Shown here: one piece after another, positions 1 to 64,000 of the stretch
Position numbering within the stretch: the first letter of the stretch is position 1
Layout: each line of letters opens with the position of its first letter
Assembly: GCA_963713925.1 (NCBI GenBank)
Contig: OY970212.1
Span: forward strand, 832,001-896,000
Reading direction: 5' to 3'
DNA from: an uncultured bacterium
GTDB taxonomy: Bacteria > Babelota > Babeliae > Babelales > Vermiphilaceae
Length of the DNA stretch: 64,000 nt
The notes under the pieces: model-generated
What the model was told of the DNA's origin: nothing
The model's input: only the letters and a program-made list of their open reading frames with translations
Database searches by the model: none
Program-made: the position numbers and the translations under genes

Positions 1-796
1 CCCCAATAGTCACCCTTTTGAGCATGTGATTTTTGTTCTTAGGGCACCGCATGTCGGTATGTCGATGAGCTTGTAAATATGATGATTGAAAAAGTCGATT
101 ATCTTCTTCAGAAAATGCTTGATGTTTTGTTACCTCTGTAAGATTTTTTTTGCGGAGACGAATCGAGTATTTTAAAACTTTTTGCATCTCTTGATATATC
201 TTTTTCAAATCTTTATTTGAGAGATCCTTTATTTTATGGTGCGGATCGATACCAGATTGAAACAAAATTTCATCTGAATATTCATTCCCAATACCGGAAA
301 TAATCTTTTGATCCATAAGAAACGATTTACTGTTTTTCGATTTGTTTTCTTCAGCAATTTTCATAAATATGGACAAAGATAATTTCAAAGCTTCCGGGCC
401 TAATGAGGATATTTCTTTAAGATCTTCAATAGAATCGACAAGCCACAACTTTCCAAATTTTCTGATATCACACCAATGCAAACTACCCTCTTTTGTAAAA
501 TGAAACGTTACCTGACTAAAGCGGACCGTTTCATCATCTTTTGTCACCACTAAAAATCCAGTGAGCCCAAAATGCATAATCAATTTTTTGTCTGATGGAC
601 TCAAAGAGATAATGAGATATTTTCCTCTTCTTTCTACCGTAGCAAATTCTTGACCGATCAAACCTTTTTTAAATGAGATGGAACTAATCTTCTTGATGAC
701 TCTTTTGTCTGCAATATCAATTGAAGTTATCTTTTTTTTGAGGCAGTTCTTCTTAACATAATAAGCAAAGGATTCTACTTCAGGTAATTCCGGCAT
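1..796 (-). CDS. mutM: Formamidopyrimidine-DNA glycosylase (Fpg/MutM family), 3' end runs off the window
   Basis: Read manually (not in the ORF track): ATG at 796 gives MPELPEVESFA, the canonical Fpg N-terminus. The end nearest position 1 reads ...HTDMRCPKNKNHMLKRVTIG, the start of the zinc-finger region. Confidence 0.9.
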   Translation of the reverse strand, partial: MPELPEVESFAYYVKKNCLKKKITSIDIADKRVIKKISSISFKKGLIGQEFATVERRGKYLIISLSPSDKKLIMHFGLTGFLVVTKDDETVRFSQVTFHFTKEGSLHWCDIRKFGKLWLVDSIEDLKEISSLGPEALKLSLSIFMKIAEENKSKNSKSFLMDQKIISGIGNEYSDEILFQSGIDPHHKIKDLSNKDLKKIYQEMQKVLKYSIRLRKKNLTEVTKHQAFSEEDNRLFQSSYLQAHRHTDMRCPKNKNHMLKRVTIG

Positions 797-863
797 GACA
801 TATTCCACTTTTTATTGGGGTATAGTTGCTGGAATTTATCCTAATAATTCTGATCTCGTTCTG

Positions 864-1958
864 TCAATAATGAAGCGAGTTATATGGCTCCACCAAGGCT
901 CTCCCTCGTTGCGCATATGTTGCAATATGCGGTAATCCATACTTCTCATAAAGCGCATGAACAAAACATTGGTATTTGGACGCATCATCTTTGTCGTCAA
1001 ACATATAGCGAGGATGAGAAGACTTTTCTAAGGTGAGAAGATGCACCGATGGATGGCCCGCATCATAAAGCGCTTGTGCAAGATTTTTTGTACATTCTGC
1101 GGGAACTTCGGGGTCAACTTTCGATGTTATAAATGCAATGGGAACCGTTCGTGGAAAATGCTCAACTTCTCTGATGGGAGATGGTCCATCAATTTGATAT
1201 GAAATAACTTTTGAAGCAACTGTTGCCGCACTCTGTAATGCCCAATCGGAATCAAAGAACCGGGGATGCCGTTTGCGCATAACAGTAGGAATATCATCGA
1301 AACACCCTTCCAAAATACAGAGTTTTATCTTGGAAATGTCATGTCCACGCCCTTCTTTAGCCAAAGTTGCCAACGATTGAAAGGTGGTTGCAGCTCCTCT
1401 GGACACTCCGTACGCAATAATGTCGCTCTCAGGATGCTTTTTCACACAACAATCAAATCGTTTTTTATGGTTGTTAATATCGCCATCTTGCGCAATGTTA
1501 ATTTTTGCAAGATCAAGAGAATGGCTTGCAATAGTATAATCGGGATCTTGATCTGCGGTTGGAAGTATCTGGGTTCCATACGAAGCATTTGACCGCTGTA
1601 CTGCGAAATAACAAAGCCTTTTGCCTAAACCATTGATCATACTCATCGGATTCAGTGTAAGATCCGACCATTGTAATGATCTTCTGGGTGCCGGGGTAAC
1701 CTCATCTATTTCAGGTGCAACATGAACATTTTGTATGGTATGTATACCGTTTTTATTTACCACCAACTCACCCGTGGTTGCTATAAATCCATCGGGTCCC
1801 GTATATTTAGCTGCTTGAGTCTGTGAGCTATTCATTCCTTGATAAAATACCGTTCGAACATCAATACCTGTGGGATTAACCCAAGTCAGATCTTGCCCGA
1901 CAAGAGAAACCGTACTCACAAGTAAAAATGAATTAAGAATTCCTGATATGTTCTTCAT
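864..1958 (-). CDS. Secreted alpha/beta-hydrolase-fold protein
   Basis: Signal peptide; nucleophile elbow YGVSRG; candidate Asp (SKVDPEVP) and His (KSSHP). Confidence 0.7.
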   Translation of the reverse strand: MKNISGILNSFLLVSTVSLVGQDLTWVNPTGIDVRTVFYQGMNSSQTQAAKYTGPDGFIATTGELVVNKNGIHTIQNVHVAPEIDEVTPAPRRSLQWSDLTLNPMSMINGLGKRLCYFAVQRSNASYGTQILPTADQDPDYTIASHSLDLAKINIAQDGDINNHKKRFDCCVKKHPESDIIAYGVSRGAATTFQSLATLAKEGRGHDISKIKLCILEGCFDDIPTVMRKRHPRFFDSDWALQSAATVASKVISYQIDGPSPIREVEHFPRTVPIAFITSKVDPEVPAECTKNLAQALYDAGHPSVHLLTLEKSSHPRYMFDDKDDASKYQCFVHALYEKYGLPHIATYAQRGRALVEPYNSLHY

Positions 1959-2041
1959 CAGAGCAAGCTCCTTGCAAATAAAATCTCTGTTATTGTATCA
2001 TGATTGCCAAACAATAGTAGTAAGAAATCCGGAGAATCAAT

Positions 2042-2794
2042 ATGAACCATTTGTCATACATAATAATTGGAATAATAAGTATCACCGGAAGCTTATTATA
2101 TTCCATACCAAATTATTGGGACCCGAAAAACATAATATCTGCAAAAGATCCTTATTGGTTTTTTCATTATGATGGAGATTTGATATTGCTTGCCCGTTAT
2201 TACCCTGCAGTGCGCGAGCAATTGCTCAAAGAAGCCGCAGAAAAAATAGCTGAATATAAAAAGGGAGCTTATACAAGCGAATCGAAATTGTTTAAAGATA
2301 AAATGCAAGTGGCTGAATCAATAAATGTTTTAGAAAATAATTATCAAGCACTTATTAATGACTTACAAGACCCTGTCGAGAGAGAATTACTTCTCGCACA
2401 AGAACAACTTAAAAAAGCGCAACAAGCTTTTGACGATCAACAAAAAAACAGCTCTTACTTTCCACCATGCAAAGCACCTCTCACTCATGACGATAGGAAA
2501 GAACTCAAAGATCTTATCGATAAACAACCCAAAGATATTTTATTGCTCACACCGGAAGAGCCTGATACCGGGGGGCCCGGCTGGGCCGGTGCAATTTTAC
2601 CAAACATGAACACTTTTGAACGTTGGGCCGACGCAGAGCAACGCTATGATCAACTCAAAAAAATGATTTCCTCATATGCCACGTGCCCGCACCTCTCTAA
2701 AGCCGATAAAACATTAATCGACAATGCACGTAAATCATTAGATGCAGCATATAAAACAGTGGTTAAAGAATTAAAAACCAAACTTTATAAATGA
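2042..2794 (+). CDS. Hypothetical secreted, helical/coiled-coil protein
   Basis: 250-aa ORF, GGAG RBS, hydrophobic N-terminus. Confidence 0.7.
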   Translation: MNHLSYIIIGIISITGSLLYSIPNYWDPKNIISAKDPYWFFHYDGDLILLARYYPAVREQLLKEAAEKIAEYKKGAYTSESKLFKDKMQVAESINVLENNYQALINDLQDPVERELLLAQEQLKKAQQAFDDQQKNSSYFPPCKAPLTHDDRKELKDLIDKQPKDILLLTPEEPDTGGPGWAGAILPNMNTFERWADAEQRYDQLKKMISSYATCPHLSKADKTLIDNARKSLDAAYKTVVKELKTKLYK

Positions 2795-2799
2795 AAAAG

Positions 2800-2824
2800 G
2801 GCAACTCATTTCTGGATTGCCTTA
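2800..2824. repeat. 25-bp hairpin/terminator, direct repeat of 7993-8017
   Basis: GGCAACTCATTTCTGGATTGCCTTA vs GGCAACTCATTTCTGAATTGCCTTA, 24/25 identical. Confidence 0.75.
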
Positions 2825-2865
2825 AAACGAATTACTTTTTTCCATTAACAATTATATACAGCCGC

Positions 2866-3093
2866 TTATTCATCTTTCTTGAATCGTGGCATCATAACCC
2901 CGTTCACTTCAACTATTTCTGTAAACATTGAAAGCGGCCGGCACCAAATCTGATTTTCCCCATACGTTGGGCAATCGTATAAAGCTTGATATACAACAAA
3001 TAGCGTATCCGGATCTTCACTGAAGCGCGCTACATGTAATACTTTATACATCTTACCTTTATAATGCTTGTAGATCTTGCCTGGTTCAATCAT
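2866..3093 (-). CDS. DUF1653 family protein
   Basis: MIEPGKIYKHYKGKMYKV...VVYQALY...WCRPLSMF...PRF matches the family pattern; start moved to ATG 3093. Confidence 0.85.
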   Translation of the reverse strand: MIEPGKIYKHYKGKMYKVLHVARFSEDPDTLFVVYQALYDCPTYGENQIWCRPLSMFTEIVEVNGVMMPRFKKDE

Positions 3094-3152
3094 ATTTTGT
3101 GTATTGATTTGATTGCTATTTAATCTATCGAGCAACATAATTTACCTCTTCA

Positions 3153-4106
3153 TTAACGTATGAATTTCACTAAACCAATCATCGCATATGCCTCTTCATA
3201 ATTGAATCCATGGCAATCGATGCCAAAATCGCTAAGGATTCTTTTTTGATATTCCGAGATAGGTTTAACGGAAGCATAAGGCTTTGATGATTGAGATTTT
3301 TGAATGTGCACGGTTGATTTTTTAAACTCTTCCATGAGATTTCTAAAATCTGTTATATATCGCCGAGCAATCTCTACAGACTGAACTCTCATCATGTTTT
3401 CATAATTTTTACTAAAAGCCGTTCCTGTTAAATTTGCTGAACCTACCCATGTAATACTAGCATCGATCACTATAAATTTATGGTGCATGCGTACCGCATC
3501 TACATTTGATTCAGCAAACTTGATTCCACTTTTTATAAATTGTTGTTGCAATAGCGCGACGTTCGGTGTCGACCTATCGAAAATAATCTCAATTTCTACA
3601 TTTCTTTTTCTGGCAACCCTTAGGGCCATGATAATATTCGAATGGGTAAGCCAATACGATGCGATGCATATTTTCTCGTTTGCGCTCATCAAATCTTCAT
3701 AGAGGCGCCCAACGCATTCTTGCCATTCATTCGGCATAAAAAACGGCTCAATTGATGAAGGAGGCAATGAAACGAGCCGTTCCCGTCGAGTAAAAAAAGA
3801 ACGAAACATCATCCCTATTACAAGCACAAAAAAACAAACTATGAGCGCAATGCTCCAATCATAGGGAATCTCTTGTGAAGGCATTTGTGGTGAGATAGTT
3901 GAAATAGGCCTCTGCAACGAAACTTGAGCCGGCTGACGCACCATCGCGCCAGTATCAATTTTTTTCGTTGCCTTGGTTGACTCCGATGCAACGGCTTTTA
4001 CTTTTTTTCCGAAGGGCCAAATTCGACTTAAAAAACTTCTTGGCTGATCAGCCAAATTTTGATTCGTAAAAGCGAATAATACCAAAAACAATACTTTTCT
4101 AGTCAC
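3153..4106 (-). CDS. Membrane-anchored phospholipase D/Nuc-like (single HKD) protein
   Basis: Signal-like N-terminus, one TM segment, motif MHHKFIVID...GSANLT...NYEN. Confidence 0.8.
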   Translation of the reverse strand: MTRKVLFLVLFAFTNQNLADQPRSFLSRIWPFGKKVKAVASESTKATKKIDTGAMVRQPAQVSLQRPISTISPQMPSQEIPYDWSIALIVCFFVLVIGMMFRSFFTRRERLVSLPPSSIEPFFMPNEWQECVGRLYEDLMSANEKICIASYWLTHSNIIMALRVARKRNVEIEIIFDRSTPNVALLQQQFIKSGIKFAESNVDAVRMHHKFIVIDASITWVGSANLTGTAFSKNYENMMRVQSVEIARRYITDFRNLMEEFKKSTVHIQKSQSSKPYASVKPISEYQKRILSDFGIDCHGFNYEEAYAMIGLVKFIR

Positions 4107-4309
4107 AAAAGCCCCCTATCATTACTCTTTTTAGCATACCTCGAATTTCTTTAGCGCGCTAATTCAAAAAACAGATTGACAAAGATGACCGGAGCGATAT
4201 ATGTAAACGCTTCCTTTAAAATCAGATGGATTATTATTCTACATACACACTGTCAGACAACTGATTGTCAATTATCTTACAAACAAGTGATAACAATGGA
4301 ACTACTTGC

Positions 4310-4903
4310 TCATTTTGATTCGATAATGAAAAACCTGTCCATAGTAGATGCAAAATTATTTGTAGCTTCTATCTTTTCAAGATATTCCTGAACATCTTTA
4401 AAAATTACTAAAGGGTAACCTCCTTTTATTAATATTAACTGTAAAAGAATATGTGCAGTTCGACCATTTCCACCTCGAAAAAAATGTAGTACCGTCAATC
4501 GAATATGCGCGAGTACCGCAATTTTAATAACATGCTCATCAGATTTTAAACCCGATATAAAATGATCTATGAATCCATAATCATCTATCATTTTACGAGA
4601 AGGAATACGTATCGGTGGTTTATCACCTTTTAGAATACCGAAACTATCAGACTCAGACCGTAAAACACCGTCACAATCTTCAAGGCTGAGATTAATCTCT
4701 TGAATGTGCTGGAATGTTATCTCTCTTAGAGATAACGACTTGGTCAACTCGCTGATTTTCTGTGTAGCCGCAGAATTGATCATTTTCAATGTGCCATCCG
4801 TCGAAGGATACTGTAATTCACGCACAGAAATTTCGTATTGTGATTTCCGTTTTTTCTCATCAATTTTTTTTAAATTAAAATCGATATCAATCATAGTTTT
4901 CAT
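4310..4903 (-). CDS. Fic-domain protein with a degenerate motif
   Basis: AHIRLTVLHFFRGGNGRTAHILLQLILIKGGYP resembles the Fic core HPFxDGNGRxxR; start uncertain (4903 or 4936). Confidence 0.75.
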   Translation of the reverse strand: MKTMIDIDFNLKKIDEKKRKSQYEISVRELQYPSTDGTLKMINSAATQKISELTKSLSLREITFQHIQEINLSLEDCDGVLRSESDSFGILKGDKPPIRIPSRKMIDDYGFIDHFISGLKSDEHVIKIAVLAHIRLTVLHFFRGGNGRTAHILLQLILIKGGYPLVIFKDVQEYLEKIEATNNFASTMDRFFIIESK

Positions 4904-4984
4904 TGTCCAGTTTTTAAAAATTATTTTGTGCAACAAAAAAGCCCCGAATTACTCGGAGCCTTTTAATAATTTTAATTAAATCCC

Positions 4985-5097
4985 TAGCTAAGCAGTGGCG
5001 GCGCTTGAGCCAGGCGAAGCCGAGGCACCCGAAGGATGACTTGGCGAGGGTTGGGTCCCAAGTGAAGCAAAGCGAAACTTGGGTAAAAAGACTGGCT
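4985..5097. repeat. Intergenic palindromic repeat cluster
   Basis: GC-rich stems including GGGTCCCAAGT...AACTTGGGTAAAA (5053-5088), also seen at 40507, 54020 and 56865. Confidence 0.7.
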
Positions 5098-5202
5098 GGA
5101 GACGCTGCGCACTCTTCGAACTTTCAACTGGAAAGGCTTGCAGAAAACAATAAACATATTTGCGTTGAATCCGCCCAATTCAGTCCGAATTGCATAAAGT
5201 CA

Positions 5203-5433
5203 TCAATTTTCTTCATCTCTTAAAGAAGAAAATGTTGTTTCTAAAAAATACCCCTGATAATAACTATGTAGGCGTTCTTTTAAACATTTAAAATGACAAA
5301 AAAAATCTTGTGTAGGCTGATATTTTATCTCTTTGCCATAATTTGCCATGATATTCATGTTACACGGGTCAACATCTGAAGGCTCAATTGCTTGATTGCA
5401 AAAACAACAAGAAAACTTTAGTTCATTTGTCAT
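5203..5433 (-). CDS. Small Cys/His protein (CCFC...FCHFKC), possible metal-binding or orphan immunity protein
   Basis: 76-aa ORF directly downstream of the immunity gene, 3-nt gap. Confidence 0.6.
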   Translation of the reverse strand: MTNELKFSCCFCNQAIEPSDVDPCNMNIMANYGKEIKYQPTQDFFCHFKCLKERLHSYYQGYFLETTFSSLRDEEN

Positions 5434-5436
5434 CCA

Positions 5437-5874
5437 TTATGCCTCGATTTTCAAATCAATTACCCCGACAGTTATATCATCCCCGGGTAATATCTCTATT
5501 ATATATCCTTCTGATGGGTTGAAAATGAATTTATCAAAGGTGACACTTACAACGTAATCATATTGTTGTATTACATCATATATATTTGTCTTTATAGCAG
5601 GGATTGCAGCTGAACCCCACTCTATAAATACGGACGGATCAAAATCATCACCTAAAAATCTCTTCAATGAATCTATTATCATAGTATAATTTGTGCCCAA
5701 ATTCATTTTATGATTAATTTTGTCCCAATCAATTTTCCCCCATTCTGTCATTGGATACAAATCGGTAAAAAGTTGCAATACCCTATCTGATTCTTGCTCA
5801 GGTAGTAGCTCTATTTTTAAAGCTTCAATACACCTTAGAAATGGTGCATTGCGCGTGTGCCTTGTTTGAGACAT
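5437..5874 (-). CDS. CDI-type immunity protein (CdiI NC101-like)
   Basis: FLRCIEAL, YPMTEWGKIDW and IPAIKTNI...KFIFN resemble, from recall, CdiI of E. coli NC101; begins 1 nt after the toxin stop. Confidence 0.7.
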   Translation of the reverse strand: MSQTRHTRNAPFLRCIEALKIELLPEQESDRVLQLFTDLYPMTEWGKIDWDKINHKMNLGTNYTMIIDSLKRFLGDDFDPSVFIEWGSAAIPAIKTNIYDVIQQYDYVVSVTFDKFIFNPSEGYIIEILPGDDITVGVIDLKIEA

Positions 5875-5875
5875 G

Positions 5876-7915
5876 CTATTCCCTTTTGTTTTTATTTAAA
5901 TTCTCAATGGCATTCAAAATGAGCGATAAATATTTATTATCTGTCTGCATAAAAATCGTCTTAGTCATTTCAAGATTAGCACGAGTATTTAAATGTTTTA
6001 TTAAACTTTGCACCGTTGATTCAGTCCCCTCAAATAGAACAGCGTATACATTTCCTTTTACCCCGTTACCTAATCTATAATCTGTGATGTTTATATGTGG
6101 ACCTTTCCCAGGGGCATAGTCGATTCTAAAAGATACATCTCCATCGTGCCAATCGGTTCCTATAATCTTACCTTTAAGCTTACCGAACTTACCGACGTGT
6201 GGAGTAGCCGTATGCGGATCAACCTTACCGATAAGCTCTAAGGCTTTATTTCTTGCTTGCTCATAAGTTTTCATTCTTGGAATAGATTTTTCACGCTTAG
6301 GTATATTTGTATGTGAATCAATAAAAGGAGTCTTTTCGTTCGACAACTTTCCAGCTTTCAGCAACATTCCCTCAGGAGTTGCTAAAAATAATTCCGGTTC
6401 CGCTTGCGGATATTTTTCGATAAACTCGATTGCTTTCATACGAGCTTTACCATAGATTGAATTCAATCCTTTGAGCATTCGGCCTTGAGCATACCAGCCA
6501 ACAGTGACCTGAGTAGCGAGTTCAGCAGCCTGTGCCGCCGAAATTCCTTTTTCAAATTGTGTCAGAAGTGCATCAACAGGCGCCAAATAGGCATCGAGCT
6601 TTTCATATCCAGCCAGCCGATCGTAATAAGATGTAATCGCAATATCCGCTACTGCATAAGCAAGTTTGCACGCTTGATACGCCAATACATATTGTCCGGC
6701 TACAAGGCAAAGTCCCGTATGCAATGGATGAGTTGCCAAATCATACGCAGCATAATACACACCCAGGCATGCCCCTTTTGCCATTGCATGCCCTATATCA
6801 AGAAGCACGAAACAAAAATCGTTGATTGTTGTCGCTTTGTGCGTCAAACCAATTTGGTTAAACTCACGTGACGCATCAACGCAATCCATAAAATCTTTTC
6901 TGTATATATACAGCGAATCAACTGTTTGCAGTCGTGCTGTTCGATCTAAAACATCAATACATTCTTGATGCACCGCTTGCTGGAGTTGGTTGCCATAATG
7001 AGTCGTGAATTGGTTCTGATTATAATTGCATTCGCCGATCAGGCCGATGGAAGGTGCTTCAAGTGTATATTCCAATTGCTTATACTCGGCGCCCGAATTT
7101 TGTGTAGCATTAAGAGCAGCCATTCGCTTCCCAAAATGCTCATTTGATAGTCCATAATGACGGGCAATATCTGATGAATTATTCCACAATAGTGCATCAT
7201 TAGTAATCTGATTCAGACTATTGTAAAAAGTGTTTCTGAGCTTTTCTCGTTCTTCTTCAAGCTTTTTCCGAGCGGCTTCTTCACGCTCTTTTCGCGCTTG
7301 TTCTTCCTTGATTTCTCGATCTCTTTTCTCATGAAACAAGCGTCTGCTTTCTATTTTATCGCACTCTTGTGCTATTGCGTTATGCGCATTCGTCGTTACG
7401 CGTTTTTCGATTTCTTTATTGGAATGTATTAGCTCGTGAAGTGCCTTGACCTTGCTTTCATATCCGGAAAACTGACTAACAGTATCCCGAAATGCTTCAT
7501 ATTCGTACAAATTGATTTGATTGAGTATGTTTTCTTGGTCTTTAAAGCTGATATAAAAATACTTGCTTTCCGTATTGACAAAAAAAGTATATCCACGCTC
7601 AAATGCCCAAAAAACATCAATAGGAAAAGAAGATATTTGGCAACGTAATCGAGCTATTGCGGTATAATAATCTTTTCTGCTCCAATATTTGCATTCATGT
7701 TGTCTTTCAAAAAGAGCCTTATCATGCTCCGCCAACCCAAGCCAATTTCTTTTATTCGACCCAATCCCAAATTGGCTATAAATATCATTGGCGTGTTGAT
7801 TATCGTAACGAGATTTTTCCGGTTTCTCGGGAACAGGTGGTATTTCGGGATTATCGGGATTGTATGAAAAGATGGAACTATAAAAGAATATCGAAAAGAG
7901 AAATGTTATAAACAT
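5876..7915 (-). CDS. Polymorphic toxin: signal peptide, lineage-specific helical carrier and C-terminal BECR-type tRNase
   Basis: C-terminal TYEQARNKAL...GKIIG...DG..SFRIDYAPGKGPHINITDY...FEGTE...LIKHLN resembles CdiA-CT NC101 (recalled); followed by an immunity-like gene. Confidence 0.75.
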   Translation of the reverse strand: MFITFLFSIFFYSSIFSYNPDNPEIPPVPEKPEKSRYDNQHANDIYSQFGIGSNKRNWLGLAEHDKALFERQHECKYWSRKDYYTAIARLRCQISSFPIDVFWAFERGYTFFVNTESKYFYISFKDQENILNQINLYEYEAFRDTVSQFSGYESKVKALHELIHSNKEIEKRVTTNAHNAIAQECDKIESRRLFHEKRDREIKEEQARKEREEAARKKLEEEREKLRNTFYNSLNQITNDALLWNNSSDIARHYGLSNEHFGKRMAALNATQNSGAEYKQLEYTLEAPSIGLIGECNYNQNQFTTHYGNQLQQAVHQECIDVLDRTARLQTVDSLYIYRKDFMDCVDASREFNQIGLTHKATTINDFCFVLLDIGHAMAKGACLGVYYAAYDLATHPLHTGLCLVAGQYVLAYQACKLAYAVADIAITSYYDRLAGYEKLDAYLAPVDALLTQFEKGISAAQAAELATQVTVGWYAQGRMLKGLNSIYGKARMKAIEFIEKYPQAEPELFLATPEGMLLKAGKLSNEKTPFIDSHTNIPKREKSIPRMKTYEQARNKALELIGKVDPHTATPHVGKFGKLKGKIIGTDWHDGDVSFRIDYAPGKGPHINITDYRLGNGVKGNVYAVLFEGTESTVQSLIKHLNTRANLEMTKTIFMQTDNKYLSLILNAIENLNKNKRE

Positions 7916-7990
7916 TGGTGTAACCCTTTTTGGACTCGCATGTTGTTATCTGAGTTTATAACATGGATCGAAATTGATTGCAAAACAAAT

Positions 7991-8017
7991 AAGGCAACTC
8001 ATTTCTGAATTGCCTTA
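7991..8017 (-). terminator. Hairpin downstream of tRNA-Gln; second copy of the 25-bp repeat
   Basis: AAGGCAA-CTCATTTCTGAA-TTGCCTT stem-loop. Confidence 0.6.
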
Positions 8018-8073
8018 TAATAATTCCTTAGCTGGCCGTGCCAGCCATTTATCATTTTTTCAAAAATGATAAA

Positions 8074-8148
8074 TGGCTGGGGTGGAAGGATTCGAACCTC
8101 CGGATGCCGGTACCAAAAACCGGTGCCTTACCACTTGGCGACACCCCA
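8074..8148 (-). tRNA. tRNA-Gln (UUG) with encoded CCA
   Basis: Reverse complement TGGGGTGTCGCCAAGTGGTAAGGCACCGGTTTTTGGTACCGGCATCCGGAGGTTCGAATCCTTCCACCCCAGCCA folds as a cloverleaf with anticodon TTG. Confidence 0.97.
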
Positions 8149-8185
8149 CCAAAATTTAATGTCGAAAGATGTGCTTTATTTTAAA

Positions 8186-8479
8186 TTACTCTTCATCTTC
8201 AGCTGATCCGTATGCATCGCCTGAGGCAACCACACGATCATATTCTTTGATGATCATATCTTCAATTTTTTTGCGCATATCCGAGTTGAGCGGATGAACG
8301 ATATCTCTAAACGTTCCATCTTTTCTGCGGCGCGAAGGCATGGAGACAAATAAACCTTTATTTCCTTCGATGACCTTCAAATCTCTCACGATGAAACTGT
8401 TGTCGAACACAACGGTTGCATATGCTTTGAGTCTGCCACTTTCTTTTGCCGGATATACTTTTACTTCAGTTATTTCCAT
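8186..8479 (-). CDS. spoVG: Septation regulator SpoVG
   Basis: MEITEVKV...LKAYATVVFD...GLFVSMPSR...FRDIVHPLN. Confidence 0.95.
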   Translation of the reverse strand: MEITEVKVYPAKESGRLKAYATVVFDNSFIVRDLKVIEGNKGLFVSMPSRRRKDGTFRDIVHPLNSDMRKKIEDMIIKEYDRVVASGDAYGSAEDEE

Positions 8480-8583
8480 GGTCGCAACCTTTAGAGACTA
8501 CATCCCTTTTTTTTGGGTTTATATTACGCACATATCAATTGTGAGACAATTGTATCTCATGAAGCGCATTTGTCAACACAATT

Positions 8584-9480
8584 TTACAGCTTCAAAGCAG
8601 CTCGTAAACATGCTGATCGTGCGGATGGATTGCGCTCAAGCTCATCTTCGCTTGCAGTCACCACATGGGGGGTAAGTAGTTTAACCCGACCCAGCGATTC
8701 GGCATCCTTGAAATATTGTTTTACCAAACGATCTTCCAAAGAATGGAAACTAATACACACCAAACGACCTCCAGGAACCAATAGATGCTCAGCCGCCGCC
8801 AAAAATGAGCGTATATTCTCAAGCTCATTATTGACATACATACGAAGCGCTTGAAACACTTGGGTTGCCGGGTGAATATTCTTTTTAAAGGGGACCACTG
8901 ATTCGACAATCTGAGCTAATTGAGCAGTGGTAGTTATAGGCTTTAAAATGCGTGCTTGCACGATTGCCTGCGCTATTTGTCTGCCATTTCTCTCTTGGCC
9001 ATACTCCCAAAAAATTTCGGCCAGCTTCTGCTCAGATGCCTTATTGACCAATTCGGCGGCCGTCACCTTATAATGGGAGGGGGACATTCGCATATCTAAA
9101 GGGGTATCGGTATTAAATGAGAAGCCCTTACGCTCACGAAGCTGCATCTGAGATGTTCCAAAATCTGCCAAAATCCCATCAACAGATTTGATGCCTTCTT
9201 TTTTTGCAATTTTATACAAAAGTGCAAAGTTGCCCCATAATAGTCGCAAACGTTCAGGCCCAAATTCCTCAACTAATTGGTCTCCAAAGGTGTCTAATGA
9301 AATCTGATCCCAATCAAGACCAATGACGCGGCACCCGGGTTCTTTTTCCAAAATGGCTCGCGTGTGGCCGCCTGCCCCGAAGGTGACGTCTAAATAAACT
9401 TTACCGGGCTGTGGATCTAAATAAGTAAGCACTTCATCGACCAACACCGATTTGTGTCCCTGTGACGCGGAAAGTGTCAT
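8584..9480 (-). CDS. rsmH: 16S rRNA m4C1402 methyltransferase
   Basis: HKSVL, DVTFGAGGH, PLDMRM, FQALR, ISFHSLEDR, NPSARSA. Confidence 0.95.
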   Translation of the reverse strand: MTLSASQGHKSVLVDEVLTYLDPQPGKVYLDVTFGAGGHTRAILEKEPGCRVIGLDWDQISLDTFGDQLVEEFGPERLRLLWGNFALLYKIAKKEGIKSVDGILADFGTSQMQLRERKGFSFNTDTPLDMRMSPSHYKVTAAELVNKASEQKLAEIFWEYGQERNGRQIAQAIVQARILKPITTTAQLAQIVESVVPFKKNIHPATQVFQALRMYVNNELENIRSFLAAAEHLLVPGGRLVCISFHSLEDRLVKQYFKDAESLGRVKLLTPHVVTASEDELERNPSARSACLRAALKL

Positions 9481-9495
9481 GAATTTCCTTGTATA

Positions 9496-10944
9496 CTAAA
9501 GCGATGCCGATTGCACAGAACTTGATTGAACCTCGATATGATCACCTGAATCCGGCCGAGTCAGTGCTTCAACAACCTTATCAAGCTGCATCGCGCGCGA
9601 TCCTTTAAAGAGAATCAGTTTTTCCATATGCGCAAATCGATTATTAATACATTGTAAAGCTGATTGCCAATCCGGGACTACATGAGCAGTCACATGAACC
9701 GGCAAAGCTTCCTGTATCCATTCTACCAGGTTTCCTACTAAAATCACCTCTGTGATGGAAGGAGTCTTTCTGAAAAAACGGCCGATCTGCCGGTGCCAAA
9801 ATGGCCCTGAAGCTCCCAACTCAAGCATGTCAGCAATGACCGCTATCTTACGGTGCGCTGTTTTGATCGATTCAAACGCAGTCAATGCTGATTTAACGCT
9901 CTCTGGGTTTGCATTGTACGCATCGTTAATAATAATATCAGCGCCATTGCGCGCGGACACGCGTTCAAACCGACCTTTAACTGATATCGGCTTTTGCACT
10001 CCCCGCGCTATCACAATGGCAGGAATGCCAAGTAAATGGGCTGCCGATGCGGCGGCTAATATATTGTAGACAAGCCCCTCATGACATTTAGAAAGATGTA
10101 TTGGATATTTTTCATGATAGATGCTCAGCACAAAATCAAGACCATCTCCATTTTTTATGATCCTGCGAGCCTGCACTTGGTTGGTCATTTTCAAGCCGAA
10201 TTTCATGACCGGATGACGATATGAGACTGATTGCAGGAGCGATGTATCTCCGTTAATAACTCCAATGCTGGATGCGGCATAATATTTAAAAATATCTCGC
10301 TTTTCTGCCGCAACACTTTGAATTGATCCAAGCCCTTCCATGTGCGCATGGCCAATTGCAGTGATAATCCCAATCGAGGGTTTAACCAATTCTGCCAATT
10401 GCTCCATTTCTCCGCGCTTGCTAATCCCCATTTCAATAACGGCGCATTCATGAGCCTGCGTAATGGCAAGTATATTTAAAGCAACTCCCAAGCGTGTGTT
10501 CTGATTTGCAAAAGAGCCATACACCTGTTTGCCCGCATCTTTCAAAACTGAAACGAGCAGTTCCTTTGTTGTTGTTTTACCCACTGATCCGGTAATACCA
10601 ACCACGGGAATTGACAATTGAGCTCTCCACGCACGCGCTATGGTAAAGAGCGCTTGCAGCGTATCAGGAACTTCTATAATACAGTGAGAAGGTTCTATAA
10701 CATCTTTATGTTCCACGAGCGCACTCTTTTGTGCTCGATTGAAGAAAAAACCGGCAGCTCCCTTTGCAAGTGCATCTGCGATAAAGCGATGTCCATTGTG
10801 CGTATTTCCTATCAGCGGCACAAATATATCACCTTGTTTAATTGTGCGTGAATCAATGCAAAATGAGAGTGGCCTTAAAAAACCGGACTGAATGATAGTA
10901 CAATCAATAAGAGCTGCTTTTAAAAAATTCTGGTCAAGAAGCAT
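9496..10944 (-). CDS. murF: UDP-MurNAc-tripeptide D-Ala-D-Ala ligase
   Basis: IDSR, GITGSVGKTTTKE, NDAYNANPES, DMLELG, KGSR. Confidence 0.93.
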   Translation of the reverse strand: MLLDQNFLKAALIDCTIIQSGFLRPLSFCIDSRTIKQGDIFVPLIGNTHNGHRFIADALAKGAAGFFFNRAQKSALVEHKDVIEPSHCIIEVPDTLQALFTIARAWRAQLSIPVVGITGSVGKTTTKELLVSVLKDAGKQVYGSFANQNTRLGVALNILAITQAHECAVIEMGISKRGEMEQLAELVKPSIGIITAIGHAHMEGLGSIQSVAAEKRDIFKYYAASSIGVINGDTSLLQSVSYRHPVMKFGLKMTNQVQARRIIKNGDGLDFVLSIYHEKYPIHLSKCHEGLVYNILAAASAAHLLGIPAIVIARGVQKPISVKGRFERVSARNGADIIINDAYNANPESVKSALTAFESIKTAHRKIAVIADMLELGASGPFWHRQIGRFFRKTPSITEVILVGNLVEWIQEALPVHVTAHVVPDWQSALQCINNRFAHMEKLILFKGSRAMQLDKVVEALTRPDSGDHIEVQSSSVQSASL

Positions 10945-11154
10945 GCTAATTCTCCGTTTTCATTGCTGAAAAAATGCTTACTTTTATTTCACATAATTTA
11001 ATACATTACATAATATGTTGCAGAAAAAATGTCTTGTTTTTTTTTATTTGTCAAGCAATCTCATTGCATAAAAACTTTCGTGTTGACAGAAGACATCGTT
11101 ACTTTGTATGATTTTTTTAAAAAAAAGAGATGAAAAATTTCAGGAAACCAATCT

Positions 11155-11700
11155 ATGAAAACTATTTTGTTTTTGATCCTTGCAACATTTTGTTTTAATT
11201 CAAAGTGCGCAGATCAACCGAACGATAGCAGGATACTTACGCACCTCACCTTTGCTCACAGTTTTGATCATTTCAATAAAAAAATATCAGATGATCGCCA
11301 CATTATTGATAACGATGCATCAAATGTAAAAACGCATGCTGTTATCGCTCAGATGAAAGCTCTTGATTTGACAAAAGACCCTCGCTCGCTTGCATTTACT
11401 ATTCTGATTGATTCAAGTGGTGAAAAATTAGAAATAAGAAAGTTTTTCGGCATTGAAACCTTTGAGACTGAGAGCCCTACCATAAATGGAGATTCCAAAC
11501 TTATTTTCTTGCAAAAGCATATCGGAAAAGCTCTTGCAAAAGGAAATTGCAGAATCAAAATTGTAGCAGATAATACGCAAGCTTTTACCTTATTCTCAAC
11601 GGCAGTGCTGAAAGCTATTTTCAATGATATAAATCCAGAAATTGTAGATCTTGCCATGAATATTACTAAGGATATTCGAGAACAACATACACCCAATTAA
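11155..11700 (+). CDS. Hypothetical secreted protein
   Basis: 181 aa, signal peptide, AGGA RBS. Confidence 0.7.
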   Translation: MKTILFLILATFCFNSKCADQPNDSRILTHLTFAHSFDHFNKKISDDRHIIDNDASNVKTHAVIAQMKALDLTKDPRSLAFTILIDSSGEKLEIRKFFGIETFETESPTINGDSKLIFLQKHIGKALAKGNCRIKIVADNTQAFTLFSTAVLKAIFNDINPEIVDLAMNITKDIREQHTPN

Positions 11701-13940
11701 TGCACAACCTTGCGCATCTTGCCGCCATTGCTTGGTAAAATTCGGCCTTGTTGTTCAAGCTGTTCCATAATGCGAGCAGATCTGTTGTAACCAATTCGGA
11801 ATCTACGCTGGAGCAATGAAATAGAAACTTCGTCAATGGTGGCCAAAAAGCTGGTAATTTCTCCCATCATATCATCGAGCGGTTCATCACTTTCCATTGC
11901 CGCCTGATCGAGAATACTTTCATCAATATACTGCGGTTGCCCTTGAGACCGAATGTGCGAAACAATAGTTTGAATTTCTTTGTCTGATACGTAGGCGCCA
12001 TGCGCGCGTCGTAACCCCGTCCCTGATGCATCTAAAAAGAGCATATCTCCTTTTCCCAATAATTTTTCTGCTCCGGTGACATCCAATATTGTTCGCGAAT
12101 CGACTTTTGAAGTGACGCGAAATGAAATACGGCTTGGGAAGTTAACTTTAATAAGGCCCGTGATAACATCTACCGACGGCCGCTGTGTTGCCACAATCAT
12201 ATGAATACCGGCGGCACGCGCCATCTGAGCAATGCGGGTGATTAAATCTTCAACATCTTTGCCCGCCGTCATCATTAAATCGGCAAGTTCATCAATAATA
12301 ACTACAATAAAAGGAAGCGTTTCTTTGCCATACTGCGCGTGAAAATCAAAAATATTGCGTGCGCCCTTTTTGGCCATCAAATCATATCGTTGTTCCATTT
12401 CATGAATAATGTAACGTAGTATTGGCGCAACTTTTTTAACATCAGTCACAATGGGAAACATGAGATGTCCAATGTCAGCATAGGGCGCAAATTCAAGACG
12501 CTTTGGATCAATGAGCACAAGCCGCATCTCTTGCGGGCTGCAACGACACAACAAGCTGATCAACATTCCGTTTAAAGCGACCGATTTTCCTGACCCGGTT
12601 GATCCAGCAACAAGCAAATGGGGCATCTTACCCAAATCAACTACAATTGGATGCGCTAATGTATCTTGTCCGATCACCAGCGGGAGTTGCAGATTTCCTC
12701 TGGTGAAACTATCAGATCGAATAATAGAACCAAATTGCACTGATTTTCGGGTGCTATTTGCAACTTCAAAACCAACAAAACTGGTGCCCGGAATGGGGGC
12801 AATGATCCGGATACTCAGCGCCTGCAGTGCGAGCGCTAGATCATCTTCGAGTGCAAGAATTTTACTTAATTTTGAATCGATTGACGGCTGGTATTCAAAG
12901 ACGGTAACGACTGGGCCTCGTTTTATCGCGCTCACTTTGCCTGAAACGCCAAATCGTTCAAGCTTTTGTTCAAGCAACCGCGCGCGCATTTCAAGTTCTT
13001 TGGTGATTGTTTTATCGTCAGCTTGATCTTTGTCCGCGACAAAGATATCAAGACTCGGCGCACAGTAGTCATCAGCAGCATGGGATGTTTGCACATTCTT
13101 TTCTTCTGATGGTATAGGCTGTTGAACGGCAGTTAATTTCCTTTTTTCAACATCTAAAACTGCCCCCTTGACATCAATAGCAATCGGCTGTTCTTGATTA
13201 TGAATCCTCATATCACCAAAATTACCATACTCGACTTCAAAGAGGTCTCGCTCTTTATTTTCAAAAAATCTTCCTTTCACCATCGATGACACAGAATGGC
13301 ATATCCATCGTGCGGCATAGAAAATCATCACACAGAGCCGAGCAATGGCACGATAGATTTTTTTCCATATCCTATGCGCAACGAGATATCGCACACATTC
13401 AACGCATTTCTGCACCAAGAAGAGCATTTCTCTGCGCGTAACAATGAGTGCACTCACTGCAAATCCGGTCATAATGAATAGTTTCTCAAATTGTTCGCCA
13501 ATAAAAGCACGAATCATAAAAAGAACACTCTGACCCACGATCCCACCCGGATTTATTTGACTAAAAAGATCCGCTTGAAATGCAGCCGCACAACTGGCAG
13601 TAAAAATAACAAGAAAAATCGAGGCAATGGCGTGATCAAGATCATCAAAAAACCGCTGTTTATGATATTGTTTCCAGCCACAATCAAACAGCAATAAACA
13701 CAGTGGAACTGCTCCTGCCCCGAAGAAAAAGAGGAGAATCGGGCCCGCTTGAAATAAAATAGTTTCGATGATGCTATTGGCACGTATCGCGTCAGTTGCT
13801 TTATAAAAAAAGCTTTGATGATCAGCACGATAGACCAATAAGGAAAGTGTGCAGATCATGCCAAGCAAGAAAAATAAAACTGTTTTAACTACTGCCAAGC
13901 GCGAGCCGCGCTGATATCTAATATCACGTTTTGAAAGCAT
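11697..13940 (-). CDS. ftsK: DNA translocase FtsK
   Basis: N-terminal TM segments, PHLLVAGSTGSGKS, IIDELADLM, ATQRPSVDV, gamma domain SLLQRRFRIGYNRSAR; start 13940 or 13976. Confidence 0.95.
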   Translation of the reverse strand: MLSKRDIRYQRGSRLAVVKTVLFFLLGMICTLSLLVYRADHQSFFYKATDAIRANSIIETILFQAGPILLFFFGAGAVPLCLLLFDCGWKQYHKQRFFDDLDHAIASIFLVIFTASCAAAFQADLFSQINPGGIVGQSVLFMIRAFIGEQFEKLFIMTGFAVSALIVTRREMLFLVQKCVECVRYLVAHRIWKKIYRAIARLCVMIFYAARWICHSVSSMVKGRFFENKERDLFEVEYGNFGDMRIHNQEQPIAIDVKGAVLDVEKRKLTAVQQPIPSEEKNVQTSHAADDYCAPSLDIFVADKDQADDKTITKELEMRARLLEQKLERFGVSGKVSAIKRGPVVTVFEYQPSIDSKLSKILALEDDLALALQALSIRIIAPIPGTSFVGFEVANSTRKSVQFGSIIRSDSFTRGNLQLPLVIGQDTLAHPIVVDLGKMPHLLVAGSTGSGKSVALNGMLISLLCRCSPQEMRLVLIDPKRLEFAPYADIGHLMFPIVTDVKKVAPILRYIIHEMEQRYDLMAKKGARNIFDFHAQYGKETLPFIVVIIDELADLMMTAGKDVEDLITRIAQMARAAGIHMIVATQRPSVDVITGLIKVNFPSRISFRVTSKVDSRTILDVTGAEKLLGKGDMLFLDASGTGLRRAHGAYVSDKEIQTIVSHIRSQGQPQYIDESILDQAAMESDEPLDDMMGEITSFLATIDEVSISLLQRRFRIGYNRSARIMEQLEQQGRILPSNGGKMRKVVH

Positions 13941-14067
13941 AAAATTACCCCAAACTACATTTATACTTCGCACCATAATCTACGAAGTTAATTCCGTTCG
14001 GGGGCCCCGGAAAATGGCGGACAAGCCGCCGAACTCAAAAAAATTATGACCGGTTCCCGAACCTTCT

Positions 14068-14853
14068 TTATTTCAGTAGTAGCAAAAAGGAGATACATAT
14101 TGGAATAATCATATAGAAAGCAAATCGTTTCCATTGTTTTTGATACGCCCATTGCTCGCTCAAGCAAAACAATTGATATGAAATGATTGTTGCAAACAAA
14201 CAAACAGATGCCACTGAGGGGTCTAGCAAGGGTTCAATGATAGATACTCCATTCTTTTTATAAAGAATGTGCGCCAACGATCCAATAATGAGCGGGACTT
14301 GAATTGAAAAGCATGTTTCAAATGCTGTGCGATGAGTAGCGCCCAACAAGCGTGCAGTAGCATACGTGGTTGCGAATCGAGAAATGCCGGGCACGAGCGC
14401 AATCGCTTGCGTTAACCCTAACAAAATATAGTAAATCAGCGAGAGCTGTTGCTTTTTTCCTTGCGGAATATAATCAGCTGAAAAAAGAATAATCGCAGTG
14501 AGAACAAATCCATAGGGCAAAAATTGATCAAAATTATATCGCGCAAAAAAAGAAAAATAGAATGCTGCCGTAACAAAACTGGCAAGCCCGTTTTTTATCA
14601 ACAGGCGTAGAATCAATCGATGAGTTCGAATCGGATGCATTAGAAATGTTTTTAATCGATTTCGAAAAAAAAATGCTAGAATGCACAGCTCAAACACATG
14701 CAGCGCGTGGCTCATATCATGTAAAAATCCTCTTTCTGAGGAACGCGCGCGTGAATGATCAAACAGTTTCTCAAACAACAACTGATGCCCGGAACTACTG
14801 AGCGGCAGGGATTCAATACATATTTGAATAATGATCCAAAAAAGATATAACAT
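14068..14853 (-). CDS. uppP: Undecaprenyl-diphosphate phosphatase
   Basis: ESLPLSSSGH and LVPGISR motifs; the ORF-track N-terminal extension comes from an upstream repeat. Confidence 0.88.
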   Translation of the reverse strand: MLYLFWIIIQICIESLPLSSSGHQLLFEKLFDHSRARSSERGFLHDMSHALHVFELCILAFFFRNRLKTFLMHPIRTHRLILRLLIKNGLASFVTAAFYFSFFARYNFDQFLPYGFVLTAIILFSADYIPQGKKQQLSLIYYILLGLTQAIALVPGISRFATTYATARLLGATHRTAFETCFSIQVPLIIGSLAHILYKKNGVSIIEPLLDPSVASVCLFATIISYQLFCLSEQWAYQKQWKRFAFYMIIPICISFLLLLK

Positions 14854-14877
14854 ATGGCTCCGTTGATTTTTTGCAAA

Positions 14878-15100
14878 CGTTCGAATGGTTCGGCTTCGTT
14901 TCACTCCGCTCACCACGAACGTGGATTTTGCTATGAGCCGATCCTTTTAAATTTTTCCGTTTTACCCAATGCTCACGCATGAGACCTGGTCGTTTCACCC
15001 ATGCTAGCGCACGGGGCCCTGAGTTCGTGGTGAGCGAAGCATCATGAAGTCAAACCATGCGAACGGGCCACGCGCACAGGCGTGTATAAAACAGCTAAGC
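14878..15100. repeat. Inverted pair of CGTTCGTGGTGAGCG...GTCGAACCATACGAACG-type elements plus TTACCC..GGGGCCC hairpins
   Basis: 14878-14921 and 15023-15065 are inverted copies; the same family occurs at 39522-39642 and 48882-49060. Confidence 0.85.
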
Positions 15101-15351
15101 GAGAGATTTGGTTGCATGTTGATATGACACAAGTTCTGTGATATCAAAACTTAACGGAATCTAGCATACTGAAAAAGCTTCATTTTTTTAATCAAACCTT
15201 TTCTTTCTAAAGTCGCAACCATTTTAGCCCCAATCTACGCTTTCGCTACGATCGGGGGCCCCGATCGTTAAAAAAAGTGCCAATTTAAAGTTTTTTAGGT
15301 TGCCTGTCCCAGGCGTATTTTTGAAAATCGAAAAAAGTTTAAATATATATA

Positions 15352-15379
15352 TTGACTTCATTCGATCAATGTGTAAGAT
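15352..15379 (+). promoter_or_regulatory. Putative sigma70 promoter for the first paralog
   Basis: TTGACT-16 nt-TAAGAT. Confidence 0.5.
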
Positions 15380-15431
15380 TCATTTTTGAACATTAAATGA
15401 GTAGCCAAGCAATGATCAAGGGAGTACCGCT

Positions 15432-15533
15432 ATGAAGCACATTTCATTCTACACGCCCACACACATAGTACATTCTCACTCACACTCTATTTCCCCATCC
15501 ATTGCACCTCGTTTGCATACTCTTTCTCATTAA
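15432..15533 (+). CDS. Small His/Ser-rich leader ORF (33 aa)
   Basis: AAGGGAG RBS, then MKHISFYTPTHIVHSHSHSISPSIAPRLHTLSH*. Confidence 0.4.
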   Translation: MKHISFYTPTHIVHSHSHSISPSIAPRLHTLSH

Positions 15534-15678
15534 ATAACTCGCGATATCTTGTTAGTCATTTAAAAAATTATATAACGATATGAAAGGAGAAAGCTGACCC
15601 CATATATACTATTCAAATAAATTCCAAATTAATGGAGGATGTAAGTGAATGAAAAAATCTTTAAGGAGTTGTTTTATT

Positions 15679-17673
15679 ATGAAACAAATACTCAGAAAAT
15701 TGAGCCTCGTTGCTCTTTTGAGCGTTTGTACATTCGTCGGAGTGACATCCGCTCGAGTAGTACAACGTTCTCAAACCGTTGATGGTGCGCGTAACTTAGC
15801 TGGCTGGACCAATCATATCAACTTGTTTGATATGGGCGGATTCTACGGCAGCTTTGCTATAACCCCCGAATATACTCATTCGTTCCGTGGTGAACGCCTT
15901 GCTGAAAATGTATTCCCGACAAACGGAGCATTAGGCTTCTGCGGACTCACCAGCCCTGCAGTTTGCAACACAGTAAACACCGGAGTCAATAATGGCTGCA
16001 ACACAGACTGTAATAAAAGATGCGGCGAATTTTTGGTACAAGGTAAAAACGTTGTAAATCGTGCGCCAAATGCTCTTCTTGGTGACTACGCTGGGCTTCC
16101 AAGCGATTACAGCTCAGTTGTAACAGTGTGTCCAAAAATCCAAAACTTCTTGGTTGACTTCAACTTGTTCCTCGGACTCGATGAGTGGCTTTGCGGAGCT
16201 TGGTTCCGTATTCATGCACCAGTTGTGTATGCAAAATGGAATCTCGACTACAATGAAACCAAAGTTTCAGGATCAGGCGTAGCTGGCTATCCAGCTGGTT
16301 ATTTTGCACCTGCTGCAGTCCCAGTTGCTCAATTGAACCCAACCTTTGGTGCATACCTTGCAGGCGGAGTTCCAACATTGAACAACGGTGTTGTTTTTGA
16401 ACCACTATCAAACAGCAAATTGTGCGGATTTAACTCATCTGCAACATCATCATGCAAAAATGACTGCTCATCAAACAGCCGTCACAGAACCTTGCTTTCA
16501 GACATTGAGTTCGCTTTTGGCTGGAACTTCTGGCAAGATGAAGACTACCATCTTGGTCTTGGTTTAGTTGTTCGTGCTCCTACAGGAAACCGTATCAATG
16601 ATACATTCTTGTTTGAACCGATCATTGGTAACGGACACCACTGGGAACTTGGTGGCTTGATCACATCCCACTACACTTTCTGGAGAAGCTGTGATTACGA
16701 TCAAAGCTTAGGTCTCTATGTTGATGCGTGGATTACCCACTTGTTCAAAACAACACAATGGCGTTCATTTGATTTGACTGCAAGCCGCGGACTCAACAAC
16801 CGCTATATGCTTGCTGAACAATTCACAACCGCTAACGTTACCGTAGGCGGAGCAGGAGCAGGAAATGTTGCCAGCGCGCAATTTGATGGTATCTACTCTC
16901 CGGTAGCCAATCTTACTTTCCAAGGTGTGAGAGTAAGTGTTCCAGTACAAGCAGATGTAGTTGCTATGTTCAACTACACCAACTGCGCATGGACATGGGA
17001 TCTTGGTTACAACTTCTGGGGCACAAGCTGTGAGAAGATTGAAACCTGCAGAAACAATATCTTGACTGGTCAAAATTGGGCACTCAAAGGTGATGCAAGC
17101 ACATACGGATTCAGCGGAACTTCACCTGTCCTATTCACTGCGCTCAGTGCAACTGAAACAGGAACATGCGCTGCTCCACTCGCAACCATCTGCTCAGGAA
17201 CCAATGGAGTTGCAATAACCAACCCTGGTGTTGACAATGCGGTTCCCGCATTTATACAACCGGCTGGAACTGTTGCATTACTCGCTGCAGCAGGCGGAGC
17301 CGCAATTGATACTTCGCTTAACCCGGTATTATTAACCGATGCTGATATCGATTATTGCAGCAACCGTGCTAAAGGTTTGACCCACAAAATATTCACTCAC
17401 TTCGCATATACATGGGAAGAGTGTGACTGCTATATCCCTTACCTAGGTATCGGTGGATTTGCTGAATTTGCACAAAAGAGCAACCGTTGCGACAACGATT
17501 GCAACACAAACTCTTGCAATACCAACTCCTGTAATACAAATTCATGCAATCTCAACACAAACTCTTGCAATACAGGATCATGTGGCACATCAACCAACAA
17601 TAACAACTCATGCCACAACGGTGCATTCTCTCAATGGGGTATTTGGCTTAAAGGCGGCGTGTCTTTTAACTAA
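15679..17673 (+). CDS. Cys-rich putative outer-membrane beta-barrel family protein, paralog 1
   Basis: AAGGAG RBS (alternative start 15649), signal peptide, conserved blocks RSQTVD.AR.L.GW, GNGHHWELG and ALKGDA, C-terminus WGIWLKGGVSFN. Confidence 0.8.
   Translation: MKQILRKLSLVALLSVCTFVGVTSARVVQRSQTVDGARNLAGWTNHINLFDMGGFYGSFAITPEYTHSFRGERLAENVFPTNGALGFCGLTSPAVCNTVNTGVNNGCNTDCNKRCGEFLVQGKNVVNRAPNALLGDYAGLPSDYSSVVTVCPKIQNFLVDFNLFLGLDEWLCGAWFRIHAPVVYAKWNLDYNETKVSGSGVAGYPAGYFAPAAVPVAQLNPTFGAYLAGGVPTLNNGVVFEPLSNSKLCGFNSSATSSCKNDCSSNSRHRTLLSDIEFAFGWNFWQDEDYHLGLGLVVRAPTGNRINDTFLFEPIIGNGHHWELGGLITSHYTFWRSCDYDQSLGLYVDAWITHLFKTTQWRSFDLTASRGLNNRYMLAEQFTTANVTVGGAGAGNVASAQFDGIYSPVANLTFQGVRVSVPVQADVVAMFNYTNCAWTWDLGYNFWGTSCEKIETCRNNILTGQNWALKGDASTYGFSGTSPVLFTALSATETGTCAAPLATICSGTNGVAITNPGVDNAVPAFIQPAGTVALLAAAGGAAIDTSLNPVLLTDADIDYCSNRAKGLTHKIFTHFAYTWEECDCYIPYLGIGGFAEFAQKSNRCDNDCNTNSCNTNSCNTNSCNLNTNSCNTGSCGTSTNNNNSCHNGAFSQWGIWLKGGVSFN
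17500..17583 (+). repeat. Coding CNTNS pentapeptide repeats
   Basis: CNTNS x3, CNLNTNS, CNTGS, C; 15-nt period with synonymous variation. Confidence 0.9.
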
Positions 17674-17744
17674 TCCCAAAGTCGTATAAAAGTCCAAGAC
17701 GTATTCACGTTTTGGGAACAAAAAAACGACAAAACTAGTACTTA

Positions 17745-17775
17745 AAGGCTCGGAGAAATCCGGGCCTTTATTTTT
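17745..17775 (+). terminator. Intrinsic terminator after paralog 1
   Basis: AAAGGCTCGGA-GAAA-TCCGGGCCTTT followed by ATTTTT. Confidence 0.75.
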
Positions 17776-17885
17776 ACCCCCGCCTACCTTCATAGAACCA
17801 TGGCCGCGTGCGGCGAAGCTTCAGCGAAGACGTACGCAACTGACAAGTTCCACCTCGTACTTCGTACTGCTGCGGCGAGGTAGTA
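17776..17885. repeat. Palindromic repeat composite
   Basis: Contains GGCCGCGTGCGGCGAAGCTTCAGCGAAGACGTACG, a variant of the module inside the MITEs at 41158 and 53937. Confidence 0.65.
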
Positions 17886-17985
17886 TCGTTACACTTGGAG
17901 CCATAAATGCGCCAAAATATCGCCTCTATTTCAGTTTCGGTTTGTCCTGCGGTGAAAATATTTTTCAAAATAATATCACACACAC

Positions 17986-18026
17986 TAGACAAATCATTTT
18001 TAGTTTTTATAGAATAACCATCAATA
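17986..18026 (+). promoter_or_regulatory. Putative promoter of paralog 2
   Basis: TAGACA-18 nt-TAGAAT...CCATCAATA, conserved with 20267-20307. Confidence 0.6.
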
Positions 18027-18124
18027 CGACTTACTATGATTATGTAACAGGGAGGAGAAAGTAAAACAGAACGTAAAAAAAGATAATGATGAAGTTTAAT
18101 AACACCCATAAAAGGAGTGAGTTT

Positions 18125-20191
18125 ATGTTACACAAATTTGTGAAATCAATGAGCCTCGCTGCTCTTGCGAGCGCGTGTACATTCGTCGGAGTTGTCTCCG
18201 CACGAGTGGTACAACGGTCACAAACCGTTGACGCAGCACGTAACTTGGCAGGATGGACCAACCAAATCAATTTATTTGATATGGGCGGATTATATGGCAG
18301 CTTTGCAATAACCCCTGAATATACTCGTTCGTTCCGTGGTGAACGTCTTGCTGAAGATGTGTTACCAACCAATGGACCTTTGGGCTTCTGCGGACTCACC
18401 AGTCCTTTCACAAGCCCAGTTTGCTTTACCGGATGTAACACAGGCTGCAACACCAACAGTTGCAACTCAAACTGCGACAACAACTGTGAATCATTCTTAG
18501 TGCAAGGTAGCACCGTTGCAAGCCGTGCGCCAAATTCACTTCTTGCCGACTATGCTGGTCTTCCAACTGACTACAGCTCAACAGTAAGAATTTGCCCACG
18601 CATCCAAAACTTCTTAGTTGATTTCAACTTATTCCTCGGCCTTGATGAATGGCTTTGTGGCATGTGGTTCCGCGTTCACGCACCAGTTGTGTACGCAAAA
18701 TGGAATTTGAACTACAATGAAACAGCTGCTGCAGGAACCTTCACTGGGGCATACCCAGCTGGTTACTTTGCTCCTGCCGCAGTCCCAGTCAGCCAATTGA
18801 ACACATCATTCGGTTCATATCTTGCTGGCGCAGTGCCAAACTTATCTGTTCCAACATCACCAGCGACAACTGCCGCAACCTTCCAAGCATTGAGCAACAG
18901 CAGACTCTGCGGATTTAACGGACTCTCCTCATCAACCTGCAATGACAGCTGCTCAAACAGCCGTCATACAACTCGCCTTTCAGACATTGAGTTCGCTCTT
19001 GGCTGGAATTTCTGGCAGGATGAAGATTACCATGTTGGTCTTGGCTTAGTTATTCGTGCTCCTACAGGAAATCGTATCAATGATACATTCTTGTTTGAAC
19101 CAATCGTTGGTAACGGACACCATTGGGAACTTGGTGGCTTGTTCACATCACACTACACCTTCTGGAGAAGCTGCGACTACGATCAAAGCTTCGGCCTCTA
19201 TGTTGATGCATGGATCACCCACTTGTTCAAAACAACCCAATGCCGCTCATTCGACTTGTGCTGCTCCCGTGGTTTGAACAACCGTTATATGTTAGCTGAA
19301 CAATTCACAACAAATAATGCAACAGCATTGACAGGAACACCAGTTGGCGGTGTTGCAACTCTTGCAACAGCAGTGTTCTCAGGTGCATATGCTCCCGTTG
19401 CAAACCTCACCTTCCAAAACGTGAAAGTAAGCGTCCCAGTACAAGCGGACGTGGTTGCAATGTTTAACTACACCAACTGCGGATTCACTTGGGATCTTGG
19501 TTACAACTTCTGGGGCACAAGCTGCGAGAAGATTGAAACCTGCGGAACCAATGTGTTGACCGGCAAAAACTGGGCTCTCAAAGGTGATGCTGAAACCTAC
19601 GGCTTCTCATCGATAGCCCCAGCGCTTTCAACACCTCTCAGCGCAACGGAAACTGGCTCATGCACAGCTCCTAAAGCAACGATTTGCTCAGGAACCAATC
19701 ATGGTAGCCTCTTGAATGCGGGAATTGATAATCCTGCTGTTGCTACTGCTACATTAGGAGGAGTGGTTGGTATTCCTCTTGCTAACGGAGCGGGCACTGA
19801 CGGTATCGAAACCTCAATTCAACCAGTATTCTTAACAGATGCTGACATTGATTTCTGCAGCAACCGTAGCAAGGGCTTGACCCACAAAATCTTCACCCAC
19901 TTTGCATGGACATGGGAAGATTGCGACTGCTACGTTCCATTCTTAGGAATTGGTGGATTTGCTGAATTTGCACAAAAGAGCAACCGTTGCGATAACGACT
20001 GTGGAACAAACTTCTGCAACACTAACTCATGCAATACTAACTTCTGCAATACAAATTCATGCAATACCAACTCGTGCAGCACAAACTCATGCAACACCGG
20101 CTCATGCGGTGAAAACAATAACAACTCATGCCGCAATGGTGCATTCTCGCAATGGGGTATTTGGCTTAAAGGCGGAGTGTCTTTTAACTAA
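18125..20191 (+). CDS. Cys-rich putative OM barrel family protein, paralog 2
   Basis: AAGGAG RBS; closely similar to paralog 1; ends WGIWLKGGVSFN. Confidence 0.8.
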   Translation: MLHKFVKSMSLAALASACTFVGVVSARVVQRSQTVDAARNLAGWTNQINLFDMGGLYGSFAITPEYTRSFRGERLAEDVLPTNGPLGFCGLTSPFTSPVCFTGCNTGCNTNSCNSNCDNNCESFLVQGSTVASRAPNSLLADYAGLPTDYSSTVRICPRIQNFLVDFNLFLGLDEWLCGMWFRVHAPVVYAKWNLNYNETAAAGTFTGAYPAGYFAPAAVPVSQLNTSFGSYLAGAVPNLSVPTSPATTAATFQALSNSRLCGFNGLSSSTCNDSCSNSRHTTRLSDIEFALGWNFWQDEDYHVGLGLVIRAPTGNRINDTFLFEPIVGNGHHWELGGLFTSHYTFWRSCDYDQSFGLYVDAWITHLFKTTQCRSFDLCCSRGLNNRYMLAEQFTTNNATALTGTPVGGVATLATAVFSGAYAPVANLTFQNVKVSVPVQADVVAMFNYTNCGFTWDLGYNFWGTSCEKIETCGTNVLTGKNWALKGDAETYGFSSIAPALSTPLSATETGSCTAPKATICSGTNHGSLLNAGIDNPAVATATLGGVVGIPLANGAGTDGIETSIQPVFLTDADIDFCSNRSKGLTHKIFTHFAWTWEDCDCYVPFLGIGGFAEFAQKSNRCDNDCGTNFCNTNSCNTNFCNTNSCNTNSCSTNSCNTGSCGENNNNSCRNGAFSQWGIWLKGGVSFN
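20000..20107 (+). repeat. Coding CxT[NG][SF] pentapeptide repeats (7 units)
   Basis: CGTNF CNTNS CNTNF CNTNS CNTNS CSTNS CNTGS C. Confidence 0.9.
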
Positions 20192-20220
20192 TCCTCTTTT
20201 TGCGTAAAAACACGAATAAA

Positions 20221-20259
20221 AAAAGCGTGGCTCTGATTTCTCAGAGTCACGCTTTTTTT
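20221..20259 (+). terminator. Intrinsic terminator after paralog 2
   Basis: AAAAGCGTGGCTCTGA-TTTC-TCAGAGTCACGCTTTTTTT. Confidence 0.8.
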
Positions 20260-20266
20260 AAAATGC

Positions 20267-20307
20267 TGGACAAATCAATTTTGAGTCCTATAGACTAGCC
20301 ATCAATA
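20267..20307 (+). promoter_or_regulatory. Putative promoter of paralog 3
   Basis: TGGACA-18 nt-TAGACT...CCATCAATA. Confidence 0.6.
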
Positions 20308-20401
20308 ATGAAGTGATCATGAATGATTGTTCGAGTATGACATTGTGTAACTTGAATAATCATTCGGATATAATCCAATACACAAAAAAAGGAGTGTATG
20401 T

Positions 20402-22351
20402 ATGTTACACAAGTTTGTGAAAGCAATGAGCCTTGCAGCTCTCTGCGCTTGCTTGTTCAACACCAATGCGCACGTTGTTCAGCGTTCGCAAACGGTTGAT
20501 GCCGCACGTAATTTAGTCGGCTGGGAACATGAAATTAACCGCTTTGATGTTGGTGATTCTTATGGTGCTTTTGCCATTACTCCGGAATACACTCAATCAT
20601 TCAACCGTAAAAAAATAGGCCGGGGTATCTTTGGTTCAGCATTCATTTCAAATGATTGCTCAAAAAAGTGTGAATCTGAGTGTGGGACCGTTTCTATACA
20701 GGGTTCAACTGTTCCAAACCGCTCAAGCACTGCTTTACTTGCTGATTACTTTGGCTTGGCTCCTGATTTTGATGGCACGGTTACTGTATGCCCAAAAATT
20801 CAAAACTTCCTTATTGATTTCAACCTCTTTTTAGGGCTTGATAACTGGCTTTGTGGTGCTTGGTTCCGCGTGCAAGCTCCCTTAGTATATGCAAAATGGA
20901 AACTTGATTTCTGCGAAGCGGGAATAGGAACCGATGGATATCCGGCAGGCTATTTTGGGCCGACAGCAGTTGCTAACTCATCGCTCAATCAGTCTTTCTC
21001 CTCATATTTACAAGGCGGAGTACCCAATCTTGGCAGTGTAGTCACCTTTAACCCATTAACAAACAGTAGACTTTGCAGATCTAATTCAAACGGAAACAAT
21101 GGTTCATGTGGAACGAACGGCTCATGTGGCACTTCATGTTTTAATAAAAATGGTGATTGCAAAGATACCTTCCGTCTTTCAGACATTGAATTCGCTCTTG
21201 GCTGGAACTTCTGGCAAGATGAAGATTATCATGTCGGTCTTGGCGTAGTACTTCGTGCTCCGACCGGAAATCGTATTAACGAAACATTCTTGTTCCAACC
21301 AATTGTTGGTAACGGACATCATTGGGAACTTGGTGGCTTGCTTACCACACACTGGACATTCTGGAATGGATGTGATGGTAATCAAAGCTTAGGTATTTAT
21401 GTTGACGCATGGATCACTCACTTATTTAAAGCGAGCCAATGTCGTAGTTTTGACCTCTGCTGCAGAGGGCCATTAAGCCGCTACATGCTTGCAGAAGAAA
21501 TGACCACGAATGTTGTTGATAGCCTTGCCGGAGGAGCAACGACCACTACGCTCACTTCTTCAACCTATCAATTCAATAATATTCTCTCACCAATTGCAAA
21601 CTTCACCTTCCAAAAAGTTGATGTGAGCATTCCGGTGCAAGCAGACGTTGTAGCACTATTGAATTACACTCACTGCGACTTCTCATGGGATATCGGATAC
21701 AACTTCTGGGGCACTTCATGCGAAAAAATCTGCCCATGCAAAAATGTATTTAACAATAACTTAGTTGCACTTAAAGGCGATGCTTCCGTGTATGGATTTG
21801 AACCTGTTGCGGGATCTCCTGCTACCTTTTTCCCTGTTCCATTGGGAGCAACGGAAACAGGCGATTGCTCTGCTCCGCAAGCTACCATCTTTGCCGGAAC
21901 GAACAATGGCAGTGTGGTAAATGCGGGAATTGAGAATGCACAATTGGCCTGGTCGGGTGTTACTGAATTACTGAACACTCCATCATTAGTCACAGGTCTA
22001 CAAACTCACACCTCTATCCAGCCCCAACTGCTTACCAACAACGATGTTGATTATGCCGGTGCTCGTCGCAAGGGCTTAACCCACAAAGTATTTACCAACT
22101 TTAGCTACAGCTGGGAAGATTGTGAATGCTATGTTCCATTCTTGGGAATCGGCGGATTTGCTGAATTTGCGCAAGGTGGAAATGGTTGCTGTGATAATGA
22201 TTGTGAATCATCATGCAATCCATGCATTGTAACATCCCCAAGCTGTGTTCCTGCCTGCAGCAGAAATAATACCTGCGATTTGGGCATTGCTTGCTCAAAC
22301 GGAGCATTCTCACAATGGGGTATCTGGCTTAAGGGTGGATTTGCATTCTAA
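20402..22351 (+). CDS. Cys-rich putative OM barrel family protein, paralog 3
   Basis: AAGGAG RBS; same conserved blocks; ends WLKGGFAF. Confidence 0.8.
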   Translation: MLHKFVKAMSLAALCACLFNTNAHVVQRSQTVDAARNLVGWEHEINRFDVGDSYGAFAITPEYTQSFNRKKIGRGIFGSAFISNDCSKKCESECGTVSIQGSTVPNRSSTALLADYFGLAPDFDGTVTVCPKIQNFLIDFNLFLGLDNWLCGAWFRVQAPLVYAKWKLDFCEAGIGTDGYPAGYFGPTAVANSSLNQSFSSYLQGGVPNLGSVVTFNPLTNSRLCRSNSNGNNGSCGTNGSCGTSCFNKNGDCKDTFRLSDIEFALGWNFWQDEDYHVGLGVVLRAPTGNRINETFLFQPIVGNGHHWELGGLLTTHWTFWNGCDGNQSLGIYVDAWITHLFKASQCRSFDLCCRGPLSRYMLAEEMTTNVVDSLAGGATTTTLTSSTYQFNNILSPIANFTFQKVDVSIPVQADVVALLNYTHCDFSWDIGYNFWGTSCEKICPCKNVFNNNLVALKGDASVYGFEPVAGSPATFFPVPLGATETGDCSAPQATIFAGTNNGSVVNAGIENAQLAWSGVTELLNTPSLVTGLQTHTSIQPQLLTNNDVDYAGARRKGLTHKVFTNFSYSWEDCECYVPFLGIGGFAEFAQGGNGCCDNDCESSCNPCIVTSPSCVPACSRNNTCDLGIACSNGAFSQWGIWLKGGFAF

Positions 22352-22403
22352 AATAAAGACTTGCAGTCGTTATTTTAGAAAAAATTCGAACTTAACAAAA
22401 TCA

Positions 22404-22440
22404 AAAGGGACTCGAAGAAATTCGAGTCCCTTCTTTTTTT
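22404..22440 (+). terminator. Intrinsic terminator after paralog 3
   Basis: AAGGGACTCGAA-GAAA-TTCGAGTCCCTT followed by a T-run. Confidence 0.8.
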
Positions 22441-22541
22441 AAACTCTTGTGCATTATTTAATACTCTAGCTACAGTTATGCAAAGATAGTATGAACATAC
22501 CCCACATTACACATGGGGGCCCCATATGAAAGGAAATAGCC

Positions 22542-24578
22542 ATGATGCAGCTTGCATACCGCACCTTTAAAAAACTTGTTCTTGTCGGTGCTTTTTGCAT
22601 GACGAGCATAAGTTTTGCTCACATTTTAATGCGTTCACAAAGTGTCGATTCCGCACGTGAGCTTGCTGGTTGGGCACATAAGGTGAATCTTTTTGCCGCT
22701 GATGCATGCGACTGGTATGGCACCTTTGCCGTCACTGCAGAATACGCACAATCATTCAACTCAAAGAAAATCGCGCGCTGTCTTTTTGGGGATAGTTTAA
22801 TAAACAGCTCATGCAGCAATGATTTTTCTTGTGCGCAAGTGAATGTTTCAGGAAGCCGCGTTGCCAACAGAGGAAACAAAGATCTGCTGGCCGATTATTT
22901 CGGATTACCTACCGACTTTCAAAGCGCATTCTCAATCAAACCGACGGTACGAAGCTTTATTGTTGATTTTGATTTTTACTTTGGGCTCGACCGCTGGATG
23001 TCCGGCTCATGGTTCAGAATTCATGCGCCAATCGTATACACTGATTGGAAATTGAATTTACATGAATCAGTCTTGAATGAAGGCGTCAACCCTTATGTTG
23101 AAGGCTATTTCTCACCTGTTGCAGTTGCGCGAGGTAATTTAAACACAAGCTTCTCCAGTTATTTAGCGGGAGCAGCTCCAACATTAACGGGCAATGGAAC
23201 ATTTGATCCAATATTTCTACCACTCGAGCACATGCGTGTTCCGGAAGGCACCGTAACAAACGGACTCAACCATGTTCCTGGGTCGTGTAATGGAAAAGGT
23301 TTACATACAACGAAACTTTCCGATATCCAAGCCGTGCTTGGCTGGAACTTTTGGCAAAATGAAGATTATCATGTTGGAGTAGGGGCTCGCATTTCCATTC
23401 CAACCGGCACACAAATTAAGGATTTTTTCCTTTTCCAGCCAATCGTGGGTAACGGACACCATTTTGAAGCTGGTGGTATGTTCACCTCACACTACACATT
23501 CTGGCGCAGCTGCGATGAAGATAGAAGCATGGGTATCTATGTTGACGCGAACATAACACATCTTTTTGACACAAAACAATGTCGTTCATTTGATCTTTGC
23601 GGACATGGCGACAACAGCCGTTATATGTTGGCAATGCAATTAAACTCTCCGTATCGAGACGCCAATGGTGCCTTTGCCGGATATGCGCTCACCGGAAATC
23701 CTGAAGGAGCGACACCTCCTGCATATATTGCTCCGGCTACTGGTTACACCCGGGCTCAAGCCGCATTTGACGGCATCTTTGCGCCCGTTGCAAATATTGC
23801 CTTCGGCGCTGTGAATGTCAATATTCCGGTGCAGGCAGATGTAACGGTGATGTTTAATTATAAGCAATGTGGCTTTGAATTTGATCTTGGTTACAACCTC
23901 TGGGCGACAACCTGCGAACAAATAAACTTCATCGACAATTGCCCGATCATCTGTCCACAAACATGGGCTCTCAAAGGCGATGCGCATGTGTATGGATTTG
24001 ATGTTTCAGCTTCTCCGGTGGTTGCGGGTGCCGTTCCATTATCAGCAACAGAAAGCGAAGCAACTATTTTCTCGGGTACCAATTATGTTGCCGGAAACAC
24101 CATTGCTCAAGCACAGACCAATATCGGCATCGATCATCCCCAATTTGCCTATGGAGACAGCACCAATATCAACAGTACTTTAATCCCAGGACGCGCCCTG
24201 TTTGCCACAAGCGCAAACCCACAACCAGCAATCTTGGCACAGACAAACACCTCAATCCAACCGATATTTCTTTCCGACTGCGATCTTGACATTGCCGGCG
24301 CACGAGCACGTGGACTTACCAACAAAATTTTCACCCATATAAGCTATACATGGGAAGATTGTTGTCTATCACCCTATTTTGGGATTGGTGGAAAAGCTGA
24401 GTTTGCGCAAAACAATGCAAACAAGTGTGGAAATGGCTGCAACGTCGTTTCAAATGAATCAATCTGCGATCAAGTGAACACCTGTTTTGCTGGATGTAAT
24501 GATGATTGTGGCGCATCCTGTGCGCGATGCAATCTCTCGGAATGGGGTATTTGGTTAAAGGGAGGAATTTCTTTTTAA
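22542..24578 (+). CDS. Cys-rich putative OM barrel family protein, paralog 4
   Basis: Same conserved blocks; ends WLKGGISF. Confidence 0.8.
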   Translation: MMQLAYRTFKKLVLVGAFCMTSISFAHILMRSQSVDSARELAGWAHKVNLFAADACDWYGTFAVTAEYAQSFNSKKIARCLFGDSLINSSCSNDFSCAQVNVSGSRVANRGNKDLLADYFGLPTDFQSAFSIKPTVRSFIVDFDFYFGLDRWMSGSWFRIHAPIVYTDWKLNLHESVLNEGVNPYVEGYFSPVAVARGNLNTSFSSYLAGAAPTLTGNGTFDPIFLPLEHMRVPEGTVTNGLNHVPGSCNGKGLHTTKLSDIQAVLGWNFWQNEDYHVGVGARISIPTGTQIKDFFLFQPIVGNGHHFEAGGMFTSHYTFWRSCDEDRSMGIYVDANITHLFDTKQCRSFDLCGHGDNSRYMLAMQLNSPYRDANGAFAGYALTGNPEGATPPAYIAPATGYTRAQAAFDGIFAPVANIAFGAVNVNIPVQADVTVMFNYKQCGFEFDLGYNLWATTCEQINFIDNCPIICPQTWALKGDAHVYGFDVSASPVVAGAVPLSATESEATIFSGTNYVAGNTIAQAQTNIGIDHPQFAYGDSTNINSTLIPGRALFATSANPQPAILAQTNTSIQPIFLSDCDLDIAGARARGLTNKIFTHISYTWEDCCLSPYFGIGGKAEFAQNNANKCGNGCNVVSNESICDQVNTCFAGCNDDCGASCARCNLSEWGIWLKGGISF

Positions 24579-24617
24579 ATCGCAATGCGATTTAAAAGAT
24601 ATAATCGGAATTTTATT

Positions 24618-24647
24618 AAGAGGGCTTGCATTGCGAGCCCTCTCTTT
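24618..24647. terminator. Terminator between convergent genes
   Basis: GAGAGGGCTTGC-ATT-GCGAGCCCTCTC followed by TTTT. Confidence 0.7.
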
Positions 24648-25516
24648 TAATTCAGTGCGTATGTCTCTAACGATCCTTGCAGCCAGAGCAATCCGCCCAC
24701 TTGCTTGCCCGGAACGAGTTTTATTTTGAGGTTCGTTGAAGCGATAAATGTATCGATGCTGAATTCAGGAGTAAGTGAAATCGTTACGATGAACCCTGCT
24801 ATCGGACCAAGCTTATATTCGTGAACATCCAAAATTTTTCCGATAAAGTTAATCTCATCCGGTTCATCTGCAGGGAAATATCCACAAAAATCTTTGCCAA
24901 ATGATGGCCGCATCTTTTTACCGCCCAAATCAATTTCAGGGGATTGTACTTTGGCATTTATTTCTTCCGCATCAAAATCTTGCAAGGTGTATGCAAAGCC
25001 AACAATGTTGACGAAAATGTTTTCCTCTTTCTTATATCTTTTTTTGTTTTGGGCATAATCGGTTGCAAAAAAGCTCAGTGCGCAACCGCTCTCATGAACA
25101 ACATTCACCACAGCTTCTTTTTTATCCGTGTGTGACCATTGCGTAATAAGCTTTGTTTTCATTTTTTCTACCGAATCATTCTTCCAATAGGGAAATGCCG
25201 GAACAACCTTTTTGCCCGATATAATGGCACGTATAAAAGATCCCTCAACCAAGAATGTGTGATAATCGACTTGTATTTGTTTGCCTGCTTTTAAGTCTTC
25301 ATTTATAAGAGCAGTTCTTTCTTTTTGTGGCATCTCCCGTGAAAACACAACAAGCCAATGTTTCATGTGTGAGCCTTTGTCTGTGCTGACTCTTTTAACT
25401 CTACTTGATGGAAACCAGCCGCGTTCTTCATAAAATTTATAAAATCCGTATAAAACGGCACAGATGACAACCGGCCCAAAAAGAAGGTCTTTAAAATCCT
25501 CAAAACTCACGCTCAC
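24647..25516 (-). CDS. Hypothetical membrane-anchored protein
   Basis: 289 aa, AGGAG RBS, N-terminal TM segment, beta-rich C-terminus ending WLQG. Confidence 0.65.
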   Translation of the reverse strand: MSVSFEDFKDLLFGPVVICAVLYGFYKFYEERGWFPSSRVKRVSTDKGSHMKHWLVVFSREMPQKERTALINEDLKAGKQIQVDYHTFLVEGSFIRAIISGKKVVPAFPYWKNDSVEKMKTKLITQWSHTDKKEAVVNVVHESGCALSFFATDYAQNKKRYKKEENIFVNIVGFAYTLQDFDAEEINAKVQSPEIDLGGKKMRPSFGKDFCGYFPADEPDEINFIGKILDVHEYKLGPIAGFIVTISLTPEFSIDTFIASTNLKIKLVPGKQVGGLLWLQGSLETYALN

Positions 25517-25603
25517 TCCTTACAAATACATGATCTGTTACATAAAAGTGATGACAGATTACCATGATGTGCTTGTAAGTCGAGGATTTTGATTATTTCG
25601 CGA

Positions 25604-25984
25604 TTAGCCTAAGGCATCCGCCATCGTTATCGTAAATGTACCTGTATCATCTTGTACGATTGTTACGTATCTCGGTCTTTTTTCACAAACAATCTTCCAT
25701 TGCTTCAACAAGTCGACCAATTGCCCGATAGAGCATTCCATTCCTCCATCATATGGATCATCCATATGCTTACGCCCCATTATTATCCGATTTCCCAGCT
25801 TCTCAAGAATCGTGTAATTGCTCCGCATGGTATGAATTTCGGGATTGAGAAGACTCGAAATGGCATTATCAGGAGATAACCCCCAATCATCATTCAGAAA
25901 AAAATAGACTAAATTCAATCCAGCGTCTCCTGAATCCTTAGAATCGTAGCCTAATACTGATTGTTTTAAATATAAAATTTTCAT
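25604..25984 (-). CDS. Hypothetical small protein, possibly orphan immunity-like
   Basis: ~126-aa soluble ORF without a signal peptide. Confidence 0.55.
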   Translation of the reverse strand: MKILYLKQSVLGYDSKDSGDAGLNLVYFFLNDDWGLSPDNAISSLLNPEIHTMRSNYTILEKLGNRIIMGRKHMDDPYDGGMECSIGQLVDLLKQWKIVCEKRPRYVTIVQDDTGTFTITMADALG

Positions 25985-26184
25985 TGCAAATTCCCGACTC
26001 AAATCCATTAAAAAAAAGAATTGTCGAGATAAAGATGAGTCGCATGCTTTCTCCTTGTATGTATTTATTGCCCAAAATATAACTCGGTTTGAATGAAATG
26101 TCTTTTTCTTGAAACACCGAAATTGAAGTTGTTAGAGTAAACATCGTGCGATCTTAAAATCGCTTTTTTCAGTGAGGGTAAGTT

Positions 26185-28122
26185 ATGATGATGAAAAAAA
26201 TAAAAATAAGCCTTTTTCTTATAAGTTCTTGCATGTTCACGCAGGCATATAGCTCATTGGCCCATCGCTCTCAGACGGTTGATCTCGCGCGTTATATGGT
26301 TGGCTGGGCAAATCAGGTCTATCTTCCTGATGCCGACTATTTTAATTTCAGCTTCGCCGTTATCCCGCAATTTCGACAAACCGTTAGTGAACATCGCGTC
26401 GCGCGCACCCTATTTGGAGACGATTGTCTTACACAGCAGTGCTGTCCGACAATCACGATTTCCGGAAGCACTGTTTCCGGACGTAATGCAACCGATTGGC
26501 TCGCTGATTATTTTGGACTTCCAACCGATTATCAAAGTACGGTAAAGTTTAAGCCGAACATCGATGAATTTATTTTTGATATGTCACTTTATATCGGACT
26601 CGATAGAATTTTATCCGGATTATTTGTGCGCTTACAATCGCCGCTCGTTGCACAACGAACGAAGTTGCATGCTTCTGAAACTATTATAAATTCGGGCGCT
26701 CTACGCTCCAACACGAGCCCAAGCTTATGCCCGCAGTATCCCGCCGGATATTTTGCTCCCGAAGCCGTCGATTGCTTCTACTTAAATAAAACATTCACGC
26801 GATATATTGGCCTTCATCAAGCACCACTGCTCTCGCTTGACGGAGTTCCCGTGTTTGAACCACTCGTCTACGGCAAATGGGGGGTTCCTTGCTTTGAAAA
26901 ACTTGAACGAACTGATTTTAGTGATTTAGAAATCATTCCCGGATGGAATTTTTTACTCTCCGATCATTATCATTTAGGCCTCGGCGCAGTAATTCGAGCA
27001 CCAATTGGCAATAGTTTGACGGGAGAATTCTTGTTTGAAAATGTTGTCGGAAACGGAAGACACTGGGAACTAGGAGGGTTGCTGACAGGTTCATGGAGAT
27101 TCTGGAACGATGACGAACGTGAACGCACCGTTATGTTGTGGGTCGAAGCAACCATCACTCATCTATTTGCTGCGCATCAATGTCGCGTATTTGGTCTCAA
27201 GAATCACGGTTGTTCAAGCCAATACATGCTCGCTCAGCTCATGGAACCAACCACTAATGAATTTTTATTTGCCAACGGTTCAAACACGCCGGGCGGTCCC
27301 ACGATTGCAACCGTACAACCAAATTTTCAAACCGGTGGGCTATTTACCGCCGTTGCTAATTTAACTCGCACGAAAGTGTGCGTTCGCAATGATTTGCAAG
27401 CAGATGTTGCAGCAATGATGTCATTCATCCAAGGCGGCTTTGAATTTGATTGGGGATACGAATTTTGGTGTAAAACGAAAGAAAAATTGTGCGTACAATC
27501 ACAAGCATTTACCACGAAGCAGTGGGCATTAAAAGGTGATGCATTTGTGTATGGATTTGGCGCAACTGATGCAGTGACTGGCGCCAATGCAATTATTCCG
27601 CTTTCGGCAACACAAAGCACTGCCACGATTCACGCAGGCAACAACCGACCAATCGGCGCACCGGTCATCACCTCTGGAACAAACAACCAACAAACAAATC
27701 CGGGCATTGACAATCCGGAATTTGGAGTCACCTCAACAATCATTGCTAACACAACTGATCGCATTGTTTATCAACCGGGGCTCACTGCAACCGATCTCAA
27801 CCAACAAAGAACTTCTTTACAACCCGTTCTTTTGAGCAACGATGATGTTGATTACAGTGGCATTCCGGGAGTTTGCTCGCACAAAGTGTTCGCCAATATT
27901 AGTTATGCACTTGATATGGAATGTGTGCAACCCTATGTTGGCATCGGCGGGTATTATGAATTTGGGCGCAATTTAAAAGAAAAATCAAAAGAAGCCTGTT
28001 TGGAATGTTGCTCACCGGTACTTACCTGTTCGCCGAATATTTTTCAAAACGAGCGCACAAATAAACGCGTAGATGCACTGTCGGCATGGAGCTTGTGGTT
28101 GAAGGCTGGAATTTCATATTAA
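26185..28122 (+). CDS. Cys-rich putative OM barrel family protein, paralog 5 (divergent)
   Basis: RSQTVDLAR..GW, LADYFGLPTDY, GNGRHWELGG, ALKGDA; ends WLKAGISY. Confidence 0.8.
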   Translation: MMMKKIKISLFLISSCMFTQAYSSLAHRSQTVDLARYMVGWANQVYLPDADYFNFSFAVIPQFRQTVSEHRVARTLFGDDCLTQQCCPTITISGSTVSGRNATDWLADYFGLPTDYQSTVKFKPNIDEFIFDMSLYIGLDRILSGLFVRLQSPLVAQRTKLHASETIINSGALRSNTSPSLCPQYPAGYFAPEAVDCFYLNKTFTRYIGLHQAPLLSLDGVPVFEPLVYGKWGVPCFEKLERTDFSDLEIIPGWNFLLSDHYHLGLGAVIRAPIGNSLTGEFLFENVVGNGRHWELGGLLTGSWRFWNDDERERTVMLWVEATITHLFAAHQCRVFGLKNHGCSSQYMLAQLMEPTTNEFLFANGSNTPGGPTIATVQPNFQTGGLFTAVANLTRTKVCVRNDLQADVAAMMSFIQGGFEFDWGYEFWCKTKEKLCVQSQAFTTKQWALKGDAFVYGFGATDAVTGANAIIPLSATQSTATIHAGNNRPIGAPVITSGTNNQQTNPGIDNPEFGVTSTIIANTTDRIVYQPGLTATDLNQQRTSLQPVLLSNDDVDYSGIPGVCSHKVFANISYALDMECVQPYVGIGGYYEFGRNLKEKSKEACLECCSPVLTCSPNIFQNERTNKRVDALSAWSLWLKAGISY

Positions 28123-28178
28123 GTTTTGCGAGCGAAAATGTGGAAGACTATTTTTGAGTAGTAAATAAAGGGCTACAA

Positions 28179-28970
28179 TTAAGCAATACGCTCAATCACT
28201 AATTGGGCTGTTGATATCGGAGATTTATAAAAAAGCAACCCCGGATCCAAGAAAAAAGTAGTTTGCAATTCAATGGATAGCTTATCTCCTGCATTGATCG
28301 CAACTATACATGTCCCAAATGAATTGCTTGGCAATCTCGGAAAAAGGTTGTCATTTAGAACAACAGTGTTATTGACCTGAGTTATTGGCGTACCGTTAAT
28401 TGCTAATATACTACTAAGAATATCTGATGCAGCTGGAATCGAACTACCAGTGAAGGACGTACCAGATACACTCCATGATACAAAGTAAATTCCCGTCTCC
28501 GGACAAATAAGATTACCGTTAGAACCAGATTCAATAACCCAATTTGAAGAGGCATCAAATGGAACAAAGGCTATATCACCGGAGGTCAATGAATAAGCAT
28601 AATTGTCATCTTCTGCAGTTACATCTACACCTGTCGGCCCCGTTAAACCAATTGATCCCGTCGCTCCCTGCGCACCTCTCGCTCCCATTGCTCCGATTGA
28701 TCCATTAGCGCCAGTACTACCCTGCGCACACGGATTTAATCCTGAGTTCGGGGCATCAATAATGTCGCATACTTTCAAATCTCCATGAATGGTTACATTC
28801 CCGGAGACAAGCAATGATGGAGTTTTCAATGATTGTGTAACATATAAGTGTGATATGATTTGAACCGGATCAATTGATTTTTTTTGATTCTCTGAATCAT
28901 CTGCCTGCATGTATACAGAGATAGTCGTCACTAAAAATAATTGCACTACATTTCGTCTTGACATACTCAT
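28179..28970 (-). CDS. Secreted collagen-like protein with BclA/C1q-like C-terminal domain (copy 3)
   Basis: Signal peptide, Gly-X-Y run GSTGANGSIGAMGARGAQGATGSIGLTGPTG, then TGIYFVSWSV...QLVIERIA. Confidence 0.75.
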   Translation of the reverse strand: MSMSRRNVVQLFLVTTISVYMQADDSENQKKSIDPVQIISHLYVTQSLKTPSLLVSGNVTIHGDLKVCDIIDAPNSGLNPCAQGSTGANGSIGAMGARGAQGATGSIGLTGPTGVDVTAEDDNYAYSLTSGDIAFVPFDASSNWVIESGSNGNLICPETGIYFVSWSVSGTSFTGSSIPAASDILSSILAINGTPITQVNNTVVLNDNLFPRLPSNSFGTCIVAINAGDKLSIELQTTFFLDPGLLFYKSPISTAQLVIERIA

Positions 28971-28984
28971 TCCTTTAATTAAAA

Positions 28985-29836
28985 TTATGTGATTTGTTTA
29001 ATCACAAATCCTAAGCAAGTCGCGGAGGCCGCTGCGGGGGGGACAGGAAGTCTATCAACAGCAAATTCAAAAATAAGCGGTTCATTTGCCGTATAAAAAA
29101 TAATAGCTGTCCCTGTTGAAAGACCAATGTTTGCATCTGTTCCATTTCCAGTTACTTGTAATGATGTTGCACTCCCTGGAACCTCGACACCACTCAGCGT
29201 AATTCTGAAGGTACAAATAATAGGATTAGCATCACTACTATCAAGAGTCATAATCCATGAAACCGCATAAACACCCGAGCGAGGCGAAGTAAAAATGCCT
29301 GTCGTAGTATCCAAAGTCCAATCATTTAAAATGGATGGTGTTGTTGTGGGCGAAGGGTAGGAAAATGCATTAAATACAAGTGGCACTGATAGCGTTATTG
29401 AATTACTCGATTGGATGTAAGCATAGCTATCCAAGCCATTAAAAGGCGCCCCGCTCGCTCCATTTGATCCAGTCATACCAACAGACCCAGTTCCTCCCAT
29501 TGCCCCGGTAACTCCTGACGCTCCAGTCATTCCTGCTGAACAATTACAAGTATTTGACAAAATGAAGGTGCCATTGATATTTCCACATACTTTTAAATTA
29601 CCACATACTGTCGCATTTTTTAGAACGAGCAACGAATTTGCACGAAGAGATTGTTTTACCAATAAGTGAGCTATTGTCGAATAGTATATCTTTTTTGATG
29701 AATCAACTTTTTTGTCAGTCGAAGCGCTATAACGAAATTGTGAAAATATGCAGATTAATAATATCTTGAAACAAACAGATTGAAAACACTTCATAATTTT
29801 TATCCAGTTACTCTTAATTTTGGAATATTTTTGCAT
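28985..29836 (-). CDS. Secreted collagen-like protein with BclA/C1q-like C-terminal domain (copy 2)
   Basis: Gly-X-Y run GMTGASGVTGAMGGTGSVGMTGSNGASG, then SGVYAVSW...VIKQIT. Confidence 0.75.
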   Translation of the reverse strand: MQKYSKIKSNWIKIMKCFQSVCFKILLICIFSQFRYSASTDKKVDSSKKIYYSTIAHLLVKQSLRANSLLVLKNATVCGNLKVCGNINGTFILSNTCNCSAGMTGASGVTGAMGGTGSVGMTGSNGASGAPFNGLDSYAYIQSSNSITLSVPLVFNAFSYPSPTTTPSILNDWTLDTTTGIFTSPRSGVYAVSWIMTLDSSDANPIICTFRITLSGVEVPGSATSLQVTGNGTDANIGLSTGTAIIFYTANEPLIFEFAVDRLPVPPAAASATCLGFVIKQIT

Positions 29837-30655
29837 TTAAGCAACACGTTCGATGGTAAGTTGAACTGACGCATTCGTAACACCTATACCAATGGCACTT
29901 AATAAGGTGTTCGCACCGCTCGATGTCCATTGAAAAACCAATGGCTCACCTGCTGTATAATTAATCAACGATACGGAATATACCTGATAAGGAGTGTTTG
30001 GATCAAGAGTTGAATTGACCATGCCGTTATTTCCTATAACAGAGCCATTAAGTAATAATTGGCTACTGATCACAAGTACTGTGCCACTCACACTTACCAT
30101 ACCCAATAATGCGAAGGTCACTAAATATGTCCCCGATTGGGAGTTGGAAAATGCTCCAGTGATATTATTATAGGTCCATCCATTAAGAATTGGCGTATTG
30201 CTAAACAAAATCGTTTGGTAGGAGTTTGGAGTTATTATTGGATCACTTCCGGTGTGATAGGCAAAAGCATAATTTGCACTGCTCAGATCCTGAGCATTCG
30301 GACCGGTTGCTCCCGTTGCACCCGTTGCTCCCGCTATGCCGATCGCACCAGTTAATCCCGCTGGACCTGTTGGTCCGGTCGCTCCGGTTGCGCATACAGT
30401 TCTACTTAATTGACCATAAATATTTCCGCATACTGTCAAATCACCACAGATGGTAACATTCCCTCCCACAAGCAACGATGCGGTACGAAATGAATTGGTG
30501 ACAAATAGATTGCGGATCACTTCACTATCCTTTCCACGCATAGAACTATGAGCATCATCACTTTGAACTGTGATAACAGTATCTCCAAGATCAATGGCAT
30601 GAAGATATTCAAGGAAGGCTAACAACAAAAAAAATCGATATGACATACGCTTCAT
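29837..30655 (-). CDS. Secreted collagen-like protein with BclA/C1q-like C-terminal domain (copy 1)
   Basis: GATGPTGPAGLTGAIGIAGATGATGATG, then SGTYLVTF...QLTIERVA. Confidence 0.78.
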   Translation of the reverse strand: MKRMSYRFFLLLAFLEYLHAIDLGDTVITVQSDDAHSSMRGKDSEVIRNLFVTNSFRTASLLVGGNVTICGDLTVCGNIYGQLSRTVCATGATGPTGPAGLTGAIGIAGATGATGATGPNAQDLSSANYAFAYHTGSDPIITPNSYQTILFSNTPILNGWTYNNITGAFSNSQSGTYLVTFALLGMVSVSGTVLVISSQLLLNGSVIGNNGMVNSTLDPNTPYQVYSVSLINYTAGEPLVFQWTSSGANTLLSAIGIGVTNASVQLTIERVA

Positions 30656-30927
30656 ATATTTTCCTATTTTTCATAATCTTTGTATTATTCATCACTATTT
30701 AGAAAATGTATCAAAGGTATATAAAACGCAATAAAAACAACATCTCTTTTTCTCATTTTTTGATGATATAAAAAAGATCTTGTGATCGTCAAAAAAAATG
30801 AGAGGCGATTTTAAAATCGTCTCTCATAAATAAAAAAATTATTTTTTCAGAAAATTACTGAGAATCTTTTTCAAGATCTGGCTCGTAATCTCCATATCGC
30901 TCGAAGAAATTTCCTTATTTTATACTC

Positions 30928-31485
30928 TCAGCGCCTATAAAGATTACCCGGTTTATTGCTTCGCACCAGAACGGGAACCCCTTGTGGATGGTCTCTTTTA
31001 ACTTCCGTATGAATTTCACTTCTTTTCACATCGGCGCTCTTTGGTATAAAATTCCTAATTTCCCCATAAATATAGGCACTGTCATAAGAGCTGTCATCGT
31101 CATCCACTTTTCCATCAATTTTATAAATGAATTTTTCATGAAGCAAATTTCTTCCCTGTATTTCTTCAAGCCTGGTCCCGTCTATCGTTTCTCTTCCAAC
31201 ATCATCTATGTAACGTAGGTTTACACACTTTCTTTCATACCATTTTTCCAGATCGTTAAATCTATGAGAAAAGGAATCTTTCGGTTTTACTGTAGCAATG
31301 TCAATCAAATCACCATTTGCATCACCAAGTTTTACTATAACCGTTCGATCTGTGTTATTATCAAATTTGACTGTACGAGGATCTTGTACGTTTTTTTTAT
31401 TTTTTGACAATTCGGCCGCACAAACTAAATGTGGACTCGCTATAAAAAAGCCACCTAATAGGCTTAAAACAACTATTTTTTTCAT
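30928..31485 (-). CDS. Hypothetical secreted protein
   Basis: 185 aa, signal peptide. Confidence 0.65.
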   Translation of the reverse strand: MKKIVVLSLLGGFFIASPHLVCAAELSKNKKNVQDPRTVKFDNNTDRTVIVKLGDANGDLIDIATVKPKDSFSHRFNDLEKWYERKCVNLRYIDDVGRETIDGTRLEEIQGRNLLHEKFIYKIDGKVDDDDSSYDSAYIYGEIRNFIPKSADVKRSEIHTEVKRDHPQGVPVLVRSNKPGNLYRR

Positions 31486-31615
31486 GCCCTTATCCCTTAC
31501 CTAAATGGACCATATCAATTATTAATTATATAGTAAAAGAACGCATTAAATCAATGAATTTTAAACAATTTGAAATAAACAAAATGGGTCTCTGGCAGCT
31601 TCCCTGGGGAAATAT

Positions 31616-31939
31616 CTATTTCTCTTCGTATGTGCACACATACTCGGCACCGTTCCAGGCTCGATAGGTTAATCGAGGGAGATTGAGTTTTTGGCCTTTT
31701 TCATCTGTTAAGCTGGCAACATTATCTTTTTTTACACATTGGATAAAGCGCAGCACCACCCGGCGGTTAGACATGGGCTCATCATCTTGCAACACAACAC
31801 GTTGGCTACCATCTTCAAAGGTTTCTTGAATATCAACCGTCCATTCTCTCCACTGAGGATGTTCCGTTACCACCGGTTGCAATTGTTTTGCCTGGACAAT
31901 TACGGTTAAAAGACTCAAAAAGAGATAAAAACGTTTCAT
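31616..31939 (-). CDS. Hypothetical secreted protein
   Basis: 107 aa, GAGGA RBS, signal peptide ending VQA. Confidence 0.65.
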   Translation of the reverse strand: MKRFYLFLSLLTVIVQAKQLQPVVTEHPQWREWTVDIQETFEDGSQRVVLQDDEPMSNRRVVLRFIQCVKKDNVASLTDEKGQKLNLPRLTYRAWNGAEYVCTYEEK

Positions 31940-32099
31940 TGCAAGTCCTCATTTATGGGGGTCCCCCATGTGCTGACATGGGGGTAATTTTATTTTAAAT
32001 ATATACAACTCCCTATCGCAAAAGCCATATATCCTTGCGCCTGCCGTGCTTATCTTAGTAGGATAAACCATAAGTATTTCTATGCGGGGGAGAATCGTA

Positions 32100-33689
32100 A
32101 TGATGAAAAAATATCTGATTTTTGCCATACCGGCGTTCATAACCAATGTAATTTCAGCTGTTCAATTTCCCTTACAGGGATACACTTTTTTAGCCCCACG
32201 CTCTCCAAGCGTTAACGCGGCGCGAGAACTGGTTGGCTGGCGAAACTATATCAATCGTGCAGACGAATGTTGGTATGGTGCCTTCAGTGTAACCCCCGAA
32301 TATAGCCAATCGTTTCGGTCAAACAGAATTGCGCAATACTTCTTTGGCGACCAACTATTACAAGTGTCCGGCAGCAATTTAAATAATCGTAACAACTACA
32401 TCTTGGCTGATTATTTTGGCTTGCCGCAGGATTTTATTGCAAATGAACTGCTTGCCCCCAAACTGATCACCGGTTTGATTGATTTTAACCTCTATCTGGG
32501 CTACAAAGATTGGTATTTCCGCATTCATGCGCCCTACTGTTGGATGAAAACGAAGTTTCCTATCAATGAAACGGTGATAGAGCCCGGGCCGAGCGACCCG
32601 TATCCGGCATTGTATATGGATTTTGGTGTTGTTAATCCTCCCAACAATTCATTCGCAACTGCAATTGCGACCGAGTCAACCTGGGGCCAGGTGAGCCAGG
32701 GCCTTAAATTTGGACGCATCGTCTGCGAGCAAAAAAAATCATCATTGGCTGAAGTGCAGATGGCACTCGGATGGAATTTTATTAACGATGCTTGCAGACA
32801 CCTCGGAGTCAACCTCCGCCTTTATGCCCCGGCGGGAAATCGCTCAAAAGGACTGTTCCTTTTTGAACCGATTGTCGGCAACGGACACCATTGGGAAGCG
32901 GGAGCCGGATTTACCGGCCATTGGATGTTGTGGGAAAAAAATGAATATCAATCAATTGCCATCTACCTCGATTTTAATATGACGCATATCTGCAAAGCCG
33001 ATCAAGTTCGTTCATTTGATTTTGGCGACCCGCACTGCGTCACACGCAATGCTAATTTCGGCAGCCGCTATATATTGGTTAAAGAATTCGACGCATCCGG
33101 AAACTATACGGGAATTTGTCAGCCGGCCATCAATTTCACAACGCTCTGCTGCTCAACCTACAACAACTTGCAAATGGATTTTGCCCTCATGGGAGCATAT
33201 TCGGGCTGTTGGCTTGATGTCGATTTCGGGTATGGCTTTTGGCTTCGCTCCAAAGAACATTTGTGCTTAAAAGGATCGATTCCTGAAAATACGATCGCGC
33301 TCAAGGGCATTCAAAATGTTGCTGCAACCATAACGACGCTCAGCAATGATACCCAATCGGCAACCGCGACATTGGAAGGCGATCCGTTTACCGAACAAGC
33401 AATTCTTACTGATGATCCATCACCACAATTTGTAAACACAGGCGATTTAAATCTTCTTTCGGCAACAACACCAACCGCGTTTACACAAAAATTTTTCTGG
33501 AACCTGAGCTATGCGTGGAAAGACCTTGATTGCCAATACGTAGCACCCTTTTTAGGATTGGGCGGACAAATTGAGTTTGAAAGTACCCGTGGAACAAACA
33601 CCTGCAGCCTTGGGCCGATCGCAGTTGAACCAAACCAAAATTCGATTGCACAATGGAGTTTGTGGGTAAAAGGAGGGATTGGGTTTTAA
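32100..33689 (+). CDS. Putative OM barrel family protein, paralog 6 (short; lacks most Cys-rich inserts)
   Basis: RSPSVNAARELVGW, LADYFGLP, GNGHHWEAG, ALKG; ends WVKGGIGF. Confidence 0.8.
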   Translation: MMKKYLIFAIPAFITNVISAVQFPLQGYTFLAPRSPSVNAARELVGWRNYINRADECWYGAFSVTPEYSQSFRSNRIAQYFFGDQLLQVSGSNLNNRNNYILADYFGLPQDFIANELLAPKLITGLIDFNLYLGYKDWYFRIHAPYCWMKTKFPINETVIEPGPSDPYPALYMDFGVVNPPNNSFATAIATESTWGQVSQGLKFGRIVCEQKKSSLAEVQMALGWNFINDACRHLGVNLRLYAPAGNRSKGLFLFEPIVGNGHHWEAGAGFTGHWMLWEKNEYQSIAIYLDFNMTHICKADQVRSFDFGDPHCVTRNANFGSRYILVKEFDASGNYTGICQPAINFTTLCCSTYNNLQMDFALMGAYSGCWLDVDFGYGFWLRSKEHLCLKGSIPENTIALKGIQNVAATITTLSNDTQSATATLEGDPFTEQAILTDDPSPQFVNTGDLNLLSATTPTAFTQKFFWNLSYAWKDLDCQYVAPFLGLGGQIEFESTRGTNTCSLGPIAVEPNQNSIAQWSLWVKGGIGF

Positions 33690-33736
33690 ACCTGAAAGGT
33701 GCTCGTCCACCCTTCAGGGCAACGGACGCTTAAGAC

Positions 33737-33880
33737 CCCAGCCTACGCTTATTCGGGCCTTCCGGCTCGACAAGCTACGGTGGGCAAGCAAGGTCTTAAG
33801 AATCCCTCGAGGTTCAACTCACTATACCCAGCCTACGTTTACCCGGGCCTTCCGGCTCGGCAAACTACGGCGGGCAGGCT
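33737..33880. repeat. Two tandem CCCAGCCTACG..CCTTCCGGCTCG.CAA.CTACGG.GGGCA.GC palindromic elements
   Basis: Direct copies near 33737-33790 and 33827-33880; the same module lies inside the MITE at ~41235-41277. Confidence 0.8.
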
Positions 33881-33992
33881 ACAATTTTTGACAAAATTGT
33901 TTCATTAGTTCGGTGAACCTCATCAGACTTTTTTATTTTGCTGTAGCCACGTGCGAGATCAATACGAATATATAAAAATAGCGGGGTGTTTT

Positions 33993-34169
33993 ATGAATGA
34001 ATCACGTAAGCATGACTTGATGTACAAAGGCGTAAAATTGCTATGCAAAACGATTTTTGCGCTCATCATTGTTGGCGCATTGTATGGCGCGTCTAAATCG
34101 CTCATGACTCATTATTTTGCAATGAAGATGCACATGCTTCAATTTGAATACAAAATAAAAGGATATTAA
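33993..34169 (+). CDS. Small membrane protein
   Basis: GGGG RBS, one TM segment. Confidence 0.5.
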   Translation: MNESRKHDLMYKGVKLLCKTIFALIIVGALYGASKSLMTHYFAMKMHMLQFEYKIKGY

Positions 34170-34170
34170 C

Positions 34171-34479
34171 ATGTTCGATAACACAAAAGGGCCGCATACC
34201 GACATGGCCGATGCGCAAAGGAAAATCAGAGAGCTTGAGCAAGTGGTGCATACGCTTGATAAACGAATTACGTTACTTGAAAAAAAGATCGAACATTTAG
34301 CACCATTGTTTCCATTTCTTAGGAACGTTGATTCATCGATTTTACGCGCTGATACACCGGAAAAAATTGACGCGATTCGTGAGCAACGCAAACATGCCAT
34401 GATTTTTATTTTCATTGCAGTGGGACTTATTTTTGCGGTTGTAATCCTCTCTCACATTTTTGGTTGGGGGGAACAGTGA
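34171..34479 (+). CDS. Coiled-coil protein with C-terminal membrane anchor
   Basis: AAGGA RBS, heptad segment and C-terminal TM. Confidence 0.65.
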   Translation: MFDNTKGPHTDMADAQRKIRELEQVVHTLDKRITLLEKKIEHLAPLFPFLRNVDSSILRADTPEKIDAIREQRKHAMIFIFIAVGLIFAVVILSHIFGWGEQ

Positions 34480-36476
34480 AACGATCAATAGTAATCATTC
34501 TTACATGTGTCAATGCCACATTTTGCGCAGATATAGACCGACCGCAGATTCCAAGCACCCAAACAGAGCAACAAAAGCCACAGACCGTTGAAATCAAATT
34601 TATTGATCCGAAAACAAAAGAAGTGCTTACAACCGGCGCGTATCCAATTGGAATTGTTAAAGAAGTACCTTTCTTGGAAACCCATCAACGTTTTGCTGCT
34701 GGCGAAAAAGAAGAAGAATCTGCTTTACAATCTTCATTTGAGCTTTCAATAGACAAGGAGATTTTTGACAAACTCATAGCTCTTGATCCATCAAAACCTT
34801 TGAGCGAAGATCTTGATTTTTCTTCTTCCGCTCAACTGATTCATGCAATCGACACACTACAATTCAAAAAATTTGAAACGCCTATCTTTAAAACAAATAT
34901 TGCCATGCGAATCGCGACAGACCTCAGTGAACATAGTGACCAGTACGCAAATATGATTCCCGAGATCCTGCAATATAAACCTCTTTTGGATGGGTATTTC
35001 AAAAACAATGAGCTTTCTAATGCAATTATTAATCATATCGACAAAAAACTATTGCCATTAAATCTGTCCGATCTGCTTCTTCCATATAGCGCTCATGAAT
35101 TACCTGGCACTCAGACGATATGTTTATCCTCCGATGGAAACTATCTTTTTGAATCAATGCTATCCAAGGAAGCAAATACTATCGTCAAAAAAGAAATTCT
35201 TACGGGAAAGACTGCTGCAACCGTAGAAATCCAAATTGAGAAAGATGAGTTCGTCATTGCTCTCGCATCATCGCAAAAGCATCTTGCCGCACTCTCATCG
35301 ACAGGACACATCATAATTTGGGATCAAGCTACTTTGCAGCAGAAATATGAATTTTCATCAGAGGTTGAATTCGCCAAACCATTTGAGCTTATTCCGGGCA
35401 AAAGAAAAAAATTTAATGAAGAAAAATCATCCAGATTAGCAATGTCCGATTCACGTTATAATAAATACTTTTTTTCTTTTTCTCCAACTGGAGACTACCT
35501 CATCTTCAAAATTTTCAATGGCTATTGGAAGCTTTATATCGAAAAGATCGATGAATTGAGGGATAGGAGCTCATTTTCCAGTCATCCCCAAATAATTAGC
35601 TTGGCCACGGGTACTTCGCACTCTTTTGATGCTTGGCCGAACCCTTCTCCCGAGGAAAGATTTAATCCGTGGGATATGAGGGAATTGCTGATCGATCAAA
35701 ACTCAAATATCATATATTCCATTTTAGTGAGGGAGGGCGGTCTGGATCGTGAATCAAAAATATCTATTTATAATATTGATAACCGAAAACAAGAATTAAT
35801 CGATTGGCCAAAAGAAAAAGATTCAAAAGCGCCCAGATTTATTTACCAAATCGGAAACATATTGTGGCTGAAAGTGCCGCAGTCGCGCACCAAATCTTCC
35901 CCAACAAGCTTTAACTCTGCTTTTACATTCGACACTCAAACAAAGGAAATAGTGCCAAAGGGTGATATAACGGAAACGAAAATATTATTTCTATCAAACA
36001 ATGCATTGGCAATAGCGGCTAACCCTAATAACAATTTTAACCTTATCTGGAGCATCTGGTATAAAAGCGATAAGAATCCGCGCACACAAGATCACTATCT
36101 CAATAGTATTTACATCGATGACCCGAATAATATAGAATCGCTCATCGATCCGATCAAAGGAATTTCAATTTTCCATAAAGACGGTGTCGATTTAAGGCCA
36201 ATAACCAAGAGTAGCAATTCCAAAACATTCATTTTTGGAGATTGTGATTTTAGAGGATGCAAAGCATTGTATCTATTCAAAAAGGGGGTTGATCTTCCTT
36301 TTGATATCTTATTTGGCATTCTCTGCTTTGAAAAATTTGATGATTTTTCAACACTTGGGCAAATACGTGCCGCTCTCCGACCTTCAATTGATGCGTTATC
36401 ACAAGAAATCAAACCAATTATTCAGAAGTACTTTTTTGAAAAAATGAAACAAATAATTCCTCGAGCTAAAGAATAA
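34476..36476 (+). CDS. Secreted protein with a possible BTB/Skp1-like N-domain and beta-propeller-like region
   Basis: GTG start overlapping the upstream stop; signal peptide; WD-like segments (LSSDGNYLF, GHIIIWD, FSPTGDYL). Confidence 0.6.
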   Translation: MKRSIVIILTCVNATFCADIDRPQIPSTQTEQQKPQTVEIKFIDPKTKEVLTTGAYPIGIVKEVPFLETHQRFAAGEKEEESALQSSFELSIDKEIFDKLIALDPSKPLSEDLDFSSSAQLIHAIDTLQFKKFETPIFKTNIAMRIATDLSEHSDQYANMIPEILQYKPLLDGYFKNNELSNAIINHIDKKLLPLNLSDLLLPYSAHELPGTQTICLSSDGNYLFESMLSKEANTIVKKEILTGKTAATVEIQIEKDEFVIALASSQKHLAALSSTGHIIIWDQATLQQKYEFSSEVEFAKPFELIPGKRKKFNEEKSSRLAMSDSRYNKYFFSFSPTGDYLIFKIFNGYWKLYIEKIDELRDRSSFSSHPQIISLATGTSHSFDAWPNPSPEERFNPWDMRELLIDQNSNIIYSILVREGGLDRESKISIYNIDNRKQELIDWPKEKDSKAPRFIYQIGNILWLKVPQSRTKSSPTSFNSAFTFDTQTKEIVPKGDITETKILFLSNNALAIAANPNNNFNLIWSIWYKSDKNPRTQDHYLNSIYIDDPNNIESLIDPIKGISIFHKDGVDLRPITKSSNSKTFIFGDCDFRGCKALYLFKKGVDLPFDILFGILCFEKFDDFSTLGQIRAALRPSIDALSQEIKPIIQKYFFEKMKQIIPRAKE

Positions 36477-36592
36477 CCTTCAGCAAGCGCAGCTGCTGCC
36501 GCGGCGGAAATGACTGGAAAAGCGGAAAAAGCACCAGAAGACATTCCTTCTACACATAAGCCCGATTAACTACCTCGGGATTGACTGAAAAC

Positions 36593-36623
36593 AATGAGGG
36601 AGCTGTGAAAACAGCTCCCTCAT
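36593..36623. terminator. Hairpin between convergent genes
   Basis: ATGAGGGAGCTGT-GAAA-ACAGCTCCCTCAT. Confidence 0.75.
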
Positions 36624-36636
36624 GTATGGGTATTTT

Positions 36637-36882
36637 TTATTTCTGCAATTTGTATAAATAATCAACCACTTGGTTCAAACTGGTCATTTTTTCAGCATCT
36701 GAATCATTAATCTCAATATCAAAATCTTCTTCAAGCTGCATGACAATTTCAACCATATCGAGAGAATCGGCGCCAAGCTCGGAAAAACTATGCGCACGCT
36801 CAACGGCGCTCGGCTCAACATGTAATTTTCCAGAAACCAATGATACTACTTTTTTTTGAATGTCTTCTTTTGAAAATGCCAT
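36637..36882 (-). CDS. acpP: Acyl carrier protein
   Basis: LGADSLDMVEIVMQLEEDFDIEI. Confidence 0.95.
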   Translation of the reverse strand: MAFSKEDIQKKVVSLVSGKLHVEPSAVERAHSFSELGADSLDMVEIVMQLEEDFDIEINDSDAEKMTSLNQVVDYLYKLQK

Positions 36883-36890
36883 GACTTGCA

Positions 36891-37832
36891 TCACTCCGTG
36901 CCAACAGTGTGTTGTATGTATGTTTTTAACGCGTTAATGTCTGAACGTTCATTTACAGACGAAATAATAGTGTGAGGATACCGTTGTTTCAGCTCTTGTG
37001 CAAGTTGTTGACCGGGTCCGACGCACACTAAAATCTCATTTTTGACCAACTGTTTTTCAGTTTTTTGATAAAAGATTGGTTGCACAATGCGATTCAAAAT
37101 ACGGTCTGCAACCTGCTCCCCAGACTTGATCAGTTTTCCTGTTGTTCCATCAACAACAGGAACTTTAAGATCTTTGCAATCAACTTTTGCCATATATGGC
37201 TTGAGCAATTCGAGCACTGCTTGCGCATGCTGACTGTGCAACTCGAGCTCTATTTGCGCGCTCACTTGTGGAATATCGGATATCTGTGTACATTTTTCAA
37301 CTAGTTTTGATCCTTTTGCATCAACTGAATAGAAGCGATCTTTTTGCGCATCATCAATGGCAAGCACAACGTGTTCATTGCCTGAATCTTTTTTTGAAAC
37401 GCAGTTTTCAAATTCCGCAAACTTGTCGGCATGCACTTTTATAATACTCTGGTTTGATTCTGCAACAAATTGTTCATAAAATTGGGTGTACTTTGAAATC
37501 AAATACAAACCATCGGCAAATGTGAACCCACCGGCACATCCAAGCGCTGTAAATTCGCCGAAATTAAATCCACCCATGATCTCAGGTTCGATTCCAGCTT
37601 CTTGCAACAAGCGCGCATATGCTGTCCCTATCAAAAAAATGGAAGGAAGCGCATTTTGCATTTTTGCCAGTTCAGCTTCTGATGATGCAAAACAAAGTTT
37701 GACAAAATTCATGTCCAAAATTGCCGAAGCTTCTTCAAAAAGCTCCTGCACAAGACGTGAATCATCATACAACTCTTTGCCCATTCCGACATACTGATGC
37801 ATATACCCGGGAAAAAGAAATGATATTTTCAT
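36891..37832 (-). CDS. fabD: FabD-like protein lacking the catalytic serine
   Basis: FLFPG..QYVGMGKELY N-terminus and late VGPG motif, but GHSxG is replaced by GFNFG. Confidence 0.75.
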   Translation of the reverse strand: MKISFLFPGYMHQYVGMGKELYDDSRLVQELFEEASAILDMNFVKLCFASSEAELAKMQNALPSIFLIGTAYARLLQEAGIEPEIMGGFNFGEFTALGCAGGFTFADGLYLISKYTQFYEQFVAESNQSIIKVHADKFAEFENCVSKKDSGNEHVVLAIDDAQKDRFYSVDAKGSKLVEKCTQISDIPQVSAQIELELHSQHAQAVLELLKPYMAKVDCKDLKVPVVDGTTGKLIKSGEQVADRILNRIVQPIFYQKTEKQLVKNEILVCVGPGQQLAQELKQRYPHTIISSVNERSDINALKTYIQHTVGTE

Positions 37833-37893
37833 AGTACCCCATGCTCAATTCCACATTGAAATTTCATATGACAAAAGACTTGGAATATAGACA

Positions 37894-37960
37894 AGCCTGC
37901 CACGCCATAGCTCTTGTCCCGCAGAAGTTTTAACGAAAGCGGACGAGCGAAGGCGGGAAC
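37894..37960. repeat. CCTGCC.CGCC.TAG...GAAGGCGGG palindromic element
   Basis: Ends similar to 49248-49310 and, inverted, to 33737-33880. Confidence 0.55.
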
Positions 37961-38029
37961 TATTTTCTTTTTAACAAAAACAGCAGTCGGCGCACAACAA
38001 AAAATCGCACCCTTGTGGATGCGATTTTT

Positions 38030-39457
38030 TTACAGTTTTTTATTTTCCTGAATATATTTTATAAACAACTGAATACGCGTCACTGACTCAGGAATCCCAA
38101 GGATTGCGATCAACTCAGCAACACCCGGTCCTCCGGTTTTATGCGCGAGAGCAATTCGCAATGGTTGCCCAATTTGAGGCATAGTCAATTTGTGTGAATC
38201 TTGCACCTTTTTGAGCGTGGCTGTCACTGTTTCCAAAGATGCATCTGAACTTAATGTTGATAACTCATCAACCACTGCGCGCAAATGATCGATCGTCTTT
38301 TCTTTAATCCACGCACTGATATCAGTTATTGCATACGGAGTAGTGCCTTCATACAACGATTTGATTTCATCAGCAATTTCAATCAATGTCTTTGCACGAC
38401 CTTTGTACAAACCGATCAAATCAAGAACTTGCTTTTTGTCCCATTTTGACAATTCAGCTTCAAAACGAGGACGAATGGAAAGAATCTGCTCGAGCAATTT
38501 TTTATTATCTTCATTTTTTAAATACATACTATTCACCCATGACAGTTTCGCCATATCAAAAATGGCTCCTTTTTTACCTACCGCATCAAGAGAAAAGTAC
38601 TTAAATAATTCCGTGCGAGTAAAGAGTTCTTGATCACCATGTGCCCAACCGAGCCGCACGAGATAGTTGACAAGCGCGTCGGGAAGATATCCCGTCGCAT
38701 GATAATCCATCACTGATGTTGCGGCATCACGCTTTGAAAGTGGTTGTCCACTTGGGCCCAGAATGAGCGGCAAATGCGCAAATTGAGGGATTTTATTTCC
38801 ACATGCTTCATGCAACAAAATTTGCTTTGGCGTGTTGGGAATATGGTCTTCACCGCGAATGACGTGACTGATTCTCATTGCCGCGTCATCGACAACAACC
38901 ACAAAATTGTACACCGGTCGACCGTCTGTGCGAGCAATAATAAAATCATCAAATTGATCCATCGCAAAGGTGATATCGCCACGAATCAAATCGTGAAAAC
39001 TGACTGATGGTTTGTCTGGAAGTGCAAAGCGCACCACAAATGGTTTGTCTTGGGGAAGCGCTGATCTGCAATACCCATCATATTTTGCAAATTCAGGATC
39101 TAGCTTTGGATCTGCGGCAACGCGAGCTGCCACTTCCTGCGGCGTGCAGTAGCAGCGATATGCTTTCTTTTGTTCAATCAATCGATTAATGACTGTTTCA
39201 TGCTCCGGATAGCGCTCGGATTGGATGACCATTGACTCATCCGGCTCAATTTTTGTCCACGCAAGCGCTTTTAAAATGGCTTGTGTATATTCATCCTTTG
39301 ATCGCTCAAGGTCGGTGTCTTCAAGCCGAAGCAAAAATGTTCCGTTATTATGTCGCGCAAAGAGAAGATTGAAAAGAGCAGTGCGTAGACCCCCGATGTG
39401 AAGGTGGCCTGTCGGAGATGGCGCAAATCTGACGCGCACCGGTGTGTTATTGTTCAT
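38030..39457 (-). CDS. gltX: Glutamyl-tRNA synthetase
   Basis: RFAPSPTGHLHIGG, IRGEDH, LSKR. Confidence 0.96.
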   Translation of the reverse strand: MNNNTPVRVRFAPSPTGHLHIGGLRTALFNLLFARHNNGTFLLRLEDTDLERSKDEYTQAILKALAWTKIEPDESMVIQSERYPEHETVINRLIEQKKAYRCYCTPQEVAARVAADPKLDPEFAKYDGYCRSALPQDKPFVVRFALPDKPSVSFHDLIRGDITFAMDQFDDFIIARTDGRPVYNFVVVVDDAAMRISHVIRGEDHIPNTPKQILLHEACGNKIPQFAHLPLILGPSGQPLSKRDAATSVMDYHATGYLPDALVNYLVRLGWAHGDQELFTRTELFKYFSLDAVGKKGAIFDMAKLSWVNSMYLKNEDNKKLLEQILSIRPRFEAELSKWDKKQVLDLIGLYKGRAKTLIEIADEIKSLYEGTTPYAITDISAWIKEKTIDHLRAVVDELSTLSSDASLETVTATLKKVQDSHKLTMPQIGQPLRIALAHKTGGPGVAELIAILGIPESVTRIQLFIKYIQENKKL

Positions 39458-39489
39458 TTGTTACCTAACGTAAAATCAAATTTTTAGGT

Positions 39490-39642
39490 TTAGCCGTTTT
39501 ACCCACGCTTGTGCGTGGGGCCCGTTCGTATGGTTCGACTACATTACATTTCGCTCACCACGAACGGATACTTTGCTTGTCCTGATACTCTTTTTTTCCG
39601 TTCGTGGTGAGCGCAGCAAAGCGCAGTCGAACCATACGAACG
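39490..39642. repeat. Inverted pair of CGTTCGTGGTGAGCG elements plus TTTTACCC..GGGGCCC hairpin
   Basis: 39522-39567 and 39598-39642 are inverted; hairpin at 39497-39523. Confidence 0.85.
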
Positions 39643-39696
39643 TTAAAAGCCAGCAGAATAGACAGAGCTGCTATGTTTAACACTTTTGTTTACATT

Positions 39697-40365
39697 CTAA
39701 ACGTTTGCAAGTTTTGCTTGCGCGCGTTGTGCCCAAATTGATGCACCTTCTTTATCAAGCGGCATTTTTGCCAATTCTGCCCACGCCTCACGCGCTGTTG
39801 TCACATCATGATTTACCCAATAATAGAGCCCAAGATAATATTGAGCTTCATCATTGTTGATGTTCGAGCGATCATGGGCAAGCGATTCAAGCAATTGCAA
39901 CCCACGCACTTTTTGTTCGCCAGAGCCATCCATAAGCATGAGCGCTTGTTTTGTTTTATAGATATTTTTCAATGTATTTGATGACGACATACTTGCAACT
40001 GATTGCTCCATCGCTTGTAATGCTTTTTCATGGTCACCAAGCGCAACATATGCGTCAGCTTGAAGCATATATAAGTGTGTCGCTGCAGACGAATTGCTGT
40101 ATCCCGAAAGTGCTAAGTTTACCGCGTCAACAACACGCTGCCATTGTGGTGCTTTTTCTTGCTGCTCTTTTTGAACAAGTTCAATCGTTTCTTGCAATAC
40201 TTTTTGCGCGCGTCCGTTCACCCCACTTTGATACCAACGATAGCCAAAGAACCCTCCGACGATTGCAAGTACAGTGAGTGTTGCGAGTGCAAATATGGGC
40301 ATATTTTTCTTGAGAATGTATAACAATATGGGTGTTTCGTTGCGTTGTTGATTGTAAAAATTCAT
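39697..40365 (-). CDS. Membrane-anchored TPR protein (YfgM-like)
   Basis: N-terminal TM ending GYRWY, followed by TPR-like helices. Confidence 0.65.
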   Translation of the reverse strand: MNFYNQQRNETPILLYILKKNMPIFALATLTVLAIVGGFFGYRWYQSGVNGRAQKVLQETIELVQKEQQEKAPQWQRVVDAVNLALSGYSNSSAATHLYMLQADAYVALGDHEKALQAMEQSVASMSSSNTLKNIYKTKQALMLMDGSGEQKVRGLQLLESLAHDRSNINNDEAQYYLGLYYWVNHDVTTAREAWAELAKMPLDKEGASIWAQRAQAKLANV

Positions 40366-40631
40366 TATAATAACCTTTAAAAAAGAGAACAGAGTCTTAT
40401 TTTCTTATTCAAACTCCATTATACCCAGTTTGGGGAGTGATTCAAATTTATTTTGGTCCCCGTTGCGCAGGGGGAAGCGGCAAAAGGCATCGCCTATCCA
40501 CGCATCTTACCCAAGTTACGTTTTCACTACACTTGGGACCCAACTTCAGCTTGGCAAAACCAAGATCGGCAAATACGTTGCCCGAACTTATCTCATAATT
40601 TTTATTTTTCTTCATATCATCGCTTCTCGCT

Positions 40632-41036
40632 TTACCACCGGACTTTAGCGCCTAACTCATTTTCGACAACTTTTGCAATTGCAGCTTTTGCTTGGGCAAG
40701 GTTAATAGAAGAACGCTCTATGTCGATGCAGATGGTATATTCATATGGGATACAGGGAATACCTGTGCACAATTTTCTTACAGTAATACGGTGAAATTCG
40801 GGATAATCATTGCGAGCCAAAACTCTATCAATCTCAGCAGCTATTGCATACACCATCGATACATCCAAAGGTATTTTTATCTCATAAGAAAGAACGTTCC
40901 TCATAGGATCTTTTCCCGTCTCAATCATGAATGAAAGCCCTATTTTACAATCAACTGTTTCGCGACCGTCGTACCCAAAAGATTCTGACACCGTGCACAA
41001 GAAGATGCTCAATAGTAAGAATTGTATGTTTTTCAT
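40632..41036 (-). CDS. Hypothetical secreted protein
   Basis: GAGGA RBS, signal peptide. Confidence 0.65.
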   Translation of the reverse strand: MKNIQFLLLSIFLCTVSESFGYDGRETVDCKIGLSFMIETGKDPMRNVLSYEIKIPLDVSMVYAIAAEIDRVLARNDYPEFHRITVRKLCTGIPCIPYEYTICIDIERSSINLAQAKAAIAKVVENELGAKVRW

Positions 41037-41157
41037 GTTCGGTTCCTCATTGTATGGTTTTTGCGATTGTCATTATATCACCCAGCACACTCTTCTACAA
41101 ACATATGGCTATCTCATAAAAGAAGGCCCGAAATTAATCGAGCCTTCTTTTATATTA

Positions 41158-41392
41158 GAGGTTATCCGAAAATCGTGGAAGTTTCTTAGCGCTACGTCAT
41201 CCTGAATTTATTTCAGGATCTATTTAACCTGGATCCAGCCTCTACTTATCCAGGCCTTCCGGCTTGGCAAGTTACGGCCGTGTGCGGCGTAGCCTTTGGC
41301 CAAGACGTACGGACAAGTTGCTGAAACAAGTTCAGCATGACAACCAACTTTTTAGACTTTTTAGTTATAAAGCTTAATTTTCGGATAAGCTC
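41158..41392. mobile_element. MITE copy 1 (non-autonomous, ~235 bp)
   Basis: TIRs GAGGTTATCCGAAAA / TTTTCGGATAAGCTC flanked by TTA on both sides; near-identical to 53937-54174. Confidence 0.8.
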
Positions 41393-41572
41393 TTATTCGT
41401 GAGGCCATATGAAAAAAACAATCAAATGCATAAAAATTGATACAAAGATTCCAAAAAGAGAATTGTGGTTAATTGACCCTGAAAATAAGCATCTTGTCGA
41501 TGAATTAAAGAAAGCTTTAAAACAAAAAGCTGATAGATCAATCGAATTAAGCTCTTTTGAAGAGAGATAATA

Positions 41573-42616
41573 TCAAATCTGATTTTCTTGAATGGTTGTT
41601 GATTGACCCATGACCGTCTGAATAGGAAGCAATTGCATGAGTTGTTCATTAAATGATGACATCACCTTGTTTTTAACCGTTGCATCGGCAAACAAAATTG
41701 CCTGTTCAATAGCTCGTTCATTGGATGATCCATGAGCAAAAATAACGGGAGCTTTGACGCCCAAAAGCAATGCACCGCCCCACTTGGAATAATCGAGTTC
41801 TGCTTTGACGCGGCCGAATATTGATGAGCCGATAGCAAGATAGATTTTTGAGAGCATACTATATCCTGCTTGTTTTTTGATCATTGCCGTCACAAGGTTT
41901 GCCGCACCCTGCATGGTCTTGAGCATGATATTGCCGACAAAGCCATCGGAGACAACAACATCAACATCTGCAGTGAAAATATCACGCGGCTCGATGTTGC
42001 CAATGAAATTGAGCGAACTTTTCTCAAGAAGATCATATGCTTTTTTAACGGCGATCGAGCCTTTATATGGCTCATGTCCATTGGAAAGGAGTGCGACTTT
42101 TGGATTCTCAATGCTTTTTGTGACCGTAACATAGGCTGCGCCCATAGCCGCAAATTGTTCAAGATATTCAGGCTTACAATCAGTGTTGCCGCCCAAATCA
42201 AGGCAAAAGACTGATCCCTTGAGCGTGGGGATATAGGAACCGATGGCCGGTCGCAAGACGCCATCAACCCTGCCCAAATGCAATGTCGAGGCAACTAACA
42301 ATGCCCCTGAATTACCGGCAGAGACAACTGCTTCTGCCTCGCCGATTTTGACCGACAAGAGAGATTGTATTAAAGAAGAATTTTTTTTTGAGACAACAGT
42401 ACGGGATGGCTCATCGGCCATCCCGATAGTTTCTGTGCAATGAATAATCGATAGAGGTAATAATCGCCAGGCTGGATCGAGCTGCGCAAGCTCATATTCA
42501 ATCGTCGGCTGATTGCCAAAAAGAGCTATAGTAACTCCTTGGCGAGCAGCTCTGATAGCTCCTGCAACAGTCGCGCGCGGAGCAAAGTCTCCGCCCATTG
42601 CATCAACAGCTATCAT
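41573..42616 (-). CDS. plsX: Phosphate acyltransferase PlsX
   Basis: IAVDAMGGDFAP, SAGNSGA, DGFVGN, GGALLLG, HGSS. Confidence 0.95.
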   Translation of the reverse strand: MIAVDAMGGDFAPRATVAGAIRAARQGVTIALFGNQPTIEYELAQLDPAWRLLPLSIIHCTETIGMADEPSRTVVSKKNSSLIQSLLSVKIGEAEAVVSAGNSGALLVASTLHLGRVDGVLRPAIGSYIPTLKGSVFCLDLGGNTDCKPEYLEQFAAMGAAYVTVTKSIENPKVALLSNGHEPYKGSIAVKKAYDLLEKSSLNFIGNIEPRDIFTADVDVVVSDGFVGNIMLKTMQGAANLVTAMIKKQAGYSMLSKIYLAIGSSIFGRVKAELDYSKWGGALLLGVKAPVIFAHGSSNERAIEQAILFADATVKNKVMSSFNEQLMQLLPIQTVMGQSTTIQENQI

Positions 42617-42642
42617 GGCTCATACCTCACATTAAAAAGAAA

Positions 42643-42912
42643 TTACTTTTCCGATTCAGCTGCTTCTTGAGGAGCGCGAGCTGCACGTGATGCCGCTTGT
42701 GCCTTACGAACTTCCATACGTTTACCGGCACGTTCAGCCTTTGGTGTCAAAACCTTAACGCCCTTGTAGTATCCGCATGATTTGCACGCTGTATGGGTTG
42801 AAATTGGCTCTTGGCATTGTTTGCAAGCAGCAATAGCTTTTGGCTTGATAAATTTATTTGCAAAGCGAGAATCTCTGCGCGCCCGGGAGCGCTTACGTTT
42901 TGGTACTGGCAT
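42643..42912 (-). CDS. rpmF: 50S ribosomal protein L32 with C-terminal extension
   Basis: MPVPKRKRS...CKQC...HTACKSCGYYKG. Confidence 0.93.
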   Translation of the reverse strand: MPVPKRKRSRARRDSRFANKFIKPKAIAACKQCQEPISTHTACKSCGYYKGVKVLTPKAERAGKRMEVRKAQAASRAARAPQEAAESEK

Positions 42913-43008
42913 ATGAAATCCTTAGAAAACACTATTTTTTCTGAAAATTTTTAGATATAGCTAGAATAGCCTAGTTTGCGCAAAAAATCAAAAATATATC
43001 CCTGATTT

Positions 43009-43632
43009 TTAAGCGCCAATAGACGATAGATCCGGATTCAAAGAGCGCACAACATCAATAAGCGCATATATTCTGGCCTTATAATCCGGCACTGCTACTG
43101 ATTTATTGAGCAGTAAAAACTCCTTTAATTCAAAAAATTCAAGGCCTTCCGGAAGTTTTAAACCTGGAAAACAATAGTCTAACCATTCTTGAACTTCGTC
43201 TTTAATAAGTTTTGCTTTTGTTTCTTTAGAAAAATCGGTCTTATTGGTAATAAAATCGATTTTTGTATAAAGACTCATTATTTTTTGCAAGAATTGCAAT
43301 TTAAATGATGTTACCTCAGAAGCTGTAAGCATTCTATTAACCTGATCTTGTTCCGTATCATGCTGAATGTCTTCAAGCATTTCAATACCCGGGCTATCTT
43401 GATCAAAGCCCATGTTAAGTAACGCTGTAATCAAATCTGCCACACTCGGTATCTCCGATTGAGAAACCAGGTCTGCAACAAGGCTTAGAAAGTCATTATT
43501 CAGTTGATCTGCCGCATTTGGATCATACGAACAACCGGAAAGCTCCGACGGGGCTGCCGGTTGTTCATCACGATCGGCGCACGTCGCCGTTATAAAGCTG
43601 AGAGAAAGAAGGCAAAACAGTAGTTTCTTCAT
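43009..43632 (-). CDS. Hypothetical secreted helical protein
   Basis: AAGGAG RBS, signal peptide. Confidence 0.7.
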   Translation of the reverse strand: MKKLLFCLLSLSFITATCADRDEQPAAPSELSGCSYDPNAADQLNNDFLSLVADLVSQSEIPSVADLITALLNMGFDQDSPGIEMLEDIQHDTEQDQVNRMLTASEVTSFKLQFLQKIMSLYTKIDFITNKTDFSKETKAKLIKDEVQEWLDYCFPGLKLPEGLEFFELKEFLLLNKSVAVPDYKARIYALIDVVRSLNPDLSSIGA

Positions 43633-43674
43633 GGAAAGCTCCTTACATAATGGTGATTCTTAGGTTTAGTATAT

Positions 43675-45093
43675 TCAAAAAATCACCACTATTCTACCCG
43701 TATAAGCAGCCATATTATTAATAGCTTTTGTCAGACCAGGGTTAGGAATATAGCTAAGCGCAGAGATAAAGTAGACCGTTTTACCTAAATGCATTTGATA
43801 ATAGGCTTGAAGCATTGTCTCATTACGACGTGGGAAAATACAGGTGTTTAATCGAGACGAGGCAACGCCGCAACCGAAAGAATCTTGGGGTCGGCGAGGC
43901 ACAAGTCCAAAAAAGGTAAGCGCCGCTCCGCCATACAAATCAACTGGACGCGTGCGCGAATTATTCATACCAAACTGAAACAATCCCACAATTCCTGAAC
44001 TATCAACTCCTGGATTGGCAAACCAGAGGCGCTGTGTGCCAAACAGATACCAACCTAAAGCACCGCATTCACTGATCTCCATCTTCGTTACACTCTGGCT
44101 AGGCGGAATAATGAGCCGTCCTGTTTGTGCCCATGCTCCAATTCCCAGGCAACCCGGTTTTGCGTCCGCCCCCACATGCCACATGCCTCCTCCCTCAAGC
44201 ATGCTAAGGCTATAGGTCCCTCGCTTTGGGCTTGGAGTTAGCGTTGTATCGAATGTATGCGCATAGCTTCCATCATATTCTCCAAAAATAACATACGTTT
44301 GATCAGTAGGAAAATAAGCACAATTGGCTCCATATATGGAATTAAAGATCCCTGGAACAATACCAAACATAGTCGCATTTAAAAATATAGGCCGATACAA
44401 AAGTCCGCTTTGGGCCATTTGAGACGTCGGATCATGGCGTAAGGCAAGCGGGTAAATGACGTTATTAAAATCTGACGCGGTGACTGTTTTGCCAACGCGC
44501 ATAATAGCTTTTTTACCAAAAATTTGTCGATACCAGAGCTGAAACAAGCGGGTGGCATGCTCAGGAACACCCGGCAAGTTATCAAACCCCTGCACAACAC
44601 CTGCTAGCGCATTTGTTGGCTGACTATCACCACGCAACATTTGCACCGAAAATGCGGCGCCGGGAATATGCAACCAAGTATTTAGATCGACTCCGAGCCC
44701 CAAAATAAATAAGTTGTTTCCCGTCCATTTGTGACACTGCTTTGAAAAGTCTGGCGAGCTGGGAGGCAGAAGCATGGGGCCCCGTTTGAAGAGCACGCTC
44801 GTATCGGGAATCCAGAGACCGCCAATTAAAAGACCGCTCGATCGCTCTAATCCAAGCCATTCAAATAGTTTTCCTACTGGAAAAACCCGATTGGGAATTG
44901 CCGGGTTAGAACTGATGGCCCCTTTTGCAAAATCGTGATGTTCCAAACTATTTGAGTGAAAAGAATTTCCAAAGCCATTCTTTTTTTTCTGCACTTGTTC
45001 GAATAACTCTTGCTCATCTGTTTGAGAATGAAGTGCGGCAAAATCGAATAACACCATACAAGATATAAAACTAAAAATAATACGCATACTCAT
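43675..45093 (-). CDS. OprB-family carbohydrate-selective porin
   Basis: RLFQLWYRQ, RVGK, RPQDSFGCG, ETMLQAYY, YIPNPG, terminal Phe. Confidence 0.8.
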   Translation of the reverse strand: MSMRIIFSFISCMVLFDFAALHSQTDEQELFEQVQKKKNGFGNSFHSNSLEHHDFAKGAISSNPAIPNRVFPVGKLFEWLGLERSSGLLIGGLWIPDTSVLFKRGPMLLPPSSPDFSKQCHKWTGNNLFILGLGVDLNTWLHIPGAAFSVQMLRGDSQPTNALAGVVQGFDNLPGVPEHATRLFQLWYRQIFGKKAIMRVGKTVTASDFNNVIYPLALRHDPTSQMAQSGLLYRPIFLNATMFGIVPGIFNSIYGANCAYFPTDQTYVIFGEYDGSYAHTFDTTLTPSPKRGTYSLSMLEGGGMWHVGADAKPGCLGIGAWAQTGRLIIPPSQSVTKMEISECGALGWYLFGTQRLWFANPGVDSSGIVGLFQFGMNNSRTRPVDLYGGAALTFFGLVPRRPQDSFGCGVASSRLNTCIFPRRNETMLQAYYQMHLGKTVYFISALSYIPNPGLTKAINNMAAYTGRIVVIF

Positions 45094-45249
45094 CCCATTA
45101 TCTATAAATATCTCTTTGATTCTGCATACACTCGAGACCTTAAGTAAAGAGTTATCCTGAAAACAGGTTTATTGAATTATTGCAATTAGAACTTGATATT
45201 TTGTATACTGAAAGGTAGTAGTAAATACTTACGCATATGGAGGGTTATT

Positions 45250-45822
45250 ATGAAAAATACTATTTTACGCGCATTCGCGCTTGCATTCATTTTTGGTCAA
45301 ACTTACAGAGTAGTTGCTGAAATAGGACAAGCTCCAATCACCGACAAGGACTTTTCCATGGAGGAAGAGATCCGTAGCGCTCCAATTCCGGCACCTCTTT
45401 TTGACGTAAAAAAAGAAACAATTACGGAACTTGAGCCTGTTGATTTAAAAGTTCCTCTCAAAGAAGAAACGACTGTCAGCCAAACTATTTCTTTTCCAGC
45501 GAAACAAGCTGAAACACCGGCAACTCCATCTACTCCTGTTGAAGATGAAGATCTTGGCTTAGATATTCTTTTTGCAGAAGAAGAACCAAAAATTGTTGAA
45601 CCTGATACATCCAAAGCTCCGATTCCCGCACCATTGACTCCGATGTCTCCAGTGTTGACAAAATGGGCAACACCCGAAGAAACCGCTGCTATGAATAAAA
45701 AACCTGAACCCATGTCAATCGAAGGAACAAACTGGGCACCCGGCGAAAAACAAAAATATCTTGATTTCCTCGAGATGAATAAGATTACACCGGAACAAAA
45801 TCCGGGTTCAATGACTAAATAA
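45250..45822 (+). CDS. Secreted Pro/Glu/Thr-rich low-complexity protein
   Basis: GGAGGG RBS, signal peptide, repeated APIPAPL. Confidence 0.7.
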   Translation: MKNTILRAFALAFIFGQTYRVVAEIGQAPITDKDFSMEEEIRSAPIPAPLFDVKKETITELEPVDLKVPLKEETTVSQTISFPAKQAETPATPSTPVEDEDLGLDILFAEEEPKIVEPDTSKAPIPAPLTPMSPVLTKWATPEETAAMNKKPEPMSIEGTNWAPGEKQKYLDFLEMNKITPEQNPGSMTK

Positions 45823-45840
45823 AATCCTATTGGAAGTTGA

Positions 45841-45884
45841 AGAAATGGTAGATGAAGCGCAAGTTGGCTTCATCTACCATTTCT
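45841..45884. terminator. Bidirectional hairpin
   Basis: AGAAATGGTAGATGAAGC...GCTTCATCTACCATTTCT perfect inverted repeat. Confidence 0.75.
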
Positions 45885-45891
45885 GATTTTC

Positions 45892-47637
45892 TCATTTCAC
45901 GTGTAGTATCTTTTTCAAGTTATCCGGCAGACACGCAAGCAGTGCTTTGACGTTTTGATCCGCAGGATTGTATTGTCTATCTTTTTCAAGAATTTTACAC
46001 GCTGCACACAATGCCAGCGACGTCCGCAGACCTTTGTAACTGCCATCCAAAAATTGCATGATCCAGCTCACATCAAGTTTTTTAACAGAACCTGAATCTT
46101 TGTAACATATACAGAGTCCGTCATCCCCGAGCCAATACGCTGTTTGGAACTTGGCGGAAAAAGGAGAGCTATTCGGGCTGTATGACCAATACAATTCGTA
46201 TGGATCATTATTTTTCTGTGTTTTCCAAACCTTTATCATTCGCTCATGAGCTGTCATTACTGTCATTTTGTCAGTCGGATGTGGGACGATTTTTACGCAA
46301 TCAGAACCTATATTTTGTGTAAAATCAACAATTTCTTTTTTGTTATCATAACTGATGAGCTCTCCCGATCTACGTAAAAACAATATTTTTTTTGTGTCGA
46401 TAATCGGACGTATGCCAACAGCCGGTTCATCCAACCGAATGCCAAAAGGTAGTTTTTTACACCCTTGGGCTAATGGTTGTTTGTTTCTGATATTGTCAAG
46501 ACAAAACTGATAAAAATCGCCGTCAAAACATCCAATATATAGTAGATTCTGACCCCTCGTTTTGCAGCCGCATATCACGCTCACTTCTGCAGGAAGACCA
46601 GTGTTATCAGCCTGTCGAGCTCCCCGATGCTCCGAGTGAAAATCGTAAACGGACAACTGACCCTTCCCGACCGTGATAACATATTCTCCCGGAATCACCT
46701 CAATCTTGACGGGCCGTAACAAATCTCGATAGCACGTTATTTCAGGATTCATTTGTCGAGTTTTTCCATCATAATACGTTATTTTTACTTCTTGCTCTTC
46801 GGTATCACACGTTGCGATGGTGCTTATTTTTGTTGTCGGGTCAGTAACAACGGCTAAAGCATCGACACATTTTGTAAAAAAACAGGATGGAATTTTTTCT
46901 TTATCAAGATTTGGCGTCCTCAAAATTCGAAAATAATTAGTTACTCCAACAGGATCACCAACAACGAGCAATGCATCGTCAGCCAAAGATCTCAACAATA
47001 TTTTTGTCGAATCACTGATCGATGTCTCATGGGAAATCTCCAGATCAACCCTCTGCGATAATTCTTTTCCAAAATAAAATGACATTCCCTGCGCTACCAA
47101 ACGAGTAATATCTGAATCAGTTCCGACAATGTCCTCTATTTTTTCATTGTGTAAACAATGTTGGTTGAGCAATTCTTCAGCAGCCGATTTAGTCGTTAAA
47201 ATATGGATACAATCGTCCAAAACATCTAACGTTGCCATTTTATTCGCGTCTGCGGCGCATGCATAGATTTCGCTCAAACCAAAGCTTTTGAGAAAATCAA
47301 TATACGTGTCGAAATCTAAAATTTTTCTATCGAACAAATACCTCGCTTGCAATGCTTTATACAAAACAAAAAAGCGCTCTTCCTTTTCAATAAGAAGATC
47401 TGTTGCTTCCCCGGAAAAATCATTTTGTTGTTTTAAAAGAGAATATTTACTCAAAACATCCTGCGGCAAACAAGGATATCTTCTTCCATTAATAGCTAAT
47501 GAACGCGGCACCTCAATTTCGTCTCCATTCAATAATGTGTATCGTTTTTTACCCGTATCTAGCTGTCCATCAGGGAGATCTGCCGCACTCGCCAAACTAT
47601 ATACCAAGAGAAAAATTACACACTTCATTACCATCAT
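45892..47637 (-). CDS. Secreted protein with a possible BTB/Skp1-like N-domain and WD40-like propeller
   Basis: Signal peptide; helical N-domain; WD-like segments (GQLSVYD, IVPHPTD..VMTA...IKVWK). Confidence 0.6.
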   Translation of the reverse strand: MMVMKCVIFLLVYSLASAADLPDGQLDTGKKRYTLLNGDEIEVPRSLAINGRRYPCLPQDVLSKYSLLKQQNDFSGEATDLLIEKEERFFVLYKALQARYLFDRKILDFDTYIDFLKSFGLSEIYACAADANKMATLDVLDDCIHILTTKSAAEELLNQHCLHNEKIEDIVGTDSDITRLVAQGMSFYFGKELSQRVDLEISHETSISDSTKILLRSLADDALLVVGDPVGVTNYFRILRTPNLDKEKIPSCFFTKCVDALAVVTDPTTKISTIATCDTEEQEVKITYYDGKTRQMNPEITCYRDLLRPVKIEVIPGEYVITVGKGQLSVYDFHSEHRGARQADNTGLPAEVSVICGCKTRGQNLLYIGCFDGDFYQFCLDNIRNKQPLAQGCKKLPFGIRLDEPAVGIRPIIDTKKILFLRRSGELISYDNKKEIVDFTQNIGSDCVKIVPHPTDKMTVMTAHERMIKVWKTQKNNDPYELYWSYSPNSSPFSAKFQTAYWLGDDGLCICYKDSGSVKKLDVSWIMQFLDGSYKGLRTSLALCAACKILEKDRQYNPADQNVKALLACLPDNLKKILHVK

Positions 47638-47649
47638 TCAATCAACCCG

Positions 47650-48762
47650 TTAAGACAAACACCATAATCCGGCACCATTTTGCATTACTTTACCTTCAAG
47701 CATAAGTGAAAATAAAGAATCGTGAAGTTGGCCTATTTCAAGGCCAAGCTGTTGTGCTATTTCATCGATAGTTGTCGGACGCTGACATGCTTTTATAATG
47801 CGATACTCAACAGAATCATCGCTTCCTCGCTCGGGCGCAACGGATTCTTTCTTAACAAAAGAGGCTTCATGCTTATATTCACACCCAATTGCTTCGATCA
47901 CAGTTTGAGCCGTAGTTGCTATATGTGCACCTTGCGCGATCAAATTGTGACACCCCGCACTCAGCGGCTCATCAATCAGGCCCGGCACAGCGCATACTTC
48001 TCTTCCTTGATTGAGTGCAAAATGCGCAGTAATGAGCGCTCCACTTTTTTCTGCCGCTTGCACGACAAGCGTGCCCAAAGAGAGGCCAGCAATAATGCGA
48101 TTGCGCGCAGGAAAAAGTCCGGCAGCCGGTTGTGTGTCAATCGGAAAACAACTGAGCAGTATTCCATTGTTATTCAAAATTTTTTCAAACAATTTCTTGT
48201 TTGCTGCAGGATAGCGATACGCAAGGCCCGAGCCAAATACTGCAATGGTCTGCGCTCCATGTTCAAGTGCCGCTGCGTGAGCAAAGGCGTCAACCCCGCG
48301 CGCTCCGCCACTCACAATGCTCAATCCCGTGGCTGCAAAATCGGGCATGAAAGAATTGATTACTCGATTGGCGTATGATGTCGCATCTCGTGAACCAACA
48401 ATAGCTAGACTTTTTGAAACCAATTCAATCGGCGCACCAAGCGCATACAAAATTGTGGGTGGCAAATGAATGTGAGAAAGCATTTGCGGATATTCAGGGT
48501 CAAGAATGGTATACCAACGTGCACCAATGCGTTCGATGCGCTTTAATTCGGCAGTCAATAGATCGAGTTGTGACAGCCCTTCTACTAATTTCTGAGACGT
48601 TTGCTCAGAAATAAAACACTGATTTTGTATATCATAAGCTGACATTCCATACAAATCGCCCAGTGAAAATGCCTCAGATTTTTTGCTGATGATCGCTGAG
48701 ATTGTCCCCGGACCAATACCCTCAATTAATGATAGATGCAATAATGTTTGACGCTCAAGCAT
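47650..48762 (-). CDS. dprA: DNA-protecting protein DprA
   Basis: AIVGSR, VSGGARGVD, FPARNRIIAG, SGALITA, GCHNLI. Confidence 0.95.
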   Translation of the reverse strand: MLERQTLLHLSLIEGIGPGTISAIISKKSEAFSLGDLYGMSAYDIQNQCFISEQTSQKLVEGLSQLDLLTAELKRIERIGARWYTILDPEYPQMLSHIHLPPTILYALGAPIELVSKSLAIVGSRDATSYANRVINSFMPDFAATGLSIVSGGARGVDAFAHAAALEHGAQTIAVFGSGLAYRYPAANKKLFEKILNNNGILLSCFPIDTQPAAGLFPARNRIIAGLSLGTLVVQAAEKSGALITAHFALNQGREVCAVPGLIDEPLSAGCHNLIAQGAHIATTAQTVIEAIGCEYKHEASFVKKESVAPERGSDDSVEYRIIKACQRPTTIDEIAQQLGLEIGQLHDSLFSLMLEGKVMQNGAGLWCLS

Positions 48763-48850
48763 CGTTTTCCCCCCCTGATGTAAAAAATACCTTGAATTAG
48801 GTTCCATTGAGTTTTTGAAATTGTAAAAATGACTCCACTCCGTTCGTTAC

Positions 48851-49060
48851 ACCCAATCTACGCTTACGCTTCGATTGGGGCCCGTTCGTGGTGAGCGAAA
48901 CTTCGGGCCCCGTGCTTTTGCATGGGTAAAAACGTTAGCGTAGTCGAATCCATACGAACGTTCATGCAACAGAATAAGAACAAATTTTTGATCAAAGCAA
49001 TTTTTTCCGTTCGATATGGATTCGACTACGCCGTAAATACGGCTACGCTCACCACGAACG
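48851..49060. repeat. Nested palindromic repeat cluster
   Basis: CGTTCGTGGTGAGCG element (48882-48960) with a GGGCCCC..GGGTAAAA hairpin inserted at 48905-48931; inverted partner at 49008-49060. Confidence 0.85.
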
Positions 49061-49317
49061 TGTAAATTGCTCATTGCAGTGCTAAACACGAAACTACTAT
49101 CATTTTTCATATTATCAAAACTCAATTGGCCTTAAATCAGGCTATAGGAAGCAAAAAAGCCTGTCAAATATGCTTTTTTAGCCTGTAAATTGACAAATTG
49201 AAAAGATTTGATATGCTATAAATAGTAGGAAAAACAGGTTAAAAATGGCCTGCCCGCCGTAGTTTAATTCTCCCTGAGGATTGGCTACGGAGTAAGAACG
49301 GAGGCTGGGAGATTTTT

Positions 49318-49872
49318 ATGAAAAATTTAATTATTCTCGCGCTTTGCGCATTTACAGCATCTCAGATCAAAGCTATGAACTTCAAAGAAGAATACCTCAA
49401 TTTCAAAGGGGAATCCTTCCGCTTTACACCTTGTGGTTCACATTGTCCAAAAACAACCGGAAACCCTTTTATGTGGCTTGGAGAAGAGGGATGGGACCAA
49501 ATAGTTGTCAATAATAAAGATAATACAAGAATTGCCGAAATCTCTTTTGGCTCTCCTAATGGCCCCCATAAATGTCATTTAGGACTTCTCAATACACTTT
49601 CCACCTATAGAAACCGTGGAATCGGCAAAGAACTTTTCAATCGAGCGATTGAACGAATGATCAATGATGGATGTCGAACCATTGAATGGAGCTCTCTTCC
49701 GGACGCTATTCCCTTTTATAAAAAAATTGGAATTCCCGATACTGCTTTTACCAATGGTATTGACCCGGAAAGACATGGAGCTTACATCAGGTATCAAGTA
49801 CCCTTTGAACGTCTCAAAAATCCAACGTGGTCTGAAAAAATGAAACACAAATTTCACGAACGTTTCAAATGA
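49318..49872 (+). CDS. Signal-peptide GNAT acetyltransferase, copy 1
   Basis: YRNRGIGKEL and AIPFYKKIG motifs. Confidence 0.85.
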   Translation: MKNLIILALCAFTASQIKAMNFKEEYLNFKGESFRFTPCGSHCPKTTGNPFMWLGEEGWDQIVVNNKDNTRIAEISFGSPNGPHKCHLGLLNTLSTYRNRGIGKELFNRAIERMINDGCRTIEWSSLPDAIPFYKKIGIPDTAFTNGIDPERHGAYIRYQVPFERLKNPTWSEKMKHKFHERFK

Positions 49873-49894
49873 TCAAATAGGCTTGGAGATTCTT

Positions 49895-50464
49895 ATGAAA
49901 AATTCAATCATTCTCGCGCTTTGCGCATTTACAGCATCGCAGATCAATGCTGGGAACTTCAAAGAAGAGTTTTTCAATTTCAAAGGAGAATCCTTTCGCT
50001 TTACATCTTGTGGTTATGGTAAAGATTGTCCAGGAGAAAATTTAGCATTTATGGCAAAAGGGAAAGAATGGGATCAAATAGTTGTCAACAATAAAGATGG
50101 CAAAAGAGTCGCTGAAGCCTCCTTTAGCGCTTACTATGATAAAAATAAATGCAAATTAGAATGGCTTACCGTACTCGACACTTATAGAAACCGTGGAATT
50201 GCCAAGGAACTTTTCAATCGCGCAATTGAACACATGATCAATCAAGGATGTCGAACCATTGAATGGGAATCGCTCCAGTCTGCTGTTCCTTTTTATAAAA
50301 AAATGGAAATCCCTGACAATGCTTTTAGTGGCGTTGACCCGACGAAAACTAATCTTAGACCTTATCATGGGGGCAACTGTTGTGCTTCCATCAAGTATCA
50401 AGTTCCTTTTGAACGGCTCAAAAATCGGACATGGTCTGAGTGGATGAAACACAAATTTCACTAA
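49895..50464 (+). CDS. Signal-peptide GNAT acetyltransferase, copy 2
   Basis: YRNRGIAKEL and AVPFYKK; tandem paralog of copy 1. Confidence 0.85.
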   Translation: MKNSIILALCAFTASQINAGNFKEEFFNFKGESFRFTSCGYGKDCPGENLAFMAKGKEWDQIVVNNKDGKRVAEASFSAYYDKNKCKLEWLTVLDTYRNRGIAKELFNRAIEHMINQGCRTIEWESLQSAVPFYKKMEIPDNAFSGVDPTKTNLRPYHGGNCCASIKYQVPFERLKNRTWSEWMKHKFH

Positions 50465-52062
50465 CGCTTTAAATGATCAAATCCATGAGCACAATACTCA
50501 GCATAACTCCCGTCGAAACTGAATAAGCCGGTTGGGCTGAGTGAAATGATGCGTGTCGCGATCTGCGAGACAAAATGGCGATCGTGGCTGACAAAGATTA
50601 AGGTTCCCGGATATTCTTGCAATGCACGCGCAAGCTCGGCGCGAGATTCGATATCAAGATGGTTGGTCGGTTCGTCTAAAATTAATACGTTTGGTTTTAA
50701 CAACATCAACTGTGCCAAGAGCAGGCGAGAAACTTCGCCACCACTCAACACATTTACGAGCTTTTCAACTGCTTCAGCGCTAAAAAGCGCTGCGCCGAGT
50801 GCACCACGAATCGTTTGAATATTACTTATATTGGTATGCGCAACAAGCCAATCATATAAACTTGTTGTCTCATGTTTCATATGGCTGTGTTCTTGAGCAA
50901 AATATCCCGTATGTGTTTCATATCCCCACGCATACGTGCCTTTATCGGCAGCAATGCGGCCCATAATTATATTGAGCAACGTCGATTTACCGATACCGTT
51001 CACGCCAATAATCGCAACCTTTTCCCCTCGATTTATTGAAAAACTCACATTGTGCAAAACTTTGCGATCTTCAAACGACTTGCAGATATTTTTCACCGTC
51101 AATACCTGTTGCCCGGATGGGCGCGCAATTTGAAATTGTAAATGCGGGGTTGCACGTGATGATTTTTCAACTTCGGGAAGCTCAATCTTTTCAATCATTT
51201 TTTCGCGTGAAAGCGCTTGTCGCGATCGCGTGGCGCTTGCACGGAATCGCTCAACAAAGGCGCGCATCTGCGCAATTTTCTTTTCTTTGTAGGTCAACTC
51301 ATGCAATTTTTGCTCTTCGACCAACTTTTTCTGTTTCAAAAATTGATCATAATTACCTTTATATTCTCGAATTTCTCCATAATCGATATCAAGAATGTCG
51401 GTTGCAACACTGTTGAGAAATTCCTGATCGTGCGAAGTGAACAGCAGTAATCCCTTGTATGTTTCTTTTAAATACCGTTCAAGCCAATTGATGGTTTGCA
51501 TATCAAGATAGTTGTTTGGTTCGTCGAGAATCAAAATATCAGGATTATTGAATAGCGCTTGCGCTAACAACACCCGCAGTTTATATCCGCCCGAAAGCGT
51601 GCCCAATGGCTCAATCTGTTTTTCAATATCGATGCCAAGTCCGGTAAGCAAAAGCTCCGCGCGTGTTTCTGCAGTATACCCATCATGCGTGGCAATATAA
51701 TCTTCATACTCGGCCAACAAATATCCCGATTGCTCATCTAATTCTGATCGTTTAAGCAACTCATTTCTTCCACTCAAAGCGTGCCACAATTGCGCATCTC
51801 CGCGCATGACTACATGCAGCACAAGCTCATCAAGATAGCGAAACTGATCTTGCTGCATAGTCCCCACCGTTGCATCACTCGCAAACGTGATCATGCCGTC
51901 GCTTGGCTCAAGTTCTCCGGTGAGCATTTTAAAAAAGGTCGTTTTACCGGCCCCATTTGCCCCGACAAGACCATACCGACGTTCACCCGCAAGCACAAGG
52001 TCAACATCAGAGAATAAGAGTTTGTTACCAAACGTTTTGGAAACGTGTGAGATGATTATCAT
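50461..52062 (-). CDS. ABC-F family ATPase
   Basis: Two ABC domains (GANGAGKTT, LSGG, LDEPNN; GVNGIGKST, LSGGE, LDEPTN), no TM segments. Confidence 0.92.
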   Translation of the reverse strand: MIIISHVSKTFGNKLLFSDVDLVLAGERRYGLVGANGAGKTTFFKMLTGELEPSDGMITFASDATVGTMQQDQFRYLDELVLHVVMRGDAQLWHALSGRNELLKRSELDEQSGYLLAEYEDYIATHDGYTAETRAELLLTGLGIDIEKQIEPLGTLSGGYKLRVLLAQALFNNPDILILDEPNNYLDMQTINWLERYLKETYKGLLLFTSHDQEFLNSVATDILDIDYGEIREYKGNYDQFLKQKKLVEEQKLHELTYKEKKIAQMRAFVERFRASATRSRQALSREKMIEKIELPEVEKSSRATPHLQFQIARPSGQQVLTVKNICKSFEDRKVLHNVSFSINRGEKVAIIGVNGIGKSTLLNIIMGRIAADKGTYAWGYETHTGYFAQEHSHMKHETTSLYDWLVAHTNISNIQTIRGALGAALFSAEAVEKLVNVLSGGEVSRLLLAQLMLLKPNVLILDEPTNHLDIESRAELARALQEYPGTLIFVSHDRHFVSQIATRIISLSPTGLFSFDGSYAEYCAHGFDHLKR

Positions 52063-52106
52063 GTACAAATGCCCAAACAAGAGACCATATTGTACTCAAG
52101 TATGGA

Positions 52107-53021
52107 CTAAACGGTTATCTTTTCAACCATATCTGTATCGATACATGTTACAAATAATTGATTCTCTGATGCTAAATATATATCCGCAATGCGAGAAAAA
52201 AAAAGTTTTAATGATATGTCAAACGGTACTGCATGCCCCGAAGATTCATGTGTTCCATCGGCCCCCACCTTCATTGTCAATCCCGTTGGATGAAACAGAC
52301 CAATATCACTCTGATTCATATGTGTAACCGTCCAGCCATTTTTGCTTGTAGTATATACTGAGACGAGTTGTGATATATTAATACTCTTTTGATGTTGGTA
52401 ACCGACCGGAGAAAAAGATCCTTTATGTAAATAACCATTTCGATCAATGGCTACAATTGAATCATTATGAGTACTAAAAAAACGTATGTGGGAAGGATAT
52501 GTATATTGCTCTTTAAATTTTCCGGTATTTATATCAATAATACCCAGAGAACTTCGTCCCTGATCTTCATGTATGGAGTTAAGAATTCCCGCAAGGAGTG
52601 TATAATGAGGAACCATAGGCACTGGACACACAATCCCCATTTTATCGATAACAATATCTTTCAAATAATGTGATTTTTGTTGATGCAGCGAAAACAACCA
52701 TGATCCTTCTGAATTAATAGAACTGATGGCACCCATTCCGGCAAGCAATGCTGACACCAAATTCCCTTTTAAACAAAAGTCTCTTTGTGGAACCGTTTGA
52801 ATGGTGGAATCTGACTTTTCAATAATACAGCTTTTATTCCAGTTATCGAAATAAACAACATGTTTCTTGTCTTCGGAAATCAATCCATCATTATATCGAG
52901 CCAATATGTATCCGGTATCATCTATTTTGGATACACCATTGGAAGTTTTCATAAAAAAACATCGATCTTGATGTGCTGCCGATATTGTAAGACATAGAGA
53001 TACTACTACGATTTTATACAT
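52107..53021 (-). CDS. Hypothetical secreted beta-rich protein
   Basis: Start moved to ATG 53021 (GGGGAG RBS, signal peptide MYKIVVVSLCLTISA). Confidence 0.6.
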   Translation of the reverse strand: MYKIVVVSLCLTISAAHQDRCFFMKTSNGVSKIDDTGYILARYNDGLISEDKKHVVYFDNWNKSCIIEKSDSTIQTVPQRDFCLKGNLVSALLAGMGAISSINSEGSWLFSLHQQKSHYLKDIVIDKMGIVCPVPMVPHYTLLAGILNSIHEDQGRSSLGIIDINTGKFKEQYTYPSHIRFFSTHNDSIVAIDRNGYLHKGSFSPVGYQHQKSINISQLVSVYTTSKNGWTVTHMNQSDIGLFHPTGLTMKVGADGTHESSGHAVPFDISLKLFFSRIADIYLASENQLFVTCIDTDMVEKITV

Positions 53022-53187
53022 TATTCTCCCCCTTCTTAGTTCCCCTATGCCACTGAGAATGCCATATAATGATATATATTCGCAATTGAATTTTAATATC
53101 TTCGATTCCCTGCTAGTACAGCCCCAAAAACAAAGCGGTGTGTTTTTTGAACACACCGCTTTTAAATTTATCGCAATAGACGGTAAA

Positions 53188-53889
53188 CTATTTTCTAAAT
53201 TCTCCATCCCACGCAATTTCTTCGATTGATTTGCGAGCGCCCTCTTTTTGTTTTGCATTACGATCGCGCATCTCTTCAGGTAATTGCTCTTCAGAACCAG
53301 GACGACCGATTGCAGCCATCGCTTGCACAGTCCAGCGCTCAGGAATTTCAAATGCCGCGCGCGCTTTTTCAAAATCAAATCCCGCCATACCATGGGCAAT
53401 CAAGCCAAGATCTGCCGCTTGCAGCGCCATGCTTTGCCATGCCGCACCGGTGTCAAAGCTATGCGTACGATTTGGCTGTTCATTCCATGGAGTCGATGAA
53501 TCAGAGACAATAAGCACCAAATAGTCAGCATTTTGTGCCCATTGTTTATTAAAGTCGACCATCAAATCAAACAGTTTGTCAAAAGCAGCAGTCCCCTTTT
53601 TGCCATAAATGAAGCGCCATGGTTGCATGTTATATGACGACGGAGCCCAACGAGCTGCTTCTAAAACAGAATCAAATTCTTCCTTGCTCACTTCACCAGA
53701 TAATGCATATCCGGAATAGCGTTTTAAGAAAAGCCGATTAATTTTATGATCCGCTTTTCTTGTCATTCTCTTTCCTCTTGATGTCTCACAACTCTGACCA
53801 CAACAATCATTTTTGGCAAACAATCGGCTGCATGAATAGGCAAGCAAAGCTCCAAAAAATACAGCGCTGAATATTCTTATAGTACGCAT
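53188..53889 (-). CDS. Nitroreductase family protein with signal-like N-terminal extension
   Basis: EAARWAPSSYNMQPWRF, FDTGAAW, HGMAGFD. Confidence 0.9.
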   Translation of the reverse strand: MRTIRIFSAVFFGALLAYSCSRLFAKNDCCGQSCETSRGKRMTRKADHKINRLFLKRYSGYALSGEVSKEEFDSVLEAARWAPSSYNMQPWRFIYGKKGTAAFDKLFDLMVDFNKQWAQNADYLVLIVSDSSTPWNEQPNRTHSFDTGAAWQSMALQAADLGLIAHGMAGFDFEKARAAFEIPERWTVQAMAAIGRPGSEEQLPEEMRDRNAKQKEGARKSIEEIAWDGEFRK

Positions 53890-53936
53890 ACAAATCCTTT
53901 ATTATAAAAAAATTAAACTTCATTTTCTCATATTTA

Positions 53937-54174
53937 GAGCTTATCCGAAAATACCAGAAGTTCCTTATTGTTACGTCATCCTGAATTTATTTCAGGATCT
54001 ACTTAACCTGGATCCAGCCTTTTACCCAAATTCAGCATACGCTTCATTTGGGACCCAAGCTACGGCCGTGTGCGGCGTAGCCTTTGGCGAAGACGTACGG
54101 ACAAGTTGCTGAAACAAGTTCAGCATGACAACCAACCCTTTTAAGTTAGAAAAGCTTAATTTTCATATAAGCTC
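53937..54174. mobile_element. MITE copy 2 (~238 bp)
   Basis: TIRs GAGCTTATCCGAAAA / TTTTCATATAAGCTC flanked by TTA; the right TTA is the gyrA stop codon. Confidence 0.8.
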
Positions 54175-56817
54175 TTAAAAGTAGATTACATCATCTTCAT
54201 CTGCAACATCATCTTGTGTTCCGCGTTCTTGCACGGCGCCTTCTTGATAGAGATCAAAATCATCTCCGGCAAATTGTAAGGCTCCTGCATCACCGGCCTC
54301 ATCAAATTTTCGCTTTTGTCCGTCTGGTGCAACATTTGATGAACTTGAAGAGATTTCATTTTCAGCTTCTTCCCCTTCAAACCCAACAACTGATGCCAAG
54401 CGTTGCTCTTCGTCAAGACGAATAAGGCGAACCCCTTTTGCCTGGCGTCCAAGCGTTCTGATTTCTTCAGAAGCCAGTCGAATGATCTTACCAACTTGGT
54501 CAATGAGCAAGATGTCCGATGTGTCGGTAACGATCGAAAGTCCGATTACTTTGCCATTTCGCTTATCGGTCGGAATCGTGCGAACACCCTGACCGCTTCT
54601 ATGCGCGATTCTGAAATCAGCAACGCTCACACGTTTACCGTATCCATTTTCCGTCGCAAACAAGATATCACCGTGTTCATTGAGTATTTCCATACCAACA
54701 ACGTGATCACCCTTTTTGAGTCTGATTCCGATCACGCCGGCTGCCTGACGACCCATTGAACGCACCTCATCTTCTTTGAAGCGAATGCCCATACCATGGG
54801 AGGTTGCGATCAATATGGTATTGGTTCCATTGCTGATGCGGCAGAAGACAAGCTCATCACCCTCGTGCAACGTAATTGCGCGAATACCAGTCGAACGAAT
54901 TTTTGCAAATTCCATTGCATCGGTACGCTTGATCGTTCCTTGCTTGGTCACCATCACAGCAAATTTGCCTTCCATGCCGCGGGTGCACAACAGACGAACA
55001 ACATGTTCACCCGGAGTTAATGGCAGCAAGTTGACAATTGCACGGCCTTTTGAGGTACGCGATCCTTCAGGAACTTCAAAGACCTGCATGCTATAGACGC
55101 GGCCCAAATTGGTAAAGAAGAGCAGCTCATCATGATTTTTGGCCACAAACAAATCTTGAATAATATCGTCTGACTCATCCAAGTTTGCTGTCCCCATCTT
55201 ACCTTTTCCACCTCGATGCTGCACACCATACGTTCCAAGCTCAACTCGCTTGATATAACCTTTGCGCGTGAGCGTCACGACAACTTCTTCATCAGGAATC
55301 AAATCAGCTTCCGTTAAGATATCAACGGCACCTTCAATTTTTGATCTCCGCTTGTCGCCATATTCTTCTTTTGATGCGATAAGCTCTTTTATAATCTCAT
55401 TTCTCAAAATTTCAGGATTTTCAATAATCAATCGCAATGACACAATTTCTTTTTTGAGCTCCTCAAGATCTGCATAGATTTTTTCTTGCTCCATGCTCGT
55501 GAGCCGTTGTAAACGCATATCAAGAATTGCTTTGCCTTGTTCGGGAGTCAAAAGGAATCGCTTGTTTAGGTTTACAATCGCATCATCGGTGTCGGTCGAT
55601 TTTTTGAGCAACGCGATCACTTCATCGATATTTTTAAGAGCAATGATAAAACCGGCCAAAATATGCTCGCGCGCCTCAGCCTTTTTCAAATCAAACACCG
55701 AGCGCTTGTAAATAACTTCACGACGATGATACAAGAATTGATCAAGCATCTCACGCAGAGAGAAAACAATCGGACGATTATCCAACAATCCGAGCATTAA
55801 CAATGAGACGGATGTTTGCAATGTGGTATTTTTATACAATTGATTGAGCACGACTTGCGGCATTTCTCCACGCTTAAGCTCAATCACCAAGCGCATCCCT
55901 TTTTTATCAGATTCATCGCGAATATTGGAAATGCCATCGACAACTTTATTGCGCACTAATTCAGCGATTTTTATGGTGAGTTCGGCTTTGTTGACCATAT
56001 ACGGTAACTCGGTCACAACCAAGCTCGATGCACCTTTTTTATTATTTTCTTCAACCTCAACCACGGCGCGTAAAATTAATTTGCCACGGCCCGTTTTGTA
56101 TGCTTTGACAATACCGCCACGACCGCAAATAATCCCTCCGGTTGGGAAATCGGGAGCAGGGATAAGTTCAAAAAGCTCTTCTTCGGAAATGGTTGGATTT
56201 TTCAAAATTGCCAAACAACCTTCAATAACTTCTGTTAAGTTGTGCGGCGGAATTGAGGTTGCCATACCAACAGCAATACCGGTGGTGCCATTGATTAAAA
56301 GATGGGGCAATCGACTTGGCAATATGACTGGCTCAACAGTAGATTCATCAAAATTTGGAACAAATTGCACTGTTTCTTTATCAAGGTCAGCAAGTAGTTC
56401 TTGCGCAATCTTTGCCATGCGCACTTCGGTGTAACGCATAGCCGCAGCGCTATCTCCATCAACCGATCCCCAGTTACCTTGTCCATCAAGCAATGGATAG
56501 CGCTTTGCAAAATTCTGCACCATGCCGACCATTGTTTGATACACTGCTTGGTCGCCATGCGGGTGATATTTACCAAGCACGTCACCAACCACGCGCACCG
56601 ATTTGTAGTACGGCTTATTGTAGACAAAGCCCTGCTGATACATCGCGTACAACACGCGACGATGCACTGGTTTTAAACCGTCTCGCACATCCGGAATTGC
56701 ACGGCTGACAACAACAGACATCGCATAATCAAGAAACGACGTTTTTAACTCATCTTCAATTAATACCGGTTTTACTAAAGACTTCGGCACCAAGTCTTGA
56801 TTTTGTGACGATTCCAT
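54175..56817 (-). CDS. gyrA: DNA gyrase subunit A
   Basis: DGLKPVHRR, HPHGD, AAMRYTE, GyrA-box QHRGGKG, acidic tail. Confidence 0.97.
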   Translation of the reverse strand: MESSQNQDLVPKSLVKPVLIEDELKTSFLDYAMSVVVSRAIPDVRDGLKPVHRRVLYAMYQQGFVYNKPYYKSVRVVGDVLGKYHPHGDQAVYQTMVGMVQNFAKRYPLLDGQGNWGSVDGDSAAAMRYTEVRMAKIAQELLADLDKETVQFVPNFDESTVEPVILPSRLPHLLINGTTGIAVGMATSIPPHNLTEVIEGCLAILKNPTISEEELFELIPAPDFPTGGIICGRGGIVKAYKTGRGKLILRAVVEVEENNKKGASSLVVTELPYMVNKAELTIKIAELVRNKVVDGISNIRDESDKKGMRLVIELKRGEMPQVVLNQLYKNTTLQTSVSLLMLGLLDNRPIVFSLREMLDQFLYHRREVIYKRSVFDLKKAEAREHILAGFIIALKNIDEVIALLKKSTDTDDAIVNLNKRFLLTPEQGKAILDMRLQRLTSMEQEKIYADLEELKKEIVSLRLIIENPEILRNEIIKELIASKEEYGDKRRSKIEGAVDILTEADLIPDEEVVVTLTRKGYIKRVELGTYGVQHRGGKGKMGTANLDESDDIIQDLFVAKNHDELLFFTNLGRVYSMQVFEVPEGSRTSKGRAIVNLLPLTPGEHVVRLLCTRGMEGKFAVMVTKQGTIKRTDAMEFAKIRSTGIRAITLHEGDELVFCRISNGTNTILIATSHGMGIRFKEDEVRSMGRQAAGVIGIRLKKGDHVVGMEILNEHGDILFATENGYGKRVSVADFRIAHRSGQGVRTIPTDKRNGKVIGLSIVTDTSDILLIDQVGKIIRLASEEIRTLGRQAKGVRLIRLDEEQRLASVVGFEGEEAENEISSSSSNVAPDGQKRKFDEAGDAGALQFAGDDFDLYQEGAVQERGTQDDVADEDDVIYF

Positions 56818-57056
56818 GAAATTCACCTTTTATTGTATACCCAACGTGGACCACATAAAATATCGGGTCCCAAGTGGAGCAGCGCGCAACTTGGGTTAAA
56901 ACTTTTTCTATAGGATACCGCAGGGAAGAGTTTTAGACAAGGAAGCAAGATTGTGCTTACTTATTATGTTTTTTGTTAAAATAATGATAGTTGCGTTTTA
57001 CTACCCGGATAATAAAGAGGCTCTCTGCATTCGATTGTAGAGAGCCTTGTGTCAAA

Positions 57057-58427
57057 TTATTGTTTTTGTGGCGTTAATTTATCGATTGCTTCTCTGAACG
57101 CTTTATCAAAGCCATCTTTATAGCGCTCGTATGGGTGTTCTTTAAATTGATAGTATTCTTTGAACTTATTTTGAAGATCTTCCAGAATAAATTTCTGTCT
57201 ATTCATTGGGAATGGGGGAATGAATCCATCAAGAAAGCTTGACAGAGTGATATATGCCCAGTGTTGTTTATCCATAGTATTGTAAATTGTTTCAGGGACA
57301 ACTTTATCACCAAACGAAATATAAAACATATAAGGAATTTCCCAATCCTGGGGTCTCTCTTTATTAAATTCAATTCTCTCATTATCGATCAGAGTAACTT
57401 TGTTGTTCGCCGGATTGAAAAAAATATTTTTCTGATGCAAATCACCATGCAGGATTGTTCTGCCAAGTCCTTCTTGAGGAGAAGATTTTTCCATGAACTC
57501 TCTGTAAAACATCCCCATTGTTTTACCAATTTGGTAATACGCTTGTTTGACTCGTGCCTCATTTTCTTTTGACGGATTTTTGCTATAGTCTTCCATGAAT
57601 TTAACCAAAGCTTCTCCCTGGGCGCGCTTCATAAAAGACAAGACATGGATATCGTCATTATAATCGTATTGTAGATAGGCAAAAGGGAATATGAATTCAG
57701 GAAATCCAGGCTTCCCTTTAATCTTTTCTAGTGCTGGATTTTGAGAATATGTCGTCAATCGTATTGCTTCATCTTCGCCCACACGCATGTCTTTTACTAT
57801 AAAATCGGCGCCACCTGCACACTTGGACTGCACTAAAAAAAGCTGCTCAGTCGTGAGTCCTTTTTCTCCAATGATATTTTTAGCACTTAAGCAACTCATG
57901 TCTGCAAATGCTGGATCCTTAAGAAAGCCTTCTGCGTATGCCCGTTTTATCAATTCTTTTAATCCATTTTCATTCATATGGCCATTGGCATCAAAGGTGA
58001 TACCAACAACATCGGTGGGGTCTATAAGAAGTGAGTGTTGATACAAGTTGATAATTGCTTTTTTTAAACGTTCTTCGTGATGAGGTTGCTTAAGCTCATC
58101 TTCTGAAACTTTCAGAAGTTCGTGAATTGATTTACTATCACAATCTCCCCGATTGGTGAGTTTTTCAAGAAGTTCTGTTGCTGTCTCTTTATTTTGAATA
58201 ATGCCCCAGGCATGTCTGATGAGATTGCATTTGCATCTGTTTCCAAGCTTTGAAGCCCATTCATGAATAGTACAGGTTTCAGTTATGTTAACGCTTCTGA
58301 TTTTCCCATCAAAAATAGCAACGATCGGAGTCTCGTCTTTACTTTTTGCAGTCAGAAAACCATCATATATTAATGTAGCCGCAATAACAGCAAAGAAAGA
58401 AAATCCTACTATAAAGTGTTTTTTCAT
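57057..58427 (-). CDS. Secreted kinase-fold (APH/choline-kinase-like) protein
   Basis: Signal/anchor peptide; FIVK, HGDLHQKN and LIDNE motifs. Confidence 0.7.
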   Translation of the reverse strand: MKKHFIVGFSFFAVIAATLIYDGFLTAKSKDETPIVAIFDGKIRSVNITETCTIHEWASKLGNRCKCNLIRHAWGIIQNKETATELLEKLTNRGDCDSKSIHELLKVSEDELKQPHHEERLKKAIINLYQHSLLIDPTDVVGITFDANGHMNENGLKELIKRAYAEGFLKDPAFADMSCLSAKNIIGEKGLTTEQLFLVQSKCAGGADFIVKDMRVGEDEAIRLTTYSQNPALEKIKGKPGFPEFIFPFAYLQYDYNDDIHVLSFMKRAQGEALVKFMEDYSKNPSKENEARVKQAYYQIGKTMGMFYREFMEKSSPQEGLGRTILHGDLHQKNIFFNPANNKVTLIDNERIEFNKERPQDWEIPYMFYISFGDKVVPETIYNTMDKQHWAYITLSSFLDGFIPPFPMNRQKFILEDLQNKFKEYYQFKEHPYERYKDGFDKAFREAIDKLTPQKQ

Positions 58428-58570
58428 AATGATCCTTTTTTGTTTTATTCCAATTTCATTGCGCCAAAGTTGTAAACTTTACCCTCTGGATAATCAATTT
58501 ACAAATAACACGCATTACCCTACACTTAATAGAATAAAAATACATTTCCTCAATTAAATGCAAGAATCAT

Positions 58571-60388
58571 ATGGATCTTAAAAAAATTGATCTCAAACAA
58601 TTCACTCCCGATCGTGTGCGAAACTTTTCTATCATCGCGCATATCGATCATGGCAAATCAACCCTTTCGGATCGACTGCTTGAAGTCACCGGGACTCTTT
58701 CTGACCGAGTAAAACACGAGCAATTTCTTGACAAACTTCAGGTTGAAAAAGAACGGGGTATTACCGTCAAAGCGCAAAGCGCCTCTATGTTTTATGAGAT
58801 TGATGGCGTGATGTATCTGCTCAACTTGATCGATACCCCGGGCCACGTCGACTTCAGCTATGAAGTCTCACGATCATTGTATGCATGCCAAGGTGCATTA
58901 CTCCTTGTTGACGCGAGCCAAGGGGTTGAAGCGCAAACAATGGCAAACTTCTATCTTGCATTCGAACAAGATCTCACCATTGTGCCCGTTATTAATAAAA
59001 TTGATATGGCCAATGCCCAGCCTGAGCGCGTAGCCCATCAAATTGAAAGTTTGTTTGATTTCAAAAAAGATGAAGTGCTCCTTGCCTCAGGGAAATCAGG
59101 AATTGGCATTCACGAGATCTTGCGCGCAGTTGTCAAACGCATTCCCTCACCGGCAGGATCGCAAAATAATAAATTAAAAGCACTTTTGTTTGACTCATGG
59201 TTTGATGATTATCGTGGCGTTATTTGCTTAATTGCGCTCCATGACGGATCAGTTAAGCTTGGTGACAAAGTTGCCCTGGCTCAAACGGATCAAGAATATG
59301 AAGTGCTTGAATTAGGTCTCATGTATCCTGACCAACAACCAATGAACGCGCTCTACGCTGGCCAAGTGGGCTATATCATCACCGGCATGAAAACAGTTAA
59401 AGAAGCGCGCGTGGGCGATACGCTGTATCACAGCAAATATCCGGTTACACCGTTTCCAGGGTTCAAACCGGCTAAGCCGGTGGTGTTCGCGGGCATTTTC
59501 CCGATTGAATCATCAGAGTTTGAACTCCTGCGCGATGCTATTGAAAAATTAACGCTCAACGATGCAAGTGTCACCGTCGAAAAGAAGACATCTCCCGCTT
59601 TGGGACTTGGATTCCGTTGCGGATTTTTAGGCTTGTTGCATATGGACGTATTCAAGCAGCGGCTTGAGCAAGAATATAACCTCAACGTTATCGCGACTGC
59701 ACCAAGTGTGATGTATCACATCAAACTCAACACTGGTGAAGTGATCAAAATTGAAAACCCGGCAGACTTTCCAGATCCAAGTCAGATCGATGAAGTGCGC
59801 GAACCAATGATTAATGCAACCATTATTGTGCCAAAACAATATTTGGGCAGCGTCATCACATTGTGCGAAGAAAAGCGGGGTATACAAAAAGATCTCAACT
59901 TCATCGATGAAGAGCGCGTGATTGTGCGCTATCATTTGCCGCTCGCTGAAGTTGCAACCGATTTTTATGATAAATTAAAATCGGTCAGCTCCGGATACGC
60001 CAGCTTTGACTATGAAGAGGCGGGATACGAGGCAGGTGATTTGGTAAAAATGGATATCTTGCTCAATGGCAAACCGGTCGATGCACTTTCATGTATTGTG
60101 CATGAAGATAAGGCCTATTATATCGGCCGCGATTTGGCTGATCGCTTGCGCCAAGTGATCCCACGACAACTGTTTGAAGTTGCCATTCAAGCTGCGATCG
60201 GATCAAAAATTATTGCTCGTGAAACAGTCGCTGCATTGCGTAAAGATGTAACTGCAAAATGTTACGGCGGCGATATCTCACGTAAGCGTAAGCTCCTTGA
60301 GAAACAAAAGGAAGGTAAAAAGCGCATGAAACAAGTGGGCAACGTTGAAGTACCACAGGAAGCATTTTTGACGATTCTGAAAAGATAG
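58571..60388 (+). CDS. lepA: Elongation factor 4
   Basis: AHIDHGKSTL, DTPGHVDF, GFRCGFLGLLH, KCYGGD. Confidence 0.97.
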   Translation: MDLKKIDLKQFTPDRVRNFSIIAHIDHGKSTLSDRLLEVTGTLSDRVKHEQFLDKLQVEKERGITVKAQSASMFYEIDGVMYLLNLIDTPGHVDFSYEVSRSLYACQGALLLVDASQGVEAQTMANFYLAFEQDLTIVPVINKIDMANAQPERVAHQIESLFDFKKDEVLLASGKSGIGIHEILRAVVKRIPSPAGSQNNKLKALLFDSWFDDYRGVICLIALHDGSVKLGDKVALAQTDQEYEVLELGLMYPDQQPMNALYAGQVGYIITGMKTVKEARVGDTLYHSKYPVTPFPGFKPAKPVVFAGIFPIESSEFELLRDAIEKLTLNDASVTVEKKTSPALGLGFRCGFLGLLHMDVFKQRLEQEYNLNVIATAPSVMYHIKLNTGEVIKIENPADFPDPSQIDEVREPMINATIIVPKQYLGSVITLCEEKRGIQKDLNFIDEERVIVRYHLPLAEVATDFYDKLKSVSSGYASFDYEEAGYEAGDLVKMDILLNGKPVDALSCIVHEDKAYYIGRDLADRLRQVIPRQLFEVAIQAAIGSKIIARETVAALRKDVTAKCYGGDISRKRKLLEKQKEGKKRMKQVGNVEVPQEAFLTILKR

Positions 60389-60447
60389 GCGATAATAAGA
60401 AGCAAAACTAATTCGATTATTAATCATTTTTTGCAGGGAGTTTCACT

Positions 60448-60921
60448 ATGAAACGCATATTACTCACATTAGTTGCACTATCCTCGCTTGTTAACGCGGC
60501 TTCTCAAGAGAAAGCAAAAGCATCGGTTGATGATCGAGCTAAAACAATAGTTGACAACGTGTTTCGCGCTGTTCGTTTTATCCCGACCGTAGCGTGTCTA
60601 GGCGTGTACGCATATATTAATACCCAACTACCAAAGACCGATGAGCGCATTAAAGACTCTTATCAGCTTCCTCTCATGGGCGTGCTCTTAGGTTCCGGTT
60701 ACATTGCGAACTCATATTTAGATAAATCAATAGATATTGCAAAGGAACACAGAGAAAAACAACAGGCAGCTAAGAACGAAAAAGAAAAGTTAGACGCTAG
60801 CTTGCATGCTTGGTATGAAGAAACAGAAAACAAGCGCCGCACAAAACAAGATTTTGTCATTCTCGCAACTCTTACAGCCGCAGCTGTCGGTGGCACATAT
60901 TCCTACAACAGAAAAAAATAA
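60448..60921 (+). CDS. Hypothetical membrane protein
   Basis: Signal peptide plus hydrophobic segments. Confidence 0.65.
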   Translation: MKRILLTLVALSSLVNAASQEKAKASVDDRAKTIVDNVFRAVRFIPTVACLGVYAYINTQLPKTDERIKDSYQLPLMGVLLGSGYIANSYLDKSIDIAKEHREKQQAAKNEKEKLDASLHAWYEETENKRRTKQDFVILATLTAAAVGGTYSYNRKK

Positions 60922-60990
60922 TAACTTATAATTGTGAAGGCCTGATTTCATCGGGCCTTTTTGTGGCTTATTTACATTAGTAGGAATCAT

Positions 60991-61508
60991 GTGAAGCGAA
61001 TCATCCTTTCACTTCTTGCGACATGCACAATCGCTCGCTGTCAAGAACAACCTGAAACAAAAAACCAAGAACCACGTTCATACCTACATTATTTAAAAAA
61101 AGATTGGATCCAACACCTATCGTTAAGCCTATTTCAAGCAATTTTAATGCAACCATGAATTTTCTAAATAGAAATCGCCAAGAAATTCTCCAGCTCGGCG
61201 CTATAGGCGGATCTTATTTTTTCGCAAATTATGCATTTCCTTTGGTCGACGGCCGTAATGAGCTATACGGCAATGCCCGGAAACAACAGTTGAGCAAAAT
61301 AGCTCTCTGTATGGGCTCAGAAATAGCACTTTCAACCATAGTAGCACTTACTGATCACTACGTTGCTTCAGACATGGGCCGTGACAGCAAAAAAATCAAC
61401 CCGAATGATCGCAGCGCGCGAGACAGAAATACCATTATACCAATTTGCGCTATAGCCACTTTATCAGCCGGTGCGCTTGCTTTCACAATAAAAGAGCTTA
61501 ATAAATAA
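60991..61508 (+). pseudogene. Membrane protein gene split by a -1 frameshift at an A7 run
   Basis: The signal-peptide ORF from GTG 60991 and the ORF 61104-61508 join if one A is added in 61095-61101. Confidence 0.55.
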
Positions 61509-61526
61509 AACAATCAGGGCTTTTCC

Positions 61527-62048
61527 ATGAAACGTATACTATATGCATGTGCATTTCTTATTTCATCAGCATGTTTCGTTCACGCAGCTGACAATCACCC
61601 CTTGGTTCCGATACAGCCTCAGGAAAATGGGCTTGTCGGCGTTGAGCATTTGACAAGAGCTTTCGCATATGTTCCCGTTGTCGCAGGAATAACGTCTCAA
61701 TTTTTTATTAAAGATATCAGGACGGCTACGTGTGCGTTGGCTGGTGGCTGTGGGATTAGTTTGTTTTTATCGAATGAGTTTAAAAAATTATTTACAAATG
61801 AGATAAAAATAGATAATCGAAATATTCAAGCGGATACGACAACATCAGTTATAGCACGCCTTGAGGAAGCGGGCGTGGTGATCAATGGTGAACCAACTTA
61901 TAGGAACCTTCTTGTTAATCATAACAAGAGACATAAAGCCGTTGTTAAAATTTTAGAAAAAGACAAAATCGTTTTATTAATCCTGAGCGCAGTTGCTTTA
62001 ACTTACAAATTTGGCTCATTTTTTTATGGAAAAATGCAAAATAATTAG
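61527..62048 (+). CDS. Hypothetical membrane protein
   Basis: Signal peptide plus hydrophobic segments. Confidence 0.65.
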   Translation: MKRILYACAFLISSACFVHAADNHPLVPIQPQENGLVGVEHLTRAFAYVPVVAGITSQFFIKDIRTATCALAGGCGISLFLSNEFKKLFTNEIKIDNRNIQADTTTSVIARLEEAGVVINGEPTYRNLLVNHNKRHKAVVKILEKDKIVLLILSAVALTYKFGSFFYGKMQNN

Positions 62049-62056
62049 CCTCAGCC

Positions 62057-62968
62057 ATGCAGACAAAAAAACTCATCCTCACTAGCTTGTTTTTCATTGC
62101 ATTTGTTTGCTTGGCAACGCTTGTATTTTCCGAACATACCGGGCCGATGCCAAGTCGGCCCCTTGTCGTTTGCACGACGAGCATGATTGGCGACTTAGTA
62201 GAAAATATCGCTGGTGATATTTTTGAGTGTCATGTGCTTATGGGACCGGGGATCGATCCACATTTATATAAAGCACGCGAAGGCGACGTGTTACGCTTTT
62301 CGCACGCGGCTCTTATTATTTTTAATGGAATCCATCTGGAAGGAAAAATGGCCACTCTGCTTGATAAGATGAATCGATATAAGCCGACACATGCTATCGC
62401 AAGTACACTTGATCAAAAGCAGATAATTCCACACGATCCGCATATCTGGCATGATGTCAAACTCTGGATTCAAGCGGGTGAGGGAGTATATCAAAAATTG
62501 TGTTCCATCGCCCCAGAACACCGAGAACAATTACACAAAAATTGGCGCACTTACAAACAAGCTCTACTTGATCTTGATCAATGGATTCACTCGCAGATCG
62601 AAAAAATTTCAGCGTCATCTCGCGCTTTAATCACGGCCCATGATGCATTTTCCTATTTTGGTAAATCATATGGCATAGAGGTGCGTGGCCTAGCGGGCAT
62701 CAGCACCGACAGCGATATTAGCATTGCGCACGTGCAAGACCTTGCACATTTTATCCATCACAACAAAATTAAAGCTCTGTTTGTTGAAAGCTCAATCCCG
62801 CGGCGCAGCATTCAAGCAGTGCAAGATGCCTGCCATGCGCTTGGATGGGGTGTCGCCATTGGACCCGAGCTCTATTCAGACGCACTCGGAGATGCAGAAT
62901 CGGATGCAAATACTTATATCGCTATGATTAACCATAATGTAGATGCAATCGTGGAAGCATTGGCATAG
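62057..62968 (+). CDS. Metal (Mn/Zn/Fe) ABC substrate-binding protein, TroA/MntA family
   Basis: MGPGIDPHLY, DPHIW, TAHDAFSYF, LYSDALG. Confidence 0.9.
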   Translation: MQTKKLILTSLFFIAFVCLATLVFSEHTGPMPSRPLVVCTTSMIGDLVENIAGDIFECHVLMGPGIDPHLYKAREGDVLRFSHAALIIFNGIHLEGKMATLLDKMNRYKPTHAIASTLDQKQIIPHDPHIWHDVKLWIQAGEGVYQKLCSIAPEHREQLHKNWRTYKQALLDLDQWIHSQIEKISASSRALITAHDAFSYFGKSYGIEVRGLAGISTDSDISIAHVQDLAHFIHHNKIKALFVESSIPRRSIQAVQDACHALGWGVAIGPELYSDALGDAESDANTYIAMINHNVDAIVEALA

Positions 62969-63077
62969 CTCCCCAATGCAAAAGTTTACAAACTGTAACA
63001 CTCACATCAATATGACTGGTTGCGCTCATCCCCGAATCTGATATAATTATTGCAAATATTATTTCTATGGAGATTAT

Positions 63078-63785
63078 ATGAAATATATTCTATTAGCTGG
63101 CCTGATTTCAGGTTCATTTCTGTGGTCCGGGAACACAAAAGAGCCAAGATCTAGTTCTTGGACTGCTGGCGAGAAAGCATTGTATCTCTGCAAAGCAACA
63201 TGGCCATCACTGGCCTCGATGGTGGGAGCTACAATCAGCTCTTTCGTCGCCCAGGAATATATAAAAGACCCGAAGCATAAGCTTTATGTGGGAGCGGCCG
63301 GAAATGTGATAGGAGCCGTTACTGCCCATTATGTGGTTAAACCTTGGTTGCTCAGACAAGAACAAGAAATCGAAAAAAAGACAGGCAAGAAGGTGCCTTT
63401 TTCAGTCAATGGGTCAATAAGCAGATTCAACCCACATCTTTGGATATCAGCCTTAGGCGGGCTTACCGTTGCTGCTGATGTGATGGATGAATTAATTTCC
63501 GAGAAGAATAAGGTTGATGAGCGCCTCACTGAAGCAATCGATACGCTCGGTGCAAATAACGGTGCATCGCAGAATGGGGCCAATGCCTTAATTGATGCGA
63601 ACATTAACCTAAAGAATGAGATCGCTCAATTGAAAAAGGAGGCGGAAAATATACCATTAATTCCTGCTCGGGGCTTGGCCGCTGCAGAAGCAAGAATACG
63701 ACGACTGCAAGCCGAAAATGCTAGACTCAGAGGAACTGTCACTTCCGCAACACACAACTACAATAACTCAGAACGAAACTATTAA
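63078..63785 (+). CDS. Hypothetical membrane/coiled-coil protein
   Basis: GGAG RBS, hydrophobic hairpins and a C-terminal coiled coil. Confidence 0.65.
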   Translation: MKYILLAGLISGSFLWSGNTKEPRSSSWTAGEKALYLCKATWPSLASMVGATISSFVAQEYIKDPKHKLYVGAAGNVIGAVTAHYVVKPWLLRQEQEIEKKTGKKVPFSVNGSISRFNPHLWISALGGLTVAADVMDELISEKNKVDERLTEAIDTLGANNGASQNGANALIDANINLKNEIAQLKKEAENIPLIPARGLAAAEARIRRLQAENARLRGTVTSATHNYNNSERNY

Positions 63786-63867
63786 GGCATGACAAACGTA
63801 TAAAAGAAAGTAAAAAATGATTTTTATTAACCACCGCCTGAAAAAAGGCGTTAATTCGGAGGTTTCG

Positions 63868-64000
63868 ATGAAACGTCTATCGTTATTGGCAGTTGCGTGC
63901 CTTATTCCAAGCACCCATACATTTGGTATGTTTAAAAAGCAGCAGGAAGAATGGGCTGCAAAAGATCACGCTTATTATTTTTTTAGAGCGGGCGTTCCAA
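63868..64000 (+). CDS. Partial secreted protein, runs off the window
   Basis: GGAGG RBS, then MKRLSLLAVACLIPSTHTFGMFKKQQEEW. Confidence 0.6.
   Translation, partial: MKRLSLLAVACLIPSTHTFGMFKKQQEEWAAKDHAYYFFRAGVP

Follow-up and report, generated by a model that had tools for sequence, protein, structure and literature searches.

Several families of polymorphic toxins resemble in overall plan the one described here. In Zhang 2012 (PMC3482391, section 37), Neisseria MafB-N and Microscilla-N are presented as signal-peptide toxins with lineage-specific N-terminal domains. They have in common with the Babelota carrier a (suggested) signal peptide, a lineage-restricted domain, a nuclease tip that varies and is accompanied by an immunity gene, and several full-length paralogs per genome, as well as certain tip types (Ntox17, 21 and 35, and EndoU). 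They are found in one genus or species, whereas the Babelota carrier extends over an order or phylum whose members are obligate intracellular bacteria; in this carrier, furthermore, the conserved part adjoins the tip and the N-region varies. MafB has an upstream mafA lipoprotein gene, whereas no conserved upstream partner emerged from the 23 genes upstream of carriers that we examined (two similar pairs among them), and a tRNA gene lies upstream at this locus. PF06255 (MafB) gave no match at any carrier of this genome and a single match, with E 0.13, elsewhere.

APD1 and APD2 of Amoebophilus, another protist-associated intracellular bacterium, also join a constant N-domain to C-domains that vary and are used in parallel. 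The APDs have a lipobox and host-directed ubiquitin or GTPase domains, whereas the Babelota tips are of antibacterial nuclease types and have partner genes. Polymorphic toxin-antitoxin loci have also been described in a protist endosymbiont, Ca. Bodocaedibacter (PMC8163844); this organism belongs to the Holosporales and has a T6SS, orphan cassettes and three loci in one genome, its carriers having been compared with ours by description only.

As far as the tip is concerned, the likeness is to the CdiA-CT/CdiI pair of E. coli A0 34/86 (tip 41% identical, partner in PF24172, toxin gene followed by immunity gene). CDI proteins contain TPS, haemagglutinin repeats and a VENN region, whereas the 679-aa toxin lacks these families, its model is helical and no cdiB adjoins the locus. 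Salmonella Rhs2 (Ntox47) has the A0 34/86 toxin structure (PDB 5T86) as its top structural homolog (Z 7.7), and the top homolog of SciX is the CdiI of 5T86. Rhs2 and SRLase1, which both bind EF-Tu, resemble the tip by a catalytic Asp and an R-x-D / H-x-N constellation; they differ from it in being delivered by a T6SS, and they were likened to it without sequence alignment.

Layout of the locus and relatives of its products

The locus lies in a window of 64,000 nucleotides, by which we mean the whole stretch of DNA that was analysed, from a genome of the phylum Babelota. Babelota are obligate intracellular parasites of protists, with genomes of 1-1.5 Mb. The features are the following, all on the minus strand:

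5203..5433, minus strand: likely orphan immunity gene, 76 aa, Cys/His-rich (phmmer homologs behind another, DUF4258-like tip)
5437..5874, minus strand: probable cognate immunity gene, 145 aa, CdiI A0-like (PF24172, E 6.5e-24)
5876..7915, minus strand: full-length polymorphic toxin gene, 679 aa (ORF; one of 9 family members in the genome), encoding from N to C a putative export signal, variable N-region, conserved carrier core, linker and toxin tip
about 5984..6289, minus strand: toxin tip, residues 543-644, 5T86 family (phmmer, Foldseek, structural alignment)
6368..6379, minus strand: TPEG junction motif, residues 513-516 (T.[ED]G at junctions; paralog comparison)
6356..7189, minus strand: conserved carrier core, residues 243-520, mainly helical (alignments; conservation 0.32-0.57; model pLDDT 83.6)
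7190..7864, minus strand: variable N-terminal region, residues 18-242 (column conservation 0.07-0.27; predicted model)
7865..7915, minus strand: hydrophobic N-terminus, residues 1-17 (hydropathy), read as a probable Sec signal peptide
8074..8148, minus strand: tRNA-Gln(TTG), 159 nt upstream of the toxin gene (ARAGORN; context)

The toxin gene and the immunity gene are separated by 1 nt, and the 76-aa gene follows 3 nt behind the latter. The sequence LATPEG starts at residue 511 of the toxin and YEQARN at residue 551. An earlier note on this DNA had proposed a toxin with a CDI-type tip followed by its immunity gene, and both parts of this proposal held. With phmmer, the tip matched the CdiA-CT of E. 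coli A0 34/86 (5T86) with E 3e-17; its model retrieved 5T86 from the PDB with Foldseek at E 1.1e-9 and could be aligned on it with Z 16.2 and rmsd 2.0 (101 residues, 41% identity over these). The partner scored 85.1 bits on PF24172 (A0-type CdiI), for a cut-off of 33.2, and a gene of this family also stands behind the same tip in two relatives (L004 and L012). Because the tip matches a solved CdiA-CT with such an E value and the partner exceeds the PF24172 cut-off, the pairing is not due to chance, and the two genes very probably form a polymorphic toxin and its immunity gene. The same tip is found on a Bacillus LXG toxin (46% identity), and most of its homologs on the carrier family have an extra C-terminal helix pair.

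The attribution of the pair to the NC101 type was, by contrast, not supported. 5T86 was the sole significant PDB match of the tip, by sequence as well as by structure, and no NC101 chain appeared at E<=1, the tip giving only 5T86 and nitrophorin noise and the partner nothing. 5I4Q was not among the matches listed in the structure searches with the tip. CdiI-NC101 is all-helical (PMC9086364), whereas the partner is of the 5T86 type.

The predicted active site of the tip comprises R597, D599, H607 and N609; the last three are kept in 12 of 12 tip homologs and R597 in 11 of them. D599 aligns with D209 of 5T86, which the Rhs2 preprint equates with Rhs2 D192, a residue required for toxicity.

The third, co-oriented gene (5203-5433) had been overlooked when the locus was described as consisting of two genes. 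Homologs of the 76-aa protein follow a different tip, T4 (DUF4258-like), in L003, L007, L021 and L029 (phmmer E 3e-17 to 2e-11), and no T4 tip was found in this genome. The gene is likely an orphan immunity gene, partner of a different tip. As to the surroundings, two of the nine carrier copies of this genome have a tRNA at a distance of less than 300 nt, indicating that tRNA adjacency is not general; the closest paralog sits directly behind a tRNA cluster.

The carrier family and the exchange of its tips

The carrier belongs to no named family and has no clear fold match, and it is spread through the phylum, which agrees with its earlier description as unfamiliar and lineage-specific. No Pfam family at E<=0.1 and no NCBIfam family was found on the full 679-aa toxin; the earlier note had likewise reported no FHA, RHS, LXG, PAAR or MafB hallmarks. 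Searching Pfam with 26 members gave nothing convincing (25 of 37 weak families are listed, each from one member), and the best E value of a sequence profile against the PDB was 0.05. With the model, Foldseek gave no match at E<=0.001 among PDB and viral structures, and a wide structural search (VIA) gave a best Z of 6.1 and none >=8, for a 505-residue model with which single domains may be missed. Its weak rows include the pore-formers YaxB (Z 5.5) and AhlC (Z 5.4), which perhaps share only a helical arrangement with the carrier. The carrier was not found in plasmids, phages or viral contigs with the queries used, and a single-sequence scan of genome contigs gave no match. The general kind (MafB-N, Microscilla-N, APD) is already known; the carrier family itself was not found in the literature searched. 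PT-TG and MafB, considered as identities of the carrier, were rejected: the Atlas leads (0.86 and 0.84, the latter resting on 95 shared features only) were under 0.9, and neither was borne out by family searches.

The conserved core contains the motifs GNQLQQ..H.E and G...G..A..D...HP, plus a marginally hydrophobic Gly-rich segment. Of the hydrophobic segments noted earlier, an internal stretch is indeed present, but its Kyte-Doolittle peak of 1.45 over 19 residues is below that of a typical transmembrane helix. This segment is also weakly modelled (pLDDT under 50 at residues 383-404). A long helix is predicted in the variable N-region, at about residues 175-232, and residues 18-135 matched 6 of 152 stored proteins; this region as a whole (residues 18-242) is a candidate receptor-binding or stalk part.

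Carrier matches were found in 114 of 261 genomes and none in the other 147, in a census that covered the phylum Babelota and does not imply restriction to it. The family comprises 1,060 clusters at 50% identity. The search for carrier homologs with different tips, which the earlier note had proposed, yielded seven tip classes on the nine copies of this genome and 33 clusters for 129 tips, at least four of these clusters being truncated ends. About 30 tip types could be distinguished, including colicin D, EndoU, Ntox17/21/35, E3-like, barnase-like and many unnamed ones. The tips with a Pfam name belong to antibacterial nuclease families (Colicin_D, Ntox17, Ntox21, Ntox35, EndoU, Cytotoxic and Ribonuclease). 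Of 32 carriers that were scanned, 23 lacked any Pfam match, and some of these Pfam-less tips could be host-directed.

The gene downstream of a carrier can be predicted from its tip class. In a set of 42 carriers that have a neighbouring gene, all 52 pairs with the same partner class shared their tip class (mean 3.7 and maximum 10 in 1000 shufflings), and 11 pairs with the same tip had differing partners. A T.[ED]G motif is present at 105 of 129 carrier-tip junctions, and at this locus the DNA similarity to the closest paralog stops at codon 520, right after TPEG. Carriers that are 80-85% identical can bear different tips, and tip classes are scattered over the carrier tree. Both carrier trees were quick trees; an AU test rejected a single clade for carriers of the present tip (p 1.4e-4) with 33 of 48 rows, the 15 left out being L050, with a tip misassigned to class T5, and branches that were long or distant. 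From these alignments and trees, we regard the repeated exchange of tips at the TPEG junction as shown. Unlike CDI or Rhs loci, this genome contains no orphan cassette (carrier end plus tip) that we could find; one 34-aa tip fragment was found.

Export and target

The signal peptide announced in the earlier note is no more than suggested: although hydrophobic, residues 1-17 lack both a basic n-region and a lipobox. A hydrophobicity proxy was positive for 65 of 75 full-length carriers, compared with 274 of the 488 long ORFs that this genome contributed as background, a share of 56% that makes it a weak proxy. Lipobox-like text was found in 1 of 107 carriers. The genome, 95.75% complete, encodes SecY and two secretins; Hcp and WXG100 were not found in it, while their controls were detected. 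No PAAR, Rhs or LXG domain of Pfam is present on the 679-aa toxin. PF03865, used to look for a cdiB transporter gene, gave no match in this genome, but its control gave none anywhere either.

The reading that we prefer, with a probability of roughly 0.62, is that a swappable, RNase-predicted tip with a neutralising neighbour is borne by a phylum-wide exported carrier that delivers it into rival bacteria within a shared protist host. The protein would be exported by Sec via its hydrophobic N-terminus and then released by the type II secretion system or in outer-membrane vesicles. The variable N-region would bind the target surface, and the conserved helical core would insert into the target membrane via its marginally hydrophobic Gly-rich hairpin and pass the tip, perhaps freed by cleavage near TPEG. 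D599 and H607 would cut RNA of the translation machinery, with EF-Tu as a plausible cofactor by analogy. In the producer, the acidic CdiI-type protein would cover the basic active site of the tip, and orphan and arrayed immunity genes would protect against the tips of relatives. We counted against this explanation the atypical signal peptide, the weak proxy, the sub-transmembrane and poorly modelled segment, the missing upstream partner and orphan cassette, the 147 genomes without a match, the VOC classification of 5T86_A and the Pfam-less carriers. A bolder version, with a phylum-wide antibacterial arsenal consisting of a helical carrier of new fold with a variable targeting region and a core that inserts into membranes, Sec plus type II or vesicle export, about 30 mostly unnamed nucleases and an EF-Tu-assisted RNase tip, directed at co-infecting bacteria so that the host would be monopolised, is offered tentatively and probably goes too far.

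It is unlikely, in our estimation, that the proteins are host-directed effectors, whose tips would attack mitochondrial or cytosolic translation of the protist or addict the host and whose partners would guard only the producer. This would suit the life of Chromulinavorax, which, according to its description (PMC6561590), replicates wrapped by a mitochondrion of the host, releases vesicles and breaks down the nucleus, and the host-targeting Amoebophilus APD proteins follow the same constant-N, variable-C plan. Host addiction has been proposed for the polymorphic toxins of the Bodo endosymbiont (PMC8163844), and the presence of full-length carrier paralogs suggests parallel deployment. However, no ubiquitin-system, ankyrin or GTPase domain was found among the Pfam-named C-terminal tips, and the look-alike SRLase1 showed no activity when tried on eukaryotic translation. 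Defence against incoming tip variants fits both the orphan-type partner genes and the arrays, in which as many as five divergent paralogs were observed. The immunity pattern favours bacteria, rather than a host organelle, as the target. In line with the antibacterial reading, the host-directed nuclease effector of an endosymbiont (Tox-REase-8) has no immunity genes according to Zhang 2012. As a point against it, a nuclease aimed at the host would also need an immunity gene if it folded before being exported.

Predicted activity of the tip and wider meaning

The R-x-D...H-x-N site of the tip resembles that of 'BECR-like' RNases. This superfamily is defined by a helix that precedes a beta-meander, the catalytic residues standing where the beta3-like strand ends and where the beta4-like strand begins. 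The tip model fits this layout, its strands 53-60 and 64-71 bearing R56/D58 and H66/N68 (tip numbering). The spacing of the two motifs is that of R70/D72 and H97/N99 in SRLase1, a motif likeness between unaligned sequences; the D-to-H loop measures 25 residues in SRLase1 and 8 in the tip. In the earlier proposal of an EF-Tu-dependent BECR tRNase, the EF-Tu-dependent tRNase part is unproven; of the two characterised look-alikes, SRLase1 cuts 23S rRNA, not tRNA. We consider the tip a predicted RNase, for which tRNA or rRNA are plausible substrates and EF-Tu, by analogy, a plausible cofactor. A complex prediction with tip residues 542-646 and the EF-Tu of this genome (score 0.01, mark 0.32) was uninformative either way. 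The YxiD tRNase was dropped as a relative of the tip, neither 5T86 nor EF-Tu being named in the passages on YxiD.

According to one preprint, 5T86 has no accompanying mechanistic paper, and Li et al. 2022 named 5T86_A 'CdiA-VOC', a VOC-fold domain rather than a nuclease. The pair could be a toxin and its immunity protein in which the tip is a single VOC-fold (glyoxalase-like) enzyme or a binder with another target, an option that we hold to be improbable. In the wide structural search with the tip, 5T86 was followed by one designed protein and then by glyoxalase/bleomycin-binding proteins, and no canonical BECR nuclease was among the best 50 matches. The glyoxalase-type rows, however, reached only Z <=4.3, the BECR classification preprint reports that BECR-like domains do not recover canonical BECR in structure searches, and the motif spacing shared with SRLase1 is that of a proven RNase.

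It is very improbable that these genes, lacking any role between species, are surface-anchored or periplasmic modules for kin recognition or self-limitation among sister cells of one replication body, or selfish cassettes in decay: the patchy spread, the lower G+C of tip (0.36), partner (0.35) and orphan gene (0.30) compared with the genome (0.41) and the broken copies in L010, L014 and G012 would fit, but all nine copies in this genome are intact ORFs beside a small gene, the catalytic-type residues are invariant and the high tip diversity implies selection for novelty.

The word 'toxin' does not occur in the two Babelota genome papers that were checked, and a 2025 survey reported its Babelota genomes to be devoid of toxin-antitoxin systems; this genome, in contrast, keeps nine carrier copies and many partner genes. 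The family supplies a catalogue of about 30 tips, most of which lack a Pfam name, together with the immunity genes that go with them. It also enlarges the 5T86 family, which should help in establishing the activity of 5T86, and it provides a new carrier in which the mechanism of entry can be investigated. If the preferred reading is true, bacterial competition inside protists would exert strong selection even on parasites that are highly reduced.

The tip and its partner

The toxin locus consists of three close-packed genes, with a tRNA-Gln 159 nt upstream of the toxin gene:
5876-7915, minus strand, ORF: toxin gene, 679 aa
5437-5874, minus strand, ORF: partner (probable immunity) gene, 145 aa, 1 nt from the toxin gene
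5203-5433, minus strand, ORF: partner-type gene, 76 aa, 3 nt from the 145-aa gene

The genome is a single contig of 1.32 Mb (40.8% G+C, 95.75% complete). Three further genes follow on the same strand:
4310-4936, minus strand: Fic-domain gene
3153-4106, minus strand: PLD-like nuclease-type gene
2866-3138, minus strand: DUF1653 gene

Together with the toxin locus they possibly form a wider conflict island. A 38-bp REP-like hairpin (5053-5090) has about 19 more genome copies at 81-95% identity, several of them close to tRNA genes, and an 80-bp segment (4979-5058) is 91% identical to genome positions 601160-601239, which fall among the clustered tRNA genes that precede the nearest carrier paralog.

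A PDB sequence search with the toxin C-terminal region (the tip) gave one notable match, chain A of 5T86 (E 3e-17), the CdiA-CT of E. coli A0 34/86. A model of the tip, built from 12 sequences (pLDDT 90.5), retrieved the same chain with Foldseek (E 1.1e-9) and, among 48,161 chains searched, with a Z of 16.2 and an rmsd of 2.0 over 101 residues, the second-best row having a Z of 5.2. Pfam assigned the 145-aa product to PF24172 (A0-like CdiI), and a gene of this family also lies behind the same tip at two other carrier loci (L004 and L012). The earlier note had likened tip and partner to the NC101 pair, an identity that these matches did not bear out; the NC101 CdiI is reported to be all-helical (PMC9086364). 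Tip and partner are new members of a toxin-immunity family with a solved structure.

Of the predicted active-site region, D599, K604, H607 and N609 were invariant in all 12 tip homologs, and R597 was present in 11. By sequence and structure matches D599 corresponds to D209 of 5T86, which a preprint on Rhs2 equates with Rhs2 D192, required for toxicity; the same preprint reports EF-Tu binding by Rhs2 and describes 5T86 as being without a mechanistic publication (10.64898/2026.05.10.723254). SRLase1, with R70, D72, H97 and N99, requires EF-Tu and is reported to cleave the 23S sarcin-ricin loop while sparing tRNA (10.64898/2026.09.18.752725); the R-x-D / H-x-N likeness of the tip to it is one of motif spacing only. 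A classification preprint puts Ntox47 in a BECR-like superfamily for which structural searches miss the canonical BECR folds (10.64898/2026.08.28.747851), which is consistent with our wide structural search. Against these likenesses we weighed the classing of 5T86_A as a VOC-fold domain (PMC9424270) and the glyoxalase-family proteins that came next in the structural search (Z about 4), both of which would favor a tip that is not an RNase. On balance, sequence and model make the tip a likely RNase, and a different activity quite improbable. The same tip was found in 18 plasmid records (the best being a Bacillus LXG toxin, 46%) and is mobile between delivery systems.

Coupling and exchange of tips

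An adjacent downstream gene was assigned by a distance rule in 42 of the 49 complete-ended carriers (the toxin part ahead of the tip), giving 861 pairs. Tip and partner class were both shared in 52 pairs, the tip only in 11 and the partner only in none, and with shuffled pairings the first of these counts averaged 3.7 and never exceeded 10; in these counts kin are not independent, locus L050 is mis-clustered and tip class T3 merges two Ntox21 subtypes. On a quick carrier tree, the window-type tip showed 8 changes for 9 rows. With 15 of the 48 rows dropped, there were 7 changes for 8 rows, and a single clade for its carriers was rejected (p 1.4e-4).

The window carrier groups, with support of 100, with a paralog (L018), whose core is 71% identical and whose tip is different, and with the stored protein P0003, which is 69% identical and bears a T4 tip. 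DNA similarity between the window toxin and the paralog ends at codon 520. The 76-aa gene belongs to the partner class of T4 tips; a T4 tip itself was not detected in the genome. The simplest history is that a T4 tip was replaced by the 5T86-type tip with its partner, the old partner being left behind, a direction inferred from three rows; a later gain of the 76-aa gene is possible. Other partner genes without their tip nearby are at genome positions 94411 and 1238844. The window also holds (25607-26131, minus strand) a stand-alone homolog of the partner class seen behind EndoU tips (E 3e-12), which has no Pfam match.

The carrier family

The genome has nine carriers (profile E 1e-146 to 5e-17) bearing seven tip classes, three of them named in Pfam (Ntox17, Ntox21, EndoU). 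TP[ED]G occurs in seven of the nine, and small genes follow each, in arrays of up to five partner paralogs. At 173965-175697 five divergent paralogs stand in tandem behind a single toxin, and at 1047639-1049914 four do.

A profile of 26 carrier cores matched 114 of 261 genomes of the phylum (85 of the 189 high-quality ones) and also 1,060 clusters at 50% identity, the best 150 of which were covered. Records with the carrier go under the names Ca. Babeliales or Ca. Dependentiae, and several of their loci recur in same-family relatives; together with the two secretins of the present genome, this points to Babelota, order Babeliales. Two records titled Pseudomonadota gave match tables identical to those of same-family relatives and are probably mislabelled. 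Among 152 stored proteins, 129 had a tip, falling into 33 clusters (at least four of them truncated ends), and 105 of these 129 showed a T.[ED]G junction. Of 32 representatives scanned, eight had a Pfam tip match (EndoU, Ntox17, Ntox21, Ntox35 twice, Cytotoxic, Ribonuclease, and DUF4258 below cut-off), one a HINT match and 23 none; a separate scan found Colicin_D tips.

Conservation was low over residues 18-242 (0.07-0.27) and higher over 243-520 (0.32-0.57). A model of residues 18-522 (102 sequences, pLDDT 83.6, pTM 0.72) consisted almost entirely of helices, the long one spanning about 175-232; confidence was low at 383-404, within a Gly-rich, marginally hydrophobic segment. Sequence-family and structure searches identified no family or fold for the carrier.

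Other architectures were seen. Carriers are fused behind an N-terminal PT-HINT domain in L022:214-2784, L030:157-2775 and P0096 (2,093 aa), whose additional internal T9-type tip suggests a polytoxin; P0023, P0095, P0114 and P0133 are long proteins with two tandem cores. In one relative, four or more full-length carriers that are about 80% identical crowd into about 10 kb (L002, L019, L027, L033, L034); their tips include colicin D-like ones. A protein at 545732-547321 of the present genome has a restriction-endonuclease-like tip (T12) and no carrier-profile match. A second toxin class has a hydrophobic N-terminus, a PT-HINT domain (confirmed for 74358) and a T9 tip (seen on 74358, 555949 and 1206566), with paired partner genes:
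4568-6169: second-class toxin
37369-39213: second-class toxin
74358-75998: second-class toxin
555949-557718: second-class toxin
1205991-1207150: second-class toxin, spread over two frames

Export, target and novelty

SecY and two Omp85 proteins are encoded in the genome, as are two secretins, which are also reported for all seven TM6 genomes (PMC4776705). Hcp and WXG100 were not found in it, while controls gave matches; a ShlB search was uninformative. The carriers lack a lipobox, apart from a lipobox-like stretch in 1 of 107, and no gene is conserved upstream of them. Chromulinavorax is reported to use Sec, with signal peptides on 44% of its proteins, and appears to release vesicles in the food vacuole (PMC6561590). 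In the reading that we favor (probability about 0.6), the toxin would be exported by Sec and then by type II secretion or vesicles, the variable region of the carrier would bind the target, the core would take the toxin across the membrane and the tip would cleave RNA inside a rival bacterium. Several bacterial associates are reported often to share one protist (PMC12644861). The host or its mitochondrion is an unlikely target, and a role confined to siblings, or a decaying one, is very improbable.

A Holosporales endosymbiont is reported to have three polymorphic toxin loci (PMC8163844). Our searches on Babelota, Dependentiae and Babeliae found no literature on point for this carrier family; subscription papers were mostly outside reach, and the alignments of Zhang 2012 or bioRxiv preprint datasets could list the carrier or tip. 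Zhang 2012 (PMC3482391) describes toxins in which a signal peptide precedes a lineage-specific domain (MafB-N, Microscilla-N, APD1/2), and anticipates further ones; the window carrier is of this general type. The carrier is a new, phylum-wide form within an already described sort of polymorphic toxin.

Follow-up and report, generated by a model that had tools for sequence, protein, structure and literature searches.

The closest described counterparts of the proteins analyzed here are the COG4313 channels, represented by Pput2725 (PDB accession number 4RL8; Pfam family PF13557, Phenol_MetA_deg), which the account in PMC4493636 implicates in the uptake of hydrophobic molecules, and the amyloid secretion channel FapF (PDB accession number 5O65), a barrel described in PMC5557850 as regulated by a periplasmic coiled coil. 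A further point of reference is the chlamydial envelope, whose cysteine-rich outer membrane proteins undergo redox transitions, as reported in PMC4217174. Babeliales are described in PMC4776705 as possessing neither LPS genes nor lipid synthesis, and LpxC was not found in the genome under study.

Within the 64,000-nucleotide stretch analyzed (positions 832,001 to 896,000 of contig OY970212.1; hereafter, the window), an ORF scan recovers six paralogous ORFs, all on the forward strand and encoding 535 to 701 amino acids (Table 1), so that the six-paralog array proposed in the initial annotation is real, with members that are 27 to 73% identical. BLASTP identity to copy 1, across approximately 620 to 740 aligned positions in each comparison, is 73% for copy 2, 54% for copy 3, 43% for copy 4, and 35% for copy 5; copy 6 is 27 to 31% identical to the other five, and the six-way alignment has a mean column identity of 53%. 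Paralogs 1 and 2 match the family HMM with E values of 6.9e-176 and 2.4e-179, respectively, and the alignment with copy 3 indicates that paralog 2 likely starts at a Met located 13 codons downstream. In a phylogenetic tree, copies 1 to 3 form a lineage-specific expansion. Copy 6 is the orthologue of a form of about 525 aa present throughout the Dependentiae. One more close paralog and three distant ones lie beyond the window, bringing the genome to 7 close and 3 distant family members. Terminator-like hairpins recognized by a consensus scan follow paralogs 1, 3, and 4, and these matches suggest that the genes are transcribed separately.

The motifs singled out at the outset (RS..V..AR..GW, L.DY.GL, GWNF, GNG.H.E.G, and ALKG) are invariant or nearly so in the six-way alignment, and the N-termini of all six proteins, upon inspection, fit the signal peptides ascribed to them, each with a basic stretch followed by a hydrophobic stretch and an A-x-A-like site. 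All six proteins also end in the reported W..W.K.G..[FY], with one additional Asn in copies 1 and 2, and an ending of this type fits 216 of 240 homologues. In keeping with its earlier interpretation as a signal for BAM-type assembly, the last strand is beta-signal-like and has an aromatic end, and the genome carries two Omp85 genes.

Table 1. Window positions of the array genes and associated features
Feature	Position	Strand	Description
Paralog 1	15679..17673	+	664 aa counted from 15679 (alternative start, 15649); 28 Cys; long Cys-rich type; ends F-N
Tandem repeat, 15 bp, in frame	17499..17550	+	3.5 copies; last-loop insert of paralog 1
Terminator-like hairpin	17743..17770	+	3' of paralog 1; consensus scan match
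Paralog 2	18086..20191	+	701 aa; 35 Cys; long Cys-rich type; ends F-N
Tandem repeat, 15 bp, in frame	20006..20107	+	~6 copies; last-loop insert of paralog 2
Paralog 3	20402..22351	+	649 aa; 33 Cys; long Cys-rich type; AF2-modelled
Terminator-like hairpin	22405-22432		3' of paralog 3; consensus scan match
Paralog 4	22542..24578	+	678 aa; 24 Cys; long type
Weak PF13557 match	23181-23447		Within paralog 4
Terminator-like hairpin	24619-24643		3' of paralog 4; consensus scan match
Paralog 5	26185..28122	+	645 aa; 18 Cys; long type; deep branch in tree
Three secreted collagen-repeat/BclA_C-like genes	28179-30655	-	Between copies 5 and 6
Paralog 6	32082..33689	+	535 aa; 13 Cys; short type without Cys-rich inserts; AF2-modelled
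OprB-type porin	43675-45093		

Searches for homologues returned 687 proteins with copy 6 as the query and 977 with copy 3, and 2,794 family representatives (50%-identity clusters) were recovered at an E value of ≤0.001 among 1.84 billion proteins. The HMM comparison across Dependentiae that had been called for finds the family to be phylum-wide and multicopy: it was matched in all 201 sampled genomes and all 120 genera, mostly with 5 to 8 matches per genome, counts that are lower bounds, as at most 7 candidates were scored per genome. High cysteine content occurs in 4 of the 12 sampled families of the phylum, with members in the other 8 being Cys-poor and some Cys-free. It is thus a lineage-specific trait, and any role of disulfides is an addition to, not the core of, what these proteins do.

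No Pfam or NCBIfam model names any of the six paralogs, and none reaches the Pfam gathering threshold of 22 bits for PF13557: hmmscan at an E value of ≤1 matched 0 of 6, and their best match is a weak one in paralog 4 (15.3 bits; E value of 0.009). Partial PF13557 matches do fall in frames of 500 to 700 aa in relatives; six of seven such frames that were fetched are family members by the family HMM, and hmmscan of these six gives 25 bits in one, 21.2 bits in another, and nothing in the remaining four. Aligning the family profile by hhalign with eight bona fide Dependentiae PF13557 proteins gave no significant match (E value of 0.43), nonetheless with the PTG loop aligned, and the nearest named clusters in the ESM-Atlas carry PF13557.

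AlphaFold2 models of copy 6 (pLDDT of 90.1; pTM of 0.85) and copy 3 (pLDDT of 82.2; pTM of 0.83), together with Foldseek and VIA-align comparisons, support the outer-membrane beta-barrel originally proposed, the predictions being confident barrels and not a soluble non-barrel fold. In the copy 6 model, DSSP assigns 12 long strands, with turns of 2 to 9 residues alternating with loops of 17 to 69 residues. The predicted model aligns with the COG4313 channel 4rl8_A at a Z score of 22.1 (rmsd of 2.7 Å; 251 of 267 residues) and with FapF, 5o65_A, at a Z score of 21.6 (rmsd of 2.7 Å; 255 of 276 residues), followed by a tier of other 12-stranded barrels at Z scores of 16 to 17.5; 4rl8 and FapF (E value of 2e-9) are also the top Foldseek matches. 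These structural alignments begin at model residues 48 and 53, corresponding to residue 2 of the 4rl8 chain and residue 94 of FapF, respectively. The conserved N-terminal segment (RS..V..AR..GW) is modelled at a pLDDT of about 88 to 90 and probably occupies the barrel lumen in the manner of a plug.

The six paralogs also contain the PTG loop motif, which is described as a FapF feature in PMC5557850. P250, G252, and G266-N267-G268 are invariant both in the six proteins and in a 42-sequence alignment; P-x-G...GNG is present in 226 of 240 homologues (187 of 240 in the strict form PTG...GNG), and these motifs sit at both bases of the loop between strands 5 and 6 (residues 250 to 271). The six proteins are, in our estimation, very probably outer-membrane barrels of the COG4313/FapF superfamily. 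Because the closest folds are those of 4RL8 and FapF, the PTG motif is present, and relatives include PF13557 matches at threshold level, the modelling places the family within a known barrel superfamily, as a branch that has enlarged members and no name, and not as a new fold. The initial description of an unannotated family thus stands in that no Pfam or NCBIfam name applies, but not in that known kin exist, as indicated by fold, motif, and weak PF13557 matches.

The resemblance to FapF raises the prospect that the barrels do not take up solutes but secrete unfolded polypeptides, such as the collagen-like products of the genes lying between copies 5 and 6. In favour of this, the two best structural matches include FapF, the PTG motif is common to FapF and the family, and three secreted collagen-repeat/BclA_C-like genes lie inside the array. 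The mature N-terminus, however, extends only a few residues before the plug-like motif, leaving no space for a FapF coiled coil; a scan of the neighbourhood detected no fap-like operon partners; and 7 to 10 copies per 1.3-Mb genome, together with universal presence, better fit a general envelope role. We regard export of this kind as very improbable.

What distinguishes the array proteins from other barrels lies mostly in their loops. The Cys-rich inserts reported at three fixed positions (near the N-terminus, before LSDIE, and before the last strand) do occupy those places in the six-way alignment and are missing from copy 6, and more cysteines are located outside the inserts, in two further loops and a conserved C-[DE]-C turn. 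Cysteine makes up 2.4 to 5.1% of the residues of the array proteins versus 1.3% in all genome ORFs of at least 200 aa. In the copy 3 model, the inserts (residues 87 to 91, 229 to 251, and 595 to 625) are unstructured, with a pLDDT of <50. Length differences are all confined to six inter-strand segments, the gain in the long copies being restricted to loops L1, L2, L4, L5, and L6, plus four residues in strand 3. In barrels of this sort, the termini are usually periplasmic and the periplasmic turns short, and by this rule the six segments would face outward, so that most cysteines and approximately 250 to 400 extra residues are predicted to be in surface loops. Of the 34 cysteines of copy 2 (with counting begun four residues ahead of the N-terminal motif), 27 are in the loops that have gained length.

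In line with the surface variation envisaged, the paralogs differ mainly in these predicted surface loops: between copies 1 and 2, 179 of 199 strand residues are identical (90%) versus 266 of 387 loop residues (69%), and all 29 gap positions are confined to loops. Such a concentration of variability, along with the lineage-specific expansion of copies 1 to 3 and the in-frame tandem repeats within loops, would be expected if the barrel were merely an anchor for loops that bind the host cell, with the array supplying host-range or antigenic variety. Against this stands the conservation of loop L3 (mean column identity of 0.75; 21 of 22 residues identical between copies 1 and 2) and the N-terminal segment, which are the most conserved parts of the proteins and indicate a conserved channel or gate function; moreover, searches of Pfam and NCBIfam detected no adhesin domain. 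An adhesin or variable antigen of this form is therefore improbable as the explanation of the family. Adhesin and channel roles are not mutually exclusive.

Disulfides of one kind or another within the loops are reasonably probable, and the initial annotation had gone further in envisaging a cross-linked, redox-switchable coat. In that scenario, loop cysteines form intermolecular disulfides that rigidify the envelope of the extracellular stage, perhaps with the inclusion of other Cys-rich envelope proteins, in convergence with the chlamydial complex. The median Cys content is 3.9% in long-type homologues (15 to 64 per protein) versus 1.36% in the short type, the Cys-rich inserts are in predicted external loops, and the repeat unit in paralog 1, which encodes approximately one CNTNS pentapeptide, brings one Cys each time. 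Of 81 long-type homologues with a locatable N-terminal motif (from which the mature N-terminus was guessed, a guess on which the parity figure depends), only 40 have an even number of cysteines, as do 37 of the 64 last-loop inserts, and counts so often odd mean that closed intramolecular pairing is not enforced. The genome also has a VKOR gene, some other predicted envelope proteins are Cys-rich (e.g., a secreted protein that has 16 Cys in 151 aa), and in free particles of Chromulinavorax, as reported in PMC6561590, the nucleoid is condensed and the periplasm contains dark material.

Several observations nevertheless weigh against such a coat. The Cys-poor or Cys-free members in 8 of the 12 sampled families argue against a general mechanism, and secreted-like ORFs, as delimited by a crude heuristic, are not enriched in Cys as a class (1.36% versus 1.23%; P = 0.35). 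Neither DsbA nor DsbB was found in the genome with Pfam models PF01323, PF13462, and PF02600. The genome likewise has no match to Chlam_OMP or Chlam_OMP6 (MOMP, PF01308, at an E value of ≤1 across the whole genome and likewise in a direct scan; OmcB type, PF03504), in searches for which 14 control genomes gave no positive control and, with PF01308, none over the cut-off. Small, unrelated Cys-rich secreted proteins, such as the one of 151 aa, do occur. On balance, we consider the coat unlikely.

Our preferred explanation, which taken as a whole we hold to be somewhat probable, is that of a Dependentiae-wide family of 12-stranded COG4313/FapF-type barrels whose cysteines are mostly in predicted surface loops. 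These barrels would likely be the main outer-membrane channels of parasites devoid of LPS and, by analogy with COG4313 channels, may pass hydrophobic or amphipathic host-derived molecules beyond the putative N-terminal plug; we put forward this channel or uptake role tentatively. The genome also encodes an OprB-type porin, so the barrel family need not serve as its general porin. The long paralogs would display a variable, disulfide-stabilized crown of loops on the free particle, with the tandem copies possibly serving as a source of surface or substrate variety.

Among known systems, the autotransporter beta-domains of NalP and AIDA-I and the porins KdgM and NanC share strand number and general geometry with the family, but their Z scores of 16 to 17.5 are clearly below those of COG4313 and FapF and the PTG loop could not be linked to them; the passenger domain of NalP and AIDA-I is absent from the array proteins. 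FapF, a plugged barrel, likewise has 12 strands, but the family lacks its N-terminal coiled-coil region and fap operon context and has much larger loops. The COG4313 channel is the best structural match: it is a 12-stranded barrel, it too has a conserved segment before strand 1 (lumen-filling in Pput2725, according to PMC4493636), and weak partial PF13557 matches surround the PTG loop. The family is set apart from it by an identity of 15%, by proteins of 535 to 701 aa that are about twice as long (versus ~270 to 310 aa) with the excess in five loops, by the Cys-rich inserts, and by 7 to 10 copies per genome versus the one described for P. putida F1 in PMC4493636. The chlamydial MOMP/OmcA/OmcB complex differs in barrel class, the best matches of the family being the 12-stranded COG4313 and FapF, and the Cys-rich trait occurs in only some lineages of the Dependentiae family; what the two have in common is an obligate intracellular life with a free particle stage and, following the analogy drawn in the initial annotation, Cys-rich predicted barrel paralogs with variable surface segments.

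The six open reading frames of the array (copies 1 to 6, numbered by position) encode proteins of 535 to 701 aa that can be aligned end to end at a mean column identity of 53%, with copy 6 sharing 33 to 38% identity with the other five; by BLASTP, identities descend from 73% (copies 1 and 2) to 27 to 31% (copy 6 against the rest). The whole-length alignment and these identities confirm that the six-paralog array described in the initial annotation is real, and its particulars hold as well: the motifs quoted as shared are invariant or near-invariant in the six-way alignment, the C-terminal W..W.K.G..[FY] pattern recurs in every copy (with one extra Asn in copies 1 and 2), and signal peptides are recognizable by inspection in all six as a basic and then hydrophobic N terminus with an A-x-A-like site. 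Strong terminator-like hairpins lie 3' of copies 1, 3, and 4. Cysteine accounts for 2.4 to 5.1% of residues in the six paralogs, versus 1.3% in the genome's ORFs of at least 200 aa.

Coordinates of the array, of the predicted strands of copy 6, and of features noted beside them
Feature	Position	Strand	Detail
Copy 1	15679-17673	+	ORF
Copy 2	18086-20191	+	ORF
Copy 3	20402-22351	+	ORF
Copy 4	22542-24578	+	ORF
Copy 5	26185-28122	+	ORF
Copy 6	32082-33689	+	ORF
Copy 7, close paralog outside the window	C1:1291126-1293030		Window's own genome
Strands 1-6	Copy 6 residues 64-77, 127-141, 144-167, 225-235, 239-249, 272-286		DSSP string
Strands 7-12	Copy 6 residues 290-311, 354-374, 379-396, 466-478, 488-502, 520-535		DSSP string
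PLD-like, Fic/DOC, and CdiI-type immunity proteins	3153-7915	-	CdiI-type: PF24172, E 6.5e-24
Three tandem collagen-repeat/BclA_C-like paralogs	28179-28970, 28985-29836, 29837-30655	-	Between copies 5 and 6
OprB-family carbohydrate-selective porin	43675-45093	-	PF04966, E 7e-23
Stand-alone VKOR homologue	G000:C1:278622-278987		Locus L003, 169 aa
Protein P0251	G000:C1:1083515-1083976		Locus L022, 151 aa, outside the window

No Pfam or NCBIfam model matches any of the six paralogs at E ≤ 1, in keeping with the earlier description of an unannotated family that was not recognized as a named one. Among the 120 listed homologues of copy 3, a single one (P0180) carries a precomputed PF27846.1 assignment. 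One homologue bears the UniRef label "Bacterial surface antigen (D15) domain-containing protein," which we take to be automatic, there being no Omp85 match in the six paralogs; the genome itself has two Omp85 genes. Searches of a database clustered at 90% retrieved 687 homologues with copy 6 and 977 with copy 3, nearly all of them without a name or called "hypothetical protein," the few informative names pointing to Vermiphilus pyriformis, TM6, or Candidatus Dependentiae; a 42-sequence profile recovered 2,794 representatives of 50% identity clusters at E ≤ 0.001, 1,602 of them at E ≤ 1e-30. The search across Dependentiae that the initial annotation had proposed found the family in all 201 sampled genomes of the window's phylum (120 of 120 genera, 20 families), most of which have at least 5 to 8 matches each, with at most 7 candidates scored per genome. 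Our literature search found no paper describing this barrel family, which is apparently both unnamed and undescribed.

The window's genome (1.32 Mb, 40.8% GC, one contig, estimated to be 95.75% complete) contains, outside the window, a close paralog (copy 7) and, at E 1e-32 to 1e-37, three distant paralogs. Members of the family fall into a short type, comprising copy 6 and its orthologues and lacking Cys-rich inserts (median, 525 aa and 1.36% Cys), and a long type that resembles copies 1 to 5 and bears such inserts (median, 652 aa and 3.9% Cys, with 15 to 64 Cys per protein); the long-type sample was retrieved with copy 3 and is therefore skewed towards it. Long copies are arrayed beside a single short copy in other genera as well (e.g., genomes G083, G094, G107, and G123). 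In a FastTree phylogeny of 106 sequences, copies 1 to 3 form a lineage-specific cluster, copy 4 groups with an orthologue, copies 5 and 7 are deep branches, and copy 6 lies within the short-type clade. Most long-type homologues (78 of the 120 numbered P0131-P0250) end in F-N, not in the aromatic residue itself; it is unusual for a beta-signal to be followed by a conserved additional Asn.

AlphaFold2 models of copy 6 (42-sequence alignment; mean pLDDT 90.1, pTM 0.85) and copy 3 (48-sequence alignment; mean pLDDT 82.2, pTM 0.83) predict a 12-stranded barrel, whose strands were taken from DSSP, a hydrophobic-alternation scan being too coarse for counting them. In an exhaustive structural comparison, the top match was the COG4313 channel 4RL8 (Z 22.1, rmsd 2.7 Å over 251 of 267 residues, 15% identity), followed by FapF, 5O65 (Z 21.6, 255 of 276 residues); the remaining 12-stranded barrels scored clearly lower (Z 16 to 17.5), as did Campylobacter MOMP (Z 7.6). 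Foldseek was concordant (FapF, E 2e-9; 4RL8, E 1.2e-7), and these models and matches bear out the barrel prediction made from the sequence. A search of PDB by sequence with a profile of the six returned no solved structure, only three chance-level rows (E 0.34 to 1.5). In copy 6, inter-strand turns of 2 to 9 residues alternate with loops of 17 to 69 residues, and the usual rule for barrels would place the long loops outside the cell.

Several weak sequence signals that involve PF13557 agree with this fold match. In ESM-Atlas, PF13557 occurs on 21 to 24% of members in the nearest named clusters of copies 6 and 3, and 25 of the 30 named matches of copy 3 carry it; within the genome itself, the model makes one subthreshold match, inside copy 4 (15.3 bits, E 0.009). 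Across 151 genomes of the phylum, bona fide PF13557 members are proteins of ~310 aa (E 1e-30 to 1e-43), and many partial matches (model positions ~63 to 150) lie inside frames of 500 to 700 aa. Seven such frames, each above the PF13557 cutoff in that scan, were retrieved, and six are recognized by the family HMM (E 1e-26 to 1e-140); with hmmscan, PF13557 scored 25 bits on one family member (cutoff, 22), 21.2 on another, and 22.3 on the seventh frame, a nonmember, and matched none of the other four. Alignment of the family profile with eight bona fide Dependentiae PF13557 proteins by hhalign was not significant (E 0.43), the only stretch aligned being the PTG loop between strands 5 and 6. This loop is bordered in copy 6 by the invariant P250-x-G252 and G266-N-G268, and PTG...GNG is present in 187 of 240 homologues.

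On this evidence, we assign the family to the COG4313/FapF superfamily as a distant and enlarged branch; because it falls below the Pfam sequence threshold, it is best classed as a new subfamily, not as a member of PF13557. The initial annotation had implied an absence of known kin, which the predicted fold contradicts: what is new is the enlarged, unnamed subfamily, and the fold superfamily is already known.

The copy 6 topology served as the reference for locating the additional length of the five long paralogs. Their strands are as long as those of copy 6, save for strand 3 (28 versus 24 residues), as are four of the five turns (the exception, T5, has 6 to 7 residues versus 9), and the gain is confined to long loops L1, L2, L4, L5, and L6 and four residues of strand 3. 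The same loops hold most of the cysteines: in copy 2, they contain 8 + 3 + 2 + 4 + 10 = 27 of the 34 found when counting starts four residues ahead of the N-terminal motif. Mean column identity is highest in L3, the PTG loop (0.75), and lowest in L6 (0.30). Copies 1 and 2 are identical at 179 of 199 strand positions, without gaps, versus 266 of 387 loop positions, with 29 gap positions. In the segment that links strands 10 and 11 (residues 479 to 487 of copy 6), read as a periplasmic turn, copies 1 to 4 also share a W-E-[DE]-C-[DE]-C-Y motif, whose C-x-C pair corresponds to a single Cys in copy 6.

Sixteen alignment columns have Cys in at least half of 44 long-type sequences, and seven of these columns belong to the last loop. 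The insert there spans 31 to 84 aa with 4 to 18 Cys, one every 4 to 5 residues, in a composition rich in Ser, Asn, Thr, Gly, and Asp. In copies 1 and 2, this insert contains an in-frame 15-bp tandem repeat (3.5 and about 6 units, respectively) specifying CNTNS-like pentapeptides; the contigs recovered from two soil-metagenome runs were short and of low depth and leave the tandem repeats uncovered. Internal segments of the copy 3 model with a pLDDT of <50 (residues 87-91, 229-246, 248-251, 520-533, and 595-625) all lie in the three Cys-rich inserts except 520-533, and AlphaFold2 therefore predicts no ordered disulfide-rich minidomain in these inserts. An even number of Cys was counted in 37 of 64 last-loop inserts and, among the 118 long-type homologues examined, in 40 of the 81 with a locatable N-terminal motif, by which the start of counting was set approximately.

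These observations bear on the proposal, made at the outset, that Cys-rich loops bind the barrels into a cross-linked redox coat. One Cys per repeat unit, counts as often odd as even, and inserts without any predicted ordered structure are what favor it, and they keep the proposal alive without establishing a coat, which we consider rather unlikely. Metal binding is another conceivable role of these Cys/His-rich loops.

High Cys content is not a property of the whole barrel family. Matched ORFs were surveyed in ten additional families of the phylum, with one genome taken per family; members with at least 3% Cys were found in f3 (3 of 6 ORFs) and f7 (4 of 6) and were absent from f2 (0 of 4), f4 (0 of 3), f5 (0 of 8), f6 (0 of 8, with 0 to 1 Cys each), f9 (0 of 3), f10 (0 of 3), f11 (0 of 11), and f12 (0 of 4). 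In f8, two members reach 4.3% and 3.2%. Cys-rich loops were thus seen in 4 of 12 families examined, in a thin sampling in which some ORFs are possibly cut by locus ends. Cys-poor members occur in many lineages, where the barrel therefore works without cysteines, and the Cys-rich loops are an add-on.

By a permissive signal-peptide heuristic, the genome's secreted proteins are not generally Cys-rich, the secreted-like ORFs not being enriched as a class (1.36% versus 1.23%, p 0.35); a few other predicted envelope proteins are nonetheless Cys-rich. Judging from its sequence, P0251, with a signal-peptide-like N terminus, a very basic composition, 16 Cys in ~125 mature residues, and no Pfam family, may be a small Cys-rich partner within the envelope. 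The genome encodes a stand-alone VKOR homologue; neither DsbB (PF02600) nor DsbA was found, so no DsbA-type VKOR partner was detected with either DsbA model (PF01323 and PF13462). LpxC, Chlam_OMP, and Chlam_OMP6 were likewise not found, the last two also giving no positive in control genomes.

MraW, MurE, FtsK, and BacA genes are located upstream of the array. Each of the three collagen-like paralogs within it combines a signal-peptide-like N terminus with a short G-x-x repeat of collagen type and, in a C-terminal domain, a weak, subthreshold BclA_C match in Pfam; they may form surface fibers. With the OprB-type porin, the genome encodes one or more conventional porins in addition to the barrel family. 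Elsewhere in the window, the CdiI-type immunity gene is immediately downstream of an unannotated 679-aa ORF, with which it may form a toxin-immunity pair.

In the parts of the literature consulted, Babeliales are described as lacking LPS genes, TM6 genomes as lacking lipid, amino acid, and nucleotide synthesis, and the Dependentiae envelope only as "degenerated" (PMC4776705), and free Chromulinavorax particles as having two membranes, a condensed nucleoid, and dark material in the periplasm (PMC6561590); the searched passages of these two papers make no mention of the barrel family. COG4313 channels have been linked to the uptake of hydrophobic molecules such as sphingosine in the portion of PMC4493636 consulted.

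The family is best read as the phylum's characteristic outer-membrane channels. The conserved N-terminal segment would likely plug the 12-stranded barrel, as in Pput2725 and FapF, with the invariant PTG loop as a candidate gate, and a parasite unable to make lipids would need routes of hydrophobic uptake such as COG4313-type channels. Onto this barrel, the long paralogs would add a large, fast-evolving crown of loops, whose cysteines are likely oxidized because VKOR is present and their location is predicted to be external. FapF-like export through the barrels and a purely adhesive role are each less likely than the coat. In a fuller version of the coat, an LPS-less Dependentiae outer membrane would be built on this double-size branch, and hypervariable, single-Cys pentapeptide repeats gained by the surface loops in several lineages would cross-link adjacent barrels into a redox-switchable shell of the free infectious particle; we hold it to be improbable, somewhat more so than the coat itself. 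If it were true, repeat slippage would tune the number of cross-linking thiols.

Present in every sampled genome, multicopy, and annotated only as "hypothetical," the barrel family is the obvious candidate for the principal outer-membrane protein of the Dependentiae, a widespread phylum of obligate protist parasites with very few cultures, and it offers a handle for surface labeling, host-range studies, and particle proteomics. The redox-coat mechanism is a hypothesis that is easily testable, and the lineage-specific gain of Cys-rich loops would allow a possible convergence with the disulfide-stabilized envelope of chlamydiae to be tested; a shell of this kind would be the chlamydial strategy invented independently on a different barrel scaffold. 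That scaffold lies within a known superfamily and so appears to be a variant of a known barrel, not a new kind of fold, and it adds to the COG4313/FapF superfamily a form of double the usual size.
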